Shown here: in pieces, positions 1 to 64,000 of the stretch
Layout of the letters: the number at the start of each line of letters is the position of its first letter
How positions within the stretch are numbered: the stretch's first letter is position 1
Origin: Escherichia coli
GTDB lineage: Bacteria; Pseudomonadota; Gammaproteobacteria; Enterobacterales; Enterobacteriaceae
Assembly (NCBI RefSeq): GCF_003334255.1
Contig: NZ_QOWU01000010.1
Reading direction: 5' to 3' (one strand)
DNA length: 64,000 bases
Position numbers and translations under genes: made by a program
Notes under the pieces: generated by a model
The model's database searches: none
Told to the model about the DNA's origin: nothing
Seen by the model: only the letters and a program-made list of their open reading frames with translations

Positions 1-333
1 GAAGGTTTACAGGCGGCAAAACGTATTACCGAATGCCTGTTCAGCGGTTCTTTGAGTGCGCTGAGTGAAGCGGACTTCGAACAGCTGGCGCAGGACGGCG
101 TACCGATGGTTGAGATGGAAAAGGGCGCAGACCTGATGCAGGCACTGGTCGATTCTGAACTGCAACCTTCCCGTGGTCAGGCACGTAAAACTATCGCCTC
201 CAATGCCATCACCATTAACGGTGAAAAACAGTCCGATCCTGAATACTTCTTTAAAGAAGAAGATCGTCTGTTTGGTCGTTTTACCTTACTGCGTCGCGGT
301 AAAAAGAATTACTGTCTGATTTGCTGGAAATAA
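1..333 (+). CDS. tyrS: Tyrosyl-tRNA synthetase, 3' partial (5' end outside window)
   Basis: Frame 1 is open from base 1 to the stop at 331-333. The C-terminus ...[19 protein letters not shown] is recognised as E. coli TyrS, and pdxY follows as in K-12. Confidence 0.9.
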
Positions 334-391
334 TGCATTAAGTGGAAAGGGGGAGTGAGAAATCACTCCCCCTGGTTTTTATACAGGGAAC

Positions 392-1255
392 ATGATGAAA
401 AATATTCTCGCTATCCAGTCTCACGTTGTTTATGGTCATGCGGGTAACAGTGCGGCAGAGTTTCCGATGCGCCGCCTGGGCGCGAACGTCTGGCCGCTGA
501 ACACCGTTCAATTTTCTAATCACACCCAATACGGCAAATGGACTGGCTGCGTGATGCCGCCCAGCCATTTAACCGAAATTGTGCAAGGCATTGCCGCCAT
601 TGATAAATTACACACCTGTGATGCCGTATTAAGTGGCTATCTGGGATCGGCGGAGCAGGGTGAACATATCCTCGGTATCGTCCGTCAGGTGAAAGCCGCG
701 AATCCGCAGGCGAAATATTTTTGCGATCCGGTAATGGGTCATCCGGAAAAAGGCTGTATCGTTGCACCGGGTGTCGCAGAGTTTCATGTGCGGCACGGTT
801 TGCCTGCCAGCGATATCATTGCGCCAAATCTGGTTGAGCTGGAAATACTCTGTGAGCATGCGGTAAATAACGTCGAAGAAGCGGTTCTGGCAGCGCGCGA
901 ACTCATTGCGCAAGGGCCACAAATTGTGTTGGTTAAACACCTGGCGCGAGCTGGCTACAGCCGTGACCGTTTTGAAATGCTGCTGGTCACCGCCGATGAA
1001 GCCTGGCATATCAGCCGTCCGCTGGTGGATTTTGGTATGCGCCAGCCGGTAGGTGTTGGTGATGTGACGAGCGGTTTACTGCTGGTGAAACTGCTTCAGG
1101 GGGCAACGCTGCAGGAGGCGCTGGAACATGTGACCGCTGCAGTCTACGAAATCATGGTGACCACCAAAGCAATGCAGGAATATGAGCTGCAAGTGGTGGC
1201 TGCTCAGGATCGTATTGCCAAACCAGAACATTACTTCAGCGCAACAAAGCTCTGA
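392..1255 (+). CDS. pdxY: Pyridoxal kinase 2
   Basis: 287-aa ORF starting [30 protein letters not shown], recognised as K-12 PdxY with the same length. Synteny agrees. Confidence 0.95.
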
Positions 1256-1267
1256 AATATCTCATTT

Positions 1268-1291
1268 CGGCCCACAACGACCTGTGGGCCG
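1268..1291. terminator. Hairpin between convergent pdxY and gstA (bidirectional terminator candidate)
   Basis: CGGCCCACA (1268-1276) pairs with TGTGGGCCG (1283-1291), lying between two convergent stop codons. Confidence 0.6.
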
Positions 1292-1298
1292 ATGGCTA

Positions 1299-1904
1299 TT
1301 ACTTTAAGCCTTCCGCTGACAGCGCGTCTTGTACTTCCGGACGTTCAGCCATACGTTGCATAAATGCTGCAATGTGCTCTAACCCTTCCAGATTCAGTTT
1401 CACCGCGTATGCCCAGCGCAGAACCGTAAACAGATAGGCATCAGCAATTGTAAATCTTTGCCCGCAGATCCAGTGCTCATCCTTCAGTGCCTCGTTCACA
1501 TATTGCAGCTTCTTCTCCAGCTGCGCGCGAACTGTCGGTTTGTACTCTTCCGGTGTATCAGGGCGAAACAGAGGTGTGAAACCTTTATGCAGCTCGGTGG
1601 CGATGTAATTCAGCCATTCGATGGTTTTATAGCGGGAAATACTGTTTACCGGTGCCAGCAACTGGCGGTCGGGGACGCTGTCGGCAAGATACTGCATAAT
1701 CGCTACGCCTTCCGTCAGCAAAGTACCGTCATCCAGCAGCAATGCAGGCACCTGCCCCTTAGGGTTAACGGCAAAGTAATCGTCACCGTTTTCGAGACGT
1801 TTTTTCATTAAATCCACACTGACGAGGGTAAAATCCTTTCCGCTCTCACGCAGGGTGATATGGGAAGCGAGAGAGCAGGCACCCGGTTTGTAGAACAATT
1901 TCAT
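1299..1904 (-). CDS. gstA: Glutathione S-transferase
   Basis: 201-aa ORF starting [32 protein letters not shown], recognised as K-12 GstA. Confidence 0.95.
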
Positions 1905-1953
1905 CGGTAACTCCTTTTGTCTGTGGTTTAAAGTATGGTAGTGCGTTGCTGAA

Positions 1954-1987
1954 CAAAAAAAAAGCCGCTAACGAAAAGTTAGCGGCT
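1954..1987 (-). terminator. Rho-independent terminator downstream of dtpA
   Basis: AGCCGCTAAC (1963-1972) pairs with GTTAGCGGCT (1978-1987). The A-run at 1954-1963 reads as a T-run on the minus strand. Confidence 0.8.
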
Positions 1988-2009
1988 TGTAAAAGAGTTT
2001 CCCTGAATT

Positions 2010-3512
2010 TTACGCTACGGCTGCTTTCGCCGCTTTGTCTGCAGCGTCATCCTGCGTCATGCGGTGCAGTTTCGGCGCGGTCAGCAGCATCAGTACTGCA
2101 ATAACGGCAGTAGCGACACCAATCTGCAAGAATACGCGACCATAGACTTCCAGTGACATCAGCGGATCGGTAACGTTATCCGGCACAGCCATCATACCCG
2201 CAACATAACCACCAATCAGGTTTGCACCGGCAGTGGTCAGGAACCAGCTACCCATAATGAAGCCCATCAGACGCTGCGGAACGAGTTGAGCAACCATTGC
2301 CAGACCCAGACCAGAGATCATCAGTTCCCCGATGCTCTGCAGGCCATAGCTTGCGACCAGCCAGCTTACAGACACGATACCAGCGTCAGACGCGAATTTC
2401 GCACCCAGCGGCAGAATCAGGAACGCACCAGAACACATCACCATGCCGATTGCAAACTTGGTTGGCATCGGCAGGGTATCGCCCATCTTGTTATAGATAG
2501 CGGCCAGAATCGGACTACCGATGATGATCCAGAACGGGTTCAGTGCCTGATACTGCTCAGGTTCTACGGCCAGACCCAGAATGGAGTGCTCAACGTTACG
2601 AATCGCAAAGAAGTTCAGTGACGTTGGCATCTGGCTGTACAGCACGAAGAAGATAATGGCTTCGAGCATCAGGATGAAGGCAACGATCATTTTACGACGC
2701 GCAGCACCTTTCATCGCGAAGGCTTCTTTACCGAAGATAACCACGATACCGAAGGCAACAACGCCCAGCGCCATACGCGCAACTTCCTGATTGTGCAGCA
2801 GCCAGGTGGCGATAGCGATCAGTGCCACAACACCAATAATGGTCAGCAGCAGGTTACGGTAGTTGATAGGCTCGAAGTCTGGTTTTGAACCGTACTGTTT
2901 AACCCAGCGTTGGCAGAAGGCGAAGTTAACGATAGTGATCAGCAGGCCTACAACGCTCAACGCAAACGCAACACTCCAGCCGTATTTCGCGGCCAGCCAC
3001 GGCGTAGCAATCATAGAGAAGAAAGAGCCGATGTTGACGGACATGTAGTACATGGTGAATGCACCGTCCAGACGCGGGTCGTTTTTCTCATAGCATGTAG
3101 AAAGCAGAGAAGACGGGTTAGCTTTAAACAGGCCGTTACCGACCGCAATAGCCGCCATACCCATATAAACGATACCGGCGTCGTGACCAGACCAGGCAAC
3201 CAGAGCATAACCAATCGCCAGCACAATAGCGCCGAGCATAATTACGCGTTTAGTACCCAGTACCTTGTCACCTAACCAGCCGCCGATAGCGACCAGACCA
3301 TAAACCAGGGCACTAAAGGAAGAGAAAAGGGTGATTGAATCCGCTTCAGACATACCCAGTTGTTTAACCAGGTAAACAGCCATAATTCCTTGTAGGCCGT
3401 AATAACCAAAACGTTCCCATAACTCAATCGAGAAGATGAGATAGAACGCCTTCGGTTGTTTGAAAGCGTTCAAACTGACGCTTTCAGTTGGTTTTTGGTT
3501 TGCAGTGGACAC
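2010..3512 (-). CDS. dtpA: Proton-dependent di/tripeptide permease (POT family)
   Basis: 500-aa polytopic ORF starting [39 protein letters not shown] (POT signature), recognised as K-12 DtpA (TppB/YdgR). Confidence 0.95.
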
Positions 3513-4122
3513 TTTTACCTCTTTTTTTACATCCCATATTAACGGGGGTGCTTTCTCGCGTTATGTATAAAAAACATACGCGCAATTGTTATAGTGGGAG
3601 GGGAAACGGCAGGTAATGTTCACTATCTTGCACTTTCAGACAAGTCCTTTGTAATAATCTGTTACATATAACTGAGGCGGGGAATTCAACCATTCCGGGA
3701 AATGTTATCCAGCGTTAAATTTTTCAAAAAACGTAACGGCAGATTTTTTCACTGCACTGAGAGGGGGGTGATGGCTTAACGGCGATATGTTCTGCTATTT
3801 AGCGTTTTTACTAGTGAGATAGTCCAGTTTCTGAAAAATAGCCAGTGTAATGTTTTGTAGGTCAATATTTGTTGCGTGTGTAAATTTAAATGATTTTAAC
3901 CTGATTCTTGCAATGTTTTTACATTGCGACAGCATCGTGATCTTGATCACGAATGAATAGAAAATTTCGCTATTAAAAAAACAATTAACCTGCATTTTTG
4001 GTTATCCGCAAACGGATTACCTGATGATAACGCTAAGCAATGGCATCATTGACGTTAAAAAGATGTTTTAAAAGAGGATAAAGAAAGGTTATCAATGGGG
4101 TAATCGGTGTTACCCCTTTTCT

Positions 4123-4758
4123 TCAGATGTCAACTTTCTCTTTGTATTCACAAAGATCTTCAATAATACAAGAGCCACAGCGGGGCTTGCGGGCAATGCA
4201 GGTATAACGCCCGTGCAGGATCAACCAATGGTGGCAGTCGACTTTAAACTCTGCTGGAACCACTTTCAGTAGCTTTTCTTCTACCTGTTCGACGTTTTTC
4301 CCCGGCGCAAATTGAGTACGATTACAAACGCGGAAAATGTGCGTGTCGACAGCAATAGTCGGCCAGCCGAATGCAGTGTTTAATACGACGTTGGCTGTTT
4401 TACGACCTACGCCGGGCAGGGCTTCAAGCGCAGCACGATCTTCCGGAACCTCGCCATTATGCTGCTCCAGCAAGATACGGCAGGTTTTGATGATATTTTC
4501 TGCTTTGCTGTTATAAAGCCCAATCGTTTTGATATAGGTTTTCACCCCTTCAACGCCCAGTTCAAGCATCGCTGCAGGCGTATTCGCCACCGGGTAGAGT
4601 TTCGCCGTCGCCTTATTAACACTGACATCGGTCGCCTGAGCGGAAAGCAGTACGGCAATCAGCAATTCAAAAGGCGAACTGAAATTAAGCTCGGTGGTGG
4701 GATGAGGATTGTTCTCACGCAGGCGAGTGAGGATCTCCAGGCGTTTTGCTTTATTCAT
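4123..4758 (-). CDS. nth: Endonuclease III (DNA glycosylase/AP lyase)
   Basis: 211-aa ORF with an HhH-GPD region (LPGVGRKTANVVL) and a C-terminal Cys cluster (CIARKPRCGSCIIEDLC). It is the last gene of the rsx-nth operon. Confidence 0.95.
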   Translation of the reverse strand: MNKAKRLEILTRLRENNPHPTTELNFSSPFELLIAVLLSAQATDVSVNKATAKLYPVANTPAAMLELGVEGVKTYIKTIGLYNSKAENIIKTCRILLEQHNGEVPEDRAALEALPGVGRKTANVVLNTAFGWPTIAVDTHIFRVCNRTQFAPGKNVEQVEEKLLKVVPAEFKVDCHHWLILHGRYTCIARKPRCGSCIIEDLCEYKEKVDI

Positions 4759-5453
4759 CAGACATTCCCTGTTTCACCGTTTGGCAATGCACGTTCTGCA
4801 GCTGCTTCAGCACGGCGCTTTTTCATTCTTTCATCAATCAGGTATTTTCCTGCCAGCATCAGTCCCAGGCCAATAAATGCACCTGGTGGCAGCATCGCCA
4901 GCAGGAAAGGGGAGTCGGTGTGGAAAATCTCCACGCGTAATACTTTTGCCCAGCTACCTAACAGCGCATCTGCACCGTCAAACAATGTGCCATTGCCGAT
5001 AATTTCGCGTAGTGAACCCAGCACGAACATGGCGCAGGTTGCGCCCATACCAATTGAAAAGCCGTCCAGTGCCGAAAGCGCCGGACCTTTTTTGGCGGCG
5101 AAGGCTTCAGCGCGGCCCACAACGATACAGTTAGTGACAATCAGCGGAATAAAAATCCCTAATGATTGATACAGGCCAAAGGCGTAGGCGTTGATCAGCA
5201 TCTGTACAGCGCTGACCACCGAGGCGATGATCATCACGTAAATGGGAATGCGGATCTCGGCTGGCGTCCAGTGACGCAGCGTCGAAATGGTCAGGTTGGT
5301 CAGCGTCAGTACCAGCGTAGTCGCAAGTCCTAAACCCAGAGCGTTAGTGGCAGTGGACGTGACCGCCAACAGAGGACAAAGGCCGAGCAACTGGACCAGC
5401 GCAGAGTTGTTTTTCCACAACCCCTGAACAATAACGTCTTTAATTTCGCTCAC
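4758..5453 (-). CDS. rsxE: SoxR-reducing complex / Rnf-type subunit E
   Basis: 231-aa membrane ORF recognised as K-12 RsxE. Its stop abuts the nth start. Confidence 0.93.
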
Positions 5454-5456
5454 GCT

Positions 5457-6077
5457 TTATTCTCCACAGGCAGGAAGTTGAGAAAGTTGTGCCGGTAACG
5501 TCTGAGCGTACAATCCGGCGCGTTTTACCGCATTAACCACCGCGCGGGGAGTAATCGTCGCGCCGGTGAACTGGTCGAAATCACCACCATCTTTCTTCAC
5601 CGCCCAGTGCGCATCATCTGCACCACTGATTTTTTTACCCGCAAAATGGGTGATCCAGTCAGAAAGGCGCAGTTCGATTTTATCGCCAAGCCCTGGCGTT
5701 TCGTGGTGCTCTGTCACGCGCGTGCCAAGTACCGTGCCGTTAAAATCGGCTCCCACCAGCAGCTGAATCGCACCGGAATAGCCATCTGGCGCGGTTGCTT
5801 CCAGAACGGCGGCTACCGGTTTGTCATCCTGTTTGGCGATGTAAACCCGATGCTCACCTTTACCTAACTCTGGCGCAGTTACCAGATAGCAACTCTGTGC
5901 CAGCGCATTGTTATAGCGTTCGGCTGGCAGCACCTGATCAAATAACGCCTTTTGTTGCAGACTGGCCTGTTCAGCAATCGTCGTTTTGGTCATCTGGTTG
6001 ATGGCCGCAGTTAACCCTGTTGAACCCGCTGCAAATAGCGCCAACGTAATGCCGTGTTTTCGGATAGTTTTCAGCAT
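5457..6077 (-). CDS. rsxG: Rnf-type complex subunit G (FMN-binding)
   Basis: 206-aa ORF starting [22 protein letters not shown], recognised as K-12 RsxG. Operon position agrees. Confidence 0.93.
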
Positions 6078-6080
6078 GGT

Positions 6081-7139
6081 TTACCCTTTGCGATGGCCGT
6101 AGACGCGCGGACGCGTGTAGTAATCGATCAGAGGAACCGTGATGTTCGCCAGCAGGACGGCAAAAGCCACGCCGTCAGGATAGCCGCCGAAACTGCGGAT
6201 CAACCAGACTAATAAGCCCGCAAGCGCGCCGAAAATAAGACGACCACGATTGGTCGTAGAAGCGGTAACCGGGTCAGTCAAAATAAAGAATGCGCCGAGC
6301 ATGGTCGCTCCAGACAGCAGATGAATTTGCGGTGCTGCCAGTGTTTCTGGTGAGAACAACCAGCCCAACATTGCGCATAACGCCAGCGTTACTAAGAAGC
6401 TGAGGGGAATATGCCAGCGAATCGCTTTCTGCCATAGCAACCATACGCCGCCAGCCAGCCAGGCGAGATTTACCCATTGCCAACCAGCGCCCGCCAGAAT
6501 ACCGCTGTAGATCGGATATTGCATAATCTGTTCAACCGAATGACCGGCACGGACAGAGGTTTTAAATGTATCCAGCGGTGTCGCCTGACTAATGCCATCA
6601 ATACCTAAGCGTAGTGTGTTCATATCACCACCACTGGCGGTATGACCGCTAAAAATAACCTGGATGGCGTCGATAAAACCAGGGATGTTGACCGCAATTT
6701 CATGTGGCGGTAACCAGCTGGTCATCTGCACGGGGAAGGAGATCAGTAAGACCACATAACCAATCATTGCCGGATTAAACGGGTTTTGTCCCAGACCGCC
6801 ATACAACTGTTTAGCGATGATCACCGCAAACACCGTACCCAGCACGACCATCCACCATGGCGCGAGGGGGGGAATACTTACCGCCAGCAATAAGCCTGTC
6901 AGCAATGCTGAGTTATCTTTCAACGTTGCGGCTACCGACTGCTTGCGTAGTTTGAGTACGAGAGCTTCGGCTAACAGAGCACTAACCGATGCCAACAGGA
7001 TCTGAACGAGAGTACCCCAACCAAAAAACCACAGTTGCGCTGCGATTCCTGGCACGGCTGCGAGCAACACCAACAGCATAATGCGCGATGTCTGGCGCTG
7101 GTTATGGGTATAAGGGGAGCTAGCTATTCTGAATACCAT
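6081..7139 (-). CDS. rsxD: Rnf-type complex subunit D
   Basis: 352-aa polytopic ORF starting [21 protein letters not shown], recognised as K-12 RsxD. Confidence 0.93.
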
Positions 7140-9932
<2,793 letters not shown>

Positions 9933-9933
<1 letters not shown>

Positions 9934-10514
9934 TACAACTTCACCAAACCACTAAAGCCCATAAAGGCCAGAGACATAAGACCTGCGGTAATTAACGCAA
10001 TGGCATTACCGCGAAAAGGTGCCGGGACATCAGCCACAGCAAGGCGTTCGCGGATGGCGGCGAAGAGCACCATCACCAGCGAGAAACCGACAGCGGCGGA
10101 AAAACCGTACAGCGCCGACTGCAAGAAATTGTGCCCGAGATTGATATTCAGCAACGCCACGCCGAGCACTGCACAGTTGGTGGTGATAAGCGGCAAAAAA
10201 ATCCCCAGCAGACGGTAAAGCACCGGGCTGGTTTTGCGCACCACCATCTCGGTGAACTGCACGACCACAGCAATCACCAGAATAAATGCCAGGGTGCGCA
10301 GGTAAATCAGATTAAGTGGGATCAAAATCCACGTATCGATAAGCCAGGCGCAAATAGACGCCAGCGTCATCACAAACGTTGTTGCCAGCCCCATGCCCAT
10401 CGCGGTTTCCAGTTTTTTGGAAACCCCCATAAACGGACAGAGACCGAGAAACTTGACCAGTACAAAGTTATTGACCAGTACAGTTCCGACAAACAGTAAC
10501 AGGTAGTCAGTCAT
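9933..10514 (-). CDS. rsxA: Rnf-type complex subunit A
   Basis: 193-aa membrane ORF starting [30 protein letters not shown], recognised as K-12 RsxA. Confidence 0.93.
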
Positions 10515-10590
10515 TTTTCGGCCTGAAATAAAAAAGCCGCCTATTATCCGTTAATCCAGAGCAGGCGACAACAGGTTAACTGTAAGGTTA

Positions 10591-11031
10591 TTACGGATTC
10601 ACAAACGTCGCTTTTACCCGCGACGAGCGTTTGAAATAGGGGACGATCAATGCGGTTGCCAACAAAGTAAACAGCAACTGGCGAACGGCTATGCCATCTT
10701 CCACGGGTGAAAAAGCGAATGCTTTTACTGCCAGCAATACGGAAATAAGCAGCCAGATAATATAGTGTTTAGGAACACAACGCCGACGTTTAAAGAAAGC
10801 GATGGTCAACCACAGTGTGTAATACCACAAGGCGATAGCGGTAATAAAAGAAACGCCCCATAAGATTTGTGTCGTCAGTGCTTGTCCGCCGAGCGTTTGA
10901 AATGTTTGCGGAGAAGATAACGCAGCGGTATACAGCAACAACGCCAGCGTCGTACTCAACAGAGCGACTAAAAGCCAGGCCAACGGGCCAAGCAACCAGC
11001 CTCCAATACGTTGTGGCGTTGTGGTGGTCAT
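10591..11031 (-). CDS. ydgK: Inner-membrane protein YdgK
   Basis: The ORF-track entry is 154 aa. I trimmed the start to MTTTTPQRIGGWLLGP (146 aa), as I recall for K-12 YdgK. Confidence 0.8.
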   Translation of the reverse strand: MTTTTPQRIGGWLLGPLAWLLVALLSTTLALLLYTAALSSPQTFQTLGGQALTTQILWGVSFITAIALWYYTLWLTIAFFKRRRCVPKHYIIWLLISVLLAVKAFAFSPVEDGIAVRQLLFTLLATALIVPYFKRSSRVKATFVNP

Positions 11032-11116
11032 AGGTTCTCCAGAATAGCGACGCAAACAGGCAAATCTAATTTTAGGGGCGTTATTATAAGGCTTTTATAA
11101 CCGATCGCTACTTTCT

Positions 11117-11332
11117 TTATTGGACATAGTGCCAGACGGACTTCGGTACCTGGCCGAGGTCAAACAAACGCCCGCCAGAAACCAGCTCTGCGCGACGGTG
11201 ATCGGCAGCACGATACATATTGATCAGTTCCTGATCGTCCGTCAGGGTGTAATTAAGATGGTCGTAGAGTTTTTCCAGACTTTCGAGTGAACTGATTTTG
11301 CGAAATTTTAATAAGTAGTCCTGAACAGTCAT
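11117..11332 (-). CDS. cnu: OriC-binding nucleoid-associated protein (Hha paralogue)
   Basis: 71-aa ORF starting [28 protein letters not shown], recognised as K-12 Cnu/YdgT. Confidence 0.92.
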
Positions 11333-11604
11333 AAAAGGTCCATAAAATAATTAATACCAAAGGGGTAGGTATTATTAGTGATGATAAAATTTCACCAAAA
11401 GTGAACGCTTGTGTTATTACAATAATAAGAATGCACTGATGGCAAATATTCAGGGATGAAAAACTGCTCTGAAAAGAGTAACGCGCTTTACTATCCCTGA
11501 CAATCACCAACAACATCGAACAAGATAATAAATTCCTGGTTTAATATCCGACAAGTGAAAACATGCACCCGGACGGGCAGCATGTCGCTCCACAAGTGCA
11601 GAGC

Positions 11605-11730
11605 TTACTTGTGTTGTACCGAAGCACTCTGTTCAGGTGGCTGATAGTTGTCAATGTGACTCGCCACGCCAAGAAGAATGACTGAAACGACAAGAACGAT
11701 CCAACCTGTTAATTCAATAAGACGATTCAT
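11605..11730 (-). CDS. blr: Small membrane protein Blr (41 aa)
   Basis: The internal start MNRLIELTGWIVLVVSVILLGVASHIDNYQPPEQSASVQHK within the 66-aa track ORF matches my memory of K-12 Blr. Confidence 0.7.
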   Translation of the reverse strand: MNRLIELTGWIVLVVSVILLGVASHIDNYQPPEQSASVQHK

Positions 11731-11972
11731 TACAGCCCACATCTCTCTTGATTGATCCATTAACTTCAGGGGGTAAATGTTACTTAGCAATAATAGCTCC
11801 AGCAAGATTTTTACTGAGGTTTTTGCGATATTTAGCTTTTGTCGTTGGAAAATTCGCTATTTTTTTGACTTAAGTTAAACAACATCCCTTATTGCTGGCA
11901 GGTTATTAAACTGTTGAGCGTGGGTAAAGGATAGTGTCAAATAGCCATCATACTTCAATGAGAGGCAATGAC

Positions 11973-13013
11973 ATGAGCGACAACATCCGTGTTGGGTTGA
12001 TTGGGTATGGTTATGCGAGCAAAACCTTCCATGCGCCCCTGATTGCGGGCACGCCCGGGCTGGAACTGGCGGTAATCTCCAGCAGTGATGAAACAAAAGT
12101 AAAAGCCGACTGGCCAACGGTTACGGTTGTCTCTGAGCCGAAGCATCTGTTTAACGATCCCAACATAGACCTGATTGTCATTCCTACACCCAACGATACC
12201 CATTTCCCGTTAGCCAAAGCGGCGCTTGAGGCGGGTAAACATGTGGTCGTTGATAAACCCTTTACCGTGACACTGTCACAAGCGCGAGAGCTGGATGCGC
12301 TGGCAAAAAGCCTGGGGCGTGTGCTGTCTGTATTCCATAACCGTCGCTGGGATAGCGATTTCTTGACGCTAAAAGGTTTACTCGCGGAAGGCGTGCTGGG
12401 TGAAGTTGCTTACTTTGAGTCTCATTTTGACCGCTTCCGTCCGCAGGTGCGCGATCGTTGGCGTGAACAGGGCGGCCCAGGCAGCGGTATCTGGTACGAT
12501 TTAGCACCACATCTTCTTGATCAGGCCATTACGCTTTTTGGTTTACCGGTCAGCATGACGGTAGATTTGGCACAGTTACGGCCCGGAGCGCAGTCGACCG
12601 ATTATTTCCACGCCATCTTGTCCTATCCACAGCGGCGAGTCATTTTACACGGTACCATGCTGGCAGCCGCTGAGTCAGCACGGTATATCGTGCATGGATC
12701 CCTAGGCAGTTATGTGAAATATGGCCTCGATCCACAGGAAGAACGTCTGAAAAATGGCGAGCGTCTACCGCAGGAAGACTGGGGCTACGATATGCGTGAT
12801 GGCGTACTTACCCGCGTGGAAGGTGAGGAACGTGTCGAAGAAACGCTGTTGACGGTGCCTGGGAATTATCCGGCTTACTATGCGGCTATTCGTGATGCGT
12901 TAAATGGCGATGGTGAAAATCCGGTTCCGGCAAGCCAGGCAATCCAGGTAATGGAGTTGATTGAGCTGGGCATCGAATCCGCCAAACATCGCGCGACTTT
13001 GTGCCTTGCATGA
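11973..13013 (+). CDS. ydgJ: Gfo/Idh/MocA-family oxidoreductase
   Basis: Start trimmed to MSDNIRVGLIGYGYASKTFHAPLI (346 aa). An N-terminal Rossmann motif is present, and the protein is recognised as K-12 YdgJ. Confidence 0.88.
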   Translation: MSDNIRVGLIGYGYASKTFHAPLIAGTPGLELAVISSSDETKVKADWPTVTVVSEPKHLFNDPNIDLIVIPTPNDTHFPLAKAALEAGKHVVVDKPFTVTLSQARELDALAKSLGRVLSVFHNRRWDSDFLTLKGLLAEGVLGEVAYFESHFDRFRPQVRDRWREQGGPGSGIWYDLAPHLLDQAITLFGLPVSMTVDLAQLRPGAQSTDYFHAILSYPQRRVILHGTMLAAAESARYIVHGSLGSYVKYGLDPQEERLKNGERLPQEDWGYDMRDGVLTRVEGEERVEETLLTVPGNYPAYYAAIRDALNGDGENPVPASQAIQVMELIELGIESAKHRATLCLA

Positions 13014-13046
13014 AAAATGGATGGTGCATTTGCACCATCCATTTTG

Positions 13047-14048
13047 TTACTTCGCGGCGACTTTTTCTCGCAGTGCGCGTTTTTCCTCAGCGCTGAGGAA
13101 AGCCATTTCCAGACCATTAATCTGTGCCTGGCGGATTTGCTCGCGGGATAACCCAGCAGCTGGCGCGGCAACGGTATATTCGTGAATGATATCCACTCCC
13201 TGTACGCCGGGATCGTCAGTGTTAATGCTGGCACGAATGCCATGCTCAAGGAACGTTTTCAGCGGATGTGCAGCCAGCTCTGCTACGGTGCTGGTCTGAA
13301 TATTGGAGGTCAGACAGGATTCAATACCAATTTGTTGCTCGGCGAGAAAATCCATCAGCGCCCGATCTTCAATGGCTTTTACGCCATGTCCAATACGCTC
13401 CGCACCCAGTTCACGAATCGCCTGCCAGATGCTTTCCGGCCCGGCAGCTTCGCCTGCATGGACGGTAATATGCCAGCCCGCATCACGCGCGCGGTTGAAG
13501 TGAGAAAGGAACAGACTTCCCGGGAAACCAAGTTCATCACCGGCTAAATCAAGTGCGGTAATCTGGTCACGGTGGGCTAAAAAGGCCTCCAGCTCTTGCT
13601 GACAGGCGGCTTCGCCGAAGGTCCGGCTCATAATGCCGATAAGCTTCGCCTGCACACCAAAGGTGCGGCAACCTTCACGTACGCCATCGATCACCGCTTC
13701 GACAACACCCGCTACAGGCAGCTGATGTGCCATTGCCATGTAGCCTGGTGAAAAACGCAGCTCGACATAGTGCAGGCCGTGACGGGCTGCATCTTCAATG
13801 TTTTCAAATGCCACGCGGCGACAGGCATCAAGAGAGGCGAGAACTTTAACGCCCCAGTCAAGTTTGGTCAGAAAGCTCACCAGATCGGGTTCGTTGGCAA
13901 TGACCTGAACGTGGGGAATCAGTGTTTCCAGGGATTGTGCAGGAAGCGAGATATTATACTGGCGGCCAAGTTCAAGAATGGTCTGGGGACGAATGTTGCC
14001 ATCAAGGTGGCGATGGATATCAGTTAATGGCAGGGTGGTATCAATCAT
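13047..14048 (-). CDS. add: Adenosine deaminase
   Basis: 333-aa ORF starting [28 protein letters not shown] (metal-binding HxH motif), recognised as K-12 Add. Confidence 0.95.
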
Positions 14049-14151
14049 GGTCGCACTCTTTTTCTGGATATAAAAGTGCGCACCATTATAAAAACAAAGC
14101 AGGGTAAAAATCCACGATTGCGCAACGATTTTTTACGTTGCGCAATTGGGG

Positions 14152-15324
14152 TTAACGAACAGCGCGGATGGCGTTAATTAATCCAGCCACACCTTTTTCC
14201 AGTTTCGAACGTGGGCAGCCGGCATTGAGACGGACAAAACCACGACCTTCTTCACCGTAGGTATACCCCGGCATGATCGCGACTTTTTCTTGTTCGATAA
14301 GTGCTTTTTGCAACGCGTTGTCGTCAATATTCAACGGACGTAAATCAAGCCATGCCAGATAAGTGGATTGTGGGATCTGCCAGTTGAGTTCAGGAAACGC
14401 GGCGTTCATTTTATCTGCGATATACGTCAGGTTATCTTTCAGATAGATGCGTAAGGCATCCAGCCACGGCGCGCCTTGCTGATAGGCGGCGATATGGGCA
14501 GTTAACGCCAGTACCGAAGGGGAAGAAAGCCCATCACGGCCTTTCAGTGCCGATAAATAGGCATCGCGGCTACTGCTATTTTCTATAATCCCGTAAGCAC
14601 CGGTCAGGGCGGGAATATTGAAACTTTTCGAGCCCGACGTTAGCAACGCCCAGTCTCCGCGAGCCACATTACTCCAGGGAATATGCGGCTGCTCGCCCCA
14701 AACCATATCCATATGGATTTCATCGGAAATAACCCGCACACCATGACGCTCGCACAGGTCAGCCATGATCTCCAGCTCATCGCACGTCCACACTTTCCCG
14801 GTAGGATTCTGTGGGCTACACAGGAGCATAATTTTACATTCTGGTTTCGCCAACACGGCTTCCAACTTGCCCATATCGCAAAACCAACCATCAGCCTGCT
14901 TCTCTAAAGCAACGGGCATTACTGTGCGCTGGTTACCTTCAATGGCCTTGTAAAATGCGTCATAGGCGGGTGTGTGGATCACCACGCCTTCACCTGTTTC
15001 AGACCACTGACGAATCAGTTCTGAAACCATATAGATGACAGAAGGGCCATACACCACCGTCTGAGAATCGATGGCGGTGTAATGCTGGGTGGAAAACCAG
15101 TGGGCAATAGCCGCGAGAAACTCATCGTTTTTCCAGCGGCTGTAGCCAAATACGCCGTGCATCAGGCGCTGATTCAGCGCCTCGATAATGCAGGGGGCAG
15201 TGGCAAAATCCATGTCTGAAATCGTGAACGGTAACAGGTCAGCAGTGCCGAAACGGTCAGCGACATAATCCCACTGTGTACACCATGTGCCATGACGATC
15301 CACGACCTTTGAAAAATCGAACAT
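14152..15324 (-). CDS. malY: PLP-dependent cystathionine beta-lyase / MalT-inhibiting protein
   Basis: 390-aa ORF starting MFDFSKVVDRHGTWCTQWDYVADRFG, recognised as K-12 MalY. Confidence 0.95.
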   Translation of the reverse strand: MFDFSKVVDRHGTWCTQWDYVADRFGTADLLPFTISDMDFATAPCIIEALNQRLMHGVFGYSRWKNDEFLAAIAHWFSTQHYTAIDSQTVVYGPSVIYMVSELIRQWSETGEGVVIHTPAYDAFYKAIEGNQRTVMPVALEKQADGWFCDMGKLEAVLAKPECKIMLLCSPQNPTGKVWTCDELEIMADLCERHGVRVISDEIHMDMVWGEQPHIPWSNVARGDWALLTSGSKSFNIPALTGAYGIIENSSSRDAYLSALKGRDGLSSPSVLALTAHIAAYQQGAPWLDALRIYLKDNLTYIADKMNAAFPELNWQIPQSTYLAWLDLRPLNIDDNALQKALIEQEKVAIMPGYTYGEEGRGFVRLNAGCPRSKLEKGVAGLINAIRAVR

Positions 15325-15333
15325 ATCTTATCC

Positions 15334-18129
<2,796 letters not shown>

Positions 18130-18240
18130 TCCTCTCTTTATCTGCTATACCTGGTAGTGTCCTTTCCTCAAGGTTAATGATAAAAAATGTGGCACACAGG
18201 CGGTGCCTTTTATTTTTACTGAAGTTCACAGGAGGTTTAT

Positions 18241-19008
18241 GTGTTTAATTCTGACAACCTGAGACTCGACGGAAAATGCGCCATCATCACAGGTGCGGGT
18301 GCAGGTATTGGTAAAGAAATCGCCATTACATTCGCGACAGCTGGCGCATCTGTGGTGGTCAGTGATATTAACGCCGACGCAGCTAACCATGTTGTAGACG
18401 AAATTCAACAACTGGGTGGTCAGGCATTTGCCTGCCGTTGTGATATTACTTCCGAACAGGAACTCTCTGCACTGGCAGACTTTGCTATCAGTAAGCTGGG
18501 TAAAGTTGATATTCTGGTTAACAACGCCGGTGGCGGTGGACCTAAACCGTTTGATATGCCAATGGCGGATTTTCGCCGTGCTTATGAACTGAATGTGTTT
18601 TCTTTTTTCCATCTGTCACAACTTGTTGCGCCAGAAATGGAAAAAAATGGCGGTGGCGTTATTCTGACCATCACTTCTATGGCGGCAGAAAATAAAAATA
18701 TAAACATGACTTCCTATGCATCATCTAAAGCTGCGGCCAGTCATCTGGTCAGAAATATGGCGTTTGACCTGGGTGAAAAAAATATTCGGGTAAATGGCAT
18801 TGCGCCGGGGGCAATATTAACCGATGCCCTGAAATCCGTTATTACACCAGAAATTGAACAAAAAATGTTACAGCACACGCCGATCAGACGTCTGGGCCAA
18901 CCGCAAGATATTGCTAACGCAGCGCTGTTCCTTTGCTCGCCTGCTGCGAGCTGGGTAAGCGGACAAATTCTCACCGTCTCCGGTGGTGGGGTACAGGAGC
19001 TCAATTAA
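18241..19008 (+). CDS. hdhA: 7-alpha-hydroxysteroid dehydrogenase (SDR family)
   Basis: 255-aa ORF with a GTG start, the TGAGAGIG cofactor motif and YASSK catalytic motif, recognised as K-12 HdhA. Confidence 0.94.
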   Translation: MFNSDNLRLDGKCAIITGAGAGIGKEIAITFATAGASVVVSDINADAANHVVDEIQQLGGQAFACRCDITSEQELSALADFAISKLGKVDILVNNAGGGGPKPFDMPMADFRRAYELNVFSFFHLSQLVAPEMEKNGGGVILTITSMAAENKNINMTSYASSKAAASHLVRNMAFDLGEKNIRVNGIAPGAILTDALKSVITPEIEQKMLQHTPIRRLGQPQDIANAALFLCSPAASWVSGQILTVSGGGVQELN

Positions 19009-19228
19009 TACACTAACGGACCGGTAAACAACCGTGCGTGTTGTTTACCGGGATAAACTCATCAACGTCTCTGCTAAATAACTGGCAGCCAAATCACGGC
19101 TATTGGTTAACCAATTTCAGAGTGAAAAGTATACGAATAGAGTGTGCCTTCGCACTATTCAACAGCAATGATAGGCGCTCACCTGACAACGCGGTAAACT
19201 AGTTATTCACGCTAACTATAATGGTTTA

Positions 19229-19819
19229 ATGATGGATAACATGCAGACTGAAGCACAACCGACACGGACCCGGATCCTCAATGCTGCCAGAGAGATTTTT
19301 TCAGAAAATGGATTTCACAGTGCCTCGATGAAAGCCATCTGTAAATCTTGCGCCATTAGTCCCGGGACGCTCTATCACCATTTCATCTCCAAAGAAGCCT
19401 TGATTCAGGCGATTATCTTACAGGACCAGGAGAGGGCGCTGGCCCGTTTCCGGGAACCGATTGAAGGGATTCATTTCGTTGACTATATGGTCGAGTCCAT
19501 TGTCTCTCTCACCCATGAAGCCTTTGGACAACGGGCGCTGGTGGTTGAAATTATGGCGGAAGGGATGCGTAACCCACAGGTCGCCGCCATGCTTAAAAAT
19601 AAGCATATGACGATCACGGAATTTGTTGCCCAGCGGATGCGTGATGCCCAGCAAAAAGGCGAGATAAGCCCAGACATCAACACGGCAATGACTTCACGTT
19701 TACTGCTGGATCTGACCTACGGTGTACTGGCCGATATCGAAGCGGAAGACCTGGCGCGTGAAGCGTCGTTTGCTCAGGGATTACGCGCGATGATTGGCGG
19801 TATCTTAACCGCATCCTGA
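19229..19819 (+). CDS. uidR: TetR-family repressor of the uid operon
   Basis: 196-aa ORF starting MMDNMQTEAQPTRTRILNAAREIFSENGFH (TetR HTH), located upstream of uidA. Confidence 0.94.
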   Translation: MMDNMQTEAQPTRTRILNAAREIFSENGFHSASMKAICKSCAISPGTLYHHFISKEALIQAIILQDQERALARFREPIEGIHFVDYMVESIVSLTHEAFGQRALVVEIMAEGMRNPQVAAMLKNKHMTITEFVAQRMRDAQQKGEISPDINTAMTSRLLLDLTYGVLADIEAEDLAREASFAQGLRAMIGGILTAS

Positions 19820-20158
19820 TTCTCTCTCTTTTTCGGCGGGCTGGTGATAACTGTGCCCGCGTTTCATATCGTAATTTCTCTGTGCAAAAATTATCCTTCC
19901 CGGCTTCGGAGAATTCCCCCCAAAATATTCACTGTAGCCATATGTCATGAGAGTTTATCGTTCCCAATACGCTCGAACGAACGTTCGGTTGCTTATTTTA
20001 TGGCTTCTGTCAACGCTGTTTTAAAGATTAATGCGATCTATATCACGCTGTGGGTATTGCAGTTTTTGGTTTTTTGATCGCGGTGTCAGTTCTTTTTATT
20101 TCCATTTCTCTTCCATGGGTTTCTCACAGATAACTGTGTGCAACACAGAATTGGTTAA

Positions 20159-23391
<3,233 letters not shown>

Positions 23392-23429
23392 TATTCAATA
23401 AAAATAATCAGAACATCAAAGGTGCAACT

Positions 23430-24695
23430 ATGAGAAAAATAGTGGCCATGGCCGTTATTTGCCTGACGGCTGCCTCTGGCCTTACCTCTGCTTATGCGGC
23501 GCAACTGGCTGACGATGAAGCGGGACTACGCATCAGACTGAAAAACGAATTGCGCAGGGCGGATAAGCCCAGTGCTGGCGCGGGAAGAGATATTTACGCA
23601 TGGGTACAGGGAGGATTGCTCGATTTCAATAGTGGTTATTATTCCAATATTATTGGCGTTGAAGGCGGGGCGTATTATGTTTATAAATTAGGTGCTCGTG
23701 CTGATATGAGTACCCGGTGGTATCTTGATGGTGATAAAAGTTTTGGCTTTGCCCTGGGGGCAGTAAAAATAAAACCCAGTGAAAATAGCCTGCTTAAATT
23801 AGGTCGCTTCGGGACGGATTATAGTTATGGTAGCTTACCTTATCGTATTCCGTTAATGGCTGGCAGTTCGCAACGTACATTACCGACAGTTTCTGAAGGA
23901 GCATTAGGTTATTGGGCTTTAACACCAAATATTGATCTGTGGGGAATGTGGCGTTCACGAGTATTTTTATGGACTGATTCAACAACCGGTATTCGTGATG
24001 AAGGGGTGTATAACAGCCAGACGGGAAAATACGATAAACATCGCGCACGTTCTTTTTTAGCCGCCAGTTGGCATGATGATACCAGTCGCTATTCTCTGGG
24101 GGCATCGGTACAGAAAGATGTTTCCAATCAGATACAAAGTATTCTCGAGAAAAGCATACCGCTCGACCCGAATTATACGTTGAAAGGGGAGTTGCTCGGC
24201 TTTTACGCGCAGCTCGAAGGTTTAAGTCGTAATACCAGCCAGCCCAATGAAACGGCGTTGGTTAGTGGACAATTGACCTGGAATGCGCCGTGGGGAAGTG
24301 TATTTGGCAGTGGTGGTTATTTGCGCCATGCAATGAATGGTGCCGTGGTGGATACCGACATTGGCTATCCCTTTTCATTAAGTCTTGATCGTAACCGTGA
24401 AGGAATGCAGTCCTGGCAATTGGGCGTCAACTATCGTTTAACGCCGCAATTTACGCTGACATTTGCACCGATTGTGACTCGCGGCTATGAATCCAGTAAA
24501 CGAGATGTGCGGATTGAAGGCACGGGTATCTTAGGTGGTATGAACTATCGGGTCAGCGAAGGGCCGTTACAAGGGATGAATTTCTTTCTTGCTGCCGATA
24601 AAGGGCGGGAAAAGCGCGATGGCAGTACGCTGGGCGATCGCCTGAATTACTGGGATGTGAAAATGAGTATTCAGTATGACTTTATGCTGAAGTAA
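23430..24695 (+). CDS. uidC: Outer-membrane glucuronide porin-like protein
   Basis: 421-aa ORF with a signal peptide (MRKIVAMAVICLTAASGLTSAYA) and a C-terminal ...YDFMLK. It is the third gene of the uid operon. Confidence 0.93.
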   Translation: MRKIVAMAVICLTAASGLTSAYAAQLADDEAGLRIRLKNELRRADKPSAGAGRDIYAWVQGGLLDFNSGYYSNIIGVEGGAYYVYKLGARADMSTRWYLDGDKSFGFALGAVKIKPSENSLLKLGRFGTDYSYGSLPYRIPLMAGSSQRTLPTVSEGALGYWALTPNIDLWGMWRSRVFLWTDSTTGIRDEGVYNSQTGKYDKHRARSFLAASWHDDTSRYSLGASVQKDVSNQIQSILEKSIPLDPNYTLKGELLGFYAQLEGLSRNTSQPNETALVSGQLTWNAPWGSVFGSGGYLRHAMNGAVVDTDIGYPFSLSLDRNREGMQSWQLGVNYRLTPQFTLTFAPIVTRGYESSKRDVRIEGTGILGGMNYRVSEGPLQGMNFFLAADKGREKRDGSTLGDRLNYWDVKMSIQYDFMLK

Positions 24696-24700
24696 AAAAT

Positions 24701-24729
24701 AACGCCGGAGAGAAAAATCTCCGGCGTTT
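24701..24729 (+). terminator. Rho-independent terminator after uidC
   Basis: AACGCCGGAGA-gaaaaa-TCTCCGGCGTT hairpin followed by T residues. Confidence 0.75.
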
Positions 24730-24757
24730 CAGATTGTTGACAAAGTGCGCGTTTTTT

Positions 24758-24857
24758 ATGCCGGATGCGGCGTAAACGCCTTATCCAGCCTACAAAAACT
24801 CATAAATTCAAAGTGTTGCAGGAAAAGGTAGGCCTGATAAGCGTAGCGCATCAGGCA
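24758..24857. repeat. REP/BIME element (two inverted REP units)
   Basis: GCCGGATGCGGCGTAAACGCCTTATCCAGCCTAC and GTAGGCCTGATAAGCGTAGCGCATCAGGC match the canonical E. coli REP consensus. They lie in inverted orientation between convergent genes. Confidence 0.9.
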
Positions 24858-24920
24858 ATCTCTGGTTTGTTTTCAGATGAAAACGCCGGAGTGAAAATTC
24901 TCCGGCGTTTTGGCCGTGAA

Positions 24921-26429
24921 TTACTGCTGCGGAATTGCCGGTACAGCCGGAACGTTAAGAGCTGGCATCGCAAACATGCCAACAAAATCTTCTAACGACA
25001 TTTTCTGCCCATTTAACGTTATCTGACCGTTAGCATATTGCAGGCTGGTGGTGATGGTATTGTCCTGCAAGGTGGTCAGACGGAACATCTGCCCCATTGC
25101 TGATGCACCTTCAACTTGCTGTTTCGCCAGTTTTTTCGCTTGATCTTCCTGATAACCTTCCAGCTTCGCTACCTGAGTCATAAACTCAGTTGCCATATCC
25201 ACCGGAATGGTCAGTTTCGCATCCAGAGATTTAACCGAACGATCTACTTCCTGCGCCAGCGTTTGCGGCGCTTCTTTAGTCGTTGCCGGATCTTTCAGGA
25301 ACAGCGACAGATTCAGGGCACTTTCACCCTGACTGTTTTTCCAGCTTAGCGGCGCGATAGTAATCACCGGATCGCCTTTCAGCATCAGCGGCAGGGCGCT
25401 AAAGAAGGCTTCCGTCACTTTCTCCTGATAAAGTTCGGGGTTGTTGGCAATTTCTGGCTGTGCCAGCAGCGCCTGAGTTTGCGCGTTATATTGCTGGCTA
25501 AACTGATGCCAGGCTTCACCATCAATCTGGCCGACTTTTAAAGTCAGCTTGCCGCTGCCCAGATCCTGATTCTGTACCTTCAGGCTGTTTAGCGAGTAAT
25601 CCAGTTGGCTATTGATCGTTTTACCGTCATTGACCAGATCCGATTTACCGCTGATCTCCATGCCTTCCAGCAGTGCCAGTTCTTTGCCTTCCACTGAAAT
25701 GGTCATTTTTTCCAGTGACAGTTTTTGATTTCCTACACGCTCACCAAAACTTGCCAGCGTGCTGGAACCGTCGGTTTTCAGATTATTAAAGGTCAACTGC
25801 ACTTTCTGGTTGTATTCGTTAACTGCGTCTATCCGACCACTTTGCGCCTCCCCGGAAAGGGAGATGGCTTTGCCGTCTCTGTCAGCATTTAACTGGAACT
25901 CGCCGCCGCTAAAGGCGACTTTTTCATCCTTTTGCTCGTAATTCAGTGGCTTGAGCGAAATATCGGAACTGGAATCACCGCTGTAACCAATGCGCGAGTT
26001 AATCTCAAAAGGCGTTTCACCTTTTGCCATATCAAACAGTGGTTTGCTTACTTCGTTATTAACCAGCGTGGTTTGAATTGATGCCATCGACGGGATCAGG
26101 TTCAGTTTTTTAAGCTGGGCAAGCGGGAAGGGACCATGATCAACCGATTCGTTGAAGATGACGCTCTGACCGCTTTTAATCCACGGATTTTCTTTCCCGG
26201 CAATGGGTTTCACCAACAGTTGCAACTGGCTGCTGAATACGCCGCGATGATAGTTTTGATAACTCACTTCCAGGTTGGATTCAGGAGCTGTCAGTTTGAG
26301 TTGCGCGTTCGCCTGCGCGACCATGTCTTCGAGATGGGTTTCAATCTTCTTGCCTGTATACCATGCGCCGCCTGTCCAGACTACGCCTAGCGCAACAATG
26401 ACGCCTACCGCTACCAGCGATTTATTCAT
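24921..26429 (-). CDS. ydgA: DUF945-family periplasmic/membrane-anchored protein
   Basis: 502-aa ORF starting MNKSLVAVGVIVALGVVWTGGAWYTGKK, recognised as K-12 YdgA. Confidence 0.92.
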   Translation of the reverse strand: MNKSLVAVGVIVALGVVWTGGAWYTGKKIETHLEDMVAQANAQLKLTAPESNLEVSYQNYHRGVFSSQLQLLVKPIAGKENPWIKSGQSVIFNESVDHGPFPLAQLKKLNLIPSMASIQTTLVNNEVSKPLFDMAKGETPFEINSRIGYSGDSSSDISLKPLNYEQKDEKVAFSGGEFQLNADRDGKAISLSGEAQSGRIDAVNEYNQKVQLTFNNLKTDGSSTLASFGERVGNQKLSLEKMTISVEGKELALLEGMEISGKSDLVNDGKTINSQLDYSLNSLKVQNQDLGSGKLTLKVGQIDGEAWHQFSQQYNAQTQALLAQPEIANNPELYQEKVTEAFFSALPLMLKGDPVITIAPLSWKNSQGESALNLSLFLKDPATTKEAPQTLAQEVDRSVKSLDAKLTIPVDMATEFMTQVAKLEGYQEDQAKKLAKQQVEGASAMGQMFRLTTLQDNTITTSLQYANGQITLNGQKMSLEDFVGMFAMPALNVPAVPAIPQQ

Positions 26430-26529
26430 AATGATTATCCATAAAATGAAATCAGGCGGACTGGCCGCCTGAAGGTGTTATAAGCCTTTAATAAGCTTAG
26501 CAAGAGATGTTAATTTTTTCAGTAAGCTC

Positions 26530-27705
26530 TTACAGCTTGTTGTAAACACGCGCTAAACGGCCGTGGCCTTTGACAGTCACCGGTGATTCGTTGGCGGCAA
26601 TAAACGCTGATTCACCCGGTTTAAGCTGTAACTGCTGAGAACCTTTCCACAACGTTGCATCGCCTTCGACGCAGAACAAAATGGCGGCACTCTGCTGGCT
26701 AATGGTGGTTTCTTTATCACTAAGGTCATGCAGCGAGAAGGCAAAATCATCCACTGGAATCGGGAAGTCCAGTTCTGCACCTTGTTTCACCGGCTGGGTC
26801 AACAACTGGTTAGCCGGTTTGGCTTCGAATTTCACATTGGCAACCAGTTCCGGAATATCAATGTATTTAGGCGTCAGACCCGCACGCAGCACGTTATCGG
26901 AGTTTGCCATCACTTCCAGCGCCACGCCTTGCAGGTAAGCGTGCGGTGTTTCAGCGAACAGGAACATCGCTTCGCCAGGGTTCAATTTCACCACATTCAG
27001 CAATAGCGGGGAGAACAGACCGCTGTCTTCCGGGTAAAATTCAGAAATTAAACGAATCGTTTGCCACGGTTCACCCTGCTGGCTATCGAGGGCCGATTTT
27101 AAAATCGCCAGCGCGCGGGATTTTTCTTCACCCTGCATATTCAACAGGCTGGCGAACAGTTCGCTTAAACGTTCGGCATCAGGCTGTTGTAAAAAGTGAG
27201 CAATCGCCGGATGTGCACCTGCGACCGGCTGGAGTAGGGAGACAATCTCGGAAAATTCACGAAACGCGTTCATCGCAAGGAAAGGCGTCAGCGCAAAAAC
27301 CAGCTCCGGCTTGTGGTTAGGATCTTTATAGTTACGCTCGGCGGCATCCATCGGGATACCTGCGGCATTTTCTTTGGCAAAACCGATTTCAGAATTGTGT
27401 TTGTTTGGATGAACCTGAATGGAGAGTGGCTGTGCTGCGCATAATACTTTGAACAGGAAAGGCAGTTCGCCAAAGCGTTTGGCAACGGCCTCTCCGAGCA
27501 GAGTCGATTTATCACTCTCAATCACATCACGCAGTGAAACGATATCTCCGGCGGCATTCTGCACTCGTGAACTGCTTTTCGGATGTGCGCCCATCCACAG
27601 CTCGGCCATCGGCTGGCTGGACGGATTTTCCATACCATAAAGTTCAGTCAACGCCGTTTTGCTGCCCCAGGCATAGTTTTGCACTGAGTTAATGAGTTTT
27701 TGCAT
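26530..27705 (-). CDS. manA: Mannose-6-phosphate isomerase
   Basis: The track ORF is 417 aa. I trimmed it to the ATG at 27705 (MQKLINSVQNYAWGSKTALTELYG, 391 aa); the CAT at 27703-27705 was verified. Confidence 0.95.
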   Translation of the reverse strand: MQKLINSVQNYAWGSKTALTELYGMENPSSQPMAELWMGAHPKSSSRVQNAAGDIVSLRDVIESDKSTLLGEAVAKRFGELPFLFKVLCAAQPLSIQVHPNKHNSEIGFAKENAAGIPMDAAERNYKDPNHKPELVFALTPFLAMNAFREFSEIVSLLQPVAGAHPAIAHFLQQPDAERLSELFASLLNMQGEEKSRALAILKSALDSQQGEPWQTIRLISEFYPEDSGLFSPLLLNVVKLNPGEAMFLFAETPHAYLQGVALEVMANSDNVLRAGLTPKYIDIPELVANVKFEAKPANQLLTQPVKQGAELDFPIPVDDFAFSLHDLSDKETTISQQSAAILFCVEGDATLWKGSQQLQLKPGESAFIAANESPVTVKGHGRLARVYNKL

Positions 27706-27903
27706 GATCAATCCCTGTTTTAATGTGGAAATTAATCCCACTATTAAAGCAAGAATCCTACGGGAAGTAACCTGGAGCCGCAAAAAGTCGTACTAGTCTC
27801 AGTTTTTGTTAAAAAAGTGTGTAGGATATTGTTACTCGCTTTTAACAGGGCAACGGAACACCCGCCCAGAGCATAACCAAACCAGGCAGTAAGTGAGAGA
27901 ACA

Positions 27904-29550
27904 ATGTCAAACAAACCCTTTCATTATCAGGCTCCTTTTCCACTCAAAAAAGATGATACTGAGTATTACCTGCTAACCAGCGAACACGTTAGCGTATCTG
28001 AATTTGAAGGGCAGGAGATTTTGAAAGTCGCACCCGAAGCGTTAACTCTGTTGGCGCGCCAGGCGTTTCATGATGCGTCGTTCATGCTGCGTCCGGCGCA
28101 CCAACAACAGGTGGCCGACATTCTGCGTGACCCGGAGGCCAGCGAAAATGATAAATATGTGGCGCTGCAATTCCTGCGTAACTCCGACATCGCGGCGAAA
28201 GGCGTTCTGCCAACCTGTCAGGATACCGGCACCGCGATTATTGTTGGTAAAAAAGGGCAGCGTGTATGGACCGGTGGTGGTGATGAAGCGGCGCTGGCGC
28301 GCGGTGTCTATAACACTTATATCGAAGATAATCTGCGCTACTCGCAAAACGCGCCGCTGGATATGTATAAAGAAGTGAATACCGGCACCAATCTGCCAGC
28401 GCAGATCGATCTTTATGCCGTTGATGGCGACGAATACAAATTCCTCTGTATCGCCAAAGGTGGTGGTTCGGCAAACAAGACGTATCTCTATCAGGAAACC
28501 AAAGCGTTACTGACGCCGGGGAAACTGAAAAATTACCTGGTTGAGAAGATGCGCACGCTGGGTACGGCGGCCTGTCCTCCGTATCATATTGCGTTCGTTA
28601 TTGGTGGAACTTCTGCAGAAACGAACCTTAAAACGGTGAAACTGGCTTCCGCGAAATACTATGATGAACTGCCAACGGAAGGGAATGAGCACGGTCAGGC
28701 GTTCCGCGATGTGGAACTGGAAAAAGAATTGCTGATCGAAGCGCAAAATCTTGGTCTGGGTGCGCAGTTTGGTGGTAAATACTTCGCTCACGACATCCGC
28801 GTGATTCGCCTGCCACGTCACGGCGCATCCTGCCCGGTCGGTATGGGCGTCTCCTGCTCTGCTGACCGTAATATCAAAGCGAAGATCAACCGTCAGGGGA
28901 TCTGGATCGAAAAACTGGAACATAATCCAGGCAAATATATCCCGGAAGAGCTGCGCAAAGCGGGAGAAGGCGAAGCGGTGCGCGTTGACCTTAACCGTCC
29001 GATGAAAGAGATCCTCGCACAGTTGTCGCAGTATCCCGTTTCTACACGCTTATCGCTTAACGGCACGATTATCGTCGGTCGTGATATTGCTCACGCCAAA
29101 CTGAAAGAGCGGATGGATAACGGTGAAGGGCTGCCGCAGTACATCAAAGATCATCCGATTTACTACGCGGGTCCGGCCAAAACGCCGGAAGGTTATGCCT
29201 CCGGTTCTCTTGGCCCAACGACCGCCGGACGGATGGATTCTTATGTCGATCAACTGCAAGCGCAGGGCGGAAGTATGATCATGCTGGCGAAAGGCAACCG
29301 CAGCCAGCAGGTGACGGATGCCTGTAAAAAACACGGCGGCTTCTACCTTGGCAGTATCGGTGGTCCGGCCGCTGTATTGGCGCAGGGAAGTATTAAGTGC
29401 CTGGAATGTGTTGAATATCCGGAACTGGGAATGGAAGCCATCTGGAAAATTGAAGTGGAAGATTTCCCGGCGTTTATCCTTGTGGATGATAAAGGAAATG
29501 ACTTCTTCCAGCAGATACAACTCACACAATGCACCCGCTGTGTGAAATAA
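27904..29550 (+). CDS. fumA: Class I fumarate hydratase (aerobic, Fe-S)
   Basis: 548-aa ORF starting [30 protein letters not shown], recognised as K-12 FumA. Confidence 0.96.
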
Positions 29551-29556
29551 ACAGAG

Positions 29557-29579
29557 CCGCCCTTCGGGGCGGTTTTTTT
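29557..29579 (+). terminator. Rho-independent terminator after fumA
   Basis: CCGCCC-ttcg-GGGCGG hairpin followed by T7. Confidence 0.85.
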
Positions 29580-29692
29580 ACATGGCACGAAAGACCAAAC
29601 ATTTGTTATCAAATGGTAAATAATAAGTGAGCTAAAAGTTGCTTAACGAAAGCAAAACAGAAAGAAAAAATTAATCAGGTGAGGAGCAGGTC

Positions 29693-32055
<2,363 letters not shown>

Positions 32056-32097
32056 TTATAGCACAGTCGTGGTGACTTGACCATCGTGCGCGTAGTG

Positions 32098-33399
32098 TCA
32101 GGCAGAGGTAAATTGCGGGATGTTATGCCATAACGGCCAGCTAAACGAGAAGCGGGCACCACCCAGTTCGCTGGTGTCACAATTAACCGTACCGCCCATT
32201 GCCAGTGCTATAGAGTGGACAATTGCCAGCCCCAGCCCGCAGCCGCCGGTTGAGCGATCCCGGCTGGGATCGAGGCGAACAAAAGGTTCAAAGATATGTT
32301 CGCGGTTTTCTGGGGCAATCCCTGGGCCATCATCCTCAACAATTAATGTCGCTCTATTCCCCGACAGTAGCAGGCTGGTTTCAACCGTTGAATGGCAGTA
32401 CCGCAGGGCGTTATTGAGCAAATTATCCAGCACGCGCTCCATTAAGCGCATATCCAACGCCGCATAATGGCCTTGCACGAGCGTTTTTATCCGTACCGTT
32501 TTATCGGGCGTTACTGCCTGAATATCTGCCAGATGCGTTGACAGCCACAACGGCAGGTCTGGTTCGCTAAGATGAAGCTCGTTTTGTGGGCGATCGAGTC
32601 GGGCATAAGTCAGCAGCTCTTCAATTAAAGCTTCAAGTTGACTGATATCACGATTCAACGCCTGGGATTCGGCGGCGCTCAGGTTATCGCTCATCTCCAG
32701 TCGATAACGCAGGCGCACTAACGGTGTTCGCAGTTCGTGAGCGATACCGTCAATAAGCTGTTTTTTGCTGGCAATTAAGGCGTTGATATTGTCCGCCATC
32801 TGGTTAAATGCGACGCCAAGTCGTTCAAAGCTCGAACCCTCATCAAAGTGGATACGTTCATTGAGATGCCCATCGCCAAATCGTTGCGCCGCTGCTTCCA
32901 GTTTTAACATATCCTGCCAGTGCGGACGCATCCAGATAAACACCGGAAAGGCGAGGGAAATAGCAATAAAAGCGATCAGGGCGATATCCAGCAATCGCAT
33001 CTGATGGAGATAATAAAGATAAGGAACAGGACCAACTGCCAGCACGTAGTGGCTGCGCGGGATACGCTGCAAAAACGTGTACTGATCGTCCAGGGCGACA
33101 ATTTCGCCGCCACGCAGTCGGTGCATGGAAATATCATCAAGATGGTATTTACTCAGTGGCTCGACACGCAGATCGAAAGAGAGATTTAAATCCATCTCTT
33201 TCAGAGTTTTACCCCAGTCGTGTGGGGGGATCTCACGCAATTCGCTGCGCATCAGATACAGCGAACTGTTCATCAAATCATCCAGCGACTGTTTGCCCGC
33301 GCGTTCGGCGGTAAATTTGTACACCAGCCCAACCAGCAGAGACATCACAAGGAAGCAGACAAACAATAACAGGTAAAACTGGATAAACAGTTTTTTCAT
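32098..33399 (-). CDS. rstB: Sensor histidine kinase
   Basis: 433-aa ORF with an H-box (IAHELRTPL) and G-boxes (DDGPGI, GGCGLGLAIV), located downstream of rstA. Confidence 0.94.
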   Translation of the reverse strand: MKKLFIQFYLLLFVCFLVMSLLVGLVYKFTAERAGKQSLDDLMNSSLYLMRSELREIPPHDWGKTLKEMDLNLSFDLRVEPLSKYHLDDISMHRLRGGEIVALDDQYTFLQRIPRSHYVLAVGPVPYLYYLHQMRLLDIALIAFIAISLAFPVFIWMRPHWQDMLKLEAAAQRFGDGHLNERIHFDEGSSFERLGVAFNQMADNINALIASKKQLIDGIAHELRTPLVRLRYRLEMSDNLSAAESQALNRDISQLEALIEELLTYARLDRPQNELHLSEPDLPLWLSTHLADIQAVTPDKTVRIKTLVQGHYAALDMRLMERVLDNLLNNALRYCHSTVETSLLLSGNRATLIVEDDGPGIAPENREHIFEPFVRLDPSRDRSTGGCGLGLAIVHSIALAMGGTVNCDTSELGGARFSFSWPLWHNIPQFTSA

Positions 33400-33402
33400 C
33401 GC

Positions 33403-34122
33403 TTATTCCCATGCATGAGGCGCAAAAAGATAGCCTTTGTTACGCACAGTTTTAATGCGATAAGGTTCTGCGGCGTTATCGAGCAGTTTTTTTCTTAACC
33501 GCGAAATAGCCACGTCCACGCTACGATCCAGTCCGTCATAACTGACGCCGCGTAAATTTTTCAGCAATGCATCGCGGTCCATGATTTGCCCGGCATGGGT
33601 AGCTAATTCCCACAATAATTCGAAATCAGCTGTCGAGAGCGAGATTTCAGTGTTAGCCAGGGTGACTACGCGGTTGATGGGATCGATGGTCAACGTGCCG
33701 AAATGCAGGGCTTTGTAGGGAGTCAGAGACGTTTCCTGAAGACCTTTGGTCAGTGTGGCTTGCTCATTCTGACGCAAATGCAAACGTAAACGCGCTAGCA
33801 AAACAGCAGGGGGCGTCGTTTTGAGAATATAGTCGCAGGCACCCATTTCCAGTGCCAGGATGTGGTTCATATCGCTATCGAGAGAGGTTAGAAGAACAAT
33901 CGGTCCAGACCACTTTGCGCGTAAATCACGACAAATGGTCATGCCGTCCTTGCCTGGTAGCATGATGTCGAGTAACACCAAATCCGGATTTTCTCGCAAA
34001 ATGGTTTCTTCGGCCTGGTCGCCGCGCGGCTCTACGGTAACCTGCATATCATGTTTTGCCAGGTACGCGGCAATCAGTGAACCGACTTCCGCATCATCTT
34101 CCACAAATACGATAGTGTTCAT
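33403..34122 (-). CDS. rstA: OmpR-family response regulator
   Basis: Trimmed to MNTIVFVEDDAEVGSLIAAYL (239 aa). It has a receiver domain and a winged-helix C-terminus. Confidence 0.92.
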   Translation of the reverse strand: MNTIVFVEDDAEVGSLIAAYLAKHDMQVTVEPRGDQAEETILRENPDLVLLDIMLPGKDGMTICRDLRAKWSGPIVLLTSLDSDMNHILALEMGACDYILKTTPPAVLLARLRLHLRQNEQATLTKGLQETSLTPYKALHFGTLTIDPINRVVTLANTEISLSTADFELLWELATHAGQIMDRDALLKNLRGVSYDGLDRSVDVAISRLRKKLLDNAAEPYRIKTVRNKGYLFAPHAWE

Positions 34123-34250
34123 AACATTCACGGTAGATATAAAAACGTCACAATACACCGCGCTGTTTTTACTTACTATCAATCGTTTCTAAACAAGTTT
34201 TCATCAGGTATTCTACTGATGACTTGTTATGGAAGTGTTAAGGTAAAAAG

Positions 34251-34586
34251 ATGGGGCTGGTAATCAAAGCCGCGCTCGGTGCGCTGGTAGTGCTGTTGAT
34301 TGGTGTTTTAGCAAAAACGAAAAATTATTATATCGCCGGGCTGATTCCACTTTTCCCGACCTTTGCGCTTATCGCGCATTATATTGTTGCCAGCGAACGC
34401 GGCATTGAAGCCTTACGCGCAACCATCATTTTTAGTATGTGGTCGATTATTCCCTATTTTGTTTACCTGGTGTCGCTGTGGTATTTCACCGGAATGATGC
34501 GCTTGCCCGCCGCTTTTGTTGGTTCTGTTGCGTGTTGGGGGATAAGCGCATGGGTGTTGATTATATGCTGGATAAAGCTGCATTAA
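34251..34586 (+). CDS. ydgC: GlpM-family inner-membrane protein
   Basis: 111-aa hydrophobic ORF recognised as K-12 YdgC. Confidence 0.88.
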   Translation: MGLVIKAALGALVVLLIGVLAKTKNYYIAGLIPLFPTFALIAHYIVASERGIEALRATIIFSMWSIIPYFVYLVSLWYFTGMMRLPAAFVGSVACWGISAWVLIICWIKLH

Positions 34587-35305
34587 CGCAGATGACGACC
34601 GCCATCAAGTGGGAAACTGCGTCCGGTGACAAAGCAACTGGTAAGTAAGTAATCGACCAGGTCGATCACTTCTTTCTCGCCAGGCGCGGTTTTCATCAGT
34701 GATTTATTCAGCGCCTGTTGTCGATATTCGGCATCATCATGTTCATTAAACAGGATCAGCGATGGCGCAATAGAATTCACTTTCACTTCCGGTGCCAGCT
34801 TGCGGGCAAACGAGCGGGTCATATTATCCAGTGCCGCTTTGCTTGCAGCATACGCAATATGTTTGTCGCTACCGCGCTCCACCACATAATCGGTAAAGTG
34901 AATGATATCGCTGGCGGCGTGTCCGTGCCCACGCAGTAATCTTTCCAGCGCATGGTTGAGCAGGTATGGGGTATTAACGTGGATCTGCATCATGCAAGCC
35001 AGTACGTCGGCCAGTGGCGCACCCGGTTTTTCCGCCATCCACGCACTGGCGTTATGCAAAATAGCACGCAGACCATGGGTGCTTTTTAGTACTTCATCGG
35101 CAAACGCCATCACACCGTCGTTGGTCGAAAAATCAGCCTGAATACACTGCGCACCTGCATTAATCAGTCCATCAATGGCTGGATAGTGTGTCCGATAGCT
35201 GACAATCACCGGTTGCTTTTGATTAATGAAATGCCATGCGAGGGCGAGGCCGATGCGACGACCTCCGCCAGTAATTAATATTGGCAAGGGCTGGGTTTTA
35301 CCCAT
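34583..35305 (-). CDS. folM: Dihydromonapterin/dihydrofolate reductase (SDR family)
   Basis: 240-aa ORF starting MGKTQPLPILITGGGRRIGLALAWHF, recognised as K-12 FolM (YdgB). Confidence 0.92.
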   Translation of the reverse strand: MGKTQPLPILITGGGRRIGLALAWHFINQKQPVIVSYRTHYPAIDGLINAGAQCIQADFSTNDGVMAFADEVLKSTHGLRAILHNASAWMAEKPGAPLADVLACMMQIHVNTPYLLNHALERLLRGHGHAASDIIHFTDYVVERGSDKHIAYAASKAALDNMTRSFARKLAPEVKVNSIAPSLILFNEHDDAEYRQQALNKSLMKTAPGEKEVIDLVDYLLTSCFVTGRSFPLDGGRHLR

Positions 35306-35341
35306 CGTTATCTCCTTTGCTATCCAACGATGGGATGAACG

Positions 35342-36724
35342 TTATCCCACCAGCATCCAGGTCGCCGGAACTGAGGCAATTAACAGCATGCCAATCAGCA
35401 CCATTTCCTGACGGTTCAGTACATTATCATGGGTATGCGTTTTGCGCGCGTACAGGAAAACCAGCAGCCCCGGTGCATACAGAACAACGGATAACAGCAA
35501 GTGCATTGGACCAGAGGCGTACAATAACCATAAGCCATAAATGCAGGCACCGACACCTACCGCTTTATGCAGTGGACGGGTTGCGATTTTCAGCAAGAAC
35601 GCGCCGACCAGGAAATAGGGCACCAGAATCATTTCTGAGGCGATGGTCAGCAACGTGTTGTAATCGGAACCGGTCAGCCAGATGAGTACCAGACAAATTT
35701 GCACGCAGATGTTGGTCAACCACAGTGAGGCGGATGGCGCAGCTTGTGCGTTCTGGCGCGCAAAAATGCGCGGGAATGCTTTATGAGTGGCGGCCAGGAA
35801 CGGTACTTCTGCTGCCATGATGGTCCAGCTTAAGTACGCGCCGCAAACGGAAACGATCAAACCGGCAGCGATGATGATTTCGCCCCATGGTCCCATCATT
35901 TCCACCATCAGACCGGCCATTGACGGGTTACGAATTTCAGCCAGTTCAGGACGTGCCACCACACCCAGCGAAAGCAGCGTTACCAGCAAGTAAACGCCCA
36001 GAGCGGAGAGAACCGCCAGCAGTGTCGCTTTGCCAACATCACGTTTATTACGCGCACGCGCAGAAACAACCACGGCACCTTCCACACCAATGAAAACCCA
36101 CAGGGTGATCAGCATGGTGTTTTTCACCTGTTCCCAAACGGGTACGCCAAGTGCAAGTCCGGTGAAGTCGAGCTTGAAGGTATCCAGTTTGAACATCATC
36201 ATCGCCAGCACAACAAACAGACCCAGCGGCAACAATTTTGCCAGTGTCGCCACCAGGTTAATGCTGGCAGCGGTTTGCACCCCGCGCAGGATCAAAAAGT
36301 GAACAATCCACAATAAAGCCGATGCACCGACTATCGATTGCCAGGTATTACCATCGCCAAACAGGCGCAATTCCGGCGTGTCCGTAAAAAAGCTTAACGC
36401 GGAAAAAACGATCACCAGATAGGAGACGTTGGCGATGACTGCGCACAGCCAGTATCCCCATGCGGAACAAAAGCCGATTAGCTCGCCAAACCCTTCGCGG
36501 GCATAGGTAAAGATACCGCCGTCAAGTTCGGGACGAATGCGCGTGAGGATCAGCATGGCAAAGGCCAGCAATAAAATGCCAGCGCCAGTAATACCCCAGC
36601 CGATGAGCAGTGCTGCCGGGCTGGCAACTGCCGCCATATTTTGCGGCAGACTGAAAACACCCGCGCCCAGCATTGAGCTTAATACCAGCGCGGTGAGTGC
36701 GCTCAGTCCCAGTTTCTTTTCCAT
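35342..36724 (-). CDS. ydgI: Putative arginine:ornithine antiporter (APC family)
   Basis: 460-aa 12-13 TM ORF starting MEKKLGLSALTALVLSSMLGAGVFSLPQNMA, recognised as K-12 YdgI/ArcD-like. Confidence 0.92.
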   Translation of the reverse strand: MEKKLGLSALTALVLSSMLGAGVFSLPQNMAAVASPAALLIGWGITGAGILLLAFAMLILTRIRPELDGGIFTYAREGFGELIGFCSAWGYWLCAVIANVSYLVIVFSALSFFTDTPELRLFGDGNTWQSIVGASALLWIVHFLILRGVQTAASINLVATLAKLLPLGLFVVLAMMMFKLDTFKLDFTGLALGVPVWEQVKNTMLITLWVFIGVEGAVVVSARARNKRDVGKATLLAVLSALGVYLLVTLLSLGVVARPELAEIRNPSMAGLMVEMMGPWGEIIIAAGLIVSVCGAYLSWTIMAAEVPFLAATHKAFPRIFARQNAQAAPSASLWLTNICVQICLVLIWLTGSDYNTLLTIASEMILVPYFLVGAFLLKIATRPLHKAVGVGACIYGLWLLYASGPMHLLLSVVLYAPGLLVFLYARKTHTHDNVLNRQEMVLIGMLLIASVPATWMLVG

Positions 36725-36909
36725 CGATATCCAGTGATTAAAACGTGATAAGAAGAATAAATATTAGGGCAAAACGCATAAAAATGGAGTTTGCCACTGA
36801 AGCGCGGGATTTTACGAAGAGATGTGTCTGCATGCAATGGTCGCGGGGAAATTTGTGACTAAAAATGCGAAAGGCGGCATCAAGCCGCCTTATAGGAGTA
36901 ACTGAATAG

Positions 36910-37854
36910 TTATTTATACAGATCTGCGCTGACGGTCAGGTTATTACCACGTTCCTGCCACTGGCGGGTGATGTGGTAATACTTAGCACCTTTCTTCGCG
37001 GCACGTTTCGCAACCTGATAGGAGACTTCGGTCATGTTGCCGTAGTTGCCAGAGAATTTGATGCTGTCGAACGGGACCATCATCGCTGCGGTCGCTTTGT
37101 TCAGTTCTTCGACTTTAGTGCCATCCGGGAGCGTGACGGTGTAACGCCCGCCTTTTGATGACTGGGTTTCAAAGAAGCGACCGACTTCAGAACTTGGTGA
37201 TGCGGTAGTCGCAACACCCGGGATCTCAACTTTCTTCGCGGCTTCGCCACCGGCAGCCAGAGCTGCACGTCCTGCTTCGGAATCTGCCGGGATCACATCC
37301 GGGCTCTGGACGATACGTTTCTTAGCATCTTTTTTATAGATGAATGCAGTAATACGCTGGTTGCCGCCCTGGTTGGCATCGATTTGACGAACGATGTAGA
37401 AAGAGTAGGCACCTTTCGCTTTTGCCGCTTTGGTGATGGCATCATTGACTTCTGGCTGGCTACGATAGAAGCCCTGGACGGTGACCGTGTCAAACGGTTC
37501 AATCAGAACAGCCTGATCTTTCGGCAGTTCGACAACACCGTTAATTACGCGATTACTTGTTTCTTCTGCTTTTTCAGCATCGGCTTTATAGAGGTCAGCG
37601 ACCACACGCCAGTTACCGCTGTTACCAAAATCAGAAGTGTCGACAACATAAAAAGAGGCGGCACCTTCTTTATCTGCGCGACGAGAAACGGCTTTCACCG
37701 CTTCGCCAATAGCATTAAAACGACCGGTAACCACTACACGGTCAAAAGGTTTAACCGCTGCCGCTTGCTCCGGTGTCAGTTCTGTTGCTGCGTTAACGGA
37801 GAATGCCGTAGCAGAAAGCAGTGCCGACGCCAGGAGGGTGTTCTTAAGCTTCAT
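36910..37854 (-). CDS. ydgH: Periplasmic DUF1471-repeat protein
   Basis: 314-aa ORF with a signal peptide (MKLKNTLLASALLSATAFSVNA) and three internal YdgH/BhsA-like repeats. Confidence 0.92.
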   Translation of the reverse strand: MKLKNTLLASALLSATAFSVNAATELTPEQAAAVKPFDRVVVTGRFNAIGEAVKAVSRRADKEGAASFYVVDTSDFGNSGNWRVVADLYKADAEKAEETSNRVINGVVELPKDQAVLIEPFDTVTVQGFYRSQPEVNDAITKAAKAKGAYSFYIVRQIDANQGGNQRITAFIYKKDAKKRIVQSPDVIPADSEAGRAALAAGGEAAKKVEIPGVATTASPSSEVGRFFETQSSKGGRYTVTLPDGTKVEELNKATAAMMVPFDSIKFSGNYGNMTEVSYQVAKRAAKKGAKYYHITRQWQERGNNLTVSADLYK

Positions 37855-38314
37855 AAAAATAATCCTTCGCCTTGCGCAAACCAGGTACTGGTATTGTTAT
37901 TAACGAGAAACGTGGCTGATTATTGCATTTAAACGGTGTAACTGTCTGCGTCATTTTTCATATCACATTCCTTAAGCCAATTTTAATCCTGCTCAAATGA
38001 CCGTCTATGCTTAAAAAACAGCCGTATCAGCATCATTACTACTGAAGCAACTGAATTGTATAAGTTAATTTAATGTTAAGTAGTGATTCGTGCCGGGGCG
38101 ATGTCTCGTTTTACCCGACCGTCGAAGACAATTATCAGTCTTTATCCGGCGTTCTAAGGTGTTTATCCCACTATCACGGCTGAATCGTTAATATTTTGCG
38201 AGTTCACGCCGAAATACTGATTTTTGGCGCTAGATCACAGGCATAATTTTCAGTACGTTATAGGGCGTTTGTTACTAATTTATTTTAACGGAGTAACATT
38301 TAGCTCGTACATGA

Positions 38315-39910
<1,596 letters not shown>

Positions 39911-39917
39911 GGGGTAA

Positions 39918-41309
<1,392 letters not shown>

Positions 41310-41312
41310 CCC

Positions 41313-41336
41313 TGACGGCCTCTGCTGAGGCCGTCA
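41313..41336. terminator. Hairpin between convergent pntB and tqsA
   Basis: TGACGGCCTC (41313-41322) pairs with GAGGCCGTCA (41327-41336) around the loop TGCT. Confidence 0.65.
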
Positions 41337-42240
41337 CTCTTTATTGAGATCGCTTAACAGAACGGCGATGCTTTGACCTCCCGCTGTTTGTTCAAGCGCA
41401 ATTTTGACAATAATTGTCAACGGCACGGAAAGCAGCATACCCACCGGTCCTAACAACCATCCCCAAAAAATCAACGACAAAAATACCACCAATGTGGAAA
41501 GCCCCAGCCCACGCCCCATGATACGCGGCTCCAGAATATTGCCGAAGACCAGATTAATCAGCAGATATCCCGCCAGCACCAGCAACGCTTCGTAGAAGCC
41601 ATTAAACACCAGTACCTGAGCGATAGGGGGGATTGCCGCGAGGACTGAACCAATATTCGGGATGTAATTAAGCGCAAAGGCCAGCAATCCCCAGACAAAA
41701 GCGAAGCGAACATCGAGTGCGGCGAGCATCGCCCAGGCGACCAGGCCGGTGATGATGCTGATGGCTGTTTTCAGCACCAGATAATGAGAAACACTGTCAA
41801 TCGCACGTTGAATCGCCGCCATCCCTTCAACCGGACGCGCCATCATTTGCTGAAATTTTCCGGGCAATTGTGGCACTTCGAGCAGCATAAACAGCACCGT
41901 CAGCAGCAATAAAAATATTGATGACATGGCATTAGATAACTGCGTCAATAAGTTGGTGAGCAACGTCATCGCCGCGTTCGGATCAATATAATGCGCCAGC
42001 TGGTCAACTGAGACGTCAATCCCTACGCGTTGCAACAACGGTTCAAGCGCTTGCAGCGGCGTCATAATAGAGTTGCGATATTGCGGTAACGTCCGCGTCA
42101 ACTCGTTGAGCGCGGAACCCAGATAAGCTAATAGCAACACCATCGCCATCACGATGATGGTCATCAAAATCGACACCGCCAGTACACGCGGCACACGCCA
42201 GCGGACCATGTGTTGCACCAGCGGGTTAAGAATAACAGCA
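41334..42240 (-). pseudogene. tqsA: tqsA (AI-2 exporter) 3' fragment, codons about 47-344, severed from its 5' end by the island
   Basis: The minus-strand frame reads ...[26 protein letters not shown]... through to LSDLNKE. Identity to K-12 TqsA stops at 42240, where island sequence begins. No native start codon or promoter remains. Confidence 0.88.
42232..42240 (+). repeat. Left copy of the 9-bp junction direct repeat ATAACAGCA (attL core candidate)
   Basis: The same 9-mer occurs at 57098-57106. Joining chromosome ...GTTAAGAATAACAGCA to ATAAATAATGCG restores an uninterrupted tqsA frame (..[11 protein letters not shown]..). Confidence 0.8.
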
Positions 42241-42325
42241 TTTTATCATTTAGTGTTTTTTGCTGTTTCATAATGTTTCAGGCTGTGCATTATGTTTTTG
42301 ATTATCAACAGATTTGTGATTTTCC

Positions 42326-42395
42326 TTGTTCCAGCTTGTTTCACGTTGTAGCCCTTTGTGCAACGATCGGTGTAGTCACTGGTGTAGTCACTTTT
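42326..42395 (+). promoter_or_regulatory. Left subterminal repeat block: TTGTTCC..GTTGT motif plus tandem GGTGTAGTCAC x2 (candidate Int arm-type / AlpA sites)
   Basis: TTGTTCCAGCTTGTTTCACGTTGTA lies at 42326-42350 and GGTGTAGTCAC-T-GGTGTAGTCAC at 42369-42391. An imperfect direct copy of the whole block lies at 56969-57028. Confidence 0.55.
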
Positions 42396-42415
42396 TCGTA
42401 AAGAGGGGGTAAAAC

Positions 42416-43645
42416 GTGAGCAGAGCAATGAACAAACTGAGCGATACCTTGCTAAGGAAACTTCATGGTAAGCCAGCGGAGAAAAACACGTTTTATAGTG
42501 ATGGCGGAAACCTGAGCGTGAAATATTTAACATCAGGGAAATTGACCTGGTATTTCACATACAGGGCCGGAACGGGAAGGGAGACACGACCCGAACGCAT
42601 TAAGCTGGGAAGTTATCCTGATCTGAGCCTGAAAGCAGCCAGGGAAAAAGCCGCACAGTGTCGCACATGGCTGGCTGAGGGGAAAAATCCACGTCATGAG
42701 ATGAATTACACCGTACAGGAAGCGTTAAAGCCCGTAACGGTTGGCGATGCGCTCACCTACTGGCTTGAGTATTACGTAAAGGAAAACCGCGTGGATTATA
42801 TCGCCCTGAAAAGGCGACTTAATAATCACGTAATACAGCAGATTGGTGCTATGCCGCTGGATAAATGCGAGCTACGGCACTGGCTGGCCTGTTTTGACCA
42901 GGTGGCAAAGCGAACGCCTGTTACTGCCGGATTCGTGCTACAGGCGTGCAAACAGGCGCTTAAGTTCTGCCGTAGGCGGCGCTATGCAATCAGCAACGTT
43001 CTGGACGATCTGAACGTGGCGGACGTTGGGAAAAAACCGGATATAAGCGAACGTGTCTTAAGTAACAAAGAACTTGGCGAATTATTGCAGGCACTGGACA
43101 AAAAAATATTTTCCCCTTACTACGTCGCGTTAATCCGCCTCCTGATTGTCTTCGGAGCCAGGACGGTAGAACTGAGGCTATCGGAGATCGGGGAGTGGGA
43201 TTTTACGGAAATGCTATGGACCGTTCCGAAGGAGCACAGCAAAACGAAGGTCGCAATATTCCGGCCCATACCGGAAGCGATCCTGCCGTTCGTCACGCAG
43301 CTGGTGGAGCAGAACAGGCACACGGGCTTATTGCTGGGGGAAGTGAAACAGGAGGCCAGCGTATCGCAGTATGGAAGATTAGCGCACAGGAGGCTTAATC
43401 ATCCTCACTGGTCACTGCATGACATCCGGCGCACCTTTACAACCATGCTGAACGATTTAGGCGTTGATCCGCATGTCGTGGAGCAGCTTACAGGTCATCA
43501 GATGCCAGGAATGCAGCGAGTTTATAATCATTCCCGTTATCTGGATGCTAAACGCAATGCGCTGGATATGTGGATGGAGCGGTTAGGGATACTGGCGGGA
43601 ACACATGAAAACGTAACCACGCTACCAGTAGCCAGAAGAAAATAA
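42416..43645 (+). CDS. int: Tyrosine recombinase/integrase, P4-type (N-terminal arm-binding domain)
   Basis: 409-aa ORF with a GTG start (alternative ATG at 42428). The N-terminus LSDTLLRKL..KNTFYSDGGNLSVKYLTSGKLTWYFTYR is typical of P4-like integrases. The C-terminus HDIRRTFTTML..LTGHQ..VYNHSRY carries the catalytic R..HxxR..Y set. Confidence 0.9.
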   Translation: MSRAMNKLSDTLLRKLHGKPAEKNTFYSDGGNLSVKYLTSGKLTWYFTYRAGTGRETRPERIKLGSYPDLSLKAAREKAAQCRTWLAEGKNPRHEMNYTVQEALKPVTVGDALTYWLEYYVKENRVDYIALKRRLNNHVIQQIGAMPLDKCELRHWLACFDQVAKRTPVTAGFVLQACKQALKFCRRRRYAISNVLDDLNVADVGKKPDISERVLSNKELGELLQALDKKIFSPYYVALIRLLIVFGARTVELRLSEIGEWDFTEMLWTVPKEHSKTKVAIFRPIPEAILPFVTQLVEQNRHTGLLLGEVKQEASVSQYGRLAHRRLNHPHWSLHDIRRTFTTMLNDLGVDPHVVEQLTGHQMPGMQRVYNHSRYLDAKRNALDMWMERLGILAGTHENVTTLPVARRK

Positions 43646-43694
43646 TTTTTTTCGTGTTTTTTCAGTATGCGCATACTGGATATGCGAACAGATA

Positions 43695-43740
43695 CAACAT
43701 GCAACAATGAGCAACAATGCGGAACAACTACGAACAAGAG
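43695..43740 (-). promoter_or_regulatory. Inverted copy of the TTGTTC(C/G)..GTTGTT motif cluster downstream of int
   Basis: The plus strand reads CAACATGCAACAATGAGCAACAATGCGGAACAACTACGAACAAGAG, the reverse complement of CTCTTGTTCGTAGTTGTTCCGCATTGTTGCTCATTGTTGCATGTTG. Compare 49457-49484. Confidence 0.45.
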
Positions 43741-44019
43741 ACGAAAAAGTGTACGGATTTATAAGTAGCTGATTTTTAATGTGTTACTGGTTTTTTATAC
43801 ACTAGCGAATCACTCTTTAAATAGCGAGAAAAAAGGCATGAAACAATATTTTATGCCTTTGTATTAACATGAATTTAAATGATTTTATCCTGATTATTCC
43901 TGTTTCTGTAAACCATACGACCTCAACATTTGCCAACTCTGAATCATCCTGACACAATCAGACACATCCCAACGCAATAGAACACGAAATAACTCTTTAA
44001 GAAACGAAAGGGGGCAATA

Positions 44020-44208
44020 GTGTTAAGCACTGATCGGTTTATACGTGAAAAAGAATGCGAAAAGCTAACAGGCCTTAGCCGCTCATGCCGCTACCGCCTG
44101 GAAAAGGCCGGACAATTCCCATCACGTCGTAAACTTGGCGGTCGTTCCGTTGGCTGGTCTTTATCCGAGGTTCTGGCCTGGAAGGATAGCTGCAAGGCAG
44201 TTCATTAA
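44020..44208 (+). CDS. alpA: AlpA-family transcriptional regulator / excisionase-like DNA-binding protein
   Basis: 62-aa ORF (GTG start) with REKECEKLTGLSRSCRYRLEKAGQFPSRRKLGGRSVGWSLSEVLAWK. This matches the AlpA/Xis winged-helix pattern (..TGLSRST.YRL...G.FP.P.KLG.RSV.W...EV..W). Confidence 0.85.
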   Translation: MLSTDRFIREKECEKLTGLSRSCRYRLEKAGQFPSRRKLGGRSVGWSLSEVLAWKDSCKAVH

Positions 44209-44353
44209 TCACGCTGGCGGCACACAGCCGCCACACATCAATCATCTGAACACAGAGCTATAACCATGAAGATTGAATATACGCCAGAACGTGGGCGGGG
44301 ATTCGTTCGCCCTGGTGAGACTGGAAAACCACAAAATTGGGGTTTTTCAGGCA

Positions 44354-44383
44354 TAAAAAAAGCGGCCCCGAAATGGAGCCGCC
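44354..44383 (-). terminator. Rho-independent terminator for the leftward (repressor) transcript
   Basis: The minus strand reads GCGGCTCC-atttc-GGGGCCGC followed by T7. Confidence 0.65.
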
Positions 44384-44477
44384 TTTCTGAACAGATAACA
44401 CGCTGCGCCGTTTGTGTGTGTGATCCCAAACATAAGCACGGGGATGATAGCCGCTATCAGGCTGGTGGGCAATGCAA

Positions 44478-44666
44478 TCAGTCTGGTTCAGTTCGTTGCC
44501 ATACCTGCAATGAGCGCTTTTCCCTGTACTCTTTAAGGAATTGCTCAAGGGCAAAAGCACATGGCGCGAATCTTTCTGATTCATGCTCTATCTTTCTGCG
44601 CCGTCTTTTCCGTGCCGGTGATAATGTTTTGGTCAATTCTTTATCGGTCATTGTGTTGTCCTGCAT
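44478..44666 (-). CDS. Hypothetical small basic protein (57-62 aa), second gene of the leftward operon
   Basis: The ORF lies between the RHH gene and the leftward terminator. The alternative start at 44651 (MTDKELTK) has an AGGA 7-8 nt upstream, and an RKRRRRK patch is present. I recognise no homologue. Confidence 0.35.
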   Translation of the reverse strand: MQDNTMTDKELTKTLSPARKRRRRKIEHESERFAPCAFALEQFLKEYREKRSLQVWQRTEPD

Positions 44667-44708
44667 AGCAATGCGCCGTAATACCTCACACCACGGCGCT
44701 GATAGTGA

Positions 44709-45014
44709 TTATTCTGATTCTTTGGCCTTGCGGCGCTGTAGTTCTTCACGAGCGATGGCGATAAGTTGCCCGAGTTCTTCCGTAGCTTTAATACCAATTT
44801 TTTCCACTTGCGCCAATGCATCGAGAGAAGAAATCAGAGGATTTTCACTGCTTCCTTCTGCCTGGCGGCGGGCGATCTCCCCGCGCATGGCGGTTACTAT
44901 GAATCCGGCGTTGCTTTCGCCGTCCAGTTTTACGGATTCCATGCCATCAAAAGCATCATGTGGGATACGAATTGAAATCTGTTTTGATTTGTCGTTGATA
45001 GTGTTTTTTGCCAT
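44709..45014 (-). CDS. Putative ribbon-helix-helix (Arc/CopG-like) repressor of the island
   Basis: Start set at the ATG at 45014, 6 nt from AGGAGA at 45021-45026. The 101-aa protein MAKNTINDKSKQISIRIPHDAFDGMESVKLDGESNAGFIVTAMRGEIARRQ has a beta-strand/helix/helix pattern typical of RHH. It is divergent from the rightward operon. Confidence 0.5.
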   Translation of the reverse strand: MAKNTINDKSKQISIRIPHDAFDGMESVKLDGESNAGFIVTAMRGEIARRQAEGSSENPLISSLDALAQVEKIGIKATEELGQLIAIAREELQRRKAKESE

Positions 45015-45036
45015 GTGCATTCTCCTAAACAAAAGA

Positions 45037-45113
45037 TGTGATTCAGTATACACAAAAAAGAATCACAAAAAACACTTGACCTGTGATTCAGTTGAATTTA
45101 ATTTAAATCACAC
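45037..45113. promoter_or_regulatory. Divergent switch region: two inverted-repeat operators TGTGATT(C)-N15-17-(G)AATCACA flanking a TTGACC(-35)/TAATTT(-10) rightward promoter candidate
   Basis: O1 is TGTGATTC at 45037-45044 paired with GAATCACA at 45060-45067. O2 is TGTGATTC at 45082-45089 paired with AATCACA at 45106-45112. TTGACC at 45076-45081 is spaced 17 bp from TAATTT at 45099-45104. Confidence 0.5.
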
Positions 45114-45201
45114 CTCAGTAAGAGGATGTAAACGACAACGCCCCGAACTGTTTGCGGCAGTAGCGGGGCGTCTAACCAAACCGTTAACAGGAGTAACGAT
45201 T

Positions 45202-45399
45202 ATGGCTGGAACACAGCATACCCCACGTCTGGCGCACACACAAACTGCCTTTGTGTGGCGTTTTCTGGCACTAAGTGCCGGAGAATCTCAAATCATCCAC
45301 GTAACCGCCTGGACGGAACGCGAAGCGCGTAGCCGTTGCCCGTCCGGTTGTGTTGCTGTATTCGCCGCCCGTATTCGTCAGGGGGTGTGCCATGCCTGA
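45202..45399 (+). CDS. Icd-like (P4 host cell-division inhibitor-like) small protein
   Basis: 65-aa ORF preceded by AGGAG. FVWRFLALSAGESQIIHVTAWTEREARSRCPSGCVAVFAARIR fits the Icd-like pattern (F.W.F.A....I.A.SE.EAR......V..FA.R) as I recall it. It is the only plausible part of the 377-aa track ORF. Confidence 0.5.
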   Translation: MAGTQHTPRLAHTQTAFVWRFLALSAGESQIIHVTAWTEREARSRCPSGCVAVFAARIRQGVCHA

Positions 45400-45712
45400 C
45401 ATGACCAATTACCAGTACCTGATTAATCCGCATTTTAACTGTGAGCATGATATTGCTAAAAAGGTTTATTCCGCTGCGGATGGGGCTACTGACAATATAT
45501 CAATGGCTGTTTCGTCAATTGGTAGCCTGATGTGGTATGCGTCAGAAAATAAGGAATATGACGAAAAGGCCATGCGCATTGATATGGGTAATATTGGTTT
45601 GTTACTGGCAATGCTTGGACATTTTGATATTTCGTTACGGTGCACCATTGAAAATGCCACAGATGCATTAAATGCTATAAAGAAAGCGAATACTGATTCA
45701 AATCGGGGATAA
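45392..45712 (+). CDS. Hypothetical protein (106 aa)
   Basis: The ATG at 45392 overlaps the preceding stop, suggesting translational coupling. I recognise no family. Confidence 0.5.
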   Translation: MPDMTNYQYLINPHFNCEHDIAKKVYSAADGATDNISMAVSSIGSLMWYASENKEYDEKAMRIDMGNIGLLLAMLGHFDISLRCTIENATDALNAIKKANTDSNRG

Positions 45713-45718
45713 ATAATC

Positions 45719-46018
45719 ATGAGAACGTATTTATCTGGCTTTACTGCCAGCGGTTATGCACACCCCAAAATTATCCCCGGCGCTATTTATCTGGATAAGA
45801 ACGGTAACAGAGTAACGGTAAAAGAACTGATGTTTGACCGTGTGTATTTTATTCGTGATGGCTATTCATTTCATAGTTCGCTGAACGTGGAGATCTTTAT
45901 TAGCAGATTCCGGCGGGAAATCCCGCTTTCCAGAAATAACCATGTGTCATGTATGGATGTTGATAAAAAACTACAGGAACTGAAAAACATGATTGCCGCG
46001 TGGAGAGAGCAGAAATGA
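45719..46018 (+). CDS. Hypothetical protein, possibly DUF4222-like (99 aa)
   Basis: The core GAIYLDKNGNRVTVKELMFDRVYFIRDGYSF resembles the DUF4222 pattern seen in P4-like islands (recalled from memory). Its stop overlaps the primase start (ATGA). Confidence 0.45.
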   Translation: MRTYLSGFTASGYAHPKIIPGAIYLDKNGNRVTVKELMFDRVYFIRDGYSFHSSLNVEIFISRFRREIPLSRNNHVSCMDVDKKLQELKNMIAAWREQK

Positions 46019-47832
46019 AAAAAGCGCCAAATTTAAAACACCAGCCGCGTGACAAAATGACGGAAGTCATCATTTTTGCGGGTAGTGATGCGTGGGCACA
46101 TGCGAAGCAGTGGCAGGAACAGGACGGGCGACTGGCTGGCGATAACGTGCCACCTGTCTGGCTTGGAGAGCAACAACTTGCCGAACTGGACAACCTGCAA
46201 ATCGTACCGGACGGACGCTATCGCGTGCGTCTCTACCAGGCGGGGTTATTGCGTCCGGGGCTTGTTAATACCATCGGGCAGAAACTGGCAGCGGCAGGTG
46301 TCAGGGATGCTGATTATTACCCTGAAGGAATGCACAGCCAGAAACGGGAGAACTGGCGCGAATATCTGGAACGTGAGCGGGGAGAGCTGGCGGAAAAGAA
46401 AAAGGTAGTTGAACTGCCTGTAAAGAAAAAAGAGCGGGTAAAAGACGATAACGCTTCATCACTGGCGCTTAACCAGATGGGAGCAAGTCAACGCGGCGAA
46501 GTTCTCCTGGCACATTATGGCGGTGAACTGGCGATTCATGCTGACTCTGACACTGTTCACTATTACAACGGCGTTGTATGGGAGCCAGTACAGGATAAAG
46601 AATTACAGCGAGCTATGGCGCAGATTTTCATTGATGCGGAGATCAGCTATTCGCAGAACGCCATTAAATCGGCGGTCGATACCATGAAGTTAAGTTTGCC
46701 TGTAATGGGGAATACAGCCCGTAACCTGATTGGATTCAGTAACGGTGTTTTTGATACCCGGACAGGCGATTTTCGGGAGCATAACAAAAACGACTGGTTG
46801 TTAATTGCCAGTGAATTACCTTTCAGCCCACCAGCAGAGGGGGAAACGCTGGCAACACATGCGCCGAATTTCTGGAAGTGGTTACGCCGTTCGGTGGCTG
46901 AGAATGACCGCAAGGCGGATCGCGTACTGGCTGCATTATTCATGGTGCTGGCGAACCGGTACGACTGGCAGTTATTCATTGAGGTAACAGGTCCAGGGGG
47001 AAGTGGTAAAAGCGTGATGGCGGAGATTTGCACCATGCTGGCGGGTAAGGCCAACACGGTATCGGCAAGCATGAAGGCGCTGGAAGATGCCAGGGAACGC
47101 GCGTTAGTGGTTGGCTTTTCGCTGATTATCATGCCGGATATGACCCGTTACGCTGGTGATGGCGCAGGAATTAAGGCCATTACAGGCGGTGACAAGGTGG
47201 CAATCGACCCGAAGCATAAAGCCCCCTACTCAACACGCATTCAGGCGGTAGTGTTGGCGGTGAACAATAACGCCATGTCATTCAGTGACCGCAGCGGGGG
47301 GATTTCACGTCGTCGGGTGATATTCAATTTTTCGGAGGTTGTACCGGAAAACGAACGCGACCCCATGCTGGCAGAAAAAATAGAAGGAGAGCTGGCGGTT
47401 GTGATTCGCCACCTGCTTACTCGTTTTTCTGACCAGGACGCAGCTAAACGCCTGCTGTATGAGCAGCAGAAATCAGAAGAAGCTCTGGTGATAAAACGCG
47501 AGGGCGATTCGCTGGTGGACTTCTGCGGCTATCTCATGTCGTCGGTAATGTGTGATGGTCTGTTAGTGGGTAATGCCGAAATTATTCCGTTCAGTCCGCG
47601 CAGGTATCTTTATCACGCCTATCTGGCATATATGAGGGCACACGGATTCGGTAAACCTGTAACACTGACGCGCTTCGGTAAAGATATGCCGGGGGCAATG
47701 GCGGAATATGGCAGGGAGTATATGAAACGGAAAACGAAGCACGGTTTGCGTTCAAACGTGACACTGACGGAGGAATCAGAAGACTGGATGCCATCATGTG
47801 TATCGGTCACTAATGACGATAGCAAAAATTAA
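46015..47832 (+). CDS. Replication initiator: primase/helicase of the P4-alpha / D5 NTPase type (PICI pri-rep)
   Basis: About 605 aa with Walker A VTGPGGSGKS and a Walker B-like FSLIIMPDM. The C-terminal half resembles the phage/plasmid primase P4-family domain, and the iteron origin follows immediately. Confidence 0.8.
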   Translation: MKKAPNLKHQPRDKMTEVIIFAGSDAWAHAKQWQEQDGRLAGDNVPPVWLGEQQLAELDNLQIVPDGRYRVRLYQAGLLRPGLVNTIGQKLAAAGVRDADYYPEGMHSQKRENWREYLERERGELAEKKKVVELPVKKKERVKDDNASSLALNQMGASQRGEVLLAHYGGELAIHADSDTVHYYNGVVWEPVQDKELQRAMAQIFIDAEISYSQNAIKSAVDTMKLSLPVMGNTARNLIGFSNGVFDTRTGDFREHNKNDWLLIASELPFSPPAEGETLATHAPNFWKWLRRSVAENDRKADRVLAALFMVLANRYDWQLFIEVTGPGGSGKSVMAEICTMLAGKANTVSASMKALEDARERALVVGFSLIIMPDMTRYAGDGAGIKAITGGDKVAIDPKHKAPYSTRIQAVVLAVNNNAMSFSDRSGGISRRRVIFNFSEVVPENERDPMLAEKIEGELAVVIRHLLTRFSDQDAAKRLLYEQQKSEEALVIKREGDSLVDFCGYLMSSVMCDGLLVGNAEIIPFSPRRYLYHAYLAYMRAHGFGKPVTLTRFGKDMPGAMAEYGREYMKRKTKHGLRSNVTLTEESEDWMPSCVSVTNDDSKN

Positions 47833-47844
47833 ACTTATGGAATA

Positions 47845-48069
47845 ACTGTTCACCACTGTTCACCCTGTCATAAATATCTTTTGTATCAGTATGTTATAGG
47901 GTGAACAGTTATTTATGAACTGTTCACCAAACTATTCACTGTTCACCTTTTTGATTGTTTATTGAGCTTCAAGGGTGAACAGTGGTGAATAGTTGGTGAA
48001 TAGTTTTTGTGAAACTGTTCACCCCTTAACATTATGAATTAAAAGATAAAATATCAAAAGGTGAACAGG
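47845..48069. repeat. Island replication origin: at least 10 copies of the 10-bp iteron ACTGTTCACC in both orientations, plus an AT-rich tract
   Basis: Direct copies start at 47845, 47855, 47919, 47938 and 48014. Inverted copies (GGTGAACAGT/G) start at 47900, 47974 and 48060. Degenerate copies (GGTGAATAGT) start at 47984 and 47995. An AT-rich stretch spans 48030-48058. Confidence 0.8.
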
Positions 48070-48119
48070 TGAAGGGTTAAAACGCAAAAATTTTAATTTA
48101 CTGCTGTGAGATAAAGCCT

Positions 48120-48365
48120 ATGACAGCGAAGCACACAAAAAAATCACAATCGCACGCCCTTGATTTGACGGAACACTGGTTAAGGGTGTCGATAAAAATC
48201 ATCGACCGCAACGCCGGGGAAGGATATGCGAAAGCACATCCCGAACTGATTAGCTCATTCATGACAACGGCAGCTGCAAACTTTGCCACGCTGACAGAAC
48301 GGGAGATTGCCGAAGCGGAACAGGTGACAACCATCAACGTTAAAACCGGAGAGCAGACAGCATGA
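48120..48365 (+). CDS. Hypothetical protein (81 aa)
   Basis: The ORF's stop overlaps the ssb start (ATGA at 48362-48365). I recognise no family. Confidence 0.5.
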   Translation: MTAKHTKKSQSHALDLTEHWLRVSIKIIDRNAGEGYAKAHPELISSFMTTAAANFATLTEREIAEAEQVTTINVKTGEQTA

Positions 48366-48772
48366 CAGCACAGATAGCAGCTTACGGGCGGCTGGTGGAC
48401 GACCCGCAGGTAAAACAGACCAGTAAGGGCACACCGATGACGCTGGCGCGTATGGCGGTATCGTTGCCATGTAGTCAGGCGCAGGATGGGCAGGCGACGT
48501 TATGGCTATCGGTCATCGCATTTGGTAAGCAGGCCGACTTCCTGGCTAAACATCAAAAAGGCGACGTTGCCAGCGTATCCGGCACGATGCAGGTCAGCCA
48601 GTGGACCGGACAGAACGGGGAAACGCGGCAGGGTTATCAGGTTATTGCAGACAGCGTAATCAGTGCCCGTGCGGCACGTCCTGGCGGGAACAGACGCAAA
48701 ACCACAGGCACACAGGGTAATCAGCCACCAGCGGGAGGCGATGACCCTTACGGTGACGGTATTCCGTTCTGA
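48362..48772 (+). CDS. ssb: Single-stranded DNA-binding protein (short, island-encoded)
   Basis: 136 aa with an OB-fold-like N-terminus (AAYGRLVDDPQVKQTSKGTPMTLARMAV), a Gly/Pro/Gln-rich linker and the acidic tip DDPYGDGIPF typical of bacterial and phage SSBs. Confidence 0.75.
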   Translation: MTAQIAAYGRLVDDPQVKQTSKGTPMTLARMAVSLPCSQAQDGQATLWLSVIAFGKQADFLAKHQKGDVASVSGTMQVSQWTGQNGETRQGYQVIADSVISARAARPGGNRRKTTGTQGNQPPAGGDDPYGDGIPF

Positions 48773-48782
48773 GGGGGTGGCG

Positions 48783-49055
48783 ATGGTACATGACCGCATA
48801 GCGGAAGAACTCGAGGCGAAAGGCTTTTACCGGAGGGCGGCGGCGCGATGGGGTGAAGTCATGCTGCTGGTGGAGACAGACAAGGAACGGCATCAGGTTA
48901 CGATGCGACGGCTGGAATGTTCCAGGAAGGCACAGAAGCCACCGGAGCCGCCGGATAACTTCGGAGACCTGAGAAAGGCAGTAGATCGCACTTATGCTGA
49001 AATGGGTATAGATGGTGTAAGCGATGAAATATGGCGTAATTACCCAGACAGCTAA
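48783..49055 (+). CDS. PerC-family transcriptional activator-like protein (90 aa)
   Basis: The internal ATG at 48783 is preceded by GAGGGGG. MVHDRIAEELEAKGFYRRAAARWGEVML matches the PerC/Pch N-terminal pattern (..AE.LE..G.YRRAA.RW..V) as I recall it. Confidence 0.55.
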   Translation: MVHDRIAEELEAKGFYRRAAARWGEVMLLVETDKERHQVTMRRLECSRKAQKPPEPPDNFGDLRKAVDRTYAEMGIDGVSDEIWRNYPDS

Positions 49056-49060
49056 TCAAC

Positions 49061-49085
49061 AGCCGGAGAAATCCGGCTTTTTTTG
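49061..49085 (+). terminator. Rho-independent terminator (copy 1 of a near-identical pair)
   Basis: AGCCGGA-gaaa-TCCGGCT hairpin followed by T8. Confidence 0.85.
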
Positions 49086-49179
49086 CACCAGTTGAAACGG
49101 TATGGCGCATTACCGGGTTTTCGTCACGGTCAGGCATAGTTACTATCTGAAACAAACAGACACAACAGAGGAAAAAACA

Positions 49180-49404
49180 ATGCCGATGAAATTTGATGAG
49201 ATATTAAAACAGCGTGATAAATACCATGCTGACAACATGGAGACGATGAGCATCAATGATTACCGCGCATTCCTGGAGACGGGCGCACTGATTGAAAAGG
49301 ATCAGCATGGTTTTGTGAGATGTGCTCTGTCCGGTGAAATGCTGGCGGTAAATCCTGAACAGATAGATGCATTGATAGAATTTCTGAAAGGGATCAGGGA
49401 CTGA
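49180..49404 (+). CDS. Hypothetical protein (74 aa) in a terminator-bracketed cassette
   Basis: The ATG at 49180 is preceded by GAGGAAAAAA, giving MPMKFDEILKQRDKYHADNMETMSINDYRAF. The gene is flanked by twin terminators. I recognise no family. Confidence 0.5.
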   Translation: MPMKFDEILKQRDKYHADNMETMSINDYRAFLETGALIEKDQHGFVRCALSGEMLAVNPEQIDALIEFLKGIRD

Positions 49405-49414
49405 GCACGCATAC

Positions 49415-49436
49415 AGCCGGAGCAATCCGGCTTTTT
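49415..49436 (+). terminator. Rho-independent terminator (copy 2)
   Basis: AGCCGGA-gcaa-TCCGGCT hairpin followed by T5. It is identical at 23 of 24 positions to the terminator at 49061. Confidence 0.85.
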
Positions 49437-49456
49437 GTCATTTTTTGTAAATTATT

Positions 49457-49484
49457 TGTTCGTGGTTGTTCCACGTTGTTCACT
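49457..49484 (+). promoter_or_regulatory. Internal copy of the island-end motif (TTGTTCGTGGTTGTTCCACGTTGTTCAC) upstream of the capsid operon
   Basis: It shares TTGTTCCACGTTGTT with 56969-56983 and resembles 42326-42350 and, in inverted orientation, 43695-43740. Confidence 0.45.
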
Positions 49485-49558
49485 GACAGGATCGGCATAT
49501 TTTACCCGAACTGAATCATGAGTATTCTCGCCCGTGGTGCCAGGACGCTGGGGCCACT

Positions 49559-49696
49559 TTCCCGCCTGTTAATGTGCTCGCCAATATTCATTACCAGGCG
49601 GGAAAACGATCGGTGCGATTGCTGATTTCCTTATGAAAAACGGTTGAGTTTTTGCCGCGTCCTGGAGTTCCTTACTTAACCCCAGGACTTTTTTTT
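49559..49696 (+). promoter_or_regulatory. Structured leader of the capsid operon: 10-bp stem-loop plus a terminator-like hairpin ending in T8 directly before the capsid ATG
   Basis: TTCCCGCCTG (49559-49568) pairs with CAGGCGGGAA (49595-49604). GTCCTGG (49659-49665) pairs with CCAGGAC (49682-49688) and is followed by T8 (49689-49696). The only SD-like AGGA (49684-49687) lies inside the descending arm. Confidence 0.55.
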
Positions 49697-50854
49697 ATGC
49701 CGAGAATAATCGAATTACGCCAGCAGAAAACCGCCATTAAAAATCAGATGCGCGACATGCTGGAGAACGCGGAAAAAGAAAACCGCAGCCTTAACGATGC
49801 AGAGGGCGCAAAATTTGACGAATTACGCGCTAAAGCTGAATCCCTCGATAAAGACATTTCCCGCCTTGAAGCCATTGCAGACGAAGAGCGCAGCAAGCCA
49901 GGTAAAAGCAGCCAGACCACTGACCCGGCAGAACTCCGCAACTACATCCTGACAGGTGAAACCCGCGCATTAAGTACAGGCGTTCCCGCTGATGGTGGTT
50001 ATACCGTTATCCCCGAACTGAACACCGAAATCATGCGAATGCTGACGGATGAATCCACCATGCGCCGCATCTGTACCGTGAAGAAAATCAGCAGCAACGA
50101 GTTTAAGCAGCTTGTTTCCGCTGGCGGTGCGACCGTTAACCACGGTGAAGAGGGTAAGACACGCGAACAGACCAGCACCCCGCAGATTAACGAGGTGAGC
50201 ATTAAGCTGTATCCGGTCTATGCGTACCCGCGCACCACACAGGAAATCGTGGATTTTTCCGATGTGGACATCCTTTCATGGCTGACGGGTGAGATTGGCG
50301 ACACCTTCACGGAAACCGAAGAAAGCGATCTGGTTGTGGGCGACGGTGACAAAAAAGCAAAAGGTTTTTTATCCGTACCCCGTGCAGAGAAGAACGACAA
50401 AGAGCGTGATTTTGGTACGTTGCAGGTAATTAAACCTTCCGAATCTCTGGCGTGGACATCTGCGGACCCGCTGATCGACCTGAAATTTGCATTACGTAAA
50501 AAATACCGCAAAAACGCGGTCTGGGTGGTTAACTCCACGACGGCGGCAAAACTTCAGAAGGTGAAGAACGCGAACGGTGATTACATCTGGCGCGACCGTT
50601 TACAGGCGGGTGATCCTGATACGTTGCTGGGCCTTCCGGTCGAATATCTGGAGTTTATGCCTGATAACGTTATTGCCCTGGGTGACTTCAAACGCGGTTA
50701 CTACATTGTTGATCACGAAACAGGTGTTCGCACCAGACCGGACAACCTCACAGAGCCGGGCTTCATCAAAATTTTCACGCAGAAATATTTAGGCGGTGGC
50801 GTGGTGGATTCGAACGCGATCAAGATTCTGGAACTGCCACAGGACGACGATTAA
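49697..50854 (+). CDS. Major capsid protein, HK97 fold/family, with an N-terminal coiled-coil (delta/scaffold-like) domain
   Basis: 385 aa from the ATG at 49697 (the track starts at 49652). The N-terminus IELRQQKTAIKNQMRDMLENAEKENRSLNDAEGAKFDELRAKAESLDKDISRLEAI is coiled-coil. The body (..GGYTVIPELNTEI.. YPRTTQEIVDFSDVDILSWL.. GLPVEYLEFMPD..) is typical of HK97-family capsid proteins, and the protease and portal genes are adjacent. Confidence 0.85.
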   Translation: MPRIIELRQQKTAIKNQMRDMLENAEKENRSLNDAEGAKFDELRAKAESLDKDISRLEAIADEERSKPGKSSQTTDPAELRNYILTGETRALSTGVPADGGYTVIPELNTEIMRMLTDESTMRRICTVKKISSNEFKQLVSAGGATVNHGEEGKTREQTSTPQINEVSIKLYPVYAYPRTTQEIVDFSDVDILSWLTGEIGDTFTETEESDLVVGDGDKKAKGFLSVPRAEKNDKERDFGTLQVIKPSESLAWTSADPLIDLKFALRKKYRKNAVWVVNSTTAAKLQKVKNANGDYIWRDRLQAGDPDTLLGLPVEYLEFMPDNVIALGDFKRGYYIVDHETGVRTRPDNLTEPGFIKIFTQKYLGGGVVDSNAIKILELPQDDD

Positions 50855-50864
50855 CAGCATACAG

Positions 50865-50884
50865 AAGGGGCTTAAAAGCCCCTT
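50865..50884 (+). terminator. Hairpin after the capsid gene (attenuator/terminator candidate)
   Basis: AAGGGGC-ttaaaa-GCCCCTT hairpin followed by TAGTGTTTT. Confidence 0.45.
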
Positions 50885-50893
50885 TAGTGTTTT

Positions 50894-51466
50894 ATGGGTG
50901 AAAAAATTATGAAGAGTATGGAAATCCGGTCATCGGAAATCACCACCAGCGCCAGCAACACGCTTACAGGCTACGTTGTTCGCTGGGATAAGCTTTCAGA
51001 GCTGCTATGGGGGGAGTTTTACGAAAAATTCCAGCGGGGAGCGTTTACTGAATGGCTTGCGGCGGGTAATGACGTTCGCGGCCTGTATGAGCATGACCAC
51101 AGCATGTTGCTGGGGCGTACCCGTTCCGGCACGCTGAAACTGGAAGAGGACGAAACAGGGTTACGCTTTGAACTGACCCCACCGGATACCAGTACAGGGC
51201 GCGACGTTATCGAACTGGTTAAGCGTGGGGACATCTCGGGGATGAGCTTTGGCTTTCGCTCCCGTAAGGATGTATGGGATACCACAACAGATCCATGCGT
51301 GCGCACCGTGCTGGTGGCGGAACTGTACGAAATTACCGTTACATCGGTACCGGCTTACCCCGATTCCGGCGTGGAGCTGGCCCGCCGTTCCCTGTATGAG
51401 CAGCACCCCGAAAAAATGCCGCGTGCGGATAATCGCCGCTGGTGGGTGGATTTAGCGGGGGTGTGA
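50894..51466 (+). CDS. Prohead maturation protease, HK97 family
   Basis: 190 aa (alternative start at 50909). The pattern GYVVRWDKLSE..FYEKFQRGAF....DVRGLYEHDHSMLLGRTRSGTLKLEEDETGLRFEL..PDTSTGRDVIELVKRGDISGMSFGF matches HK97 prohead proteases. Confidence 0.85.
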   Translation: MGEKIMKSMEIRSSEITTSASNTLTGYVVRWDKLSELLWGEFYEKFQRGAFTEWLAAGNDVRGLYEHDHSMLLGRTRSGTLKLEEDETGLRFELTPPDTSTGRDVIELVKRGDISGMSFGFRSRKDVWDTTTDPCVRTVLVAELYEITVTSVPAYPDSGVELARRSLYEQHPEKMPRADNRRWWVDLAGV

Positions 51467-51467
51467 T

Positions 51468-52679
51468 ATGTGGCTTTTCAGAAGAAAAAAAGAGCAGCGC
51501 AGCATGACGCTTGATGAATTTATGGCGCTGGCTGGCACATCGAACACGGGGGCGGGTGAGTACGTATCATCGGGGACAGCGGAATCACTGCCCGCCGTCA
51601 TGAACGCCGTGACGGTCATCTCTGAGGCGGTGGCTACCATGCCGTGTTACCTGTACCTGGTACGCAATGAGAAGGGGAAGGAGGCCCGCGAGTGGCTTGA
51701 TTCTCATCCGGTCGATCACATCCTCAACGAGCGCCCGAACGCGTGGCAGACTCCCTACCAGTTTAAGCGAATGATGATCCGCCACTGCCTGTTAAACGGT
51801 AATGCTTATGCGGTGATTCAGTGGGGGCGTGATGGTTTTCCGGTGGCTTTACATCCTTACCCGCCGCAGTCGGTGAACGTGGAGCAGACAGGCGAACACA
51901 ACTGGCGCTACTGCATCACTGACGCCTACACCGGAAACACCCGCAACTATTTACCGTGGGAGGTTCTCCACCTTCGTTACTCCACGGATGACGGTTTTAT
52001 GGGGCGCTCACCTGTAACCATCTGCCGCGAATCGCTGGGGCTTGGGCTGGCCCAACAACGCCACGGCGCGAGCGTGATGCGTGATGGCATGATGGCGGCA
52101 GGGGTTATCACGTCAGGCGAATGGCTGGACGGCGTGAAGGGCAAACAGGCATTAGCCGCACTGGAACGCTACAAAGGGGCCAGAAACGCCGGAAAAACGC
52201 CCATCCTTGAAGGGGGTATGAGCTATCAGCAGCTGGGCATGAGTAATCAGGATGCTGAATGGCTGGCCTCCCGTCGCTTCACCATTGAAGACATCGCCCG
52301 AATGTTCAACGTCTCGCCGATTTTTCTGCAGGAATACAGCAACAGCACCTACAGCAATTTCAGCGAGGCAAGCCGCGCATTTCTCACCATGACAATGCGC
52401 CCGTGGCTGGCGAACTTTGAGCAGCAGATAAAAAACGCCCTGCTGGTGGCCTCGCCTGTACCTGGTATCCGGTATCAGGTGGAGTTTGACAGCGCGGACC
52501 TGTTACGGGCCACACCTGGCGAACGCTTTGCCACCTATGAACGCGGCATCAAATCCGGCGTTATGTGCCCGAACGAAGCCCGCGAACGTGAAGGGCTGTC
52601 CCCGCGTGATGGTGGTGATGAGTTCAGCCAGGCATGGAAACAGGAAGTAAAAATCAGCGAGGGAGAAAAACCGGAATGA
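51468..52679 (+). CDS. Portal protein, HK97 family
   Basis: 403 aa. The conserved core (..NAYAVIQWG..G..L.P..P..V....DDGFMGRSPV....E..GLGLA......S.M..G......)  and the gene's position next to the protease fit HK97-family portals. Confidence 0.85.
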   Translation: MWLFRRKKEQRSMTLDEFMALAGTSNTGAGEYVSSGTAESLPAVMNAVTVISEAVATMPCYLYLVRNEKGKEAREWLDSHPVDHILNERPNAWQTPYQFKRMMIRHCLLNGNAYAVIQWGRDGFPVALHPYPPQSVNVEQTGEHNWRYCITDAYTGNTRNYLPWEVLHLRYSTDDGFMGRSPVTICRESLGLGLAQQRHGASVMRDGMMAAGVITSGEWLDGVKGKQALAALERYKGARNAGKTPILEGGMSYQQLGMSNQDAEWLASRRFTIEDIARMFNVSPIFLQEYSNSTYSNFSEASRAFLTMTMRPWLANFEQQIKNALLVASPVPGIRYQVEFDSADLLRATPGERFATYERGIKSGVMCPNEAREREGLSPRDGGDEFSQAWKQEVKISEGEKPE

Positions 52680-53014
52680 ACATAGGGCGACTGCGTGACA
52701 GGGTAACGATTCAGACCCTGAAACAGACCAGGGATATAACCGGCGAAATACTCGAAACGTGGGAGGACGGTCACACACTCTGGGCAAGCGTGAACATGAT
52801 CAGCAGCAAGGAGGCCATTTCATCGGGTGCAGAGCTGGCGATTGGTACCGTAAGGATCTGGATACGGTACCGGAAGGACATCAATGCCACCAGCCGGATA
52901 AAGGTCAGTACGGGGCCGCTGGCGGGGCGTGTACTGAATATCATCGGGCAGCCGCTGCCGGATGCCGCCAGGACACGCCTTGAAATTCTTTGTCGTGAGG
53001 GCGCGGAAAAATGA
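52676..53014 (+). CDS. Head-tail joining / head-closure protein (SPP1 gp16-like, PF05521-type)
   Basis: 112 aa from the ATG at 52676, which overlaps the portal stop. The RLRDRVTIQ...G.....W.....WA.V...S..E.......A.....I.IRYR.DI pattern is typical of this family. Confidence 0.65.
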   Translation: MNIGRLRDRVTIQTLKQTRDITGEILETWEDGHTLWASVNMISSKEAISSGAELAIGTVRIWIRYRKDINATSRIKVSTGPLAGRVLNIIGQPLPDAARTRLEILCREGAEK

Positions 53015-53307
53015 CAGAAGAACTTATCACCCTGGAAGAAGTGAAACTCCATTGCCGCATCGATGGCGACGAGGAAGACCAGTTAATCAGCGGATACATC
53101 GCCGCATCGCTTGAGGCGTGCCAGATACACATAGGCAGGCGCTTTGATGACGGGCTGGAGTTCACGCCAGCCATAAAGATTGGCTGCATGATGTTTATCG
53201 CTCACCTGTATGAAAATCGCCAGATTGTCGCGGATAACGCAAAAACACGCGTACCCATGACGATTGGTGCACTCTGGACGGCTTACCGTGATGTGGGGGT
53301 GTACTGA
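53011..53307 (+). CDS. gp6-like head-tail connector / DNA-packaging protein
   Basis: 98 aa. The N-terminus ITLEEVKLHCRIDGDEEDQLISGYIAASLEACQIHIGR matches the Phage_connect_1-type signature. The gene is 4-nt coupled to its neighbours. Confidence 0.65.
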   Translation: MTEELITLEEVKLHCRIDGDEEDQLISGYIAASLEACQIHIGRRFDDGLEFTPAIKIGCMMFIAHLYENRQIVADNAKTRVPMTIGALWTAYRDVGVY

Positions 53308-53747
53308 TGCCGTGGCAACCATTAAGACGATGCACAGAACCAGGCTGTAACAGGCGCGTGAAGTCCGGCAAGTGTGAGGAGCACAGGCGGGCGGCATGGC
53401 GTGCAGAGGATGCCAGACGAGGACACCGCCGCGCGCGTGGGTACTCCAGACAGTGGGACAAATACCGCGCCATGTATCTGAGTAAAAACCCGTTATGCGT
53501 GCGATGCCTTGAGAAGGGGATATATACGCCCGCCGTGGTGGTGGATCACATTATCCCGATTAATGGCGGTGATGATGTTCTCTTCTGGCCCGAATGGAAC
53601 CATCAGCCATTGTGCCAGGCGTGCCATAACCAGAAAACGAAATGGCTTGATCCGGCAACAAAAAGCAAGCGTGCCGCAGGTGGATTTCGTGAAGAGGAAG
53701 AACGGGCCGCTAACCGCAATAACTGGATGTATGACGCTGATGAATGA
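53307..53747 (+). CDS. HNH endonuclease (packaging-associated)
   Basis: 146 aa with CxxC..C Zn-finger-like motifs and the HNH core VVDHIIPINGGDDVLFWPEWNHQPLCQACHNQKT. It sits directly upstream of terS/terL, as in HNH-dependent cos phages. Confidence 0.85.
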   Translation: MPWQPLRRCTEPGCNRRVKSGKCEEHRRAAWRAEDARRGHRRARGYSRQWDKYRAMYLSKNPLCVRCLEKGIYTPAVVVDHIIPINGGDDVLFWPEWNHQPLCQACHNQKTKWLDPATKSKRAAGGFREEEERAANRNNWMYDADE

Positions 53748-53913
53748 GCGGGAACAAAACCGCCTTATCCGTGGACTTATAAGGCAGCGTGACGCATGGA
53801 AGACACAGGAAACAGGGCATAAAGATAAAGCGTCAGGACGCGCAGAACGCATCACAGCGAAGCGATTAACCGACCGTGACCGCGAGGTTATGGAATGTTT
53901 CCGCAATCGCTGA
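53731..53913 (+). CDS. Hypothetical small protein (60 aa) between HNH and terS
   Basis: The ATG at 53731 overlaps the HNH 3' end in another frame, giving MTLMNEREQNRLIRGLIRQRDAWK.... I recognise no family, and it could be spurious. Confidence 0.3.
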   Translation: MTLMNEREQNRLIRGLIRQRDAWKTQETGHKDKASGRAERITAKRLTDRDREVMECFRNR

Positions 53914-54035
53914 TGAGGCTGTATGACGGGGTGGGGGGCGTTTTCAGGACAAACCCGACCCCGCCGGGCACCGACCGCCTCCTCAAATTTTTATGCACGG
54001 GAATTTTTTGAAAAATAATCTGACGAAAAATAAGC
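53914..54035 (+). other. Candidate cos region (GC-rich block followed by an A/T tract) upstream of terS
   Basis: The sequence GACGGGGTGGGGGGCG...CCCGACCCCGCCGGGCACCGACCGCCTCC followed by CAAATTTTTATGCACGGGAATTTTTTGAAAAATAATC is non-coding. The position between HNH and terS is where HK97-like phages carry cos. Confidence 0.35.
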
Positions 54036-54392
54036 ATGGCAAGACCACCGAAAGCCCCCGCCTACCTGGATGACATCGCCGTGAAGCAGTGGCGGGAAAA
54101 ATCGCGGCAGCTTGCGGAACGGGGAGACCTGACCCCCGCCGACTGGAGCAATCTGGAACTGTATTGTGTCAACTACTCCATTTACCGGAAAGCCGTCGCA
54201 GACCTTGCGGCGCGCGGGTTCAGCATTGTTAACAGTCAGGGCGGCGAGAGCAGAAACCCCGCATTAAGCGCGAAATCAGACGCTGAAAGGGTGATGATAA
54301 AAATGGCCTCCTTGCTCGGTTTTGACCCGATAAGCCGCCGTAAAAACCCACCGGAAACAGAAGAAGAGGACGAGCTTGACCGCCTGGAATAA
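54036..54392 (+). CDS. terS: Terminase small subunit, P27 family
   Basis: 118 aa. MARPPKAPAYLDDIAVKQWREKSRQLAERGDLTPADWSNLELYCVNYSIYRKA...NPALSA....MIKMASLLGFDPISRRK matches the P27-family TerS pattern. Confidence 0.85.
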   Translation: MARPPKAPAYLDDIAVKQWREKSRQLAERGDLTPADWSNLELYCVNYSIYRKAVADLAARGFSIVNSQGGESRNPALSAKSDAERVMIKMASLLGFDPISRRKNPPETEEEDELDRLE

Positions 54393-56037
54393 GTACGCAG
54401 AAGACGTAAAAACGGGCAAAATTCAGGCCTGTAAACGGTTAAAACAGGCCGTTAAACGGTACTTTTCGGACCTTAAAAGCCCCCTTTACACGTTCGATCG
54501 TGAGGTTGTGGATCGGTTTATTGCCTTTTCCAGGGTGTGCCCGCACGTAAAAGGGCCGATGCGTGGCAGACCCATTGAGCTGGAGCCGTGGCAGCAGTTC
54601 GCCTTTGCGTGCATCCTCGGCTTTAAGGTTAAGGCCACCGGACGGCGCAAATATACGAGCGCCTTTATCGAAGTGCCGCGCAAAAATGCTAAATCAACGA
54701 CCGCCGCGATTCTGGCTAACTGGTTTCTGATTATGGAGAACGGTCAGCAGGATATTTACACCGCAGCGGTGAGCCGTGACCAGGCGAGGATCGTATTTGA
54801 TGATGCGCGTCAGATGTGCATTTTATCCCGACCGTTACGCAGGCGGGTGAATATTCAGGCGCATAAGGTGATACACCCGAAAACCAACAGCCTGTTAAAG
54901 CCGCTGGCAGCAAAAGCGGCAACTATCGAGGGCACAAACCCCAGTCTTTCTATCGTGGACGAATACCACCTACACCCCGACAACGGCGTATATTCTGCGC
55001 TTGAACTGGGGATGGGGGCACGTCCCGAAGGGCTGTTATTTGCCATTACCACATCGGGAAGTAACGTCGTTTCAGCCTGTAAGCAGCATTATGATTATTG
55101 CTGCCAGATCCTGGACGGCGAAGAGGTTAACGAATCGCTTTTTGTGCTGATTTACGAACTGGACGACGAAAACGAGGTTGATGATCCGGAGATGTGGATA
55201 AAGGCGAACCCTAATATCGATGTTTCCGTGGATCGTGAAAAACTGGCCTCAACCATTCAGAAAGCGCGGGGTATTCCGTCGCAATGGGTGGAGATGATGA
55301 CAAAGCGATTTAATATCTGGTGTCAGGGGACTACCCCGTGGATGGGTAATGGTGCATGGGCTGAGTGTGCCGGAACGTTCACGGAGGAAGATTTACACGG
55401 TCAGGAGTGTTACGCGGGGCTGGACTTATCATCAACCAGCGATATTTCCAGCGTGTGCTATGCCTTTCCGGTCGGTAAAACCATTATGATGATTTCCCGT
55501 CATTATCTGCCGGAGTTCCAGCTACAGAACCCCGCCAATAAAAACCGCGCTGTCTATCGTCAGTGGGCTAAAGCAGGCTGGATACGCACAACGCCTGGCG
55601 ACTGCATTGATTACGACCGGATCAGAGATGACATCATGCAGGACGCGGAGAAATTTAATATCAGGCTGGTGGGCTTTGATACGTGGAACGCCACGCATCT
55701 CAGAACGCAATTACAGGGGGCAGGTTTTGAGGTGGAGCCGTTCCCGCAAACCTACCTCAGATTCAGTCCGGCGGCGAAATCGTTCGAAGTTTTTGTTAAC
55801 CGCAGGGTGATTGTGCATCGTGGCGATCCGGTGTTGTCCTGGTCGATGAGTAACGTCGTGATGCAGAGTGACGCGAACGCCAATATCAAGCCGAACAAGA
55901 AAAAATCACCGAACAAGATAGACCCGAGCGTGGCGGCGCTGATGGCGTTTGGTACATTCCAGGCAGAGCATGAGGATTTTGCTTTTGATATAAGCGACAG
56001 CCACCGCCAGAAACTGGAAGAATTTAGCGGGGTGTAA
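54376..56037 (+). CDS. terL: Terminase large subunit (ATPase/nuclease)
   Basis: 553 aa with a TTG start 7 nt after GAGGA, overlapping the terS end. A Walker A-like VPRKNAKST, a DEYH Walker B/coupling motif (SIVDEYH) and a C-terminal nuclease-like region are present. The size and position are typical of TerL. Confidence 0.85.
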   Translation: MTAWNKYAEDVKTGKIQACKRLKQAVKRYFSDLKSPLYTFDREVVDRFIAFSRVCPHVKGPMRGRPIELEPWQQFAFACILGFKVKATGRRKYTSAFIEVPRKNAKSTTAAILANWFLIMENGQQDIYTAAVSRDQARIVFDDARQMCILSRPLRRRVNIQAHKVIHPKTNSLLKPLAAKAATIEGTNPSLSIVDEYHLHPDNGVYSALELGMGARPEGLLFAITTSGSNVVSACKQHYDYCCQILDGEEVNESLFVLIYELDDENEVDDPEMWIKANPNIDVSVDREKLASTIQKARGIPSQWVEMMTKRFNIWCQGTTPWMGNGAWAECAGTFTEEDLHGQECYAGLDLSSTSDISSVCYAFPVGKTIMMISRHYLPEFQLQNPANKNRAVYRQWAKAGWIRTTPGDCIDYDRIRDDIMQDAEKFNIRLVGFDTWNATHLRTQLQGAGFEVEPFPQTYLRFSPAAKSFEVFVNRRVIVHRGDPVLSWSMSNVVMQSDANANIKPNKKKSPNKIDPSVAALMAFGTFQAEHEDFAFDISDSHRQKLEEFSGV

Positions 56038-56050
56038 TGAGGTCAGCAGC

Positions 56051-56332
56051 ATGACAGAAGCCGAAATAACGGGATTAATCCGCCGCGTTGCCGGAATCAG
56101 CCAGCAGGCTGACGAACAGGCCACGCAGCCGGACAGCGTGACAGCCGAAAACTATGCGCGTGTTGTTGCTGAGGTGATGCGCCGTGATGGTATAGAACTT
56201 AATGGCGTGGATATGCGCAACATACGAACCAGAGTTCTTGAGTTGCTGGCCTACCGTCGCCGCGTGGAGATGTATCGGGAGAAGGAGAAAATAACGTACC
56301 ACTGGAAGAAGCCGGAGCGGTTGCGGCGGTAA
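56051..56332 (+). CDS. Hypothetical protein (93 aa) downstream of terL
   Basis: ORF starting MTEAEITGLIRRVAGISQQADEQ with a basic C-terminus. I recognise no family. Confidence 0.45.
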   Translation: MTEAEITGLIRRVAGISQQADEQATQPDSVTAENYARVVAEVMRRDGIELNGVDMRNIRTRVLELLAYRRRVEMYREKEKITYHWKKPERLRR

Positions 56333-56589
56333 CTGGTTGATATTCCCGACGGACCAAAAATGGGTGGCTACATCCCTCGCTTCTGAGGACTGTTAACAAG
56401 CTGCCTGAAAGACAGTCACAAACTACGAAATTTTCGCAGTTTAATTAATGATCAGCTTAATCGCTAACCCGCTGATATTTTCGGAAACCTCAATTTGAGG
56501 AAGTCGGCGCGGTAACTCGCTGAACTTTAAGCAAAGTGCAAAATTGCGCTTGCTGAATAATCATTATGATTACGCAGATGATTAAGGAA

Positions 56590-56890
56590 TGACCGAAGGC
56601 GGAAATTCGCCTGTGGTTAATGGGGGAGTTGCAGATCTGCAACTCGACCATGAAACTACGGAAACTACCCGTAGTTTGGGTAGTAAGAGTAACACCCAGA
56701 TTTTGGGTCTTACTCGTGATACCCAAATTTGGGGTATCAGTGGCAACCATAACGACTTTCGTTACGGTTGATGCTTTTACCCCATTGGGGGAAAGGTATT
56801 ACGATAATCATAACACCTACCGAACAGGTAAAGCCCACCAGCCTGATTAACGTTTAACCGGAAAAAAATTCCGGTAGGTGGGGATCCCCA
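56590..56890. other. Palindrome-dense non-coding segment (at least 8 consecutive perfect or near-perfect hairpins)
   Basis: GGCG/CGCC lies at about 56598-56611. GAGTTGCAGATCTGCAACTC is a perfect 20-bp palindrome at 56626-56645. AAACTACGG (56653-56661) pairs with CCGTAGTTT (56669-56677). Further elements are ACCCAGATTTTGGGT, GATACCCAAATTTGGGGTATC, AACCATAACGA/TCGTTACGGTT, ACCGGAA-aaaaa-TTCCGGT and TGGGGATCCCCA (56878-56889). Confidence 0.6.
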
Positions 56891-56968
56891 TATCGACATT
56901 AACGCCCCTCATGAATTGGTGCGCTTCCCCCTGGAAAGATGATCCGCCTGTATATTTCTTGTGTCTAT

Positions 56969-57028
56969 TTGTTCCACGTTGTTTCATACAGTGCACCGAA
57001 CGGTGTAGTCACTGGTGTAGTCATTTTG
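56969..57028 (+). promoter_or_regulatory. Right subterminal repeat block (TTGTTCCACGTTGTTTCA ... GGTGTAGTCAC-T-GGTGTAGTCAT)
   Basis: This is an imperfect direct copy of 42326-42395. The tandem 11-mers lie at 57002-57012 and 57014-57024. Confidence 0.55.
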
Positions 57029-57097
57029 CGATTTTTGGCACTTTTTGCGGTGAAAATTATTTAATTAAATCAACGTGTTATGTGAAATAAGTTATAT

Positions 57098-57106
57098 ATA
57101 ACAGCA
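57098..57106 (+). repeat. Right copy of the 9-bp junction direct repeat ATAACAGCA (attR core candidate)
   Basis: It is identical to 42232-42240, and the chromosome resumes here in the tqsA frame. Confidence 0.8.
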
Positions 57107-57234
57107 ATAAATAATGCGAGAATAAACGGCACGATGATCTCGGCGGCAAAACGGATACCGCAGAGAATAATGACCAGCATTCCCAACATAATGACGATTT
57201 TTAGGCCATTGAGCGTGATGATCGGCTTTGCCAT
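57098..57234 (-). pseudogene. tqsA: tqsA 5' fragment (codons 1 to about 46), with its native promoter side
   Basis: The minus-strand ATG at 57234 gives [46 protein letters not shown]. The frame then runs into island sequence (YNLFHITR, stop at about 57070). Confidence 0.88.
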
Positions 57235-57645
57235 GCTTGTCCCCGTTTTTTCTTCCTTTGCTAATAATAATGTCTTTTTCGCTCCGTCATCATAACGAAA
57301 ATCAAACCGCTCAGGTAAAGAAGTGAAAATATTTTGAGTTAATTCTTAAGCTATGATACAAATCAGGCGTGTTCAACTACCGAGGACAATTATCATCCGC
57401 GATGACGAGAAGCAACACTGCGGATAATTGTAATATTATGGACAATTTGTTCAGGACGTTATTTTCTACATTTACCCATCTTCGTACCTCATCCACTATC
57501 TTGCTCGTAGGTGAGCAGCACTGGCGCAACGCGCTTTAGTCCTTTCTTCTGCCAAAGCTTGCGCTATGCGCGGGGCTTGACCACTTTACTTTGGTTTCGC
57601 TGAATTAAGCGAAAATTAAAATAATTCTCTTGCAGGAGAAGGACA

Positions 57646-58011
57646 ATGTATATTTATTGGATTTTATTAGGTCTGGCTATTGCTACAGAAATTACCGGTA
57701 CGCTGTCAATGAAATGGGCGAGCGTCAGTGAGGGAAATGGCGGCTTTATTTTAATGCTGGTGATGATTTCTCTGTCGTATATATTTCTCTCTTTCGCCGT
57801 TAAAAAAATCGCCTTAGGCGTAGCTTATGCGCTGTGGGAAGGTATCGGTATTTTATTTATTACCTTGTTTAGCGTTTTGTTATTCGACGAAAGTTTATCG
57901 CTGATGAAAATTGCCGGGTTAACCACCCTGGTCGCCGGGATTGTGTTGATAAAATCAGGTACCCGTAAAGCGCGTAAACCTGAACTGGAGGTGAACCATG
58001 GCGCAGTTTGA
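57646..58011 (+). CDS. mdtJ: Spermidine exporter subunit (SMR family)
   Basis: 121-aa ORF starting [30 protein letters not shown], recognised as K-12 MdtJ. Confidence 0.95.
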
Positions 58012-58327
58012 ATGGGTTCACGCCGCCTGGCTGGCATTGGCAATCGTGCTGGAAATCGTTGCTAACGTCTTTTTGAAATTTTCTGACGGCTTTCGTCGCA
58101 AAATATTTGGCTTGCTCTCCCTGGCGGCGGTGCTGGCTGCCTTTAGTGCGCTTTCTCAAGCCGTTAAAGGGATCGACTTGTCTGTCGCTTATGCATTGTG
58201 GGGCGGGTTTGGTATTGCCGCCACGTTAGCCGCAGGTTGGATCTTGTTTGGTCAACGGTTAAATCGTAAAGGCTGGATTGGCCTGGTCTTGCTGTTGGCT
58301 GGAATGATCATGGTGAAACTTGCCTGA
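57998..58327 (+). CDS. mdtI: Spermidine exporter subunit (SMR family)
   Basis: 109-aa ORF starting [31 protein letters not shown], overlapping the mdtJ end. Confidence 0.95.
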
Positions 58328-58332
58328 TGAAG

Positions 58333-58361
58333 ACGCTGCCCGCGCTGTCGGGCAGCGTTTG
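58333..58361. terminator. Hairpin between convergent mdtI and ydgD
   Basis: ACGCTGCCCG (58333-58342) pairs with CGGGCAGCGT (58349-58358), followed by TTT. Confidence 0.7.
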
Positions 58362-58365
58362 AACA

Positions 58366-59187
58366 TTATTTTTGCGACAGTTGATCCAGCTTGTCGCGAA
58401 AACCGGTAACAGAAATGGCCCGGTTATCGGCGCGCCAGCGATCTTTCGCGGCAGGAGCCGAACTTTGCACCCCAATTAATTGCCAGCCGTCATCGGTATG
58501 CAACATCAGAGGCGAACCGCTGTCACCCGGCAAGGTATCGCACTGATGTGACATCACCGACGTTTGCGCCCAGCCAGTCACTTCACAGTTTTGATGACTG
58601 TACAACGTATCGAGATGATCTTCAGGGTAGCCTGCCTGAGTCACTTTACGACCTGCCGCTTTTAATGCGGCGGTAAGCGCGGCTTTATCTCCCTCAAATA
58701 ACGGCAACGGCGTAATGCCAGAAGGGGGATTACGTAGCACAATCAATCCGAAGTCCCACGGCGCGGCTGCGGGAGGTACAATCCAACCATCCCCATCTGC
58801 TTTTAACCGCTTTCCCAGTGTCGGATCAACGCGGCCTTCTATGTCGTGGATCTCATAGCGCCAAAGACCTTTATTTGACACAAAACGCAGCGCCACTGCT
58901 TTATCGGCTTTACCCTTTGGAGGTGTCAATAAACAGTGTCCTGCCGTTAATGCCAGATTGGGTGCAATCAGCGTCGCCGTACATAAATTGCCGCTGGCCG
59001 TTTCCAGTTGCCCAACCGCATCCCACGGTGATTGGGTCGTGTCATTCACTGGCACACGATCATCATGACCAAAAAACAGGGTGCTGACCTCATCGTTTGC
59101 CGATCTGGCAACGTCTGGTTTATCTGCAAACACAAAAGCAGACGTCAAACTAATTGCACCCAACACTACAGCAATGGTTGTACGCAT
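58366..59187 (-). CDS. ydgD: Secreted trypsin-like serine peptidase (S1 family)
   Basis: 273-aa ORF with a signal peptide, TAGHC (His) and GDSGSP (Ser) catalytic motifs, recognised as K-12 YdgD. Confidence 0.93.
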
Positions 59188-59286
59188 ATCACACTCTGGT
59201 GGGTAATTATGATTATTAAAAGCAAACCCTCATAAATACTATAGACGGGACGGGATGAAAGTGGGAGTAAAATCAGATAACTACAA

Positions 59287-59370
59287 TCAGGAAAGATAAA
59301 AACGGGCGGCAATCAGTGCGCATAAAATAAGGATGATCAGAATGAACTCAAAGCGATAACGGCCCACCAT
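59287..59370 (-). CDS. ydgU: Small hydrophobic protein YdgU (27 aa)
   Basis: The minus strand has GGAGGG, a spacer and an ATG at 59370, giving MVGRYRFEFILIILILCALIAARFYLS. This matches my memory of K-12 ydgU and its position between ydgD and asr. Confidence 0.6.
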   Translation of the reverse strand: MVGRYRFEFILIILILCALIAARFYLS

Positions 59371-59462
59371 ACTACCCTCCGCTAAAGGCGGTGCTAAACG
59401 TTACCCGCTTAGCACCGTAATTTTCAGGCGCGAGGGGGCGCGCCAGCATTACTGTTGAAAAC

Positions 59463-59771
59463 TTACGCTGCGGGTTGTGCAGCAGGTTTTGCCGGTTGCT
59501 GATGGCTGTGTTTCTTGGCGTGTTTCTTCGCTGCCTGCGCTTTTTGTTCAGGGGCTTTCTGTTCAGCTTTCGTATTTTTATGATGCTTTTTAGCCGCCTG
59601 CGCTTTCTGGGCAGGTGCTGCTTTATGCTGTTTTTTATGATGTGTAGTTTTCGCCGGCGCTGCTTTGGTGGTCGTCGCAGTCGGAGCAGGTGTGGTCGTA
59701 GTCTCTGCAGCAAAGGCGGCAGAAGACAGACCCATAGCAGCGGCAACAACCAGAGCTAATACTTTTTTCAT
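59463..59771 (-). CDS. asr: Acid shock protein
   Basis: Trimmed to [21 protein letters not shown] (102 aa). The mature part is Lys/His/Ala/Gln-rich and repetitive, and the protein is recognised as K-12 Asr. Confidence 0.9.
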
Positions 59772-60194
59772 TGTCATACCCTCAATTTGTTTTTTCATTT
59801 AACCCCACTGCGGGGCCGTTGAAATAACTATATCCCTGGGAATGGCAGACTTCCGTGAGTGGTTGGTTTCAGCGTGTAACGATATGTACAAACGCTGAAT
59901 AAATTACAGCGTTGATAATAACGTATTGTGACTTAAGGAAAATTTAGCTACCAATAATAGTAGTCTTGATCGGGTTAACTATTTTACTACTTACAAAGCA
60001 GTAGAATAACTGCGCATCAGTAATAAATGACACACAGCAAAATGAATCCGTTTATTTGGGTACTTATAATCCTGATGACGCTAGACGCGCTGCGGGAATT
60101 GGCTGGCGCTTCGTCTATTTTAGGATGGCTATTAACGTTGGTTTGAGCTGGCAATAAGTCCGGACGGGTATTTACCGCAGTCCGGACTTATTTT

Positions 60195-61448
60195 TCAGGC
60201 GTGCAGACGACGATGCAAACGCGTCCCGACCAGCAGAGCAATGACCAGCATCAGAGCAATAAATGCGCCGACGCCGTTCCAGCCATAGTTATGCCAGAAA
60301 ACACCACCCAGCGTCCCGGCAATACTCGACCCCAGATAGTAACTGAACAGATACAGCGAGGAGGCCTGGCCTTTAGCGCGTTTTGCGCGGGGGCCGATCC
60401 AGCTGCTGGCTACTGAGTGGGCTGCGAAGAATCCTGCTGAGAAGAGTAACATTCCGGCAAAGATCAGCCACAGCGAGCTGAATAAGGTCATCAGTAAACC
60501 AAACAGCATAACCCCCGTCGAAAACAACATCACTGGACCACGCCCATAGCGGGTGGTCATGGTTCCGGCTTTGGGTGAGCTCCATGTACCGGTCAAATAA
60601 GCCAGCGATAATAAGCCAACCACGGCCTGACTGACATGCCAGGGGGAGAGCATCAACCGATAGCCGATGTAATTAAACAGCGTGACGAACGACCCCATCA
60701 GAAAAAAGCCTTCTGCGAACAATAACGGTAATCCCCGGTCACGCCAGTGCAGACGAAAGTTGATAAACAACGTCTTAGGGCGCAGCGAAGTCGGGCGAAA
60801 ATGGCGTGATTCAGGGAGGATTTTCCAGAACATCAACGCCGAGGCCAGCGCGAAACAACCGATTGCCGCCAGAGCAATTCGCCAGTTGAAAAAGTCCGTG
60901 AAGACACCGCTAATTAAGCGTCCGCTCATGCCGCCAATTGAGTTGCCGCTGATATACAACCCCATTGAAAAGGCCACGAAACTGGGATGGATTTCCTCGC
61001 TAAGATAAGTCATGCCAACAGCTGCCACGCCACTTAACGAAAGCCCAATCAAGGCGCGCATAATCAAAATGCCGTGCCAGCTGGTCATCATTGTCGAAAG
61101 TAACGTACAAATGGAGGCCAACAGTAGCGCCGTGACCATCACTGGTTTGCGACCAATGGCATCGGATAGCGGGCCAGTAAACAGCAAACCAATAGCCAAC
61201 ATCGCCGTGGAAATGGACAGTGAAATACTACTGTTCGCGGGGGTTAAGCCAAACTCCTGCGAAAGCACCGGAAGGATAGGCTGCACACAATAGAGAAGTG
61301 CAAATGTTGCCAGTCCGGCAGAGAACAGCGCCAGGGTGACGCGCATAAATTGCGGCGTACCGCGTTTAATAAATTGATTTGGCTGAGAAATGCTTTGCTT
61401 GTCAGTGTCGCTTGCCGGAGCGCCATCAACAGTTGTAGTACGGCTCAC
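60195..61448 (-). CDS. ynfM: MFS transporter
   Basis: 417-aa 12-TM ORF recognised as K-12 YnfM, divergent from ynfL. Confidence 0.92.
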   Translation of the reverse strand: MSRTTTVDGAPASDTDKQSISQPNQFIKRGTPQFMRVTLALFSAGLATFALLYCVQPILPVLSQEFGLTPANSSISLSISTAMLAIGLLFTGPLSDAIGRKPVMVTALLLASICTLLSTMMTSWHGILIMRALIGLSLSGVAAVGMTYLSEEIHPSFVAFSMGLYISGNSIGGMSGRLISGVFTDFFNWRIALAAIGCFALASALMFWKILPESRHFRPTSLRPKTLFINFRLHWRDRGLPLLFAEGFFLMGSFVTLFNYIGYRLMLSPWHVSQAVVGLLSLAYLTGTWSSPKAGTMTTRYGRGPVMLFSTGVMLFGLLMTLFSSLWLIFAGMLLFSAGFFAAHSVASSWIGPRAKRAKGQASSLYLFSYYLGSSIAGTLGGVFWHNYGWNGVGAFIALMLVIALLVGTRLHRRLHA

Positions 61449-61554
61449 TTGAAATCCTTGCTAAATATGCCTGTAGATCAGGCTTATACATAGGGTAGGA
61501 AAATCGAATTGTTCTGTCTAATATATTAATAATCTCAAATAAGATGTTTTAAAT

Positions 61555-62448
61555 ATGAATATTGAACTTCGTCATCTGCGTTACTTTGTTGCTGTTGCGG
61601 AAGAGCTGCATTTCGGGCGCGCCGCTGCCCGCCTGAATATTTCGCAACCGCCGCTAAGTCAGCAGATTCAGGCGCTGGAGCAACAAATTGGTGCCCGACT
61701 GCTGGCACGAACCAATCGCAGTGTATTGCTGACGGCAGCAGGAAAACAGTTTCTTGCAGATAGTCGGCAAATCCTGTCTATGGTGGATGACGCTGCCGCT
61801 CGCGCTGAAAGGCTGCATCAGGGTGAAGCGGGGGAGTTGCGCATTGGTTTTACTTCGTCGGCTCCTTTTATTCGGGCGGTGTCCGATACGTTATCGCTGT
61901 TTCGCCGTGATTATCCTGATGTCCATTTACAAACCCGCGAAATGAACACTCGCGAGCAAATCGCTCCGCTCATTGAAGGAACGCTGGATATGGGATTGCT
62001 GCGTAACACAGCGTTACCGGAGTCGCTTGAACACGCAGTCATCGTCCATGAACCGCTTATGGCGATGATCCCGCACGATCATCCCCTGGCAAATAACCCG
62101 AATGTAACGCTGGCTGAACTGGCGAAAGAACCCTTTGTCTTTTTTGATCCGCACGTCGGGACAGGGCTGTATGACGATATTCTCGGGCTGATGCGACGTT
62201 ACCATTTGACGCCCGTCATCACTCAGGAGGTGGGCGAGGCAATGACCATCATCGGTCTGGTTTCCGCCGGTCTGGGTGTTTCAATTTTGCCTGCGTCATT
62301 TAAACGTGTTCAGCTCAACGAAATGCGCTGGGTGCCGATTGCTGAAGAGGATGCGGTTTCTGAAATGTGGTTGGTCTGGCCGAAACATCATGAACAAAGT
62401 CCGGCTGCGCGTAACTTTCGTATTCATCTGCTGAATGCTCTCAGGTGA
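61555..62448 (+). CDS. ynfL: LysR-family transcriptional regulator
   Basis: 297-aa ORF starting MNIELRHLRYFVAVAEELHFGRAAARLNISQPPLSQQI (LysR HTH). Confidence 0.93.
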   Translation: MNIELRHLRYFVAVAEELHFGRAAARLNISQPPLSQQIQALEQQIGARLLARTNRSVLLTAAGKQFLADSRQILSMVDDAAARAERLHQGEAGELRIGFTSSAPFIRAVSDTLSLFRRDYPDVHLQTREMNTREQIAPLIEGTLDMGLLRNTALPESLEHAVIVHEPLMAMIPHDHPLANNPNVTLAELAKEPFVFFDPHVGTGLYDDILGLMRRYHLTPVITQEVGEAMTIIGLVSAGLGVSILPASFKRVQLNEMRWVPIAEEDAVSEMWLVWPKHHEQSPAARNFRIHLLNALR

Positions 62449-62582
62449 GGGAAATTTCAGCGAAAAAGCCCGAAAAATGTGCTGTTAATCACATGCCTAA
62501 GTAAAAATTTGACGACACGTATTGAAGTGCTTCACCATAGCCTACAGATTATTTCGGAGCGCGAAAATATAGGGAGTATGCG

Positions 62583-63803
62583 GTGGTTGCTGAAAACCAG
62601 CCTGGGCACATTGATCAAATAAAGCAGACCAACGCGGGCGCGGTTTATCGCCTGATTGATCAGCTTGGTCCAGTCTCGCGTATCGATCTTTCCCGTCTGG
62701 CGCAACTGGCTCCTGCCAGTATCACTAAAATTGTCCGTGAGATGCTCGAAGCACACCTGGTGCAAGAGCTGGAAATCAAAGAAGCGGGGAACCGTGGCCG
62801 TCCGGCGGTGGGGCTGGTGGTTGAAACTGAAGCCTGGCACTATCTTTCTCTGCGCATTAGTCGCGGGGAGATTTTCCTTGCTCTGCGCGATCTGAGCAGC
62901 AAACTGGTGGTGGAAGAGTCGCAGGAACTGGCGTTAAAAGATGACTTGCCATTGCTGGATCGTATTATTTTCCATATCGATCAGTTTTTTATCCGCCACC
63001 AGAAAAAACTTGAGCGTCTAACTTCGATTGCCATAACCTTGCCGGGAATTATTGATACGGAAAATGGTATTGTACATCGCATGCCGTTCTACGAGGATGT
63101 AAAAGAGATGCCGCTCGGCGAGGCGCTGGAGCAGCATACCGGCGTTCCGGTTTATATTCAGCATGATATCAGCGCATGGACGATGGCAGAGGCCTTGTTT
63201 GGTGCCTCACGCGGGGCGCGCGATGTGATTCAGGTGGTTATCGATCACAACGTGGGGGCGGGCGTCATTACCGATGGTCATCTGCTACACGCAGGCAGCA
63301 GTAGTCTCGTGGAAATAGGCCACACACAGGTCGACCCGTATGGGAAACGCTGTTATTGCGGGAATCACGGCTGCCTCGAAACCATCGCCAGCGTGGACAG
63401 TATTCTTGAGCTGGCACAGCTGCGTCTTAATCAATCCATGAGCTCGATGTTACATGGACAACCGTTAACCGTGGACTCATTGTGTCAGGCGGCATTGCGC
63501 GGCGATCTACTGGCAAAAGACATCATTACCGGGGTGGGCGCGCATGTCGGGCGCATTCTTGCCATCATGGTGAATTTATTTAACCCACAAAAAATACTGA
63601 TTGGCTCACCGTTAAGTAAAGCGGCAGATATCCTCTTCCCGGTCATCTCAGACAGCATCCGTCAGCAGGCCCTTCCTGCGTATAGTCAGCACATCAGCGT
63701 TGAGAGTACTCAGTTTTCTAACCAGGGCACGATGGCAGGCGCTGCACTGGTAAAAGACGCGATGTATAACGGTTCTTTGTTGATTCGTCTGTTGCAGGGT
63801 TAA
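62583..63803 (+). CDS. mlc: ROK-family global repressor of PTS/sugar genes (Mlc/DgsA)
   Basis: 406-aa ORF with a GTG start, MVAENQPGHIDQIKQTNAGAVYRLIDQLGPVSRIDL and the ROK Zn motif CYCGNHGCLE, recognised as K-12 Mlc. Confidence 0.95.
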   Translation: MVAENQPGHIDQIKQTNAGAVYRLIDQLGPVSRIDLSRLAQLAPASITKIVREMLEAHLVQELEIKEAGNRGRPAVGLVVETEAWHYLSLRISRGEIFLALRDLSSKLVVEESQELALKDDLPLLDRIIFHIDQFFIRHQKKLERLTSIAITLPGIIDTENGIVHRMPFYEDVKEMPLGEALEQHTGVPVYIQHDISAWTMAEALFGASRGARDVIQVVIDHNVGAGVITDGHLLHAGSSSLVEIGHTQVDPYGKRCYCGNHGCLETIASVDSILELAQLRLNQSMSSMLHGQPLTVDSLCQAALRGDLLAKDIITGVGAHVGRILAIMVNLFNPQKILIGSPLSKAADILFPVISDSIRQQALPAYSQHISVESTQFSNQGTMAGAALVKDAMYNGSLLIRLLQG

Positions 63804-63927
63804 CATTTTTTAACTGTTCTACCAAAATTTGCGCTATCTCAATTTGGGCCAGGAAAGCATAACTTAGACTTTCAAGGTTAATTATTTTCCTGGTTTATAT
63901 TTGTGAAGCATAACGGTGGAGTTAGTG

Positions 63928-64000
63928 ATGCTGAAGCGTTTCTTTATTACCGGTACAGACACTTCTGTAGGGAAAACGGTGGTTTCCCGCGCATTGCTAC
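63928..64000 (+). CDS. ynfK: Dethiobiotin synthetase paralogue, 5' partial (runs off the window)
   Basis: The ATG at 63928 gives MLKRFFITGTDTSVGKTVVSRALL, including a P-loop GTDTxVGKT. The position after mlc matches K-12. Confidence 0.8.
   Translation, partial: MLKRFFITGTDTSVGKTVVSRALL

Follow-up and report, generated by a model that had tools for sequence, protein, structure and literature searches.

An island of 14,866 bp (14.9 kb) interrupts tqsA, the AI-2 exporter gene, in Escherichia coli within the 64,000-nucleotide stretch of DNA analysed here (the window), which raises the question of whether the element works as a reversible switch of that gene or whether the loss of the gene merely follows from where the element integrates. 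Both junctions carry the same 9-bp sequence, ATAACAGCA, with shared identity reaching 0 bp further on either side, and this sequence corresponds to codons 43–46 of tqsA (nucleotides 129–137). In silico removal of 42241–57106 joined 907 nucleotides (42240–41334) to 128 nucleotides (57234–57107), yielding a 1,035-nucleotide open reading frame of 344 amino acids that differed from tqsA of K-12 MG1655 at 0 of 1,035 positions, and the reconstructed 400-bp attB was matched at 100% identity in K-12, HS and many other genomes. This agreement at the junctions and in the restored gene is far beyond chance. The original prediction, which had placed the island within tqsA with a 9-bp copy at each junction and had claimed that excision restores the gene exactly, was thus right in position and in sequence; alignment of the junctions to an uninterrupted tqsA allele, which it had proposed as a check, showed the reference to be identical at the junction and the frame to be restored.

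As it stands, tqsA is broken within its conserved N-terminal part, near the start of the Pfam domain UPF0118 and in the middle of helix H2 (Ala31–Trp57; helix limits from PMC9475539); across E. coli genomes the gene is 97–100% identical. Its 5' part has become a 54-amino acid open reading frame (57234–57070) in which 46 native residues are followed by YNLFHITR and a stop, the eight foreign codons noted earlier, while the 298-codon 3' fragment is directly preceded in frame by TGA TAA, so that the target is left unrebuilt, as had also been claimed. An open reading frame at 42246–42533 on the minus strand, in frame with the 3' fragment, was considered as a rebuilt N-terminus and rejected: two stops lie between, and it has neither transmembrane character nor a protein-family match. 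With helix H2 split and no sequence present that would rebuild tqsA, carriers of the island are very probably tqsA-null.

The repeat at the junctions had been read as a 9-bp target duplication, and here the mechanism was wrong. A circular IMG/VR contig (L008, with a 119-bp terminal repeat) is 99.95% identical to an 11-kb island that strain 300709 carries in tqsA, and both in it and in a permuted contig (L009) the right end of the island meets the left end across one copy of ATAACAGCA, with no tqsA flank. Because one copy is already present in attP, the 9-mer is the common core of attP and attB used by a tyrosine recombinase. A transposon-type duplication was rejected for this reason, and every tqsA-type module found lay at one single site. 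The contigs support the conclusion that the same int–attP module does excise at the tqsA core in nature, although induced cells, with their packaged or replicating DNA, or tandem arrays could be the source of such contigs. The island's integrase differs by one amino acid from WP_000085276.1. Putative arm-type sites, GGTGTAGTCA, are present in four exact copies, two per arm, and nowhere else in the 64 kb; allowing at most one mismatch gave seven matches in the window, a number reached in 0 of 100 shuffles. Judged by its domains and att architecture, the island is integrated by a P4-type tyrosine integrase att system.

Table 1. Coordinates of the interrupted gene, the attachment sites and the island genes, with the assignments made for them.
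Feature	Position	Strand	Remarks
tqsA 3' fragment, core (codons 43–46) to stop	41334..42240	-	RefSeq relatives: tqsA pseudogene without N-terminus
attL copy of 9-bp core ATAACAGCA	42232..42240	.	Same 9 bp at attR and in the attP contigs
P' arm of attP, on the int side, with the region upstream of int	42241..42415	+	
Two tandem arm-type repeats GGTGTAGTCA(CT), 12-bp spacing	42369..42392	+	
Tyrosine integrase, 409 aa	42416..43645	+	Arm-DNA-bind_3 (PF13356) and Phage_integrase (PF00589)
AlpA-family regulator (PICI induction regulator in Gram-negative PICIs)	44020..44208	+	
Primase/D5-type helicase, island replication protein	46000..47832	+	Unlike the DUF927 rep of EcCIEDL933
Single-strand DNA-binding protein	48362..48772	+	
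PerC-family transcriptional activator, accessory gene	48783..49055	+	
HK97-type major capsid protein	49697..50854	+	0/385 aa differ from EcCIEDL933
Prohead serine protease (S78)	50894..51466	+	
Portal protein	51468..52679	+	
Head closure (Hc1) and head–tail adaptor (Ad1) genes	52676..53307	+	
HNH endonuclease, packaging accessory	53307..53747	+	
Terminase subunits: small 54036–54392, large 54376–56037	54036..56037	+	
Two tandem arm-type repeats GGTGTAGTCA, distal attP arm (P)	57002..57023	+	Orientation as the 42369 pair
attR copy of 9-bp core ATAACAGCA	57098..57106	.	Same 9 bp at attL and in the attP contigs
tqsA 5' fragment after native upstream region	57070..57234	-	46 native codons, 8 island codons and stop

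By gene content, the element is a phage satellite of the capsid-forming PICI (phage-inducible chromosomal island) type, a cf-PICI. It has a PICI-type left module (int at the left end, AlpA and a D5-type primase, according to Pfam), nearly all of its genes lie on the plus strand, and Pfam and PHROG matches identify a capsid and packaging set of its own (capsid, protease, portal, connectors, HNH, TerS and TerL). The proteins of this set are 0–12 residues removed from the EcCIEDL933 lineage, the differences from EcCIEDL933-type islands being 0 amino acids for the capsid, 0 for TerS, 1 for HNH, 2 for the protease and 3 for the portal. The annotation of the G6/7 island, which is 99.8% identical, lists no tail or lysis genes, and none were seen among the window open reading frames scanned. 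The island does not correspond to any catalogued phage: deposited phage genomes contained no close relative, with a best match of 77% identity over 21%.

Across 5,426 complete E. coli genomes, we found an intact attB in 5,167, attL in 247, attR in 245 and a tqsA-type int–attP in 244 (counted at ≥94.6% identity, the next identity band lying at ≤86%). Since the attL, attR and int counts agree closely, the int–attP module looks strictly tqsA-specific, which answers the earlier suggestion to survey genomes for occupancy of this site. Approximately 4.5% of the genomes are occupied and 95% are without the element; all but a handful of genomes (5,414 of about 5,423) have either an intact or an occupied site, and this near-absence of decayed remnants fits frequent precise gain and loss. 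Carriers include O26, O103, O111, O121, O55:H7, some O157:H7, PCN033 and an ST1193 strain, a spread over many backgrounds that suggests that many independent integrations persist. Interrupted and intact tqsA alleles coexist in many lineages, and two different satellite types carry the same tqsA-specific module. In a cross-genus survey of species-representative genomes, the integrase was found at one locus only, in Shigella flexneri; the identity there was 91%, the same level as for the sibling integrase that uses the roxA|phoQ site.

These observations are probably best explained by a cf-PICI whose attB lies in tqsA, with inactivation of the gene a tolerated by-product rather than a dedicated, physiologically triggered switch. 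The island's own P4-type tyrosine integrase would insert the 14,866 bp at attB by strand exchange within the core ATAACAGCA, leaving one core copy per junction. The cut in helix H2 would leave the native upstream region feeding the 54-amino acid stub and the 3' 298 codons stranded behind two in-frame stops with no predicted promoter, very probably a null state, from which exact Int-mediated excision would return wild-type tqsA. It is not usual for integrases to strike the interior of a conserved core gene and leave it unrestored, and this counts against regarding the loss as a by-product of attB position, as do the many integrations that persist and the scarcity of decayed remnants. The loss may be tolerated through buffering by the three further, paralogous AI-2E-family proteins that E. 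coli has besides TqsA (PMC9475539), with reversal presumably limited to rare curing or to helper-infected cells. Carriage is nevertheless unlikely to be phenotypically silent, because tqsA deletion has reported phenotypes: biofilm formation, motility, intracellular AI-2 and lsr expression all rise (Herzberg 2006, as summarized in PMC9475539).

Those phenotypes, as PMC9475539 relays them, would also suit a knock-out that is itself selected, in which TqsA loss benefits the satellite or the host, the integrase evolved to hit tqsA and reversal is unneeded. The gain may come from higher intracellular AI-2 and lsr expression, from increased biofilm, or from a change in AI-2-dependent prophage induction that affects how available helpers are; in E. 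coli, AI-2 controls whether phage T1 takes the lysogenic or the lytic course (PMC6737242), and strict specificity for a mid-gene site, on a module shared by two satellite types, points the same way. We nonetheless consider selection for the knock-out unlikely, given that only 4.5% of genomes are occupied, that the intergenic target of the sibling integrase implies a clade with no need for gene inactivation, and that sequence conservation alone may account for the choice of site. At the other extreme, tqsA might still function, its 3' fragment being expressed from an island promoter and started within tqsA with transport retained. The original prediction had described this fragment as lacking a promoter, a start codon and the first transmembrane segment. 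A consensus scan of 41900–42700, outward into the fragment, indeed predicted no sigma-70-like promoter, and helix H1 is gone, but the loss is larger, extending to half of H2, and start codons do exist: an in-frame GTG (42218) and ATG (42209) lie 22–31 nucleotides past the junction, with a weak GGTG 6 nucleotides upstream of the ATG. Most of the Pfam domain is also kept, and the attB:attLR score ratio is only ~1.27 (PMC7192596 supplementary file 5). With no predicted promoter, left-end island genes that point away from the fragment and a RefSeq call of pseudogene, continued function is barely credible.

A switch proper, along the lines of regulated gene integrity or active lysogeny, would have the island excise conditionally, perhaps as a transient episome, restore AI-2 export and re-integrate, so that living cells are toggled. 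Much of what we found has the form that this would take: the mid-gene insertion is unrestored, its excision regenerates the gene precisely, many interrupted and intact alleles trace to one integrase clade and occur side by side in many lineages, and excised attP forms exist (L008 and L009). The Streptococcus mutL chromosomal element and the Listeria comK prophage, as described in PMC7192596, are precedents for reversible excision, and tqsA is explicitly named there as a candidate. Against this, no sign of excision apart from helper-phage induction emerged, Gram-negative PICIs need alpA activation by a helper, and PICI induction is followed by packaging and then, in established PICI biology, by lysis; tqsA would then be regained mainly by cells that are undergoing lysis. 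The nearest relative of the integrase has the intergenic roxA|phoQ site as its target, 95% of E. coli genomes are without the element, and we found no sign of reversible episomal maintenance of the island. With PICI induction usually going along with lysis by the helper phage, and with an intergenic site for the sibling integrase, a switch seems improbable to us, and the link between satellite induction and a signalling phenotype that the original prediction had drawn is unsupported. We think equally little of the broader proposal that tqsA satellites act as conditional switches, through low-level or signal-triggered excision in viable cells, or that carriage traps AI-2 to tune helper-prophage induction.

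Both the tqsA site and the idea of a gene switch have already been published, and the window contributes one further carrier. tqsA appears among the genes disrupted by prophage integration (PMC3603311; Bobay et al. 2013) and among the candidates for 'regulated gene integrity' (PMC7192596; Mageeney et al. 2020, NAR), for which the criterion is that a conserved gene is targeted mid-gene without restoration; the latter study lists three E. coli elements at the site, of 11, 15 and 16 kb (Eco33.11.tqsA, Eco557.15.tqsA and Eco282.16.tqsA). The island is a clean, well-delimited case of a satellite that inserts site-specifically and disables a core gene; no new principle follows from it, and the published regulated-gene-integrity hypothesis could readily be tested on it. 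Were either the conditional switch or the AI-2 trap real, the state of a satellite would be coupled to interspecies quorum signalling, and if carriage toggles AI-2 export, a quorum and biofilm trait would be under satellite control in ~4.5% of E. coli genomes, among them many Shiga-toxin strains of types O26, O103 and O111. For annotation, the tqsA 'pseudogenes' of carrier genomes represent att junctions rather than decay.

The att system resembles those of P4-family tyrosine integrases in its domains, in its arm-type repeats on both attP arms and in its short identical core. Most P4-family integrases insert at tRNA genes or gene ends and leave the target reconstituted, whereas this island targets codons 43–46 of a protein gene and brings no replacement fragment. 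The tqsA elements of Mageeney et al. and Bobay et al. involve the same gene and the same UPF0118 domain, their sizes fit the 11-kb and 14.9-kb islands, and the proposal made by Mageeney et al. is likewise that gene function is lost on integration and regained on excision; they differ in nothing essential, although the elements were not called PICIs or cf-PICIs there and the proposal came without an experimental test. In the S. pyogenes mutL island and the Listeria comK prophage (PMC7192596, refs 11 and 13), as that paper presents them, a phage-related element likewise lies in or before a gene whose expression is restored by precise excision, but there the cells are alive when defined conditions bring about excision, and the circle integrates again, whereas the family of this island is induced by helper phages.

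The closest counterpart is EcCIEDL933, the prototype cf-PICI (Alqurainy et al., bioRxiv 10.1101/2022.09.08.507074), which shares the gene set and order of the island (int, alpA, rep, ssb, perC, capsid, protease, portal, connectors, HNH, TerS and TerL) and likewise has no tail genes, with identical capsid and TerS proteins and a packaging module that is 97.7% identical in DNA. Helper- and alpA-dependent induction and the formation of tail-less capsids that take phage tails come from experiments on EcCIEDL933 only (10.1101/2022.09.08.507074), to which the island is likened by its genes. EcCIEDL933 was itself discarded as a tqsA occupant, since it sits between roxA and phoQ. The two elements part at the replication protein, which is of the DUF927 type in EcCIEDL933 and a D5-type primase in the island, and at the integrase, a 91%-identical sibling that differs at 37 of 409 residues; the site of EcCIEDL933, whose core includes GGACATA, lies in the intergenic region of roxA|phoQ, whereas that of the island is tqsA.

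Reading across both island ends recovered the two tqsA fragments and the copy of ATAACAGCA at each junction that the original prediction had placed there, with no flanking identity beyond these 9 bp on either side. In-silico deletion of the island yields a 1,035-nt ORF of 344 codons with 0 nt differences from K-12 MG1655 tqsA, and the reconstructed empty site (400 bp) aligns at 100% identity to K-12, HS and many other genomes, with the att core at codons 43-46. The 5' stub is indeed a 54-aa ORF whose last eight codons before the stop (YNLFHITR) come from the island, and TGA TAA lies in frame on the 5' side of the 3' fragment (tqsA'). The structural half of the prediction holds; its regulatory half was inferential and had appeared in the literature before.

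The 9-bp repeat had also been taken for a target duplication, which did not survive a search of public collections with the predicted attP junction, in which a single ATAACAGCA joins the island's right end to its left end. The search matched an 11,098-bp IMG/VR contig, 99.95% identical to the island of strain 300709 and read as a circular assembly from its 119-bp terminal repeat, and a permuted metagenome contig (95-98% identical). Both carry the core once and lack tqsA flank, so the core belongs to the element, and a transposon-type duplication was rejected. Recombination falls exactly inside the 9-bp core, and excised, replicating or packaged forms of the int-attP module do exist naturally, although tandem arrays could assemble alike. 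The attP arms each hold an exact GGTGTAGTCA pair, with no further exact copies elsewhere in the 64 kb and a match count equalled in 0 of 100 shuffles. Such a two-arm repeat layout is typical of P4-family integrase arm-type sites.

Features of the tqsA island and its junctions (window coordinates)
Feature	Position	Strand	Remark
tqsA 5' part	57234-57098	-	sequence read, start to junction
tqsA remainder (tqsA')	42240-41334	-	sequence read
Island	42241-57106		14,866 bp
attL core, ATAACAGCA	42232-42240		
attR core, ATAACAGCA	57098-57106		
GGTGTAGTCA pair, int-side arm	42369-42390		exact; same orientation as distal pair
GGTGTAGTCA pair, distal arm	57002-57023		exact; same orientation as int-side pair
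ORF antisense to integrase start	42246-42533	-	same frame as tqsA'; ends TGA TAA just before it
Tyrosine integrase	42416-43645	+	Arm-DNA-bind_3 domain
int-alpA end	42241-45394		
Segment differing from G6/7	44707-45234		
YlcI/YnfO-family gene	44709-45053	-	
PerC-family transcriptional activator	48783-49055	+	also in EcCIEDL933
AlpA; D5-type primase/helicase; SSB	within island		
HK97-type capsid protein; S78 prohead protease; portal protein	within island		
Head-closure protein; head-tail adaptor	within island		
HNH endonuclease; TerS; TerL	within island		
Terminator-like hairpin	56318-56335	+	predicted
Interval ahead of the island late genes, towards ydgV-mdtJI	56335-57646	+	

The island's gene set is the defining one of capsid-forming PICIs (bioRxiv 10.1101/2022.09.08.507074), and no tail or lysis genes are annotated in it. 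Relative to the lineage of EcCIEDL933, the prototype, capsid and TerS are identical, HNH endonuclease, protease and portal differ by 1, 2 and 3 residues, and packaging-module DNA is 97.7% identical. The island of strain G6/7, otherwise 99.2-99.9% identical, differs in one segment only (528 bp in the window, 361 bp in G6/7), a region containing the YlcI/YnfO-family gene and icd-like genes.

Across 5,426 complete E. coli genomes, the tqsA site was uninterrupted in 5,167, while window-type attL and attR junctions occurred in 247 and 245 and the tqsA-type int-attP left end (at least 94.6% identity) in 244. The next identity band (at most 86%) comprises sibling integrases located elsewhere, including those of CFT073 and O157:H7. 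These counts and the identity gap indicate that the tqsA-type module essentially always sits in tqsA; the original prediction had proposed such a survey of site use. Nearly all interruptions are caused by the tqsA-type module, decayed remnants being rare, and the diversity of carriers (including O26:H11, O103, O111, O121, O55:H7, a few O157:H7, PCN033 and one ST1193 strain) points to repeated independent acquisition. In CFSAN004176 (tqsA locus L006, ~3000), an internal tqsA deletion of ~637 bp joins the equivalents of window 41612 and 57116, and one of its ends is 10 bp away from the att core. Imprecise loss of an earlier island may have left tqsA permanently broken here. In 11A20CPO008 (tqsA locus L005, 601-1208), ~208 extra bp over the att region split tqsA into two annotated pseudogene pieces, the result of a tandem duplication or else of an artefact of assembly.

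The cryo-EM structure of TqsA assigns the contacts holding the pentamer to H1 (Thr7-Phe29) (PMC9475539); the island break falls in the middle of helix H2. A promoter scan around the junction predicted none driving tqsA', in agreement with the original prediction, whereas the supposed lack of a start codon was contradicted by in-frame GTG and ATG codons shortly downstream of the junction. Island genes adjoining tqsA' are directed away from it, and RefSeq annotates each tqsA piece as a pseudogene. The ORF antisense to the integrase start, in RefSeq a 60-aa hypothetical protein (WP_001332680.1), matched no family and no PHROG and is probably not a gene. Island carriers are, on the sequence, very probably tqsA-null, and there is scarcely any chance that tqsA' still functions. 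As tqsA is monocistronic, with convergent pntAB on one side and divergent ydgV-mdtJI on the other, no polar effect on neighbours is expected. The late genes are all directed at the tqsA 5' stub and, beyond it, at ydgV-mdtJI, which shares their strand, with a sole predicted plus-strand terminator-like hairpin there; read-through into the spermidine exporter genes upon induction is conceivable.

Loss of tqsA is probably a tolerated by-product of integration. Induction of Gram-negative PICIs leads to replication, packaging and then lysis, so restoration of tqsA would occur mostly in doomed cells. A true switch, in which excision toggles tqsA integrity, is improbable on this and other grounds: Gram-negative PICI induction requires helper-phage alpA activation (bioRxiv 10.1101/2022.09.08.507074), the nearest integrase relative (that of EcCIEDL933) uses an intergenic target and three more proteins of the AI-2E family are present in E. 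coli (PMC9475539). Such a switch, or a knock-out of tqsA that is itself selected, which we consider unlikely but somewhat less so, would fit the unusual mid-gene target, a clean gain-and-loss pattern suited to frequent precise excision, the biofilm and AI-2 phenotypes reported for tqsA deletion (PMC9475539) and the ability of AI-2 to govern a lysogeny-lysis decision in E. coli (PMC6737242).

The feature is real and precisely delimited; the insertion and the kind of satellite behind it were both known, and the window adds a new carrier. In Bobay et al., tqsA figures among the core genes broken by prophage integration (PMC3603311). Mageeney et al. put it forward as a new regulated-gene-integrity candidate on the strength of three E. 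coli elements (11, 15 and 16 kb) breaking the UPF0118 domain at this position, and stated that experiments were needed to confirm regulation (PMC7192596). The switch is therefore already in print, as a hypothesis only.

The island itself is mosaic in structure. At the int-alpA end it shares 98.4% identity with an 11-kb PICI that strain 300709 carries at this tqsA site (L001 17201-28176) and that is differently equipped, with another capsid gene and a head decoration gene, and in which large terminase and portal are not annotated; the replication module of the window's island is unlike those of both this PICI and EcCIEDL933. Comparison of the two tqsA islands shows a single integration module behind which cargo modules are swapped whole. 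EcCIEDL933, in contrast, lies between roxA and phoQ (EDL933 and O157:H7 strain 3384), has an att core that includes GGACATA and encodes an integrase identical to the window's at 372/409 residues (91%; 37 differences). Between the window (42416-43645 and 57050-57106) and two roxA|phoQ-type integrase loci (L002 2501-3904 and 17890-17960; L010 40330-41559), nearly all integrase differences fall in residues 1-260, and the attP arms are homologous save ~30 bp adjoining the core on the distal arm, so that the two integrase types look like a natural, recent change of core specificity.

Follow-up and report, generated by a model that had tools for sequence, protein, structure and literature searches.

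The window, a stretch of 64,000 nucleotides of Escherichia coli DNA, was found to be colinear with K-12 MG1655 on both sides of a single insertion, with 99.98% identity over window positions 282–42240 and 99.94% identity over 57098–64000. The K-12 alignments of the two flanks overlapped by 9 bp, ATAACAGCA, which are bases 8042–8050 of the K-12 locus and nt 129–137 of tqsA. This sequence is present on both sides of the block, at 42232–42240 and 57098–57106. Since the 9-bp K-12 stretch was found at both ends, the inserted DNA is exactly 42241–57097 (14,857 bp). The first-pass annotation, made from the letters of the sequence, had named this block as the sole accessory DNA in the window and its flanks as core genes; the alignments confirmed the former to the base and agreed with the latter on both sides. 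The features at the ends of the insertion are as follows.

41334–42240, minus strand: 3′ part of the AI-2 exporter gene tqsA, interrupted after about codon 45, from alignment with K-12.
42232–42240: attL core ATAACAGCA, the left-hand 9-bp copy of the duplicated target, from the K-12 alignment overlap.
42319–42394, plus strand: candidate left arm block of attP, tandem GGTGTAGTCAC repeats just upstream of int (direct repeat family D2).
56952–57027, plus strand: candidate right arm block of attP, like tandem GGTGTAGTCA repeats (direct repeat family D2).
57098–57106: attR core ATAACAGCA, the right-hand copy of the duplicated target, from the K-12 alignment overlap.
57098–57234, minus strand: tqsA 5′ fragment with its start codon at 57234, from alignment with K-12.

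The repeat on the attL side extends imperfectly to 16 bp, with 13/16 positions in common between 42225–42240 and 57091–57106. The two arm blocks are 76% identical, and their position suggests that the tandem repeats are candidate arm-type binding sites of the integrase. The 3′ part of tqsA receives no in-frame start from the element, which places a stop at 42246–42248, and the reading frame of the 5′ fragment enters the element and stops at 57070. The matching 3′ fragment in strain G6/7 is a pseudogene in the RefSeq annotation. Previous studies have already listed tqsA as a target of integrative elements and among the genes that integrated elements or prophages disrupt (PMC7192596, PMC3603311). 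A further criterion for cf-PICIs is an attachment site that prophages do not use, and the tqsA occupants in those lists may be prophages or this satellite. The listing, and the close kinship of the element with the prototype EcCIEDL933, of which it is a variant, go beyond the first-pass annotation.

EcCIEDL933, with which the genes are compared below, was located in EDL933 between roxA and phoQ (NZ_CP008957.1, ~1,680,154–1,695,588). The left half of the tqsA element contains the following.

42416–43645, plus strand: P4-type tyrosine integrase, 409 aa (Pfam Arm-DNA-bind_3, E=1.5e-18; Phage_integrase, E=2.8e-16).
44020–44208, plus strand: AlpA excisionase/activator, 62 aa (PF05930, E=5e-18; phrog_2790).
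44478–44666, minus strand: conserved basic 62-aa protein of unassigned function in the regulatory region (phrog_21027, E=1.6e-15).
44709–45014, minus strand: small protein of the YlcI/YnfO family (101 aa), encoded divergently from the Icd-like gene (phrog_6522, E=3e-57, 101/101 profile positions).
45202–45399, plus strand: Icd-like protein, 65 aa (phrog_1743/6196, 'transcriptional repressor').
45392–46018, plus strand: pair of small conserved genes that lie upstream of the primase gene, a 106-aa ORF (phrog_15327) and a 99-aa DUF4222 protein.
46015–47832, plus strand: primase-helicase of the D5/P4-alpha type, 605 aa (Pfam D5_N, DUF5906, Pox_D5; phrog_864 DNA primase, E=2e-193).
47845–48069: cluster of 11 GGTGAAYAGT iterons, which occur in both orientations (repeat search).
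48120–48772, plus strand: 81-aa conserved ORF (phrog_1231) and single-strand DNA-binding protein (SSB; 136 aa, 48362–48772, 100% identical to the EcCIEDL933 SSB).
48783–49404, plus strand: PerC-family regulator gene (90 aa, 48783–49055; Pfam/PHROGs) and a 74-aa conserved ORF (phrog_1957), both 100% identical to EcCIEDL933.

The satellite-style left half read earlier from the sequence (P4-type integrase, AlpA, Icd-like gene, primase-helicase, iterons and SSB) could be assigned throughout with Pfam, PHROGs and the repeat search. Its divergent repressor is real, but it is not the long plus-strand ORF; rather, the minus-strand YlcI/YnfO-like gene and the 62-aa gene face the Icd-like gene. The 62-aa ORF is also present, identical, in EcCIEDL933 (L005, 3882–4070). 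The 101-aa sequence carries the RefSeq label 'YlcI/YnfO family protein' where it occurs identically in other genomes, and is probably a ribbon-helix-helix regulator; the gene lies in a 447-bp cassette (44716–45162). The integrase showed 91% amino acid identity to that of EcCIEDL933 and 99.8% to that of G6/7. AlpA differs from its EcCIEDL933 counterpart by a single substitution, S22T (98.4% identity), and the Icd-like protein shares 89% identity with the one so annotated in EcCIEDL933. The same terminator hairpin was found behind the PerC gene (49059–49082) and the 74-aa ORF (49413–49436). The iterons lie directly 3′ of the primase gene and form long imperfect palindromes. About five one-mismatch matches to GGTGAAYAGT would be expected in the whole 64 kb, compared with the 11 copies in this cluster, and position and repeat structure together indicate that it is a probable replication origin.

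The right half is a head and packaging module, which homology search with Pfam confirmed as it had been annotated (capsid, protease, portal, joining proteins, HNH, TerS and TerL).

49697–50854, plus strand: HK97-fold major capsid protein with N-terminal delta domain (PF05065, E=2.6e-61).
50894–51466, plus strand: prohead serine protease S78 (PF04586, E=4e-48; 98.9% identical to EcCIEDL933).
51468–52679, plus strand: portal (PF04860, E=9e-91; portal homologues in PDB; 99.3% identical to EcCIEDL933).
52676–53014, plus strand: head-tail adaptor (head completion protein), 112 aa (PF05521; 96.4% identical to EcCIEDL933, 4 substitutions).
53011–53307, plus strand: gp6-like head-tail connector, 98 aa (PF05135; 100% identical to EcCIEDL933).
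53307–53913, plus strand: HNH endonuclease (146 aa, 53307–53747; PF01844; 99.3% identical to EcCIEDL933) and overlapping 60-aa ORF (phrog_3173; 60-aa ORF 100% identical to EcCIEDL933).
53914–54035: candidate cos region, a 122-bp spacer upstream of terS that contains inverted elements (G-run, C-run).
54036–54392, plus strand: P27-family TerS, 118 aa (PF05119; 100% identical to EcCIEDL933).
54376–56037, plus strand: TerL, 553 aa (TerL_ATPase, TerL_nuclease; 98.0% identical to EcCIEDL933).
56051–56332, plus strand: 93-aa conserved ORF after terL, function unassigned (phrog_1561; 87% identical to its EcCIEDL933 counterpart).

The genes from the HK97-fold capsid through the S78 protease, portal, adaptor, connector, HNH, 60-aa ORF, P27 TerS and TerL form a nine-gene block. 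All eight genes of the published cf-PICI packaging set were found in the published order and with strong Pfam scores. The reading frames of the whole element are intact and overlap or abut in an operon-like manner, those of terS and terL overlapping within 54036–56037. The capsid protein is identical in 385/385 residues to PDB 9GYI, a cryo-EM structure that its depositors describe as showing the capsid of EcCIEDL933 (T=4, 47.5 nm; bioRxiv 10.1101/2025.02.11.637232), and the cleavage motif S93-TGVPAD is conserved. The small capsids proposed earlier are borne out for the identical protein in EcCIEDL933, whose capsids package island DNA only, and sequence identity predicts T=4 capsids for the tqsA element as well. 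Other than self, the best structural relatives of the capsid and portal were GTA and phage proteins, with RcGTA the next-best solved. Tail compatibility of cf-PICIs is set by the adaptor and connector (bioRxiv 10.1101/2025.02.11.637232). Gene order makes the 60-aa ORF appear to be the counterpart of EcCIEDL933 hypothetical gene 1792. The spacer upstream of terS differs from that of EcCIEDL933 at 2 positions and by one 1-nt indel; its position, and the analogy with HNH-dependent packaging of the HK97 type, make it a candidate cos site. The 93-aa ORF had no PADLOC match.

Among the ORFs of at least 50 aa in 42241–57097, none matched a tail, holin or endolysin family, and the conserved ORFs of the element gave no CI/Cro match, both by Pfam and PHROGs, in agreement with the first reading on both points. 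PADLOC and Rfam yielded no defence genes or RNA families of note in the element, and its conserved small proteins contain no transmembrane-like segment.

These findings agree with published descriptions of cf-PICIs, an already known kind of element whose family was described in 2022–2023. Such islands measure ~10–18 kb between attachment-site repeats (bioRxiv 10.1101/2025.02.11.637232), and here 14,857 bp lie between the 9-bp direct repeats. SatelliteFinder parts cf-PICI from PICI by capsid, protease, portal, adaptor, connector and TerL; its forbidden components, lysis genes and a tail module, are absent from the element. The integrase stands at one end beside a regulation module (AlpA, as in Proteobacteria, with divergent regulators adjoining int), and the island has its own replication module, a D5-type primase-helicase with iterons as putative origin. 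We are therefore highly confident that block 42241–57097 is an intact cf-PICI that belongs to the EcCIEDL933 lineage and is integrated in tqsA, as the first-pass annotation had proposed for the class; its function in this strain is predicted from sequence.

A search of 5,426 complete E. coli genomes, with a threshold of 80% of the query, found the tqsA-integrated element in ~71, and together with the 9-bp duplication this presence suggests integration and excision at tqsA. E. coli G6/7, G1/2, G8 and O26/O111 strains, as complete genomes in RefSeq, have the same site and the same architecture. The G6/7 element shows 99.4–99.7% nucleotide identity to that of the window, and every protein from DUF4222 through the ORF after terL is 100% identical. 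The two differ in the regulator cassette, for which G6/7 carries a different 281-bp stretch instead of the 447 bp, and in the flanks, which resemble K-12 (99.98%) in the window but not in G6/7. The 447-bp cassette was found with 100% identity in three other E. coli genomes. Gene order is kept in Shigella, Citrobacter and Gilliamella, and the Erwinia locus had no detectable adaptor match.

The intact cf-PICI might be stranded in a host that has no compatible inducer or tail donor, so that its main present effect would be the inactivation of tqsA. The prototype gives some ground for this, as 0/17 prophages resident in its own host induced the island (bioRxiv 10.1101/2022.09.08.507074); moreover, there is no prophage within the 64-kb window, and tqsA is split with no replacement start. 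However, according to a 2025 study, tail-less capsids are made and released even when no inducing helper is present, and tails in mixed lysates render them infective (bioRxiv 10.1101/2025.02.11.637232). That all nine packaging proteins are perfectly conserved between this element and G6/7 also argues for ongoing selection for mobility, and we consider stranding unlikely, if by some way the best of the alternatives.

It is very improbable that the block is a decayed HK97-like temperate prophage that lost its mobility together with its tail, lysis and immunity regions. Its head and packaging genes do belong to HK97-type Pfam families and are phage-derived, and GTA and phage capsids and portals are their nearest non-self structural relatives. 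But the att duplication is precise and arm repeats stand at both ends, every gene is intact, and the left half is of the satellite type (int-alpA-primase) rather than a lambdoid immunity and replication region. Among the 5,426 E. coli genomes, 410 have this compact architecture, which is also found in other genera, no full-size phage in the collection searched exceeded ~40% capsid identity, and the near-identical prototype is mobile in experiments. With two exceptions, a fragment of 3.8 kb and a Klebsiella record of 106 kb, the capsid matches at 58–65% all came from records of 15–16.5 kb.

A classical PICI or P4-like satellite remodelling helper-encoded capsids would share the integrase, AlpA, Icd-like gene and D5-type primase, but can be dismissed almost outright, given the element's own capsid, protease, portal, adaptor, connector and TerL and the lack of any Sid-, Psu-, Delta-, Rpp- or Cpm-like protein among its ORFs (Pfam, PHROGs).

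Four known classes were also rejected by their markers. Portal, adaptor, connector, capsid and TerL are forbidden in the PICI model. For a P4-like satellite there was no sid/psu/delta family match and no ORF left over for Sid, Psu or Delta, and the head genes are the element's own, where a P4-like satellite would use the head genes and cos site of its helper P2. A temperate HK97-like prophage would have a tail module, a lysis cassette and CI/Cro immunity, all absent from 42241–57097, where the flanks are core K-12. The integrase, att sites and replicon, and the absence of tail genes, set the element apart from an RcGTA-like gene transfer agent, in which a head-tail cluster with neither integrase nor replication genes packages random host DNA.

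As an intact cf-PICI, the element would have the following life cycle. The P4-type integrase would insert a circle of ~14.87 kb at the 9-bp core in tqsA codons 43–46, where the duplication shows insertion, with arm-type repeats flanking the core. The island would stay quiescent until a helper phage switches on alpA, and AlpA, as in the prototype, would then bring about excision and island expression. The D5-type primase-helicase and SSB may replicate it from the adjoining iteron origin; for this combination of primase and regulator cassette, induction and replication are predicted from a prototype whose modules differ. The nine-gene late block would provide the island's own capsids: the S78 protease would cleave the delta domain at S93, and capsid and portal would form T=4 shells of ~47 nm, as shown with the identical prototype protein. 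HNH, TerS and TerL would cut and package unit-length island DNA from cos, probably just upstream of terS, and adaptor and connector would cap the head. Tail-less heads would be set free by lysis that a co-resident phage causes and may become infective by joining tails of HK106-type siphoviruses, as predicted from the 96% and 100% identity of adaptor and connector to their EcCIEDL933 counterparts.

In published genetics and electron microscopy of EcCIEDL933, transfer was abolished by mutation of 8/9 packaging genes and fell severely on mutation of the remaining one, hypothetical gene 1792; an alpA mutant was not induced, and only tail genes are needed from the helper (bioRxiv 10.1101/2022.09.08.507074). 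Its heads joined HK106 tails, but not HK022 tails, in reported tests. Gene order is the same in both elements from int through the ORF after terL, window 48180–56344 shows 97.7% nucleotide identity to EcCIEDL933, and the nine packaging proteins are 96–100% identical; capsid, connector, TerS, 60-aa ORF, SSB, PerC and 74-aa ORF are 100% identical. The two differ in attachment site, integrase, replication module and one regulator cassette. The attachment core is ATAACAGCA in tqsA here and GGACATATTT in the roxA-phoQ intergenic region in EcCIEDL933; the integrases are only 91% identical, and the last 25–30 bp before the core also differ. The 605-aa D5-type primase and iterons are found in place of a 710-aa DUF927 protein, which the primase resembles only in its N-terminal 140 aa (71%). 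The YlcI/YnfO-like regulator cassette does not align with the corresponding EcCIEDL933 stretch, and one 106-aa ORF takes the place of three small EDL933 ORFs (61, 63 and 80 aa). The sizes are ~14.87 kb and 15.4 kb, respectively.

HK97 and HK106 share with the element the HK97-fold capsid, delta domain, SxGxxAD cleavage motif and S78 protease. Their HNH-dependent cos packaging with TerS/TerL is also predicted for the element from its genes. Unlike HK97-like siphoviruses, the tqsA element is without tail, lysis and immunity genes, and the prototype capsid is T=4 and without the K-N crosslink, compared with T=7 in those phages. E. coli PICIs of the classical type (EcCICFT073, EcCIED1a) and P4-like satellites have in common with the element a P4-type integrase, AlpA-dependent induction (predicted for the element), a primase-helicase replicon and an island size of about one third of the helper genome. 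However, they use helper capsid proteins and helper TerL, whereas the tqsA element encodes a complete head and packaging set of its own.

The whole window was aligned against the K-12 MG1655 locus (L006; NC_000913.3 1,666,000-1,715,999), with which it is colinear in reverse orientation, at 99.98% identity over 282-42240 and 99.94% over 57098-64000. Nine K-12 bases, ATAACAGCA, are common to both alignments and correspond to nucleotides 129-137 of tqsA. Duplicated in the window, they enclose 14,857 bp (42241-57097), the only accessory DNA present, and the first-pass annotation, read from sequence alone, had given the island exactly this span. The features at its two ends are:

41334-42240, minus strand: 3′ part of tqsA
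42232-42240 and 57098-57106: copies of ATAACAGCA, the overlap of the K-12 alignments
42319-42394 and 56952-57027: GGTGTAGTCA repeat blocks, at both island ends
57098-57234, minus strand: 5′ part of tqsA

The window thus supplies a base-precise att site in tqsA. Because of a stop at 42246-42248, the element cannot provide a new N-terminus for tqsA. Tandem GGTGTAGTCA repeats occur in a 76-nt block near each island end; once the island is circular, the two blocks would lie on either side of the core, as for arm-type integrase sites. ORFs in the right end (56333-57097) were rejected as genes; they had no family matches in Pfam or PHROGs, and this stretch is probably non-coding attP DNA. No tRNA genes were found in the window. 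To judge from the identity of the flanks to K-12 MG1655, the host is a very K-12-like strain and the island was gained horizontally. Flanks of E. coli G6/7, which carries an element at the same site (L001), are only ~99.4% alike; those of the window are far nearer K-12 MG1655. Within rsxC, at 7186-7707, staggered self-matches against K-12 rsxC with a period of ~96 bp mark a tandem repeat that K-12 also has.

Pfam and PHROGs scans upheld every gene assignment of the first-pass annotation. Encoded in the left half are a P4-type integrase that has an arm-binding domain, AlpA, proteins of the Icd-like and DUF4222 types, a D5-type primase-helicase of 605 aa and SSB; the middle encodes a PerC-family protein. 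In the right half, with abutting or overlapping frames, are an HK97-family capsid protein, an S78 prohead protease, a portal, a head-completion/adaptor protein and a gp6-like connector, followed by an HNH endonuclease, a 60-aa ORF, a P27-family small terminase (TerS) and a large terminase (TerL). All these genes are intact. The absence of tail and lysis genes, and of a phage immunity pair, had been noted from the raw sequence, and no island ORF matched tail, tape-measure, baseplate, fibre, holin, endolysin or CI/Cro families. PADLOC returned no defence matches and hence no defence cargo, no antibiotic-resistance marker gene (e.g. cat) was seen among the ORFs, and the conserved small proteins lack a transmembrane-like segment.

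The capsid protein is identical over 385/385 residues to PDB 9GYI, the capsid of EcCIEDL933, which is the published prototype of the capsid-forming phage satellites (cf-PICIs). That capsid has T=4 symmetry, a diameter of 47.5 nm and the HK97 fold, and its mature N-terminus is residue 93, in an SxGxxAD motif (bioRxiv 10.1101/2025.02.11.637232); the island protein carries S93-TGVPAD. Our analysis therefore supports the earlier cf-PICI interpretation: the island belongs to a family that has been described before, and it is a near variant of the family's prototype.

In the regulator region, a plus-strand ORF of 377 aa (44266-45399) was rejected as a gene; it has no Pfam match, and its translation is rich in Arg, Ser and Cys and not protein-like. 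We therefore prefer two minus-strand ORFs and a separate Icd-like ORF:

44478-44666, minus strand: 62-aa ORF (phrog_21027, E=1.6e-15)
44709-45014, minus strand: YlcI/YnfO-family ORF, 101 aa (full-length match to phrog_6522, E=3e-57)
45202-45399, plus strand: Icd-like gene, 65 aa

RefSeq genomes with a sequence identical to the 101-aa ORF label it YlcI/YnfO. The divergent arrangement sensed at first reading is thus present, with the two minus-strand genes opposed to the Icd-like gene, and divergent regulators are one recognition criterion in use for PICIs. In EcCIEDL933 (locus L005, 3670-4413) and related elements (L001, 5267-6010), RefSeq places a 247-aa plus-strand 'hypothetical protein', WP_001304194.1, antisense to two small conserved genes, one a 62-aa phrog_21027 member and the other YlcI/YnfO-like; in the window its frame continues into the Icd-like gene to form the 377-aa ORF. 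Because of its Arg/Ser/Cys-rich translation, WP_001304194.1 is probably a spurious call, and we flag this probable mis-annotation in the prototype records. The 101-aa gene belongs to a 447-bp cassette (44716-45162), in place of which G6/7 has a 281-bp cassette. The window cassette was found at 100% identity in strains 300709, NMBU-W12E19 and Z1323HEC0108, suggesting that satellites have recently exchanged modules by recombination.

Directly 3′ of the primase gene, at 47845-48069, the motif GGTGAAYAGT occurs 11 times, in both orientations. Only ~5 matches with one mismatch would be expected in the entire 64 kb, so the iteron cluster is real, and it probably serves as the replication origin. Rfam, searched at a permissive threshold, returned nothing beyond two sub-threshold plant-miRNA matches on the palindromic origin; we took these as chance and saw no credible RNA family. 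A sigma-70 promoter scan gave fewer sites than in shuffled sequence. A 24-nt terminator-like hairpin, ACAGCCGGAGnAATCCGGCTTTTT, follows perC (49059-49082) and again the 74-aa ORF (49413-49436); the two copies flank a small cassette immediately 5′ of the capsid operon's 260-bp leader, and a further hairpin (49558-49605) lies within that leader. In L001 (9858-9973) and L005 (8952-9067), at the equivalent of window ~49024-49139, RefSeq also has a 'trigger factor, frameshifted' pseudogene of 116 bp that overlaps the end of perC; it looks like an annotation artefact.

Among 5,426 complete E. coli genomes, ~71 carry the whole element at tqsA. Nearest to the island are the copies in G6/7, G1/2 and G8, which are human commensal isolates (99.4-99.7% over two aligned blocks), and there are matches of ~98% in many strains of O26 and O111; from DUF4222 through the ORF after terL, all proteins are identical in G6/7. 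The packaging block was present in 410 genomes (coverage at least 80%) and the replication block in 427. Shigella flexneri (capsid identity 98%), Citrobacter amalonaticus and Gilliamella share the organisation, and Erwinia psidii matches it partly, with no adaptor match detected. With SatelliteFinder, 969 cfPICIs have been reported (PMC10085698), and 13% of Enterobacteriaceae genomes carry them. Capsid identity to the full-size phages (~38-41 kb) of the phage collection was at most ~40%. Matches of 58-65% came only from 15-16.5 kb records, a 3.8-kb fragment and a 106-kb Klebsiella record, and the 15-16.5 kb records are probably cf-PICIs deposited as phages. Satellite-sized cf-PICIs catalogued as phages may include LR881103.1 ('Escherichia phage vB_KppS-Ant', 16,548 bp; capsid identity 65%, primase and portal also matched), OR544139.1 ('Pasteurella phage Pmp8', 15,321 bp; 58%) and PQ793804.1 ('Salmonella phage As1', 16,506 bp; 34%).

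It is a live possibility that the island is intact and its source strain has no compatible helper, as reported for the prototype in EDL933 (bioRxiv 10.1101/2022.09.08.507074). A decayed prophage is unlikely, given the precise ends, intact genes, satellite-type left half and an architecture found again in other genera. Since the island encodes a capsid, portal, adaptor, connector and TerL of its own, it cannot be a classical PICI or P4-like element; nor can it be a gene transfer agent, as it has an integrase, att sites and a replicon and lacks tail genes.

For the cf-PICI, the mechanism can be drawn from the prototype. EcCIEDL933 is induced via alpA by helper phages HK106 and HK446; mutation of 8/9 packaging-module genes abolished transfer, that of hypothetical gene 1792 severely reduced it, and replication and the helper were unaffected. 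Island transfer was kept with helper head-gene mutants and lost with tail mutants, and lysates of a helper without capsid and tape-measure genes held only small island capsids (bioRxiv 10.1101/2022.09.08.507074). Release of tail-less capsids does not require an inducing helper, and which tails fit is decided by the adaptor and connector; EcCIEDL933, in those tests, joined tails of HK106 but not of HK022 (bioRxiv 10.1101/2025.02.11.637232). Since the packaging block is 96-100% identical to that of EcCIEDL933, we infer the same mechanism for the tqsA island. If active in this host, AlpA would trigger excision, replication would then start at the iterons, the island would build its own T=4 heads, an HNH-TerS-TerL cos mechanism would package unit-length DNA, and the heads would finally join HK106-type tails. 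The 122-bp spacer at 53914-54035, nearly unchanged from EcCIEDL933, is by analogy the candidate cos region.

tqsA has been listed among genes disrupted by integrative elements (PMC3603311). Integration strips its first ~45 codons, and helper-induced excision would restore the gene. We consider it improbable that the tqsA variant forms a reversible switch of the AI-2 exporter TqsA, with a D5-type replicon and YlcI/YnfO-like cassette giving it an inducer or helper range unlike that of EcCIEDL933. If true, the export of a quorum signal would be tied to activation of the satellite. As tqsA is already a proposed candidate for 'regulated gene integrity' (PMC7192596), such a switch would extend that idea rather than add a new principle. 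The biology was established in 2022-2025 for the near-identical EcCIEDL933, including cryo-EM of the same capsid protein, and our results open no new question; their main value is to validate the raw-sequence reading that the element makes its own capsids and borrows tails alone.

EcCIEDL933 was located, via an O157 hit, between roxA and phoQ in EDL933. The regions 1.63-1.68 Mb and 1.70-1.75 Mb were rejected, as they hold only lambdoid prophages; the element sits in the intervening gap. Window 48180-56344 is 97.7% identical to it in nucleotides, and the genes were compared one by one.

Amino acid identity of island proteins to EcCIEDL933
SSB, PerC, 74-aa ORF, capsid, connector, 60-aa ORF, TerS: 100%
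Portal: 99.3%
HNH: 99.3%
Protease: 98.9%
AlpA: 98.4%
TerL: 98.0%
Adaptor: 96.4%
Integrase: 91%

In the island the attachment core, ATAACAGCA, lies in tqsA; in EcCIEDL933 it is GGACATATTT, in the roxA-phoQ spacer, and the last 25-30 bp of the right ends are unlike, in keeping with the cores. The replication module has been swapped: the island has a D5-type primase and iterons, whereas EcCIEDL933 has a 710-aa DUF927 protein, similar to the primase only over the first 140 residues. The regulator cassettes also differ, the matching stretch of EcCIEDL933 encoding a 63-aa ORF and showing no alignment to 44716-45162. The new features are thus only the attachment site, the replicon swap and the regulator cassette swap. 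This is a clean case of modular exchange within a lineage: the two elements share their head and packaging block and differ in integrase specificity, replicon and regulator cassette.

Follow-up and report, generated by a model that had tools for sequence, protein, structure and literature searches.

A candidate RHH repressor and four putative operator sites nested in an eta-like reading frame of an Escherichia coli capsid-forming PICI

In a 64,000-nucleotide stretch of Escherichia coli DNA (hereafter the window), a leftward operon led by a ribbon-helix-helix (RHH)-like gene and a rightward replication operon diverge from a 187-bp gap (45015-45201). It is likely that a sequence-specific RHH repressor acts on four sites in this gap to silence the Icd-like/replication operon, inside an eta-like + strand ORF that AlpA-driven read-through would cross. 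Judged from sequence comparison, the place taken by RNA immunity in satellite P4 is probably filled by a protein immunity cassette, which translated transcripts reading through from alpA can probably overrun. An earlier note on this DNA had proposed a compact divergent switch; the divergent genes and the gap were found as described, but the region is not plainly intergenic, as it lies wholly inside the eta-like ORF, and this placement likely changes the mechanism by which such a switch would be flipped.

The window contains a capsid-forming PICI inserted in tqsA. Its gene set (int, alpA, primase, its own capsid, protease, portal, connectors, HNH and terminase) was identified among the window ORFs with Pfam and places the island among the capsid-forming PICIs, and near-identical islands at the same tqsA site have the full capsid-forming gene set listed in their RefSeq annotation. 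No tail or lysis genes were found in the island, the absence of tail genes holding for the 20 kb examined. The leftward operon is placed between alpA and the Icd-like/primase operon. AlpA is the known activator of Gram-negative PICIs, EcCICFT073 is induced by AlpA overexpression alone, and transcription of these islands has been described as one-directional, rightward from the int/alpA end (PMC6092414). A Pseudomonas protein that shares the name AlpA is reported to act as a processive antiterminator. Whether Gram-negative PICIs have a repressor was left unclear by the founding paper, and the published description of these islands contains none; an RHH repressor would be, as proposed earlier, an added regulatory layer. 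No experiment in which a deletion led to helper-independent induction, or in which a helper protein lifted repression, was found in the literature examined for Gram-negative PICIs. The features of the locus are collected in Table 1.

Table 1. Features of the candidate repressor/operator module and its neighbours (positions in the window)
Feature	Position	Strand	Remarks
alpA, 62 aa	44020..44208	+	Pfam Phage_AlpA, E 5e-18; adjoins the module on its upstream side
eta-like long ORF, 377 aa	44266..45399	+	Open from 44209, directly past the alpA stop; shares the phase of the Icd-like ORF
Intrinsic terminator of the leftward operon	44354..44387	-	13-bp stem and U7
57-aa basic two-helix protein, second leftward gene	44478..44651	-	phrog_21027, E 1.6e-15
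101-aa YlcI/YnfO-family protein, proposed repressor	45014-44709	-	Predicted RHH domain at aa ~9-54 and C-terminal helix at aa 59-100
Site S1, TGTGATTCA	45037..45045		Adjoins the leftward transcript start; position kept in types A, B, C and E
Leftward -10 candidate, TATACT	45045..45050	-	Between S1 and S2; read from sequence
Site S2, AGAATCACA	45059..45067		Inverted, 1 mismatch
Rightward -35, TTGACC	45076..45081	+	TTGAC stays in place in nearly all types, although the sites on either side differ
Site S3, TGTGATTCA	45082..45090		Abuts the -35
Rightward -10 candidate, TAATTT	45099..45104	+	17-bp spacer after the -35; read from sequence
Site S4, TAAATCACA	45104..45112		Inverted, 1 mismatch; overlaps the edge of the -10 and the point where transcription is expected to start
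Conserved hairpin, rightward operon leader	45138..45171	+	-21 kcal/mol; TCTAACCA always after it
Icd-like ORF, 65 aa; opens the rightward replication operon	45202..45399	+	NCBIfam NF033153, E 5e-18

The 101-aa protein, found at the coordinates given in the earlier note, belongs to the YlcI/YnfO family: it scored 65.7 bits against NCBIfam NF041551 (cutoff 30) over aa 9-50, and PGAP gives it the YlcI/YnfO name in RefSeq. In its predicted structure, a monomer with a pLDDT of 78, an N-terminal strand leads into a pair of helices with the size and packing of an RHH domain, after which comes a C-terminal helix predicted to be long and amphipathic. The G-x-S/T/N turn expected between the helices of an RHH domain is present as G32-E33-S34. 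G32 does not vary in the family, K-12 YlcI being no exception; E33 is the same in all 26 homologues, YlcI having Ser instead, and position 34 is S or T in all members except YlcI. The family is kept across Enterobacterales with 60-90% amino-acid identity across genera, and differences in the leftward frame fall far more often at codon position 3 than at position 1, and at position 1 more often than at position 2. No Pfam RHH model matched the protein (PSK_trans_fac reached 16.5 bits against a cutoff of 28.3, the best member having an E of 0.0011), and the Arc/Mnt Pfam family matched neither it nor the 26 homologues. Profile searches of PDB sequences, performed with the full family and with the N-terminal domain, and a Foldseek search found no RHH protein, and BLASTP gave no alignment between the window protein and K-12 YlcI, though the two share the NCBIfam model. 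Taken together, the structural model and the NF041551 match support the earlier assignment of the protein as RHH-like, with a predicted RHH-type N-terminal domain. The homologue in EcCICFT073 is without the C-terminal helix, so oligomerisation through this helix could not be universal.

The second leftward gene is, as had been proposed, a basic ORF of 57-62 aa. An alternative upstream ATG at 44666 would give 62 aa; the start for 57 aa is the one conserved in homologues and is preceded by an AGGA Shine-Dalgarno sequence. The protein has 36 homologue clusters, which come without exception from E. coli or Shigella and carry only the name 'hypothetical'; a core of RKRRRRK...ERFAPCAFALEKFLKEY is conserved, and no match was found in Pfam, NCBIfam or PADLOC, in agreement with its earlier description as uncharacterised. 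The synonymous fraction was highest in its frame (0.34 vs 0.12 and 0.09), AF2 predicted two helices with a pLDDT of 69.5, and the gene is missing from many related loci. The intrinsic terminator proposed to end this operon was also recovered; its fold had an energy of -22.4 kcal/mol (z -3.5), equalled by none of 200 shuffles, and read on the + strand it was weak (-15.4, z -1.0).

The gap had been described as holding two inverted-repeat operators of the same design. The repeats were found at those coordinates, matching at 8/8 positions with an N15 spacer and at 7/7 with an N16 spacer; TGTGATTCAGT occurs twice, 45 bp apart, as does AATCACA. A better description of the repeats is four 9-bp sites at even spacing, with centres at 45041, 45063, 45086 and 45108, 22-23 bp apart. 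This spacing is unusual for RHH proteins. Five copies of TGTGATTC were counted in the 64 kb vs 2.2 expected, three of them inside 54 bp. Set among the four sites are a TTGAC -35, which is conserved, and two hexamers that resemble a -10; relative to the two operators first proposed, the rightward -35 lies between them and its -10 inside the spacer of the second. The rightward promoter candidate named earlier was present where it had been placed and agrees with the consensus at 8/12 positions (3/6 in the -10), and a simple promoter scan called neither it nor the leftward candidate, which is without a good -35. Across specificity types, a -10-like hexamer is kept at the leftward -10 place, and TAACAT, TAAAGT or TAATGT stands at the rightward one. 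The geometry fits the earlier suggestion of occlusion at one operator and autoregulation at the other, as S3 and S4 would cover the rightward promoter and S1 and S2 the leftward one.

To compare the module between islands, 90 related loci and EcCICFT073 were used, many of the loci being close relatives and most from E. coli. The scan of genome contigs gave just 7 loci, so most of the comparative power comes from IMG/VR loci; the sole pair of loci from one genome (L060/L061) is a duplicate. Nine alleles of the N-terminal strand were distinguished in the 90 loci, and each was accompanied by a characteristic site sequence without a single exception; EcCICFT073 added a tenth pair (KSQALKARVP with GTGGGCCAC). 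The site sequences form a limited set at fixed positions, and in the two pairs of most similar alleles the site is the same, or almost the same, within the pair. In types A, B, C and E the site centres lie 27, 49, 72 and 94 nt from the ATG while the sequences differ. AlpA alleles and Icd-like clusters reassort freely against operator types, and mosaic breakpoints bracket exactly the RHH N-terminus and the gap. Comparison of the loci indicates that the N-terminal strand and the operator gap, about 44940-45200, behave as an exchangeable specificity cassette. Because strand alleles and sites pair without exception while AlpA and Icd-like alleles reassort, the 101-aa protein likely binds S1-S4, and the repeats are likely its operators, as the earlier note had proposed; the pairing could partly reflect tight physical linkage. 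These data argue that the 101-aa protein binds the sites, represses the rightward promoter and autoregulates. The prototype PICI EcCICFT073 also carries the repressor/operator module, and 675 of 5426 complete E. coli genomes (12%) have a blastn match to the repressor gene and gap; the module is therefore not special to the island in the window.

The long + strand ORF lies antisense to the whole leftward operon, from its terminator across the 57-aa gene to the repressor gene; beyond these it crosses the operator/promoter gap, and its last part is the Icd-like ORF, nested in frame. As proposed earlier, the rightward operon starts with the Icd-like ORF and continues into replication genes; the stop of the Icd-like ORF overlaps the next ATG (45392), and the genes that follow are tightly packed up to a D5-type primase (46000-47832). 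PGAP labels part of the long ORF an 'Icd-like' pseudogene, and outside its Icd-like end the + translation matched no family. The layout is common to related loci and EcCICFT073 and is conserved across specificity types. Among 38 unique 170-nt segments of the gap, 34 had no stop in the + frame, and the same held for 9 of the 12 representatives of the types, with shuffle probabilities of 0.013-0.054 each. In the + frame, codon position 2 varies more than position 1, whereas in the leftward frame position 2 is the most conserved. The + frame is interrupted in EcCIEDL933-like islands (L002, L088) and in L004, L007 and L009; EcCIEDL933 is inducible despite this interruption, so read-through translation cannot be required everywhere. 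A long ORF in frame with alpA was dropped as a general feature, being particular to the arrangement in the window.

The hairpin in the leader of the rightward operon showed covariation, with five pairs changed on both sides and 16 such cells, a score reached by none of 500 shuffles. It matched no Rfam family, and TCTAACCA, which follows it, may be a boxA-like element. The hairpin was considered as a C4/CI-type or isrK RNA and dropped, given that no Rfam match was found in the window or its relatives.

A close likeness in layout was found with the immunity region of satellite P4, which is ordered vis, nested eta/kil genes, CI RNA, epsilon and alpha primase. Both have an AlpA-family gene, a long ORF that starts from or over its end and spans the immunity determinant and an internal promoter, a nested in-frame Icd-like end and then the primase operon. 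P4 ORF 8168-8812 has its Icd-like domain at aa 161-208, and the long ORF of the window likewise ends Icd-like, with the Icd-like gene nested inside it. As summarised in PMC10111431, immunity-specific termination in P4 is prevented when eta is translated from the upstream promoter. P4 immunity is exerted by a C4-family RNA with an isrK-like target on the same strand, whereas the island appears to have an antisense protein repressor gene in the ORF together with DNA operators. C4 and isrK gave no match in the window at E<=1 or in 8 related loci at the gathering score, and both were found in P4 as a positive control. The Pfam Ash family, which covers P4 eta, did not match the window ORF, and BLASTP gave no alignment between the Icd-like ORF and the P4 'cI' ORF, though an NCBIfam model is common to both.

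Other known systems resemble the module in part. In the P22 immI region (Mnt, Arc; divergent Pmnt/Pant), an RHH repressor with a C-terminal oligomerising helix is encoded by a gene that points away from the operon under its repression, its operators overlap promoters arranged back to back, and it serves as a secondary, SOS-independent maintenance repressor. The island differs in having four sites 22-23 bp apart instead of one roughly 20-bp operator, in being without an Arc-like second repressor, in having a replication operon and not an antirepressor as the target, and in a protein without sequence match to the Arc/Mnt family. The Stl/Rpr repressors of SaPIs and Gram-positive PICIs are encoded by the int end, facing the replication operon, and keep the island quiescent (PMC6092414), but this is a functional analogy only. 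The int gene is co-oriented with Stl and not with the candidate repressor of the island, and Stl is lifted by binding of a helper protein, whereas the island requires AlpA and no anti-repressor is known for it. Stl is a helix-turn-helix protein, and its fold probably differs from that of the island protein. YlcI/YnfO of the lambdoid prophages DLP12 and Qin have the same NCBIfam N-terminal domain and align over the strand-helix-helix; however, K-12 YlcI is 64 aa long, adjoins nohD in the late region and is without the C-terminal helix. In NikR, two RHH dimers on a central domain read half-sites about two turns apart (GTATGA-N16-TCATAC), though that domain is a metal-binding tetramerisation domain. 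The omega protein of pSM19035 reads contiguous WATCACW heptads, direct or inverted, and this heptad forms the core of the type-A site of the island (AATCACA). Homology of the island protein to NikR and omega does not extend beyond the fold.

In the preferred reading, the 101-aa repressor would be made from the weak leftward promoter, and its dimers, probably joined via the long C-terminal helix, would occupy the four sites. Occupancy of S3 and S4, placed on either side of the rightward promoter's spacer and -10, would silence the Icd-like/replication operon in the resting island, and occupancy of S1 and S2, which flank the -10 of the repressor's own promoter, would give negative autoregulation. 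On induction, helper-induced AlpA would raise transcription from the alpA promoter, and the alpA transcript, translated through the stop-free frame, would cross the repressor operon antisense and the operators into the replication genes. Kept translated by this frame, the transcript would be shielded from Rho. Such read-through would bypass the repressor and lower its synthesis. A more specific version is possible, though on balance we lean slightly against it: an RHH-strand/four-operator cassette would have replaced P4-type RNA immunity, antisense in a translated eta-like ORF; induction would overrun the repressor, Rho-resistant head-on transcripts would silence its operon, and the promoter/operator DNA would be dual-coded, as a binding array and as a frame selected only for openness.

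Four other readings of the locus were weighed. The four-dimer array could be mainly a roadblock to RNA polymerase arriving from alpA, with the TTGAC element no active promoter. The published rightward transcription from the int/alpA end (PMC6092414), the weak local -10 of a promoter that the scan did not call, and the stop-free + frame, by which rightward transcripts are expected to cross the region, all favour this; however, TTGAC-17-TAnnnT stays in register across specificity types while its surroundings all change, S3 and S4 lie exactly on the promoter spacer and -10, and P4 has a constitutive promoter, PLE, at the corresponding point within eta (PMC10111431), so that we regard the roadblock as unlikely. 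That the leftward pair is a toxin-antitoxin-like addiction module, in which an RHH antitoxin autoregulates its own promoter only, the 57-aa protein is the toxin and rightward control is incidental, appears quite improbable. Many loci that retain the RHH gene together with all sites and the conserved C-terminal helix do not have the 57-aa gene, the obligate co-occurrence expected of a type II toxin-antitoxin system is thus not seen, and the 57-aa protein matches no Pfam, NCBIfam or PADLOC family; conversely, in EcCICFT073 the 57-aa gene is kept beside an RHH protein without its C-terminal part. Moreover, two of the four sites flank the conserved rightward -35/-10 and not the RHH promoter.

The two remaining readings concern which protein acts and which strand encodes it. 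AlpA is a DNA-binding protein and PHROGs call Icd-like families 'transcriptional repressor', so the repeats could be bound by AlpA, an Icd-like protein or a host protein, the RHH-like protein having a different role. The PHROG label, however, appears to trace to an old annotation of the P4 eta/kil ORF as 'cI gene product', and Icd-like and AlpA alleles reassort against site types, which the RHH strand allele never does; this reading is very unlikely. Lastly, the long + ORF could be the sole real gene and the leftward ORFs spurious, given that the + frame is conserved as an open frame and that PGAP aligns part of it to database 'Icd-like' proteins, but substitutions follow the leftward frame at codon position 2, the RHH protein keeps its high amino-acid identity across genera and the + translation matches no family beyond its Icd-like end. 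We find it barely credible.

PICIs are widespread and serve as carriers of virulence, defence and gene transfer. An allele-specific repressor/operator cassette, if true, would be a concrete candidate for the missing maintenance function in Gram-negative PICIs, and its alleles would amount to naturally occurring swaps of specificity in RHH-DNA recognition. The nested layout may explain the 'Icd-like' pseudogene ORFs reported by annotation pipelines and possibly why the leftward genes went unremarked. The stop-free frame over the promoter/operator region would be a rare case of selection for translatability and not for a protein product, and the module would tie PICIs mechanistically to P4.

The earlier note had read this region as a divergent switch in which an RHH repressor occludes the rightward promoter and regulates its own gene, and every element that it listed was found in place. 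The core of that interpretation appears to be right, as judged from the sequence comparisons, although it was incomplete, because a long + strand frame running through the region had been overlooked.

The predicted repressor (101 aa) is named a YlcI/YnfO family protein by PGAP, matches NF041551 over aa 9-50 (65.7 bits against a cutoff of 30) and is matched end to end by phrog_6522. Homologues with 59-98% identity were found in Escherichia, Salmonella, Citrobacter, Yersinia, Serratia, Edwardsiella, Klebsiella, Enterobacter, Erwinia, Photorhabdus and Xenorhabdus, and a few of them carry CopG- or Arc-like UniRef names. Across 33 distinct genes, codons 31-101 differ 2746, 790 and 8514 times at codon positions 1, 2 and 3, indicating that the leftward frame is under purifying selection. 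Sequence-based tests against RHH families gave no significant match; thus, the fold assignment rests on the AlphaFold model (pLDDT 77.7; extended at 11-17, helices at 19-28 and 35-54, and a long helix at 59-100) and on the conserved G-x-S/T turn typical of the RHH fold, with G32 unchanged throughout and S or T at position 34 in all but K-12 YlcI. Being amphipathic and conserved, the C-terminal helix is a candidate oligomerisation element.

The second leftward ORF, previously given as 57-62 aa, is present and most likely starts at 44651 (57 aa), a conserved position preceded by an AGGA ribosome-binding site. Its product is a basic protein, probably, from modelling, of two helices; homologues occur in E. 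coli and Shigella only, every one named 'hypothetical', and the gene is missing from many related loci. No support was found for a toxin role. The proposed leftward intrinsic terminator was borne out, being strong on the - strand (13-bp stem, U7, -22.4 kcal/mol, z -3.5) and weak on the + strand. A 7-bp GC-rich hairpin (44673-44699, GCGCCGT-N13-ACGGCGC) follows the repressor stop and precedes the start of the 57-aa ORF; it may serve in intercistronic processing or stability.

Features of the island and of the switch region (window coordinates)
Feature	Position	Strand	Remarks
Tyrosine integrase	42416-43645		island gene
alpA	44020-44208		island gene, between integrase and repressor region
Candidate leftward -10, TATACT	45050-45045	-	between S1 and S2, ~24 nt upstream of repressor ATG
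Candidate rightward promoter, TTGACC-17 bp-TAATTT	45076-45081, 45099-45104	+	based on conservation
Leader hairpin	45138-45171		leader of rightward operon; then TCTAACCA
D5-type primase	46000-47832		downstream of repressor region

The gap between the repressor gene and the Icd-like ORF had been assigned two operators; the repeats are present, but they resolve into four 9-bp sites of the form TGTnnnnCA in alternating orientation (S1-S4, centred at 45041, 45063, 45086 and 45108). S3 abuts the candidate rightward -35, and S4 lies over the edge of the -10 and the expected start. The gap was compared with 89 related loci (7 genomes of other genera, 80 IMG/VR contigs and 2 RefSeq islands), and a single architecture was seen in all of them: sites at 27, 49, 72, 94 and sometimes 116 nt from the repressor ATG, a conserved TTGAC between the second and third sites, and -10-like hexamers within each site pair. 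Site sequences vary between groups of loci while their positions are fixed. A simple promoter scan called neither candidate promoter, and the leftward hexamer has no good -35; both are therefore proposed from conservation rather than consensus strength. Fifth sites at +116 occur in operator types B (L038, L068) and E (L042), and in type E the downstream sites are direct rather than inverted at the same 20-23 bp spacing, which suggests that each 9-bp site is bound alone as a pseudo-palindrome. In two type A loci (L012, L016) the rightward -35 CTTGACC is changed to CTTTACC or CTTTGCC, which may be promoter-down variants, and the first rightward gene differs. The leader hairpin is kept in all types, with compensatory changes at 5 pairs and a covariation score reached by 0 of 500 shuffles; it matched no Rfam family.

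Residues 9-17, the predicted DNA-reading strand, have their own allele in each group of loci, and each allele is paired with a site sequence.

Strand alleles of the repressor and the sites with which they occur
Strand allele	Site
KSKQISIRIP	TGTGATTCA
KSQLTTVRVP	TGTGTTTCA
KSQSLTARIP	TGTAAG(A/C)CA
KSQMTTIRVP	TGTATATCA
KSQMTT(V/I)RIP	TGTATTTCA
KSQLKNIRIP, KSQIKNVRIP	TGTGTATT(T/G)
KSQIKNVRVP	TGTGCATTT

Allele and site were discordant in none of 90 loci, and the nearest two allele pairs have a site common or nearly common to both. Linkage contributes to this pairing. Pairwise identity profiles place the exchanged unit at ~44940-45200, covering the gap and the N-terminal part of the repressor: L086 is ~100% identical to the window leftward as far as the repressor gene and divergent beyond, and L068 has the Icd-like gene in common with the window but not the cassette. 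Icd-like clusters reassort with operator types (I0, I1 and I9 each with two), and AlpA alleles likewise combine freely with them. Despite linkage, the limits of the cassette coincide with the DNA-binding segment and the sites, as predicted for a repressor/operator pair. The proposal that the repeats are cognate operators of the RHH protein is thus supported at the level of sequence.

The + strand frame of the Icd-like ORF is open from 44209, immediately past the alpA stop codon, and gives a 377-aa ORF from 44266. Openness antisense to the two leftward genes is unremarkable (P about 0.2-0.35 and 0.6-0.9), because stops in that phase need Tyr, His or Gln codons on the opposite strand; in the AT-rich gap and in 44209-44477 it is improbable (P 0.026 and 0.028, dinucleotide shuffling). 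The frame is stop-free in 34 of 38 distinct 170-nt gap segments, the other two frames having 1-8 stops, and in 9/12 representatives of different specificity types (shuffle probability 0.013-0.054 each). Openness is conserved where the gap sequence is not, and the Icd-like ATG is in phase at all gap lengths (187, 190, 193, 196, 208 and 211 bp). In related loci the long ORF spans 304-510 aa. It mostly begins where the + gene before it (alpA or a Bro-like gene) ends, or just beyond, and some copies are fused to a Bro-N-like N-terminus. The encoded protein sequence lacks conservation and has no family match outside the Icd-like end, and the pattern of substitution is that of the leftward frame; what is selected therefore seems to be openness rather than a product. 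The long ORF is interrupted in EcCIEDL933-like islands and a few others, and is thus not indispensable.

A Bro-N-like domain heads the long ORF in EcCICFT073 (L094 7767-8060), L058 (1837-2130) and other islands; the window keeps just its first ~16 codons (MKIEYTPERGRGFVRP, 44266-44330), the remainder being deleted in frame. Directly after the alpA stop, a perfect GGCGGC-ACACA-GCCGCC hairpin lacking a U-run (44214-44230), conserved in EcCICFT073 (L094 ~7720-7736), could have a role in pausing, processing or antitermination. PGAP repeatedly makes part of the long ORF an 'Icd-like' pseudogene; RefSeq 'Icd-like' or 'hypothetical' pseudogenes overlap the YlcI/YnfO gene at L001 9067-9624, L002 9062-9619 and L091 8636-9115. 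PHROGs call Icd-like families 'transcriptional repressor', apparently after an obsolete P4 'cI gene product' CDS.

In satellite phage P4, the 214-aa ORF eta (8168-8812) overlaps the end of vis, which is homologous to alpA. Within eta lie the CI RNA (Rfam C4) and an isrK-like element, and its last part is an Icd-like domain, the nested kil gene. The window has the same eta/kil layout, and the long ORF is therefore read as the eta counterpart; however, it has an antisense RHH cassette where P4 has the CI and isrK-like RNAs, neither of which was found in the window. The Pfam 'Ash protein family' (PF10554) matches P4 eta at aa 37-161, the stretch encoding the CI RNA and isrK-like target, so that this family may partly reflect RNA conservation. 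As summarized in PMC10111431 (citing Forti et al.), immunity-specific termination is prevented when eta is translated from the upstream late promoter, and transcription then reads into the replication genes. By analogy, AlpA-activated transcripts, kept translated, would run through the repressor operon, cross the operators and reach the replication operon, and convergent transcription would lower repressor synthesis. This proposal agrees with published work in which AlpA is an activator and its overexpression is by itself enough to induce EcCICFT073 (PMC6092414).

The island occupies ~42.4-57 kb at tqsA. Its order 3' of the repressor region is the Icd-like ORF, a DUF4222 protein, the primase, ssb and perC, then HK97-type capsid, protease, portal, connectors, HNH and terminase; RefSeq annotates the same set of genes in near-identical islands inserted at this site. 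The island belongs to the capsid-forming PICIs of the EcCIEDL933 kind. Just 3' of the primase stop, a long inverted array of GGTGAACAG/GGTGAATAG-type repeats (47908-48015), which surfaced in Rfam as spurious plant microRNA matches, is probably the replication origin (iterons). The Rfam int-alpA RNA (RF02996) lies between int and alpA in two related islands, L021 (~147-214) and L006 (~457-525; both numbered in rightward orientation); Rfam detected none in the window.

By blastn, the repressor gene and gap are matched in 675 of 5426 complete E. coli genomes, and one of the matches is a classical PICI of strain Nissle. The module of the model island EcCICFT073 encodes a leftward 59-aa YlcI/YnfO protein comprising the RHH part only (strand KSQALKARVP) and the same 57-aa gene, with GTGGGCCACAC repeats 23 bp apart after CTTGAC. 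No description of the 101-aa protein in PICIs was found in the literature searched. The switch would be a variant combining known kinds, a Mnt-like RHH switch within a P4-like eta/kil frame, and is directly relevant to whether Gram-negative PICIs have a repressor.

Follow-up and report, generated by a model that had tools for sequence, protein, structure and literature searches.

The 64,000-nt stretch of Escherichia coli DNA analysed here (contig NZ_QOWU01000010.1; the window) carries the capsid-forming PICI (cf-PICI) EcCIEDL933, a phage satellite of E. coli O157 described in 10.1101/2022.09.08.507074, and positions 49437-49696 are the control region of its capsid and packaging operon. The element is ~15 kb in size, has its own att site and possesses int, alpA (PF05930), a D5-type primase gene and an SSB gene, as is characteristic of EcCIEDL933-type cf-PICIs. 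Its late genes encode an HK97-type capsid protein, a protease, the portal, connectors and an HNH protein, and terS and terL are present as well; tail and lysis genes are absent from the gene set of the island. Judged by gene order, the cos region likely lies between the HNH gene and terS, and ori-like iterons are found at 47831-48048.

The gene upstream of the control region, orf74, belongs to the early/accessory genes (stop codon TGA, 49402-49404). It is followed by an intrinsic terminator (Table 1), which was also recovered by a consensus terminator scan and insulates the late control region. A second copy of this terminator (96% identical) is present at 49059-49082. Between the terminator and the capsid gene there are 260 nt of non-coding DNA. 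A first-pass annotation of this stretch, made from the sequence alone, had listed the terminator, the 260 bp, an array of repeats, a 10-bp stem, a hairpin with its T8, the capsid ATG and an SD-like AGGA, and direct reading confirmed the coordinates of all of them; a fourth array unit (TTGTAA, 49445-49450), the hairpin H1 and the complementarity between regions 2 and 3 (see below) had been overlooked. The capsid start assigned by PGAP is ATG 49697, and all capsid homologues start at the equivalent ATG. The possible alternative start at TTG 49652 is rejected, since the T-run in front of the ATG consists of seven T in 21 of 29 close relatives, which breaks the frame.

Table 1. Features of the late control region of EcCIEDL933 and of its first structural gene (window coordinates).
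Feature	Position	Strand	Remarks
Intrinsic terminator of orf74	49415..49436	+	7-bp stem 49415-49421/49426-49432, GCAA loop, TTTT; -12.0 kcal/mol
Phased array, four units	49445..49481	+	TTGTAA 49445; TTGTTC 49456, 49466, 49476; spacing 11, 10, 10 bp
Transcription start	49491	+	Cappable-seq, uninduced EDL933, 7/8 conditions; gTSS 1687918 (+), gene 8700
Predicted sigma-70 promoter P2	49501..49528	+	-35 TTTACC 49501-49506, 16-nt spacer, -10 TATTCT 49523-49528
H1	49534..49557	+	GUGGu.gCCAG-GACG-CUGGg.gCCAC, invariant GACG loop; -15.6 kcal/mol, z -3.4
Region 2	49540..49548	+	CCAGGACGC; top and 3' half of H1; complementary to 49657-49665 (9 nt)
H2	49558..49605	+	long helix adjoining H1; -22.6 kcal/mol, z -5.6
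Region 3	49657..49665	+	GCGUCCUGG; 5' arm of H3; partner 49682-49688 (H3) or 49540-49548
H3 + U8	49659..49696	+	H3 49659-49688, U8 49689-49696, SD-like AGGA 49684-49687
Major capsid gene, first of late operon	49697..50854	+	HK97 fold family; PF05065, E = 2e-61
Terminator-like hairpin between capsid and protease genes	50864..50885	+	kept in most lineages

The leader is 100% identical to that of strain EDL933. The transcription start at 49491, taken from Table S5 of PMC10469882 and mapped onto the window coordinates, results in a leader of 206 nt to the ATG. Together with the strong covariation of H1 and H2 (see below), it bears out the earlier proposal of a structured, transcribed leader of ~200 nt with a start upstream of 49559. 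Relative to this start, the TTGTTC units fall at -35 to -10, and a -10-like TATTTT (49498-49503) lies at +8 to +13; by inspection, neither the start nor the TATTTT element is conserved in other lineages. As for the predicted promoter P2 (predicted start ~49534-49536), all 56 representatives have TAnnnT at precisely 11 to 6 nt 5' of H1, in the form of nine different hexamers, and a T-rich hexamer is found 16 nt upstream of the P2 -10 in nearly all of them (clearly -35-like, as TTTACw, in 23 and TTTTCT in another 16). The published Cappable-seq data from uninduced cells contain no start at P2. Note that H1 is flush with the 5' end of the transcript if the P2 start is used, but not if transcription begins at 49491.

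The TTGTAA box of the array is present 87-89 nt 5' of H1 in 51 of 56 lineages; the three units after it are lineage-dependent and track the AlpA subtype in part. Further copies of the TTGTTC array can be found at 42326-42350 (+), 43702-43737 (-) and 56959-56984 (+), and matches to the array motif with up to two mismatches number 21 versus 7.1 expected (none of 100 shuffles reaches 21). Such extra copies are restricted to islands whose AlpA resembles that of the window. The array is presumed to be a site for a DNA-binding protein of the island, and the candidate that would bind there is AlpA (62 aa, PF05930, winged-helix). Covariation of AlpA and the array is only partial, an identical TTGTTC array being found with four AlpA clusters, and we therefore abandoned the idea of a strict correspondence. 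The copy upstream of alpA is in inverted orientation and separated from the mapped alpA start by ~250 nt, and hence does not resemble a simple activator site. Another candidate, the orf74 product (phrog_1957) as a dedicated leader-binding factor, was set aside because no more than 39 of 76 lineages have its gene in the 1.5 kb upstream, and because its presence is only weakly associated with that of the leader (34/22/5/15).

For the region as a whole, the predicted folding energy is -92.6 kcal/mol (z = -3.9), and none of 200 shuffles was as good. H1, which contains asymmetric bulges, shows compensatory changes in six of its nine pairs across lineages. H2 is a 17-bp helix (49558-49574 with 49589-49605, 94% complementary) with a perfect 10-bp stem at its base; at the same position, other lineages have at least ten unrelated stem sequences, with compensatory changes in nine of ten pairs. 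For the 19 pairs of H1 and H2 together, 96.7% of cells are paired and 15 pairs have changed on both sides. Their covariation score is 0.418, compared with at most 0.126 for slid partners, none of 500 shuffles reached 0.418, and RNAalifold independently found the same structure. The comparison among related islands that the first-pass annotation had suggested thus revealed strong covariation of both helices. Furthermore, G.U pairs outnumber A.C pairs in H1 and H2 (13 versus 3), consistent with a + strand RNA.

With a covariance model built from H1-H2, exactly one copy was detected in each island, invariably on the + strand and immediately ahead of the capsid gene. The diversity of the leader comes from metagenome and IMG/VR scans (the scan of genome contigs gave only five useful loci); in the phage database, the leader is present in three records only, i.e., a 16.5-kb cf-PICI-like record, a 3.8-kb unannotated Salmonella record and a 106-kb Klebsiella phage record. 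In 21 of 76 lineage representatives it is replaced by a leader of ~40 nt, so that the device is dispensable. Neither the window leader nor a typical leader from another lineage (L005) has a meaningful match in Rfam 15 at E values up to 10, and the literature was searched for a small RNA reported from this locus without useful result. The leader is a so far undescribed conserved family of cis-regulatory structured RNA with three hairpins and a length of 160-206 nt.

The third hairpin, H3, is built of GTCCTGG (49659-49665) and CCAGGAC (49682-49688), and its stem reaches 11 positions, one of them an A.C mismatch; variants of the 3' arm in the lineages L099 and L105 keep the pairing. Most lineages have retained a hairpin whose 3' arm carries an SD-like GGA 9 nt ahead of the ATG, in line with the earlier observation that the Shine-Dalgarno sequence is buried in the last hairpin, as is the AGGA here. 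The same hairpin had been called terminator-like. In terms of energy this is correct, as H3 (-12.7 kcal/mol, z -3.3) is level with other terminators of the island (-12.0 and -13.8 kcal/mol); the consensus terminator scan, which allowed only perfect stems and loops of 3-8 nt, did not list it. However, among the 76 lineage representatives only two have a U7-8 tract after H3, namely this lineage and L046/L333, and the terminator character is therefore not the conserved function.

The 5' arm of H3 has a second possible partner. Designating the arms of H1 as segments 1 and 2 and those of H3 as segments 3 and 4, regions 2 and 3 can form a long-range duplex (-19.8 kcal/mol), whose nine pairs are 97.8% paired in the alignment versus at most 64% when slid. 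Column 15 of the alignment has its partner in column 10 when H1 forms, and in column 131, a bulge of H3, when the 2:3 helix forms. The 15-131 pair is U-A in 49 sequences, G-C in four and C-G in two, and is broken in none; indeed, the three columns change jointly (A/U/A in 49 sequences, C/G/C in four, G/C/G in two), which amounts to only three sequence states, i.e., at least two independent changes. Variants with A to G in the loop result in G.U pairs in the 2:3 helix. The pairings 1:2 and 3:4 on the one hand and 2:3 on the other are mutually exclusive, as in attenuators, and are supported by covariation.

In folding predictions, an RNA ending at 49665 adopts the 2:3 helix and the full-length RNA adopts H1 and H3, the 2:3 fold of the full-length window RNA being 8.3 kcal/mol less stable. 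This flip with length was predicted for 36 of 55 representative leaders; in the other 19, the truncated leader keeps H1. In the lineage L046, even the full-length leader has 2:3 as its minimum-energy fold. The transcript from 49491 retains H1 in minimum-energy predictions. As to a possible sensor, no leader peptide, protein or ligand was found. No translated leader ORF was detected either; the sole mini-ORF (49634-49648, MKNG) lacks an SD and shows no conservation.

We propose, giving it about an even chance, that the leader is attenuator-like, with two exclusive folds that would switch the expression of the operon and, in this lineage, decide on termination at H3 and U8. Transcription would begin inside or just past the phased TTGTwn array. 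If H1 (1:2) and H3 (3:4) form together, H3 would hide the weak Shine-Dalgarno sequence and, with the U7-8 tract of this lineage, is predicted to terminate transcription just before the capsid ATG. If region 2 pairs with region 3, H3 could not form and the ribosome-binding site would be free. The nascent RNA is predicted to favour 2:3 until the 3' arm of H3 has been synthesised, so the choice of the fold is probably kinetic; it may be set by the speed of H1 displacement, by the transcript start or by another factor. The interpretation given in the first-pass annotation is thus partly supported: gating after initiation is plausible through alternative pairing of a cis-acting RNA, but an antitermination factor finds no support.

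A tentative alternative, which we regard as possible though clearly less probable, is a static leader that does not switch. H1 and H2 would only shield a very abundant mRNA at its 5' end, H3 would tune translation, and H3 with U8 would be, in this lineage, a leaky attenuator or insulator lowering basal capsid expression. The predicted start at P2, which places H1 directly at the 5' end, would suit such a function, as would basal capsid production without induction and the fact that H1 with H3 is the minimum-energy fold in 54 of 55 full-length leaders; simple stoichiometric attenuation is suggested by the further terminator-like hairpin 3' of the capsid gene. Nevertheless, a static leader does not explain why the GACG loop and the CGUC of H3 are invariant while the remaining leader drifts, nor why the bulged base of H3 changes jointly with an H1 pair, and given the mapped start, H1 is not at the 5' end.

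The attenuator-like reading may also be specified by promoter choice, in that the identity of the 5' end and not a ligand would decide on termination (termination for the 49491 start, read-through for an AlpA-activated P2); we consider this version unlikely. The transcripts of uninduced cells would come from a weak promoter built of the TTGTTC units, and their 5' extension (CGGCA, 49493-49497) would pair next to region 3 and leave H1 closed. H3 and U8 would then form, and most transcripts would end as a leader RNA of ~200 nt. AlpA bound to the array would occlude the 49491 promoter and activate the conserved promoter 43 nt downstream, whose transcripts would begin with H1, fold into the 2:3 antiterminator and read into the capsid operon.

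Processive antitermination of the lambda PR'-qut-tR' type appears quite unlikely. In this scheme, a TTGTTC-bound protein would load on RNA polymerase paused at TATTTT, and the loaded polymerase would ignore H3 and U8 as well as the terminator 3' of the capsid gene. The layout relative to the 49491 start, the two terminator-like hairpins in the operon and the precedent systems (PMC7969949, PMC9371919) speak for it. However, no ORF of the island matches Q, N or another antiterminator family in Pfam or PHROGs. AlpA, which had been put forward for this role, shares only the name with Pseudomonas AlpA, a 21Q-like antiterminator with eight helices and contacts at residues 128-142 according to the structural paper: the 62-aa winged-helix protein of the island has no detectable sequence similarity to it, and a PDB sequence search with the island protein retrieved only 8c3t (a 73-aa protein of the AlpA family) and no Pseudomonas AlpA chain. 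The intrinsic terminator between promoter and late genes that is typical of a Q module is present, as H3 and U8, in only two lineage representatives and missing from 74 of 76. Furthermore, tail-less EcCIEDL933 and KpCIDSM30104 capsids form without helper induction (10.1101/2025.02.11.637232). Capsid production therefore needs no helper factor, which argues against a Q-like protein and conflicts with the earlier suggestion that the satellite senses its helper at this point.

We regard as very improbable that H1-H2 is a put-like cis RNA, binding the transcribing polymerase and making it resistant to terminators. A transcript with two adjacent stem-loops at its 5' end or close to it and terminator-like hairpins downstream is reminiscent of put, and 41 of 55 leader-bearing lineages have a strong T-run 3' of the capsid gene, compared with 7 of 18 lacking the leader, an association that is confounded by relatedness. 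Nevertheless, the sequence of H2 varies with complete freedom, whereas put needs specific bulges and non-canonical pairs, and the H1-H2 covariance model (filters off, E up to 10) had no match in the 6 kb of HK022 (27000-33000) expected to hold the immunity region, putL and putR, a stretch in which the put sites themselves were not located. The put relationship suggested earlier is thus unsupported. Finally, it is hardly credible that the element works as DNA (an operator palindrome, a cos/pac site or an origin): H1 and H2 are inverted repeats in DNA as well, but they accept G.U pairs only when read as + strand RNA, the bulges of H1 are asymmetric, both helices are situated 3' of the mapped start, and the ori-like iterons and the likely cos region are elsewhere.

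The cf-PICIs are recently recognised, widespread phage satellites that assemble capsids of their own, tails being all they borrow. How their capsid operon is switched on is not described in two cf-PICI preprints, in which the terms 'promoter' and 'terminator' are absent. The control region is now delimited, with a mapped start and a conserved predicted promoter, and its leader RNA, with two exclusive predicted folds, is common to most enterobacterial cf-PICIs and a candidate new RNA family for Rfam. This raises the testable question of whether an RNA switch is behind the helper-independent production of tail-less capsids.

The closest parallels are the attenuators of the trp/pyrBI type, which likewise consist of four segments with the exclusive pairings 1:2, 2:3 and 3:4; here too, the nascent leader is predicted to favour 2:3 until segment 4 has been made, and in this lineage the 3:4 hairpin and a U-tract directly precede the first structural gene. 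In contrast to them, the search for a leader peptide or another sensor was negative, a variable helix of 48-60 nt (H2) separates segments 2 and 3, and in most cf-PICI lineages 3:4 only sequesters the ribosome-binding site, without a U-tract. Lambda PR'-qut-tR' and the Pseudomonas aeruginosa AlpA system share with EcCIEDL933 the repeat element in or next to the late promoter, a leader of ~200 nt, a terminator and late genes; unlike there, the island has no Q-like protein, its terminator is lineage-specific and the helper is not required. The put sites of HK022, whose RNA works via the beta' zinc-binding domain of RNA polymerase and needs no protein factors, resemble the leader in having two adjacent stem-loops near the transcript start, and the head genes are of the HK97/HK022 type, but there is no covariance-model match, H2 is not bound to a sequence and the leader pairs with its own downstream hairpin. 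The order of elements is that of 5' UTRs of the ompA type, in which one hairpin near the 5' end and another one precede the ribosome-binding region of a strongly expressed structural gene, though the invariant loop and the three-way covariation point here to alternative pairing and not to protection alone. In P4 immunity, complementarity to leader segments of a satellite (CI RNA with seqA and seqC) decides on termination as well; there, a processed trans-acting RNA promotes termination in the early operon, whereas in EcCIEDL933 the pairing takes place within a single late-operon leader and is predicted to prevent termination.

The island occupies about 15 kb of the window and is EcCIEDL933, the prototype capsid-forming PICI (cf-PICI; 10.1101/2022.09.08.507074). 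Gene annotation and family searches found no tail genes in it. The same module sits between roxA and phoQ in E. coli O157:H7 (RefSeq genomes); strain EDL933 is 100% identical to window positions 49437-49700, and about 360 of 5,426 complete E. coli genomes carry the leader 5' of the capsid gene at ≥94% identity. The early region differs from that of EDL933: from alpA to the capsid gene there are 5677 nt in the window (44020-49697) versus 6201 nt in EDL933 (NZ_CP008957.1, 1681923-1688124; locus L382), and the Icd-like domain that terminates a 377-aa ORF of the window stands alone in EDL933 as a 65-aa gene. Of the conserved early genes the last is orf74, which is without match in Pfam or NCBIfam; it lies within the 1.5 kb preceding the capsid gene in 39 of 76 lineage representatives (about 170 related loci clustered at 90% identity), and its presence is weakly associated with that of the leader. 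A 24-nt terminator cassette, ACAGCCGGAGmAATCCGGCTTTTT, is present twice (96% identity), 3' of the PerC-like gene and 3' of orf74, as if accessory genes came as cassettes with their own terminator. Related cf-PICIs of E. coli OkiPb01703 (L002) and ETEC4090 (L003) lie inside a prophage terminase large-subunit gene, the halves of which flank the island in a helper-embedded configuration.

Features of the island and of the capsid leader (window positions)
Feature	Position	Remark
Island-end repeats	42319-42394; 56952-57027	76 nt, 76% identity
Tyrosine integrase	42416-43645
Inverted TTGTTC array	43702-43737	about 250 nt upstream of the alpA starts
AlpA	44020-44208	62 aa, PF05930
D5-type primase; SSB; PerC-like protein; small conserved ORF
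Inverted GGTGAACAG iteron arrays	47831-48048	directly 3' of the primase gene; probably the island replication origin
Terminator cassettes	49059-49082; 49413-49436
orf74	49180-49404	74 aa, phrog_1957, function unknown
Repeat array	49445-49481	TTGTAA, then three TTGTTC; spacing 11, 10, 10 bp
Predicted second promoter	49501-49506 (-35); 49523-49528 (-10)	from comparison of representatives
H1 (arms, regions 1 and 2)	49534-49557
H2	49558-49605
2:3 helix	49540-49548 / 49657-49665	CCAGGACGC with GCGUCCUGG; 9 bp, duplex -19.8 kcal/mol
Mini-ORF	49634-49648	ATG AAA AAC GGT TGA
H3 (arms, regions 3 and 4), then U8	49659-49688; 49689-49696
HK97-type head and packaging module	49697-50854 (capsid)	capsid, protease, portal, head completion protein, connector, HNH, terS, terL
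Hairpin and T-run between capsid and protease genes	50864-50885	GC-rich

On the best-supported reading, the conserved leader RNA, which is previously undescribed, would act as an attenuator-like conformational switch; we infer its function, here and below, from sequence, covariation, energy predictions and one published start site. The coordinates in the first-pass annotation were all correct on direct reading of the sequence. The control region folds better than all 200 of 200 shuffled versions (z = -3.9), and H1, H2 and H3 taken singly have z-scores of -3.3 to -5.6. These three domains are shared by 55 of the 76 representatives, the other 21 being without any structured leader. The common form of H1 is GUGGCaCUCA-GACG-UGAGccGCCAC; that of the window, GUGGugCCAG-GACG-CUGGggCCAC, differs from it by three compensatory pairs. 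H2 follows directly, with a lower stem of 9-16 bp whose sequence is wholly different in at least ten lineages (e.g., GGCCGUUUAA, GUCCACCCGG, GGCCGUCAG, GCCCGCCCC, GGCAGCUUAC). H3, separated from H2 by a linker, reads GGUUUC(a)CGU...ACGGAAACC in most lineages, where its 3' arm carries an SD-like GGA 9 nt ahead of the AUG. A mini-ORF in the lineage-specific part of the window leader lacks a Shine-Dalgarno sequence and is not conserved among the other lineages.

Covariation among related islands, proposed as a check in the first-pass annotation, was indeed found in H1 and H2: their 19 pairs are 96.7% paired in a MAFFT alignment, and 15 of them have changes on both sides. The covariation score was 0.418; sliding the partners gave at most 0.126, and 500 shuffles never scored as high. 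Unguided RNAalifold returned the same helices. There are 13 G.U pairs against 3 A.C pairs, the bias that a + strand RNA should show. With a covariance model of H1-H2 (the window scores 47.9 bits, E = 9e-9), each island gives a single hit, in every case immediately 5' of the capsid gene. Rfam 15 has no meaningful match, at E up to 10, to the window leader or to a typical one (L005), and the leader turns up in only three records of the phage database: one of 16.5 kb resembling a cf-PICI, one from Salmonella without annotation, and one of 106 kb for a Klebsiella phage.

The GACG loop of H1 and a CGUC in the H3 5' arm, both invariant, are complementary, and the complementarity extends beyond these four bases; in most lineages AGACGUGAG pairs with UUCACGUCU. 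The nine pairs of this 2:3 helix are 97.8% paired over 55 sequences, compared with ≤64% when slid, and two independent A-to-G changes in the H1 loop give G.U pairs in it. Alignment column 15 has column 10 as its partner in H1 and column 131, an unpaired bulge within H3, as its partner in the long-range helix. Columns 15, 10 and 131 change jointly (A/U/A in 49 sequences, C/G/C in 4, G/C/G in 2, no broken pair), which is the signature expected of two mutually exclusive folds, putatively 1:2 plus 3:4, or 2:3. In minimum-energy predictions, RNA from 49534 to 49665 takes the 2:3 helix and the full leader H1 plus H3, with the 2:3 fold 8.3 kcal/mol higher; 36 of 55 representatives flip in this way, and for one (L046) even the full-length leader has the 2:3 fold as its minimum. 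In the transcript from the mapped start at 49491, pairing of the 5' end next to region 3 is predicted to keep H1 in place.

H3 (-12.7 kcal/mol) is as stable as the island's three other terminator-like hairpins. GUCCUGG...CCAGGAC followed by U7-8 is limited to the window lineage and one other (L046/L333); in all remaining leaders a hairpin covers the ribosome-binding site and no U-tract follows. Thus, of the proposed terminator-like hairpin burying the Shine-Dalgarno sequence, the occlusion is conserved across leaders and the terminator character is confined to these two lineages; judged from these sequences, the terminator is not the conserved part of the leader. Rare changes in the H3 3' arm of the window lineage keep pairing (C to U gives G.U, another repairs an A.C mismatch). 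In the EcCIEDL933 lineage the switch would additionally have acquired a U-tract, so that it is predicted to act probably on both transcription and translation. In the T-run, 21 of 29 close relatives have T7 and 8 have T8; this length change would move the upstream TTG at 49652 out of frame, and the ATG is the start in PGAP and in all homologues. This rules out the TTG as capsid start, and ATG 49697 stands.

Cappable-seq of EDL933 mapped a single capsid-gene start, 1687918 (+), in seven of eight uninduced culture conditions (PMC10469882 Table S5). It corresponds to window 49491, 206 nt 5' of the ATG; the leader is therefore of roughly 200 nt, as had been claimed, and begins upstream of 49559. 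Measured from this start, the three TTGTTC units span -35 to -10, and the -10 region (TTCACT) is poor. All 56 leader-bearing representatives have a TAnnnT hexamer, in nine versions, exactly 11 to 6 nt ahead of where H1 begins, and nearly all have a T-rich hexamer 16 nt further upstream (a clear -35-like TTTACw in 23, TTTTCT in 16); in 51 of the 56, a TTGTAA box is located 87-89 nt before H1. The predicted start of this second, conserved promoter, at about 49534, is the first base of H1, and no start was mapped there in uninduced EDL933 cells in the published data; we infer an activator-dependent late promoter. Every lineage has a terminator that shields the control region from upstream transcription, placed either before the TTGTAA box (as in the window) or between array and -35. 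In the lineages with TTACCC-type repeats (L005, 3960-3990, with equivalents in L006 and L007) the array and -35 are separated by a terminator-like hairpin, CCCCUGUCUCUGACGGGGG+UUUUCUUU, whose 5' arm overlaps the last repeat unit.

What the first-pass annotation called the island-end motif is this four-unit array. Its first unit is near-invariant across genera and the next three are lineage-dependent (e.g., TTGTTC in the window; nGTAC/TTTAC/TTACC in Rosenbergiella, Citrobacter and Erwinia islands). Array type partly tracks AlpA subtype, yet the identical TTGTTC array occurs with four different AlpA clusters. The late-promoter array of L002/L003 is identical to that of the window despite differing integrase (41% identity) and AlpA (60%). 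Islands with window-like AlpA are the only ones to have extra array copies, located at the ends of the island and in the interval from int to alpA; this makes AlpA, an excisionase-type winged-helix protein, a reasonable candidate for the array binder. PICI genes are known to be activated by AlpA, which is needed for EcCIEDL933 induction (PMC6092414; 10.1101/2022.09.08.507074). The end repeats consist of TTGTTC-type units followed by two GGTGTAGTCAC copies and are probably excisionase and integrase arm-type sites. In EDL933, alpA starts are at 1681887 and 1681896, 36 and 27 nt before the start codon (PMC10469882 Table S5), about window 43984-43993; the inverted array upstream of them is not at a typical activator position.

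The first-pass interpretation is right in its main lines: the leader is transcribed and structured, and could gate the capsid operon once transcription has begun. On the agents that it named, it is wrong or unsupported. Counted from the 49491 start, the region may have a Q-like layout: the repeats fall within the promoter, TATTTT (+8 to +13) resembles a -10 element, and a terminator spans +169 to +206. So far this layout is without a candidate protein. No island ORF matches a known antiterminator family in Pfam or PHROGs, which leaves the proposed antitermination by an island factor unsupported. The hairpin after the capsid gene is found at the same place in most related loci (GGGGCUUCGGCCCC+UUUU in most lineages); its T-run is strong in 41 of 55 leader-bearing lineages versus 7 of 18 without the leader. 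Such a hairpin is compatible with simple stoichiometric attenuation and equally with processive antitermination. A put-like cis RNA is unsupported, as the H1-H2 covariance model has no match in HK022 27000-33000, the 6 kb expected to hold the immunity region, where the put sites themselves were not located. Helper sensing at the leader is unlikely, since EcCIEDL933 forms tail-less capsids without helper induction, and KpCIDSM30104 does so in a non-lysogen (10.1101/2025.02.11.637232). The precedent for AlpA as antiterminator, Pseudomonas AlpA (PMC7969949, PMC9371919), is a coincidence of names: in a PDB sequence search with the island AlpA, the sole related chain was a 73-aa AlpA-family protein, and the Pseudomonas protein is a Q-like antiterminator with an eight-helix, 21Q-like fold, whereas the island AlpA is a 62-aa protein of PF05930.

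Follow-up and report, generated by a model that had tools for sequence, protein, structure and literature searches.

A candidate cos site between the HNH and small-terminase genes of a cf-PICI in tqsA of Escherichia coli

We analyzed a 64,000-nucleotide stretch of Escherichia coli DNA (hereafter, the window) around the region at 53307-56037. This region is most likely where a 14.6-kb capsid-forming phage-inducible chromosomal island (cf-PICI), a phage satellite integrated in tqsA and a sibling of the prototype EcCIEDL933, carries its packaging genes, with the gap upstream of terS as its own cos. This non-coding gap is very probably the site at which the island is cut, because its sequence blocks are conserved, it resembles the mapped cos of phage HK97, and the virion-derived record of a sister island ends within it. 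The same location had been proposed in the initial annotation of the window, and the three lines of evidence bear that proposal out.

Published work on cf-PICIs already covers both their gene order and their exclusive packaging, and the placement of cos sharpens a detail. The published biology of EcCIEDL933 is unchanged by these results, the packaging proteins of the present island being identical or nearly so. The packaging signal is the basis of exclusive packaging in cf-PICIs, which owe their wide spread to self-packaging with only the tails borrowed. A prediction of cos at the nucleotide level should be useful for cos-plasmid or cosmid-like delivery in cf-PICI capsids and for the construction of clean deletion mutants, as well as for spotting decayed copies and for setting correct start coordinates of virion-derived records.

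Identity of the island and its relation to EcCIEDL933

The class of the island was assigned from its gene content (Pfam and RefSeq), which comprises int, AlpA, primase, SSB, PerC, and a complete set of head and packaging genes. The PICI backbone was recognized by matches to Phage_integrase, Phage_AlpA, the D5_N/Pox_D5 primase, and SSB. Direct repeats were located 14,633 nt apart inside tqsA, within the att-bounded size of about 10-18 kb that characterizes cf-PICIs, and in the identical strain G1/2 the island has a tqsA fragment on either side. No tail module or lysis genes were detected between the att sites, either in the RefSeq annotation of strain G1/2 or in a Pfam scan of the other ORFs. 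The coordinates of the features are summarized in Table 1.

Table 1. Features of the island and of the candidate cos region (positions in the window)
Feature	Position	Strand	Evidence or remark
attL-side direct repeat D2	42319-42394	.	Left island limit, disrupted tqsA; pairs with 56952-57027
attL repeat core, identical 23 nt CGGTGTAGTCACTGGTGTAGTCA	42368-42390		
Tyrosine integrase	42416-43645	+	Pfam Arm-DNA-bind_3, Phage_integrase
AlpA-family regulator	44020-44208	+	Pfam Phage_AlpA, E=5e-18
D5-like primase/helicase, replication module	46000-47832	+	Pfam D5_N, Pox_D5, DUF5906
HK97-fold major capsid protein (MCP)	49697-50854 (RefSeq start; ORF from 49652)	+	Pfam Phage_capsid, E=2.6e-61
Prohead serine protease (S78)	50894-51466	+	Pfam
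Portal protein	51468-52679	+	Pfam
Head closure protein, Hc1, HK97 gp7-like	52676-53014 (Pfam-scanned ORF from 52634)	+	Phage_HCP
Head-tail adaptor, Ad1, HK97 gp6-like	53011-53307	+	Phage_connect_1
HNH endonuclease, HK97 gp74 homologue	53307-53747	+	Pfam HNH
Conserved 60-aa ORF, phrog_3173	53731-53913	+	Annotated in RefSeq; between HNH and gap
Non-coding HNH-terS gap, candidate cos region	53914-54035	+	122 nt
Conserved block A GGGGTGGGGGGCGTTTTCAGGAC	53928-53950	+	Possible right-end (termination-side) signal
Conserved block B CACCGACCGCCTCCTCAAA|TTTTTATGCACGGGAATTTTTTGAAAAATAA	53969-54018	+	Predicted nicking region and predicted TerS-binding side
Most conserved core	53978-53996	+	14/19 columns invariant, identity 0.93
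Small terminase TerS, P27 family (Terminase_4)	54036-54392	+	Pfam
Large terminase TerL, ATPase and nuclease, HK97 gp2 homologue	54376-56037	+	Pfam
Conserved 93-aa ORF after terL, phrog_1561	56051-56332	+	
attR-side direct repeat	56952-57027, core 57001-57023	.	Right island limit

On the + strand, the genes are arranged in the order capsid, protease, portal, head closure, adaptor, HNH, 60-aa ORF, gap, terS, and terL, as published for cf-PICIs. The sequence features on which the initial annotation based its gene order are real; the 60-aa ORF is an addition to it. This ORF is kept in most relatives and is missing from five loci (L148, L157, L158, L161, and L172). The gene order recurred in about 170 loci selected by TerS and, among 116 loci selected through the cos core, in nearly every one. 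Long contigs carrying a TerS of 89% identity were considered as possible true phages and turned out to be islands beside another prophage.

The closest characterized relative is EcCIEDL933 of E. coli O157:H7 EDL933, found in NZ_CP008957. Its head and packaging block shows 97.7% DNA identity to the present island over 48180-56344 (8.2 kb), and the gene order from capsid to terL is the same. TerS (118/118 residues), the small ORF (60/60), MCP, and the adaptor are identical, the MCP even sharing one accession, and the HNH protein and TerL agree at 145/146 and 542/553 residues, respectively. The gaps differ at three positions, none of which lies in the conserved core, and AlpA, SSB, and PerC are common to both islands. 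By contrast, the present island is located in tqsA and EcCIEDL933 between roxA and phoQ, a D5-like primase takes the place of the DUF927 replication protein of EcCIEDL933, and the segment at 44707-45234 is not homologous between the two. Another record considered as the EDL933 island, OR845787 (L003, host ATCC 43895), was assigned to a different cf-PICI lineage by a genome search.

Knockouts of the packaging genes of EcCIEDL933 abolished transfer of the island and left its helper HK106 unaffected, knockouts of the homologous genes of HK106 abolished transfer of the phage and not of the island, and Southern blots showed that packaging of the two is mutually exclusive (Alqurainy et al., bioRxiv 10.1101/2022.09.08.507074). 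In the same study, EcCIEDL933 was induced by HK106, formed small capsids, and needed only the tails of the helper. The need for the packaging-module genes and the mutual exclusion with the helper are thus experimental results in a near-identical prototype, and would apply to the present island by analogy. Helper induction, small capsids, and a need for helper tails alone may likewise be expected, given the 97.7% identity to EcCIEDL933. The proposal in the initial annotation that the island packages itself with its own machinery, to the exclusion of the helper, is supported by these data on its sibling.

Since decayed copies exist, including one in Shigella flexneri without the cos core and the start of terS, the module could be an inactive remnant in the source strain, whose features were inherited and are no longer used. 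This is quite unlikely: the reading frames are all undisrupted and match those of the functional prototype almost throughout, the cos core is intact, and the region is present at an identity of at least 95% in 341 complete E. coli genomes.

Conservation of the gap between HNH and terS

No ORF of at least 50 aa was found across the gap on either strand, in agreement with its initial description as non-coding. The GC content was 0.73 in the left part (53925-53984) and 0.25 in the right part (53985-54035), compared with an island average of 0.51. The strings quoted in the initial annotation are present in the gap, and the reported succession of a GC-rich block and A/T tracts is real.

Conservation in the gap was evaluated in an alignment of 25 diverse relatives. 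The mean pairwise identity of block A was 0.85, compared with 0.57 in the adjacent spacer, and that of block B was 0.86, with 23 of 41 columns invariant. In the stretch preceding the ATG, the identity was 0.58, and at codon positions 1, 2, and 3 of terS it was 0.88, 0.91, and 0.61, respectively. These results indicate that purifying selection acts on the two blocks, which are conserved to the degree of codon positions 1 and 2, and that the non-coding bases beside them vary as third positions do. Block B was retained in Pasteurella islands with a TerS of 66% identity and also in loci without the 60-aa ORF. The core was located 41-63 nt upstream of terS in 112 of 116 IMG/VR loci (those with a detected terS), and almost all IMG/VR loci with the core carried it between hnh and terS. 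Conservation by itself cannot distinguish a cos from some other control site bound by a protein.

A search of 50,697 phage records gave no bona fide phage with a match to the gap sequence, and the HK97 cos was absent from the window. Both results fit the earlier suggestion that the cos is private to the island.

A hairpin or RNA element in the gap was considered and rejected, because the predicted fold was no better than that of shuffled sequences (z = -0.26) and no Rfam family matched. Two inverted repeats (53927-53936/53954-53963 and 53941-53957/53998-54014) were also discarded, as compensating changes were not seen in the relatives.

The blocks might instead control the expression of terS-terL, as an operator, an antiterminator target, or a translational site, with cos located elsewhere, for example at 56.3-57.0 kb. 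The gap immediately precedes terS, conservation does not name the binding protein, and the unannotated segment at 56333-56950 is a 0.6-kb non-coding stretch with a 19-nt palindrome at 56617-56654. However, neither a sigma-70-like promoter nor a terminator was found on the + strand of the gap, which led us to reject a promoter or terminator at this site. In addition, the conserved core stops 40 nt upstream of the ATG, and the variable bases are those around the ribosome-binding site. As described below, the record of the sister island breaks in the gap and not downstream of terL, and the position and motif of the gap match the mapped cos of HK97. Expression control with a cos elsewhere is therefore unlikely, and a cos within the gap is the preferred interpretation.

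Ends of a sister island and predicted cleavage

The record vB_KppS-Ant (LR881103; Townsend et al. 2021, PMC8006926) corresponds to the island of Klebsiella pneumoniae DSM 30104, KpCIDSM30104, and has the same module order as the present island. Its TerS is 83% identical, and both block A and block B are found in its gap. It differs in size (16.5 kb), in the accessory genes that follow terL, and in the host genus. The record, deposited as a phage and called filamentous, not a satellite, is a SPAdes assembly of a Nextera XT library made from phage material propagated on K. pneumoniae DSM 30104 (PMC8006926).

The linear record opens 22 nt upstream of terS and closes 37 nt downstream of the small ORF, which is exactly the layout, from terS-terL to HNH, that the initial annotation had expected of a linear genome. 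When compared with the chromosome of ATCC 13883, it showed 100% identity on both sides of a missing segment of exactly 69 nt, centered on the conserved CAAA|TTTTT, with 37 nt to the left and 32 nt to the right of the predicted junction. Termini are lost in Nextera libraries. These results indirectly place the genome ends of the sister island inside the HNH-terS gap, as judged from one assembly of a related island whose ends were left unanalyzed by its authors.

In several satellites (pac SaPIs), the small terminase initiates headful packaging, and the island could similarly be packaged from near terS into permuted, terminally redundant DNA. This is very improbable. The pairing of HNH with an HK97-type TerL is characteristic of cos packaging that depends on HNH, and permuted DNA would yield a circular assembly whose ends overlap rather than a linear record without a fixed 69 nt. 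Moreover, cohesive-end concatemers have been described for KpCIDSM30104, the DNA of which gives a high-molecular-weight band ascribed to cohesive cos ends (He et al., bioRxiv 10.1101/2025.02.11.637232). The size of the unit, 14.6 kb, is also in keeping with a T=4 head, as reported for the prototype EcCIEDL933 (15.4 kb).

No pile-up of contig ends was observed at the site among 80 metagenome loci, which counts against the assignment; the loci from the TerS-based IMG/VR and metagenome scans were integrated or read-through copies. Only one contig in those scans started near terS (L138, 2 nt before the gene), and another (L111) started 123 nt before it. No mapped cos of a cf-PICI and no termini of the present island or of EcCIEDL933 were found in the literature searched, which included the 2022 preprint, and the EcCIEDL933 papers searched (bioRxiv 10.1101/2022.09.08.507074 and 10.1101/2025.02.11.637232) do not give the nucleotide position of cos.

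With cos in the gap, the following course of packaging can be proposed. Upon induction, the island would be excised, circularized, and replicated, and its own HK97-fold capsid protein, protease, portal, closure, and adaptor would form small heads. The P27-family TerS would bind the gap on its A/T-tract side (about 53988-54018), and TerL together with the gp74-like HNH would introduce a staggered cut in the conserved core. By analogy with HK97, the top-strand nick is predicted between 53987|53988, leaving a 10-nt 3' overhang CCTCCTCAAA at 53978-53987. Packaging would begin at the terS end, run past terL, att, and int and then the replication and head genes, and reach HNH and the small ORF last, stopping at the next cos, after which the filled heads would require only the tails of the helper phage. 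We infer the role of block A, the TerS-binding block, the overhang, and the exact nick positions.

As a tentative extension, which we consider rather doubtful, the cos of cf-PICIs may be composite, combining a nicking core inherited from phages with an HK97-type TerL and HNH with satellite-specific recognition, and the 60-aa ORF may encode a fourth packaging factor. If so, TerS would recognize block B on its T-tract side, block A with its G-run would serve as the termination-side signal, and the exclusivity of packaging would rest only on TerS and its site and not on the cut site. A metagenomic contig with the canonical phage gene order (L282) carries an identical 20-nt core 25 nt before a P27-family terS. 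No description of a composite cos, or of such a role for the 60-aa ORF, was found in the cf-PICI literature searched.

Comparison with HK97 and other packaging systems

In HK97 (PMC11331095, PMC9410871), the HNH gene adjoins cos and is followed by terS-terL, an arrangement shared by the candidate cos of the present island. The island HNH showed 39% identity to HK97 gp74 (E=2e-19) and its TerL 27% identity to gp2 (E=3e-47), which, with HNH lying beside terS-terL, is the signature of HNH-dependent cos systems of the HK97 type. By contrast, BLASTP revealed no similarity between the island TerS and gp1, and the two belong to different families (Terminase_4 for the island protein and no Pfam match for gp1). 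Packaging of the island probably works like the HK97 system with a different recognition subunit. HK97-fold head genes are common to both, and the island has no tail or lysis genes. The head genes are located upstream of HNH in the island and downstream of terL in HK97, where their order is portal-protease-capsid-gp6 (Phage_connect_1)-gp7 (Phage_HCP), compared with capsid-protease-portal-HCP-connect_1 in the island. The initial annotation had described the island as a rotated HK97 order; the displacement of the head genes from terS-terL stands, but portal and capsid, as well as adaptor and closure, are also swapped, so the rotation is approximate only.

The HK97 record ends with ...GACCGCCGCCAAA and starts with GTTTGAATTT, giving the junction GACCGCCGCCAAA|GTTTGAATTT...CCCGATTTTTTT 49 nt before terS, and the junction predicted in the island, GACCGCCTCCTCAAA|TTTTTATGCACGGGAATTTTTT, lies 48 nt before terS. 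A G-run, a GACCGCC..CAAA junction, and a T-tract, located about 49 nt before terS, are common to both, and the right end of HK97 also carries a G-run at a distance similar to that of block A. The sequence to the right of the junction differs. The global DNA alignment of the gap to the HK97 cos was modest and is supporting evidence rather than proof, because 35 of 2000 block-preserving shuffles scored equally well. HK97 TerS binds +15 to +29, a segment that includes an A-tract, and cleavage leaves a 10-nt 3' overhang; transfer of the TerS-site position to the island is an analogy only, because the island TerS has no detectable relation to gp1.

Other satellites solve packaging differently. Classical E. 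coli PICIs with Rpp (EcCICFT073), cos SaPIs (SaPIbov5), and P4 carry the cos of the helper or retarget the helper TerS. The present island shares the int-alpA-replication backbone, the satellite lifestyle, and the small size seen in classical E. coli PICIs. Unlike the terminase-borrowing satellites, it has its own HNH, TerS, TerL, and head, together with a candidate cos that matched no bona fide phage among the records searched.

Gene content and limits of the island

The window is E. coli chromosome, and the 2,731-nt query was 100% identical in strains G1/2, G6/7, and G8; across 5,426 complete genomes of the species, 534 contained a match. Genes for a tyrosine integrase, an AlpA regulator, a DUF4222 protein, a D5-like primase, SSB, and PerC, together with the head and packaging genes, lay between the direct repeats, and neither tail nor lysis genes were found there by RefSeq annotation or Pfam. 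The element fits the published definition of a capsid-forming phage-inducible chromosomal island (cf-PICI). The gap between the small ORF and terS contained no ORF of at least 50 aa on either strand, and its GC content was 0.73 at 53925-53984 and 0.25 at 53985-54035, with an island-wide value of 0.51. The Pfam-based gene order, the ORF-free gap, and the GC contrast thus confirm the sequence-level observations of the initial annotation, namely the gene order and a non-coding gap that is GC-rich and then A/T-rich.

Packaging genes, gap elements, and other features of the island (window positions)
Feature	Position	Strand	Basis or remark
Major capsid protein, S78 prohead protease, portal		+	Pfam
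Phage_HCP head-closure protein, Phage_connect_1 adaptor		+	Pfam
HNH endonuclease	53307-53747	+	Pfam
60-aa ORF, phrog_3173 (unknown function)	53731-53913		RefSeq annotation; overlaps HNH end
Gap	53914-54035		122 nt
Block A	53926-53951
Block B	53969-54009
Core	53978-53996
TerS, Terminase_4/P27-family	54036-54392	+	Pfam
TerL, ATPase and nuclease domains	54376-56037	+	Pfam
Direct repeats	42319-42394, 56952-57027		23-nt identical core, 14,633 nt apart, within disrupted tqsA
~35-nt motif (..TTGTTCCACGTTGTT)	42316-42350, 49446-49480, 56949-56983		beside attL, just 5' of capsid operon, beside attR
Terminator-like hairpin then T-run (ACAGCCGGAGAAATCCGGCTTTTT), two copies	49059-49082, 49413-49436		flank small ORF upstream of capsid gene
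377-aa ORF	44266-45399		one ORF, no Pfam match
Unannotated stretch, ~0.6 kb	56333-56950		last ORF to attR; several short palindromes, e.g. 56617-56654

The recurring ~35-nt motif could represent integrase arm-type sites or regulator-binding sites. At the place of the 377-aa ORF, G1/2 and EDL933 carry two genes, for a 247-aa hypothetical protein and an Icd-like inhibitor. Over the stretch from int to HNH, the window and G1/2 differed by 167 nt, and their packaging regions were identical. The unannotated stretch before attR matched no Rfam family.

Constraint on the gap and its likeness to the HK97 cos

Relatives were gathered through TerS in IMG/VR and metagenomes and, in a set of genomes with one per species, by a block-A pattern. 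The alignment set comprised 25 sequences at <93% identity, window included, and block B was absent from every search pattern used for them. Among these 25 sequences, mean pairwise identity was 0.85 in block A, 0.86 in block B, and 0.93 in the core, where 14 of the 19 columns were invariant. The corresponding values were 0.57 in the 17-nt inter-block spacer, 0.58 in the last 26 nt before the ATG, and 0.88, 0.91, and 0.61 at terS codon positions 1, 2, and 3, respectively. Both blocks thus change as slowly as positions under protein constraint, and the remaining gap changes in the manner of synonymous sites. Block B was also conserved where the small ORF is missing and in Pasteurella islands, where TerS identity is only 66%. 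In a separate scan of IMG/VR, the 20-nt core was found at 116 loci; it almost always followed hnh (or the small ORF, where present) and preceded terS, and it lay 41-63 nt upstream of terS in the 112 loci where that gene was detected.

Within the gap, no + strand promoter, terminator, or Rfam family was found, and its fold was no better than those of shuffles. Small inverted repeats, considered as a structural element, showed no compensating changes in relatives. In Shigella flexneri SFBU1023 (CP182556.1; locus L087, ~3076-3130), two CCCCGCC repeats, located in the gap and within terS, respectively, flank a deletion that removes the putative cos core and the terS start, leaving a decayed, presumably immobile island copy.

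Among HNH-dependent 3' cos packaging systems, HK97 serves as the reference, and its GenBank record begins and ends at the cut (PMC9410871, PMC11331095). The cut leaves a 10-nt 3' overhang, given as 12 nt in one passage of PMC9410871. HK97 TerS binds at +15 to +29, A-tract included, and gp74 stimulates cleavage (PMC9410871, PMC11331095). The HK97 record ends ...GGGCAGGGGGGGGGATC...ATGACCGCCGCCAAA and starts GTTTGAATTTAACGCTAACCCGATTTTTTTAG, with terS from nt 50; the island reads GGGGTGGGGGGCG...CACCGACCGCCTCCTCAAA|TTTTTATGCACGGGAATTTTTTGAAAAA, with 48 nt from the marked junction to the terS start. The island TerL and HNH were homologous to HK97 gp2 (TerL; 27% identity, E=3e-47) and gp74 (HNH; 39% identity, E=2e-19), whereas BLASTP and Pfam detected no relation between the island TerS and gp1 (TerS). 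Homologous cutting proteins and a site-recognising TerS without detectable relation to gp1 match the common junction motif and the differing sequence to its right. Because 35 of 2000 block-preserving shuffles scored equally well, the DNA resemblance taken alone is modest and was counted as support only.

Ends of a sister island and assignment of the probable cos

The record 'phage vB_KppS-Ant' (LR881103, 16,548 bp) is a de novo SPAdes assembly of Nextera XT reads, obtained from phage prepared on K. pneumoniae DSM 30104; its authors reported >99% identity to the host chromosome and named it an induced, filamentous prophage (PMC8006926). Its gene order is terS, terL, ..., integrase, primase, capsid, protease, portal, closure, adaptor, HNH, small ORF. 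It is a cf-PICI, not the filamentous ssDNA prophage of its paper, and presumably is KpCIDSM30104 of He et al. Its GenBank title (L002; LR881103.1, 1-16548; also L091, 3756-3824) reads 'Escherichia phage vB_KppS-Ant', and its 765-aa gene 3' of terL is annotated 'tape measure protein', a doubtful label given a tail-less satellite.

The initial annotation had expected cleavage in the gap to give a linear form starting with terS-terL and ending with HNH, and the layout of this sister-island record agrees exactly. On both sides of the HNH-terS gap, the record was 100% identical to the chromosome of K. pneumoniae ATCC 13883 (type strain = DSM 30104), and exactly 69 nt of the gap were missing from it, of which 37 nt lie left of the conserved CAAA|TTTTT junction and 32 nt right of it. 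Terminal sequence loss is known for transposase libraries. The absence of a fixed internal piece argues against a circular or permuted genome, which would assemble with overlapping ends. These ends are strong circumstantial evidence for a cos in the gap, short of proof because only one record shows them and the island is a related one (TerS 83% identical). The alternative location named earlier for the ends, a non-coding stretch at 56.3-57.0 kb with a 19-nt palindrome, is unlikely, as the record is unbroken at the equivalent place.

Selective constraint on blocks A and B, likeness to the mapped HK97 site, and the vB_KppS-Ant ends are three independent lines that support the cos originally proposed in the HNH-terS gap. 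The gap is very probably the island's cos, where TerS would bind the conserved right half of block B and TerL and HNH would nick inside the core. HK97 analogy predicts a top-strand nick at 53987|53988 with the overhang CCTCCTCAAA, and the chance that the nick lies within a few bases of this position is about even. The precise nick position, the overhang, and what block A does are inferred. Packaging would run from terS to HNH as one 14.6-kb unit, a length in keeping with the T=4 head that the prototype EcCIEDL933 is reported to form (bioRxiv 10.1101/2025.02.11.637232).

Comparison with phages and with EcCIEDL933

The cos had also been described as private. The core occurred once within the window, and the HK97 cos was absent from it. 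Against 50,697 phage records, the cf-PICI-like matches of the gap were an unverified 1.6-kb fragment and Pasteurella Pmp7/Pmp8, and the others were at chance level. To that extent the description holds; however, the core was also present in a phage-ordered metagenomic contig (L282, IMGVR_UViG_3300020048_001569; P27-family terS, terL of 30% identity, portal, protease, capsid). Its first 600 nt (terS orientation) contained the same 20-nt core CCTCAAATTTTTTCGCACGG, 25 nt upstream of terS, with block A (G-run) and the T-tract both absent. The core may therefore predate the satellites, and this contig may represent a phage-borne relative of the satellite cos. In long IMG/VR contigs from the group whose TerS is 89% identical (L183, L251, and others), a cf-PICI directly adjoins another prophage segment in tandem, with a second terL (30% identity), then portal and protease, within ~1 kb of the island's terL.

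HK97 is ordered terS, terL, portal, protease, capsid, gp6 (Phage_connect_1), gp7 (Phage_HCP), tail genes, ..., gp74, cos, whereas the island opened at cos reads terS, terL, ORF, att, int, replication genes, capsid, protease, portal, HCP, connect_1, HNH, small ORF. In HK97 the head genes thus directly follow terL, whereas in the island they have moved to a place directly before HNH, and inside the head block portal and capsid are swapped, as are adaptor and closure. The 'circular permutation' of the initial annotation is thus a rearrangement, not a rotation. The cf-PICI paper states the proteobacterial order as capsid-protease-portal-head connectors, then hnh-terS-terL, and an organisation differing from the helper's is already published (bioRxiv 10.1101/2022.09.08.507074).

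EcCIEDL933 was placed in the roxA-phoQ interval of the EDL933 chromosome and was 97.7% identical to window 48180-56344. Identical residues numbered 118/118 in TerS, 60/60 in the small ORF, 145/146 in HNH, and 542/553 in TerL, and the gaps differed at three positions, none inside the conserved core. The two elements differ in attachment site (roxA-phoQ versus tqsA), in replication protein (DUF927 in EcCIEDL933, D5-like primase in the island), and in segment 44707-45234, which is replaced in the island and has no EDL933 counterpart. A resident prophage with its own HNH, terS, and terL in canonical phage order lies ~30 kb from EcCIEDL933 (L292 24209-27085; EDL933 chromosome 1,649,209-1,652,085). 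Induction of EDL933's own prophages gave only few transductants (EcCIEDL933 preprint).

With helper phage HK106, mutation of each packaging-module gene of EcCIEDL933 abolished island transfer, and mutation of hypothetical gene 1792 severely reduced but did not abolish it; island replication and phage titres were unchanged in the packaging mutants (bioRxiv 10.1101/2022.09.08.507074). Mutation of the homologous HK106 genes abolished phage transfer and kept island transfer, tail mutants abolished both, and Southern blots showed phage DNA solely in large capsids and island DNA solely in small capsids (same preprint). Packaged KpCIDSM30104 DNA gave a high-molecular-weight band, read by He et al. 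as cohesive-cos-end concatemers (bioRxiv 10.1101/2025.02.11.637232). Self-contained packaging to the exclusion of the helper was thus rightly proposed and is not new, having been shown in EcCIEDL933 for identical or near-identical proteins. In the literature covered here, which includes the EcCIEDL933 work in its preprint version, no cf-PICI cos is given a nucleotide position. The sole addition is a prediction of cos at nucleotide level from sequence comparison, together with one indirect indication of the termini; the system itself is the packaging module already known from cf-PICIs, in an island that nearly copies the prototype.
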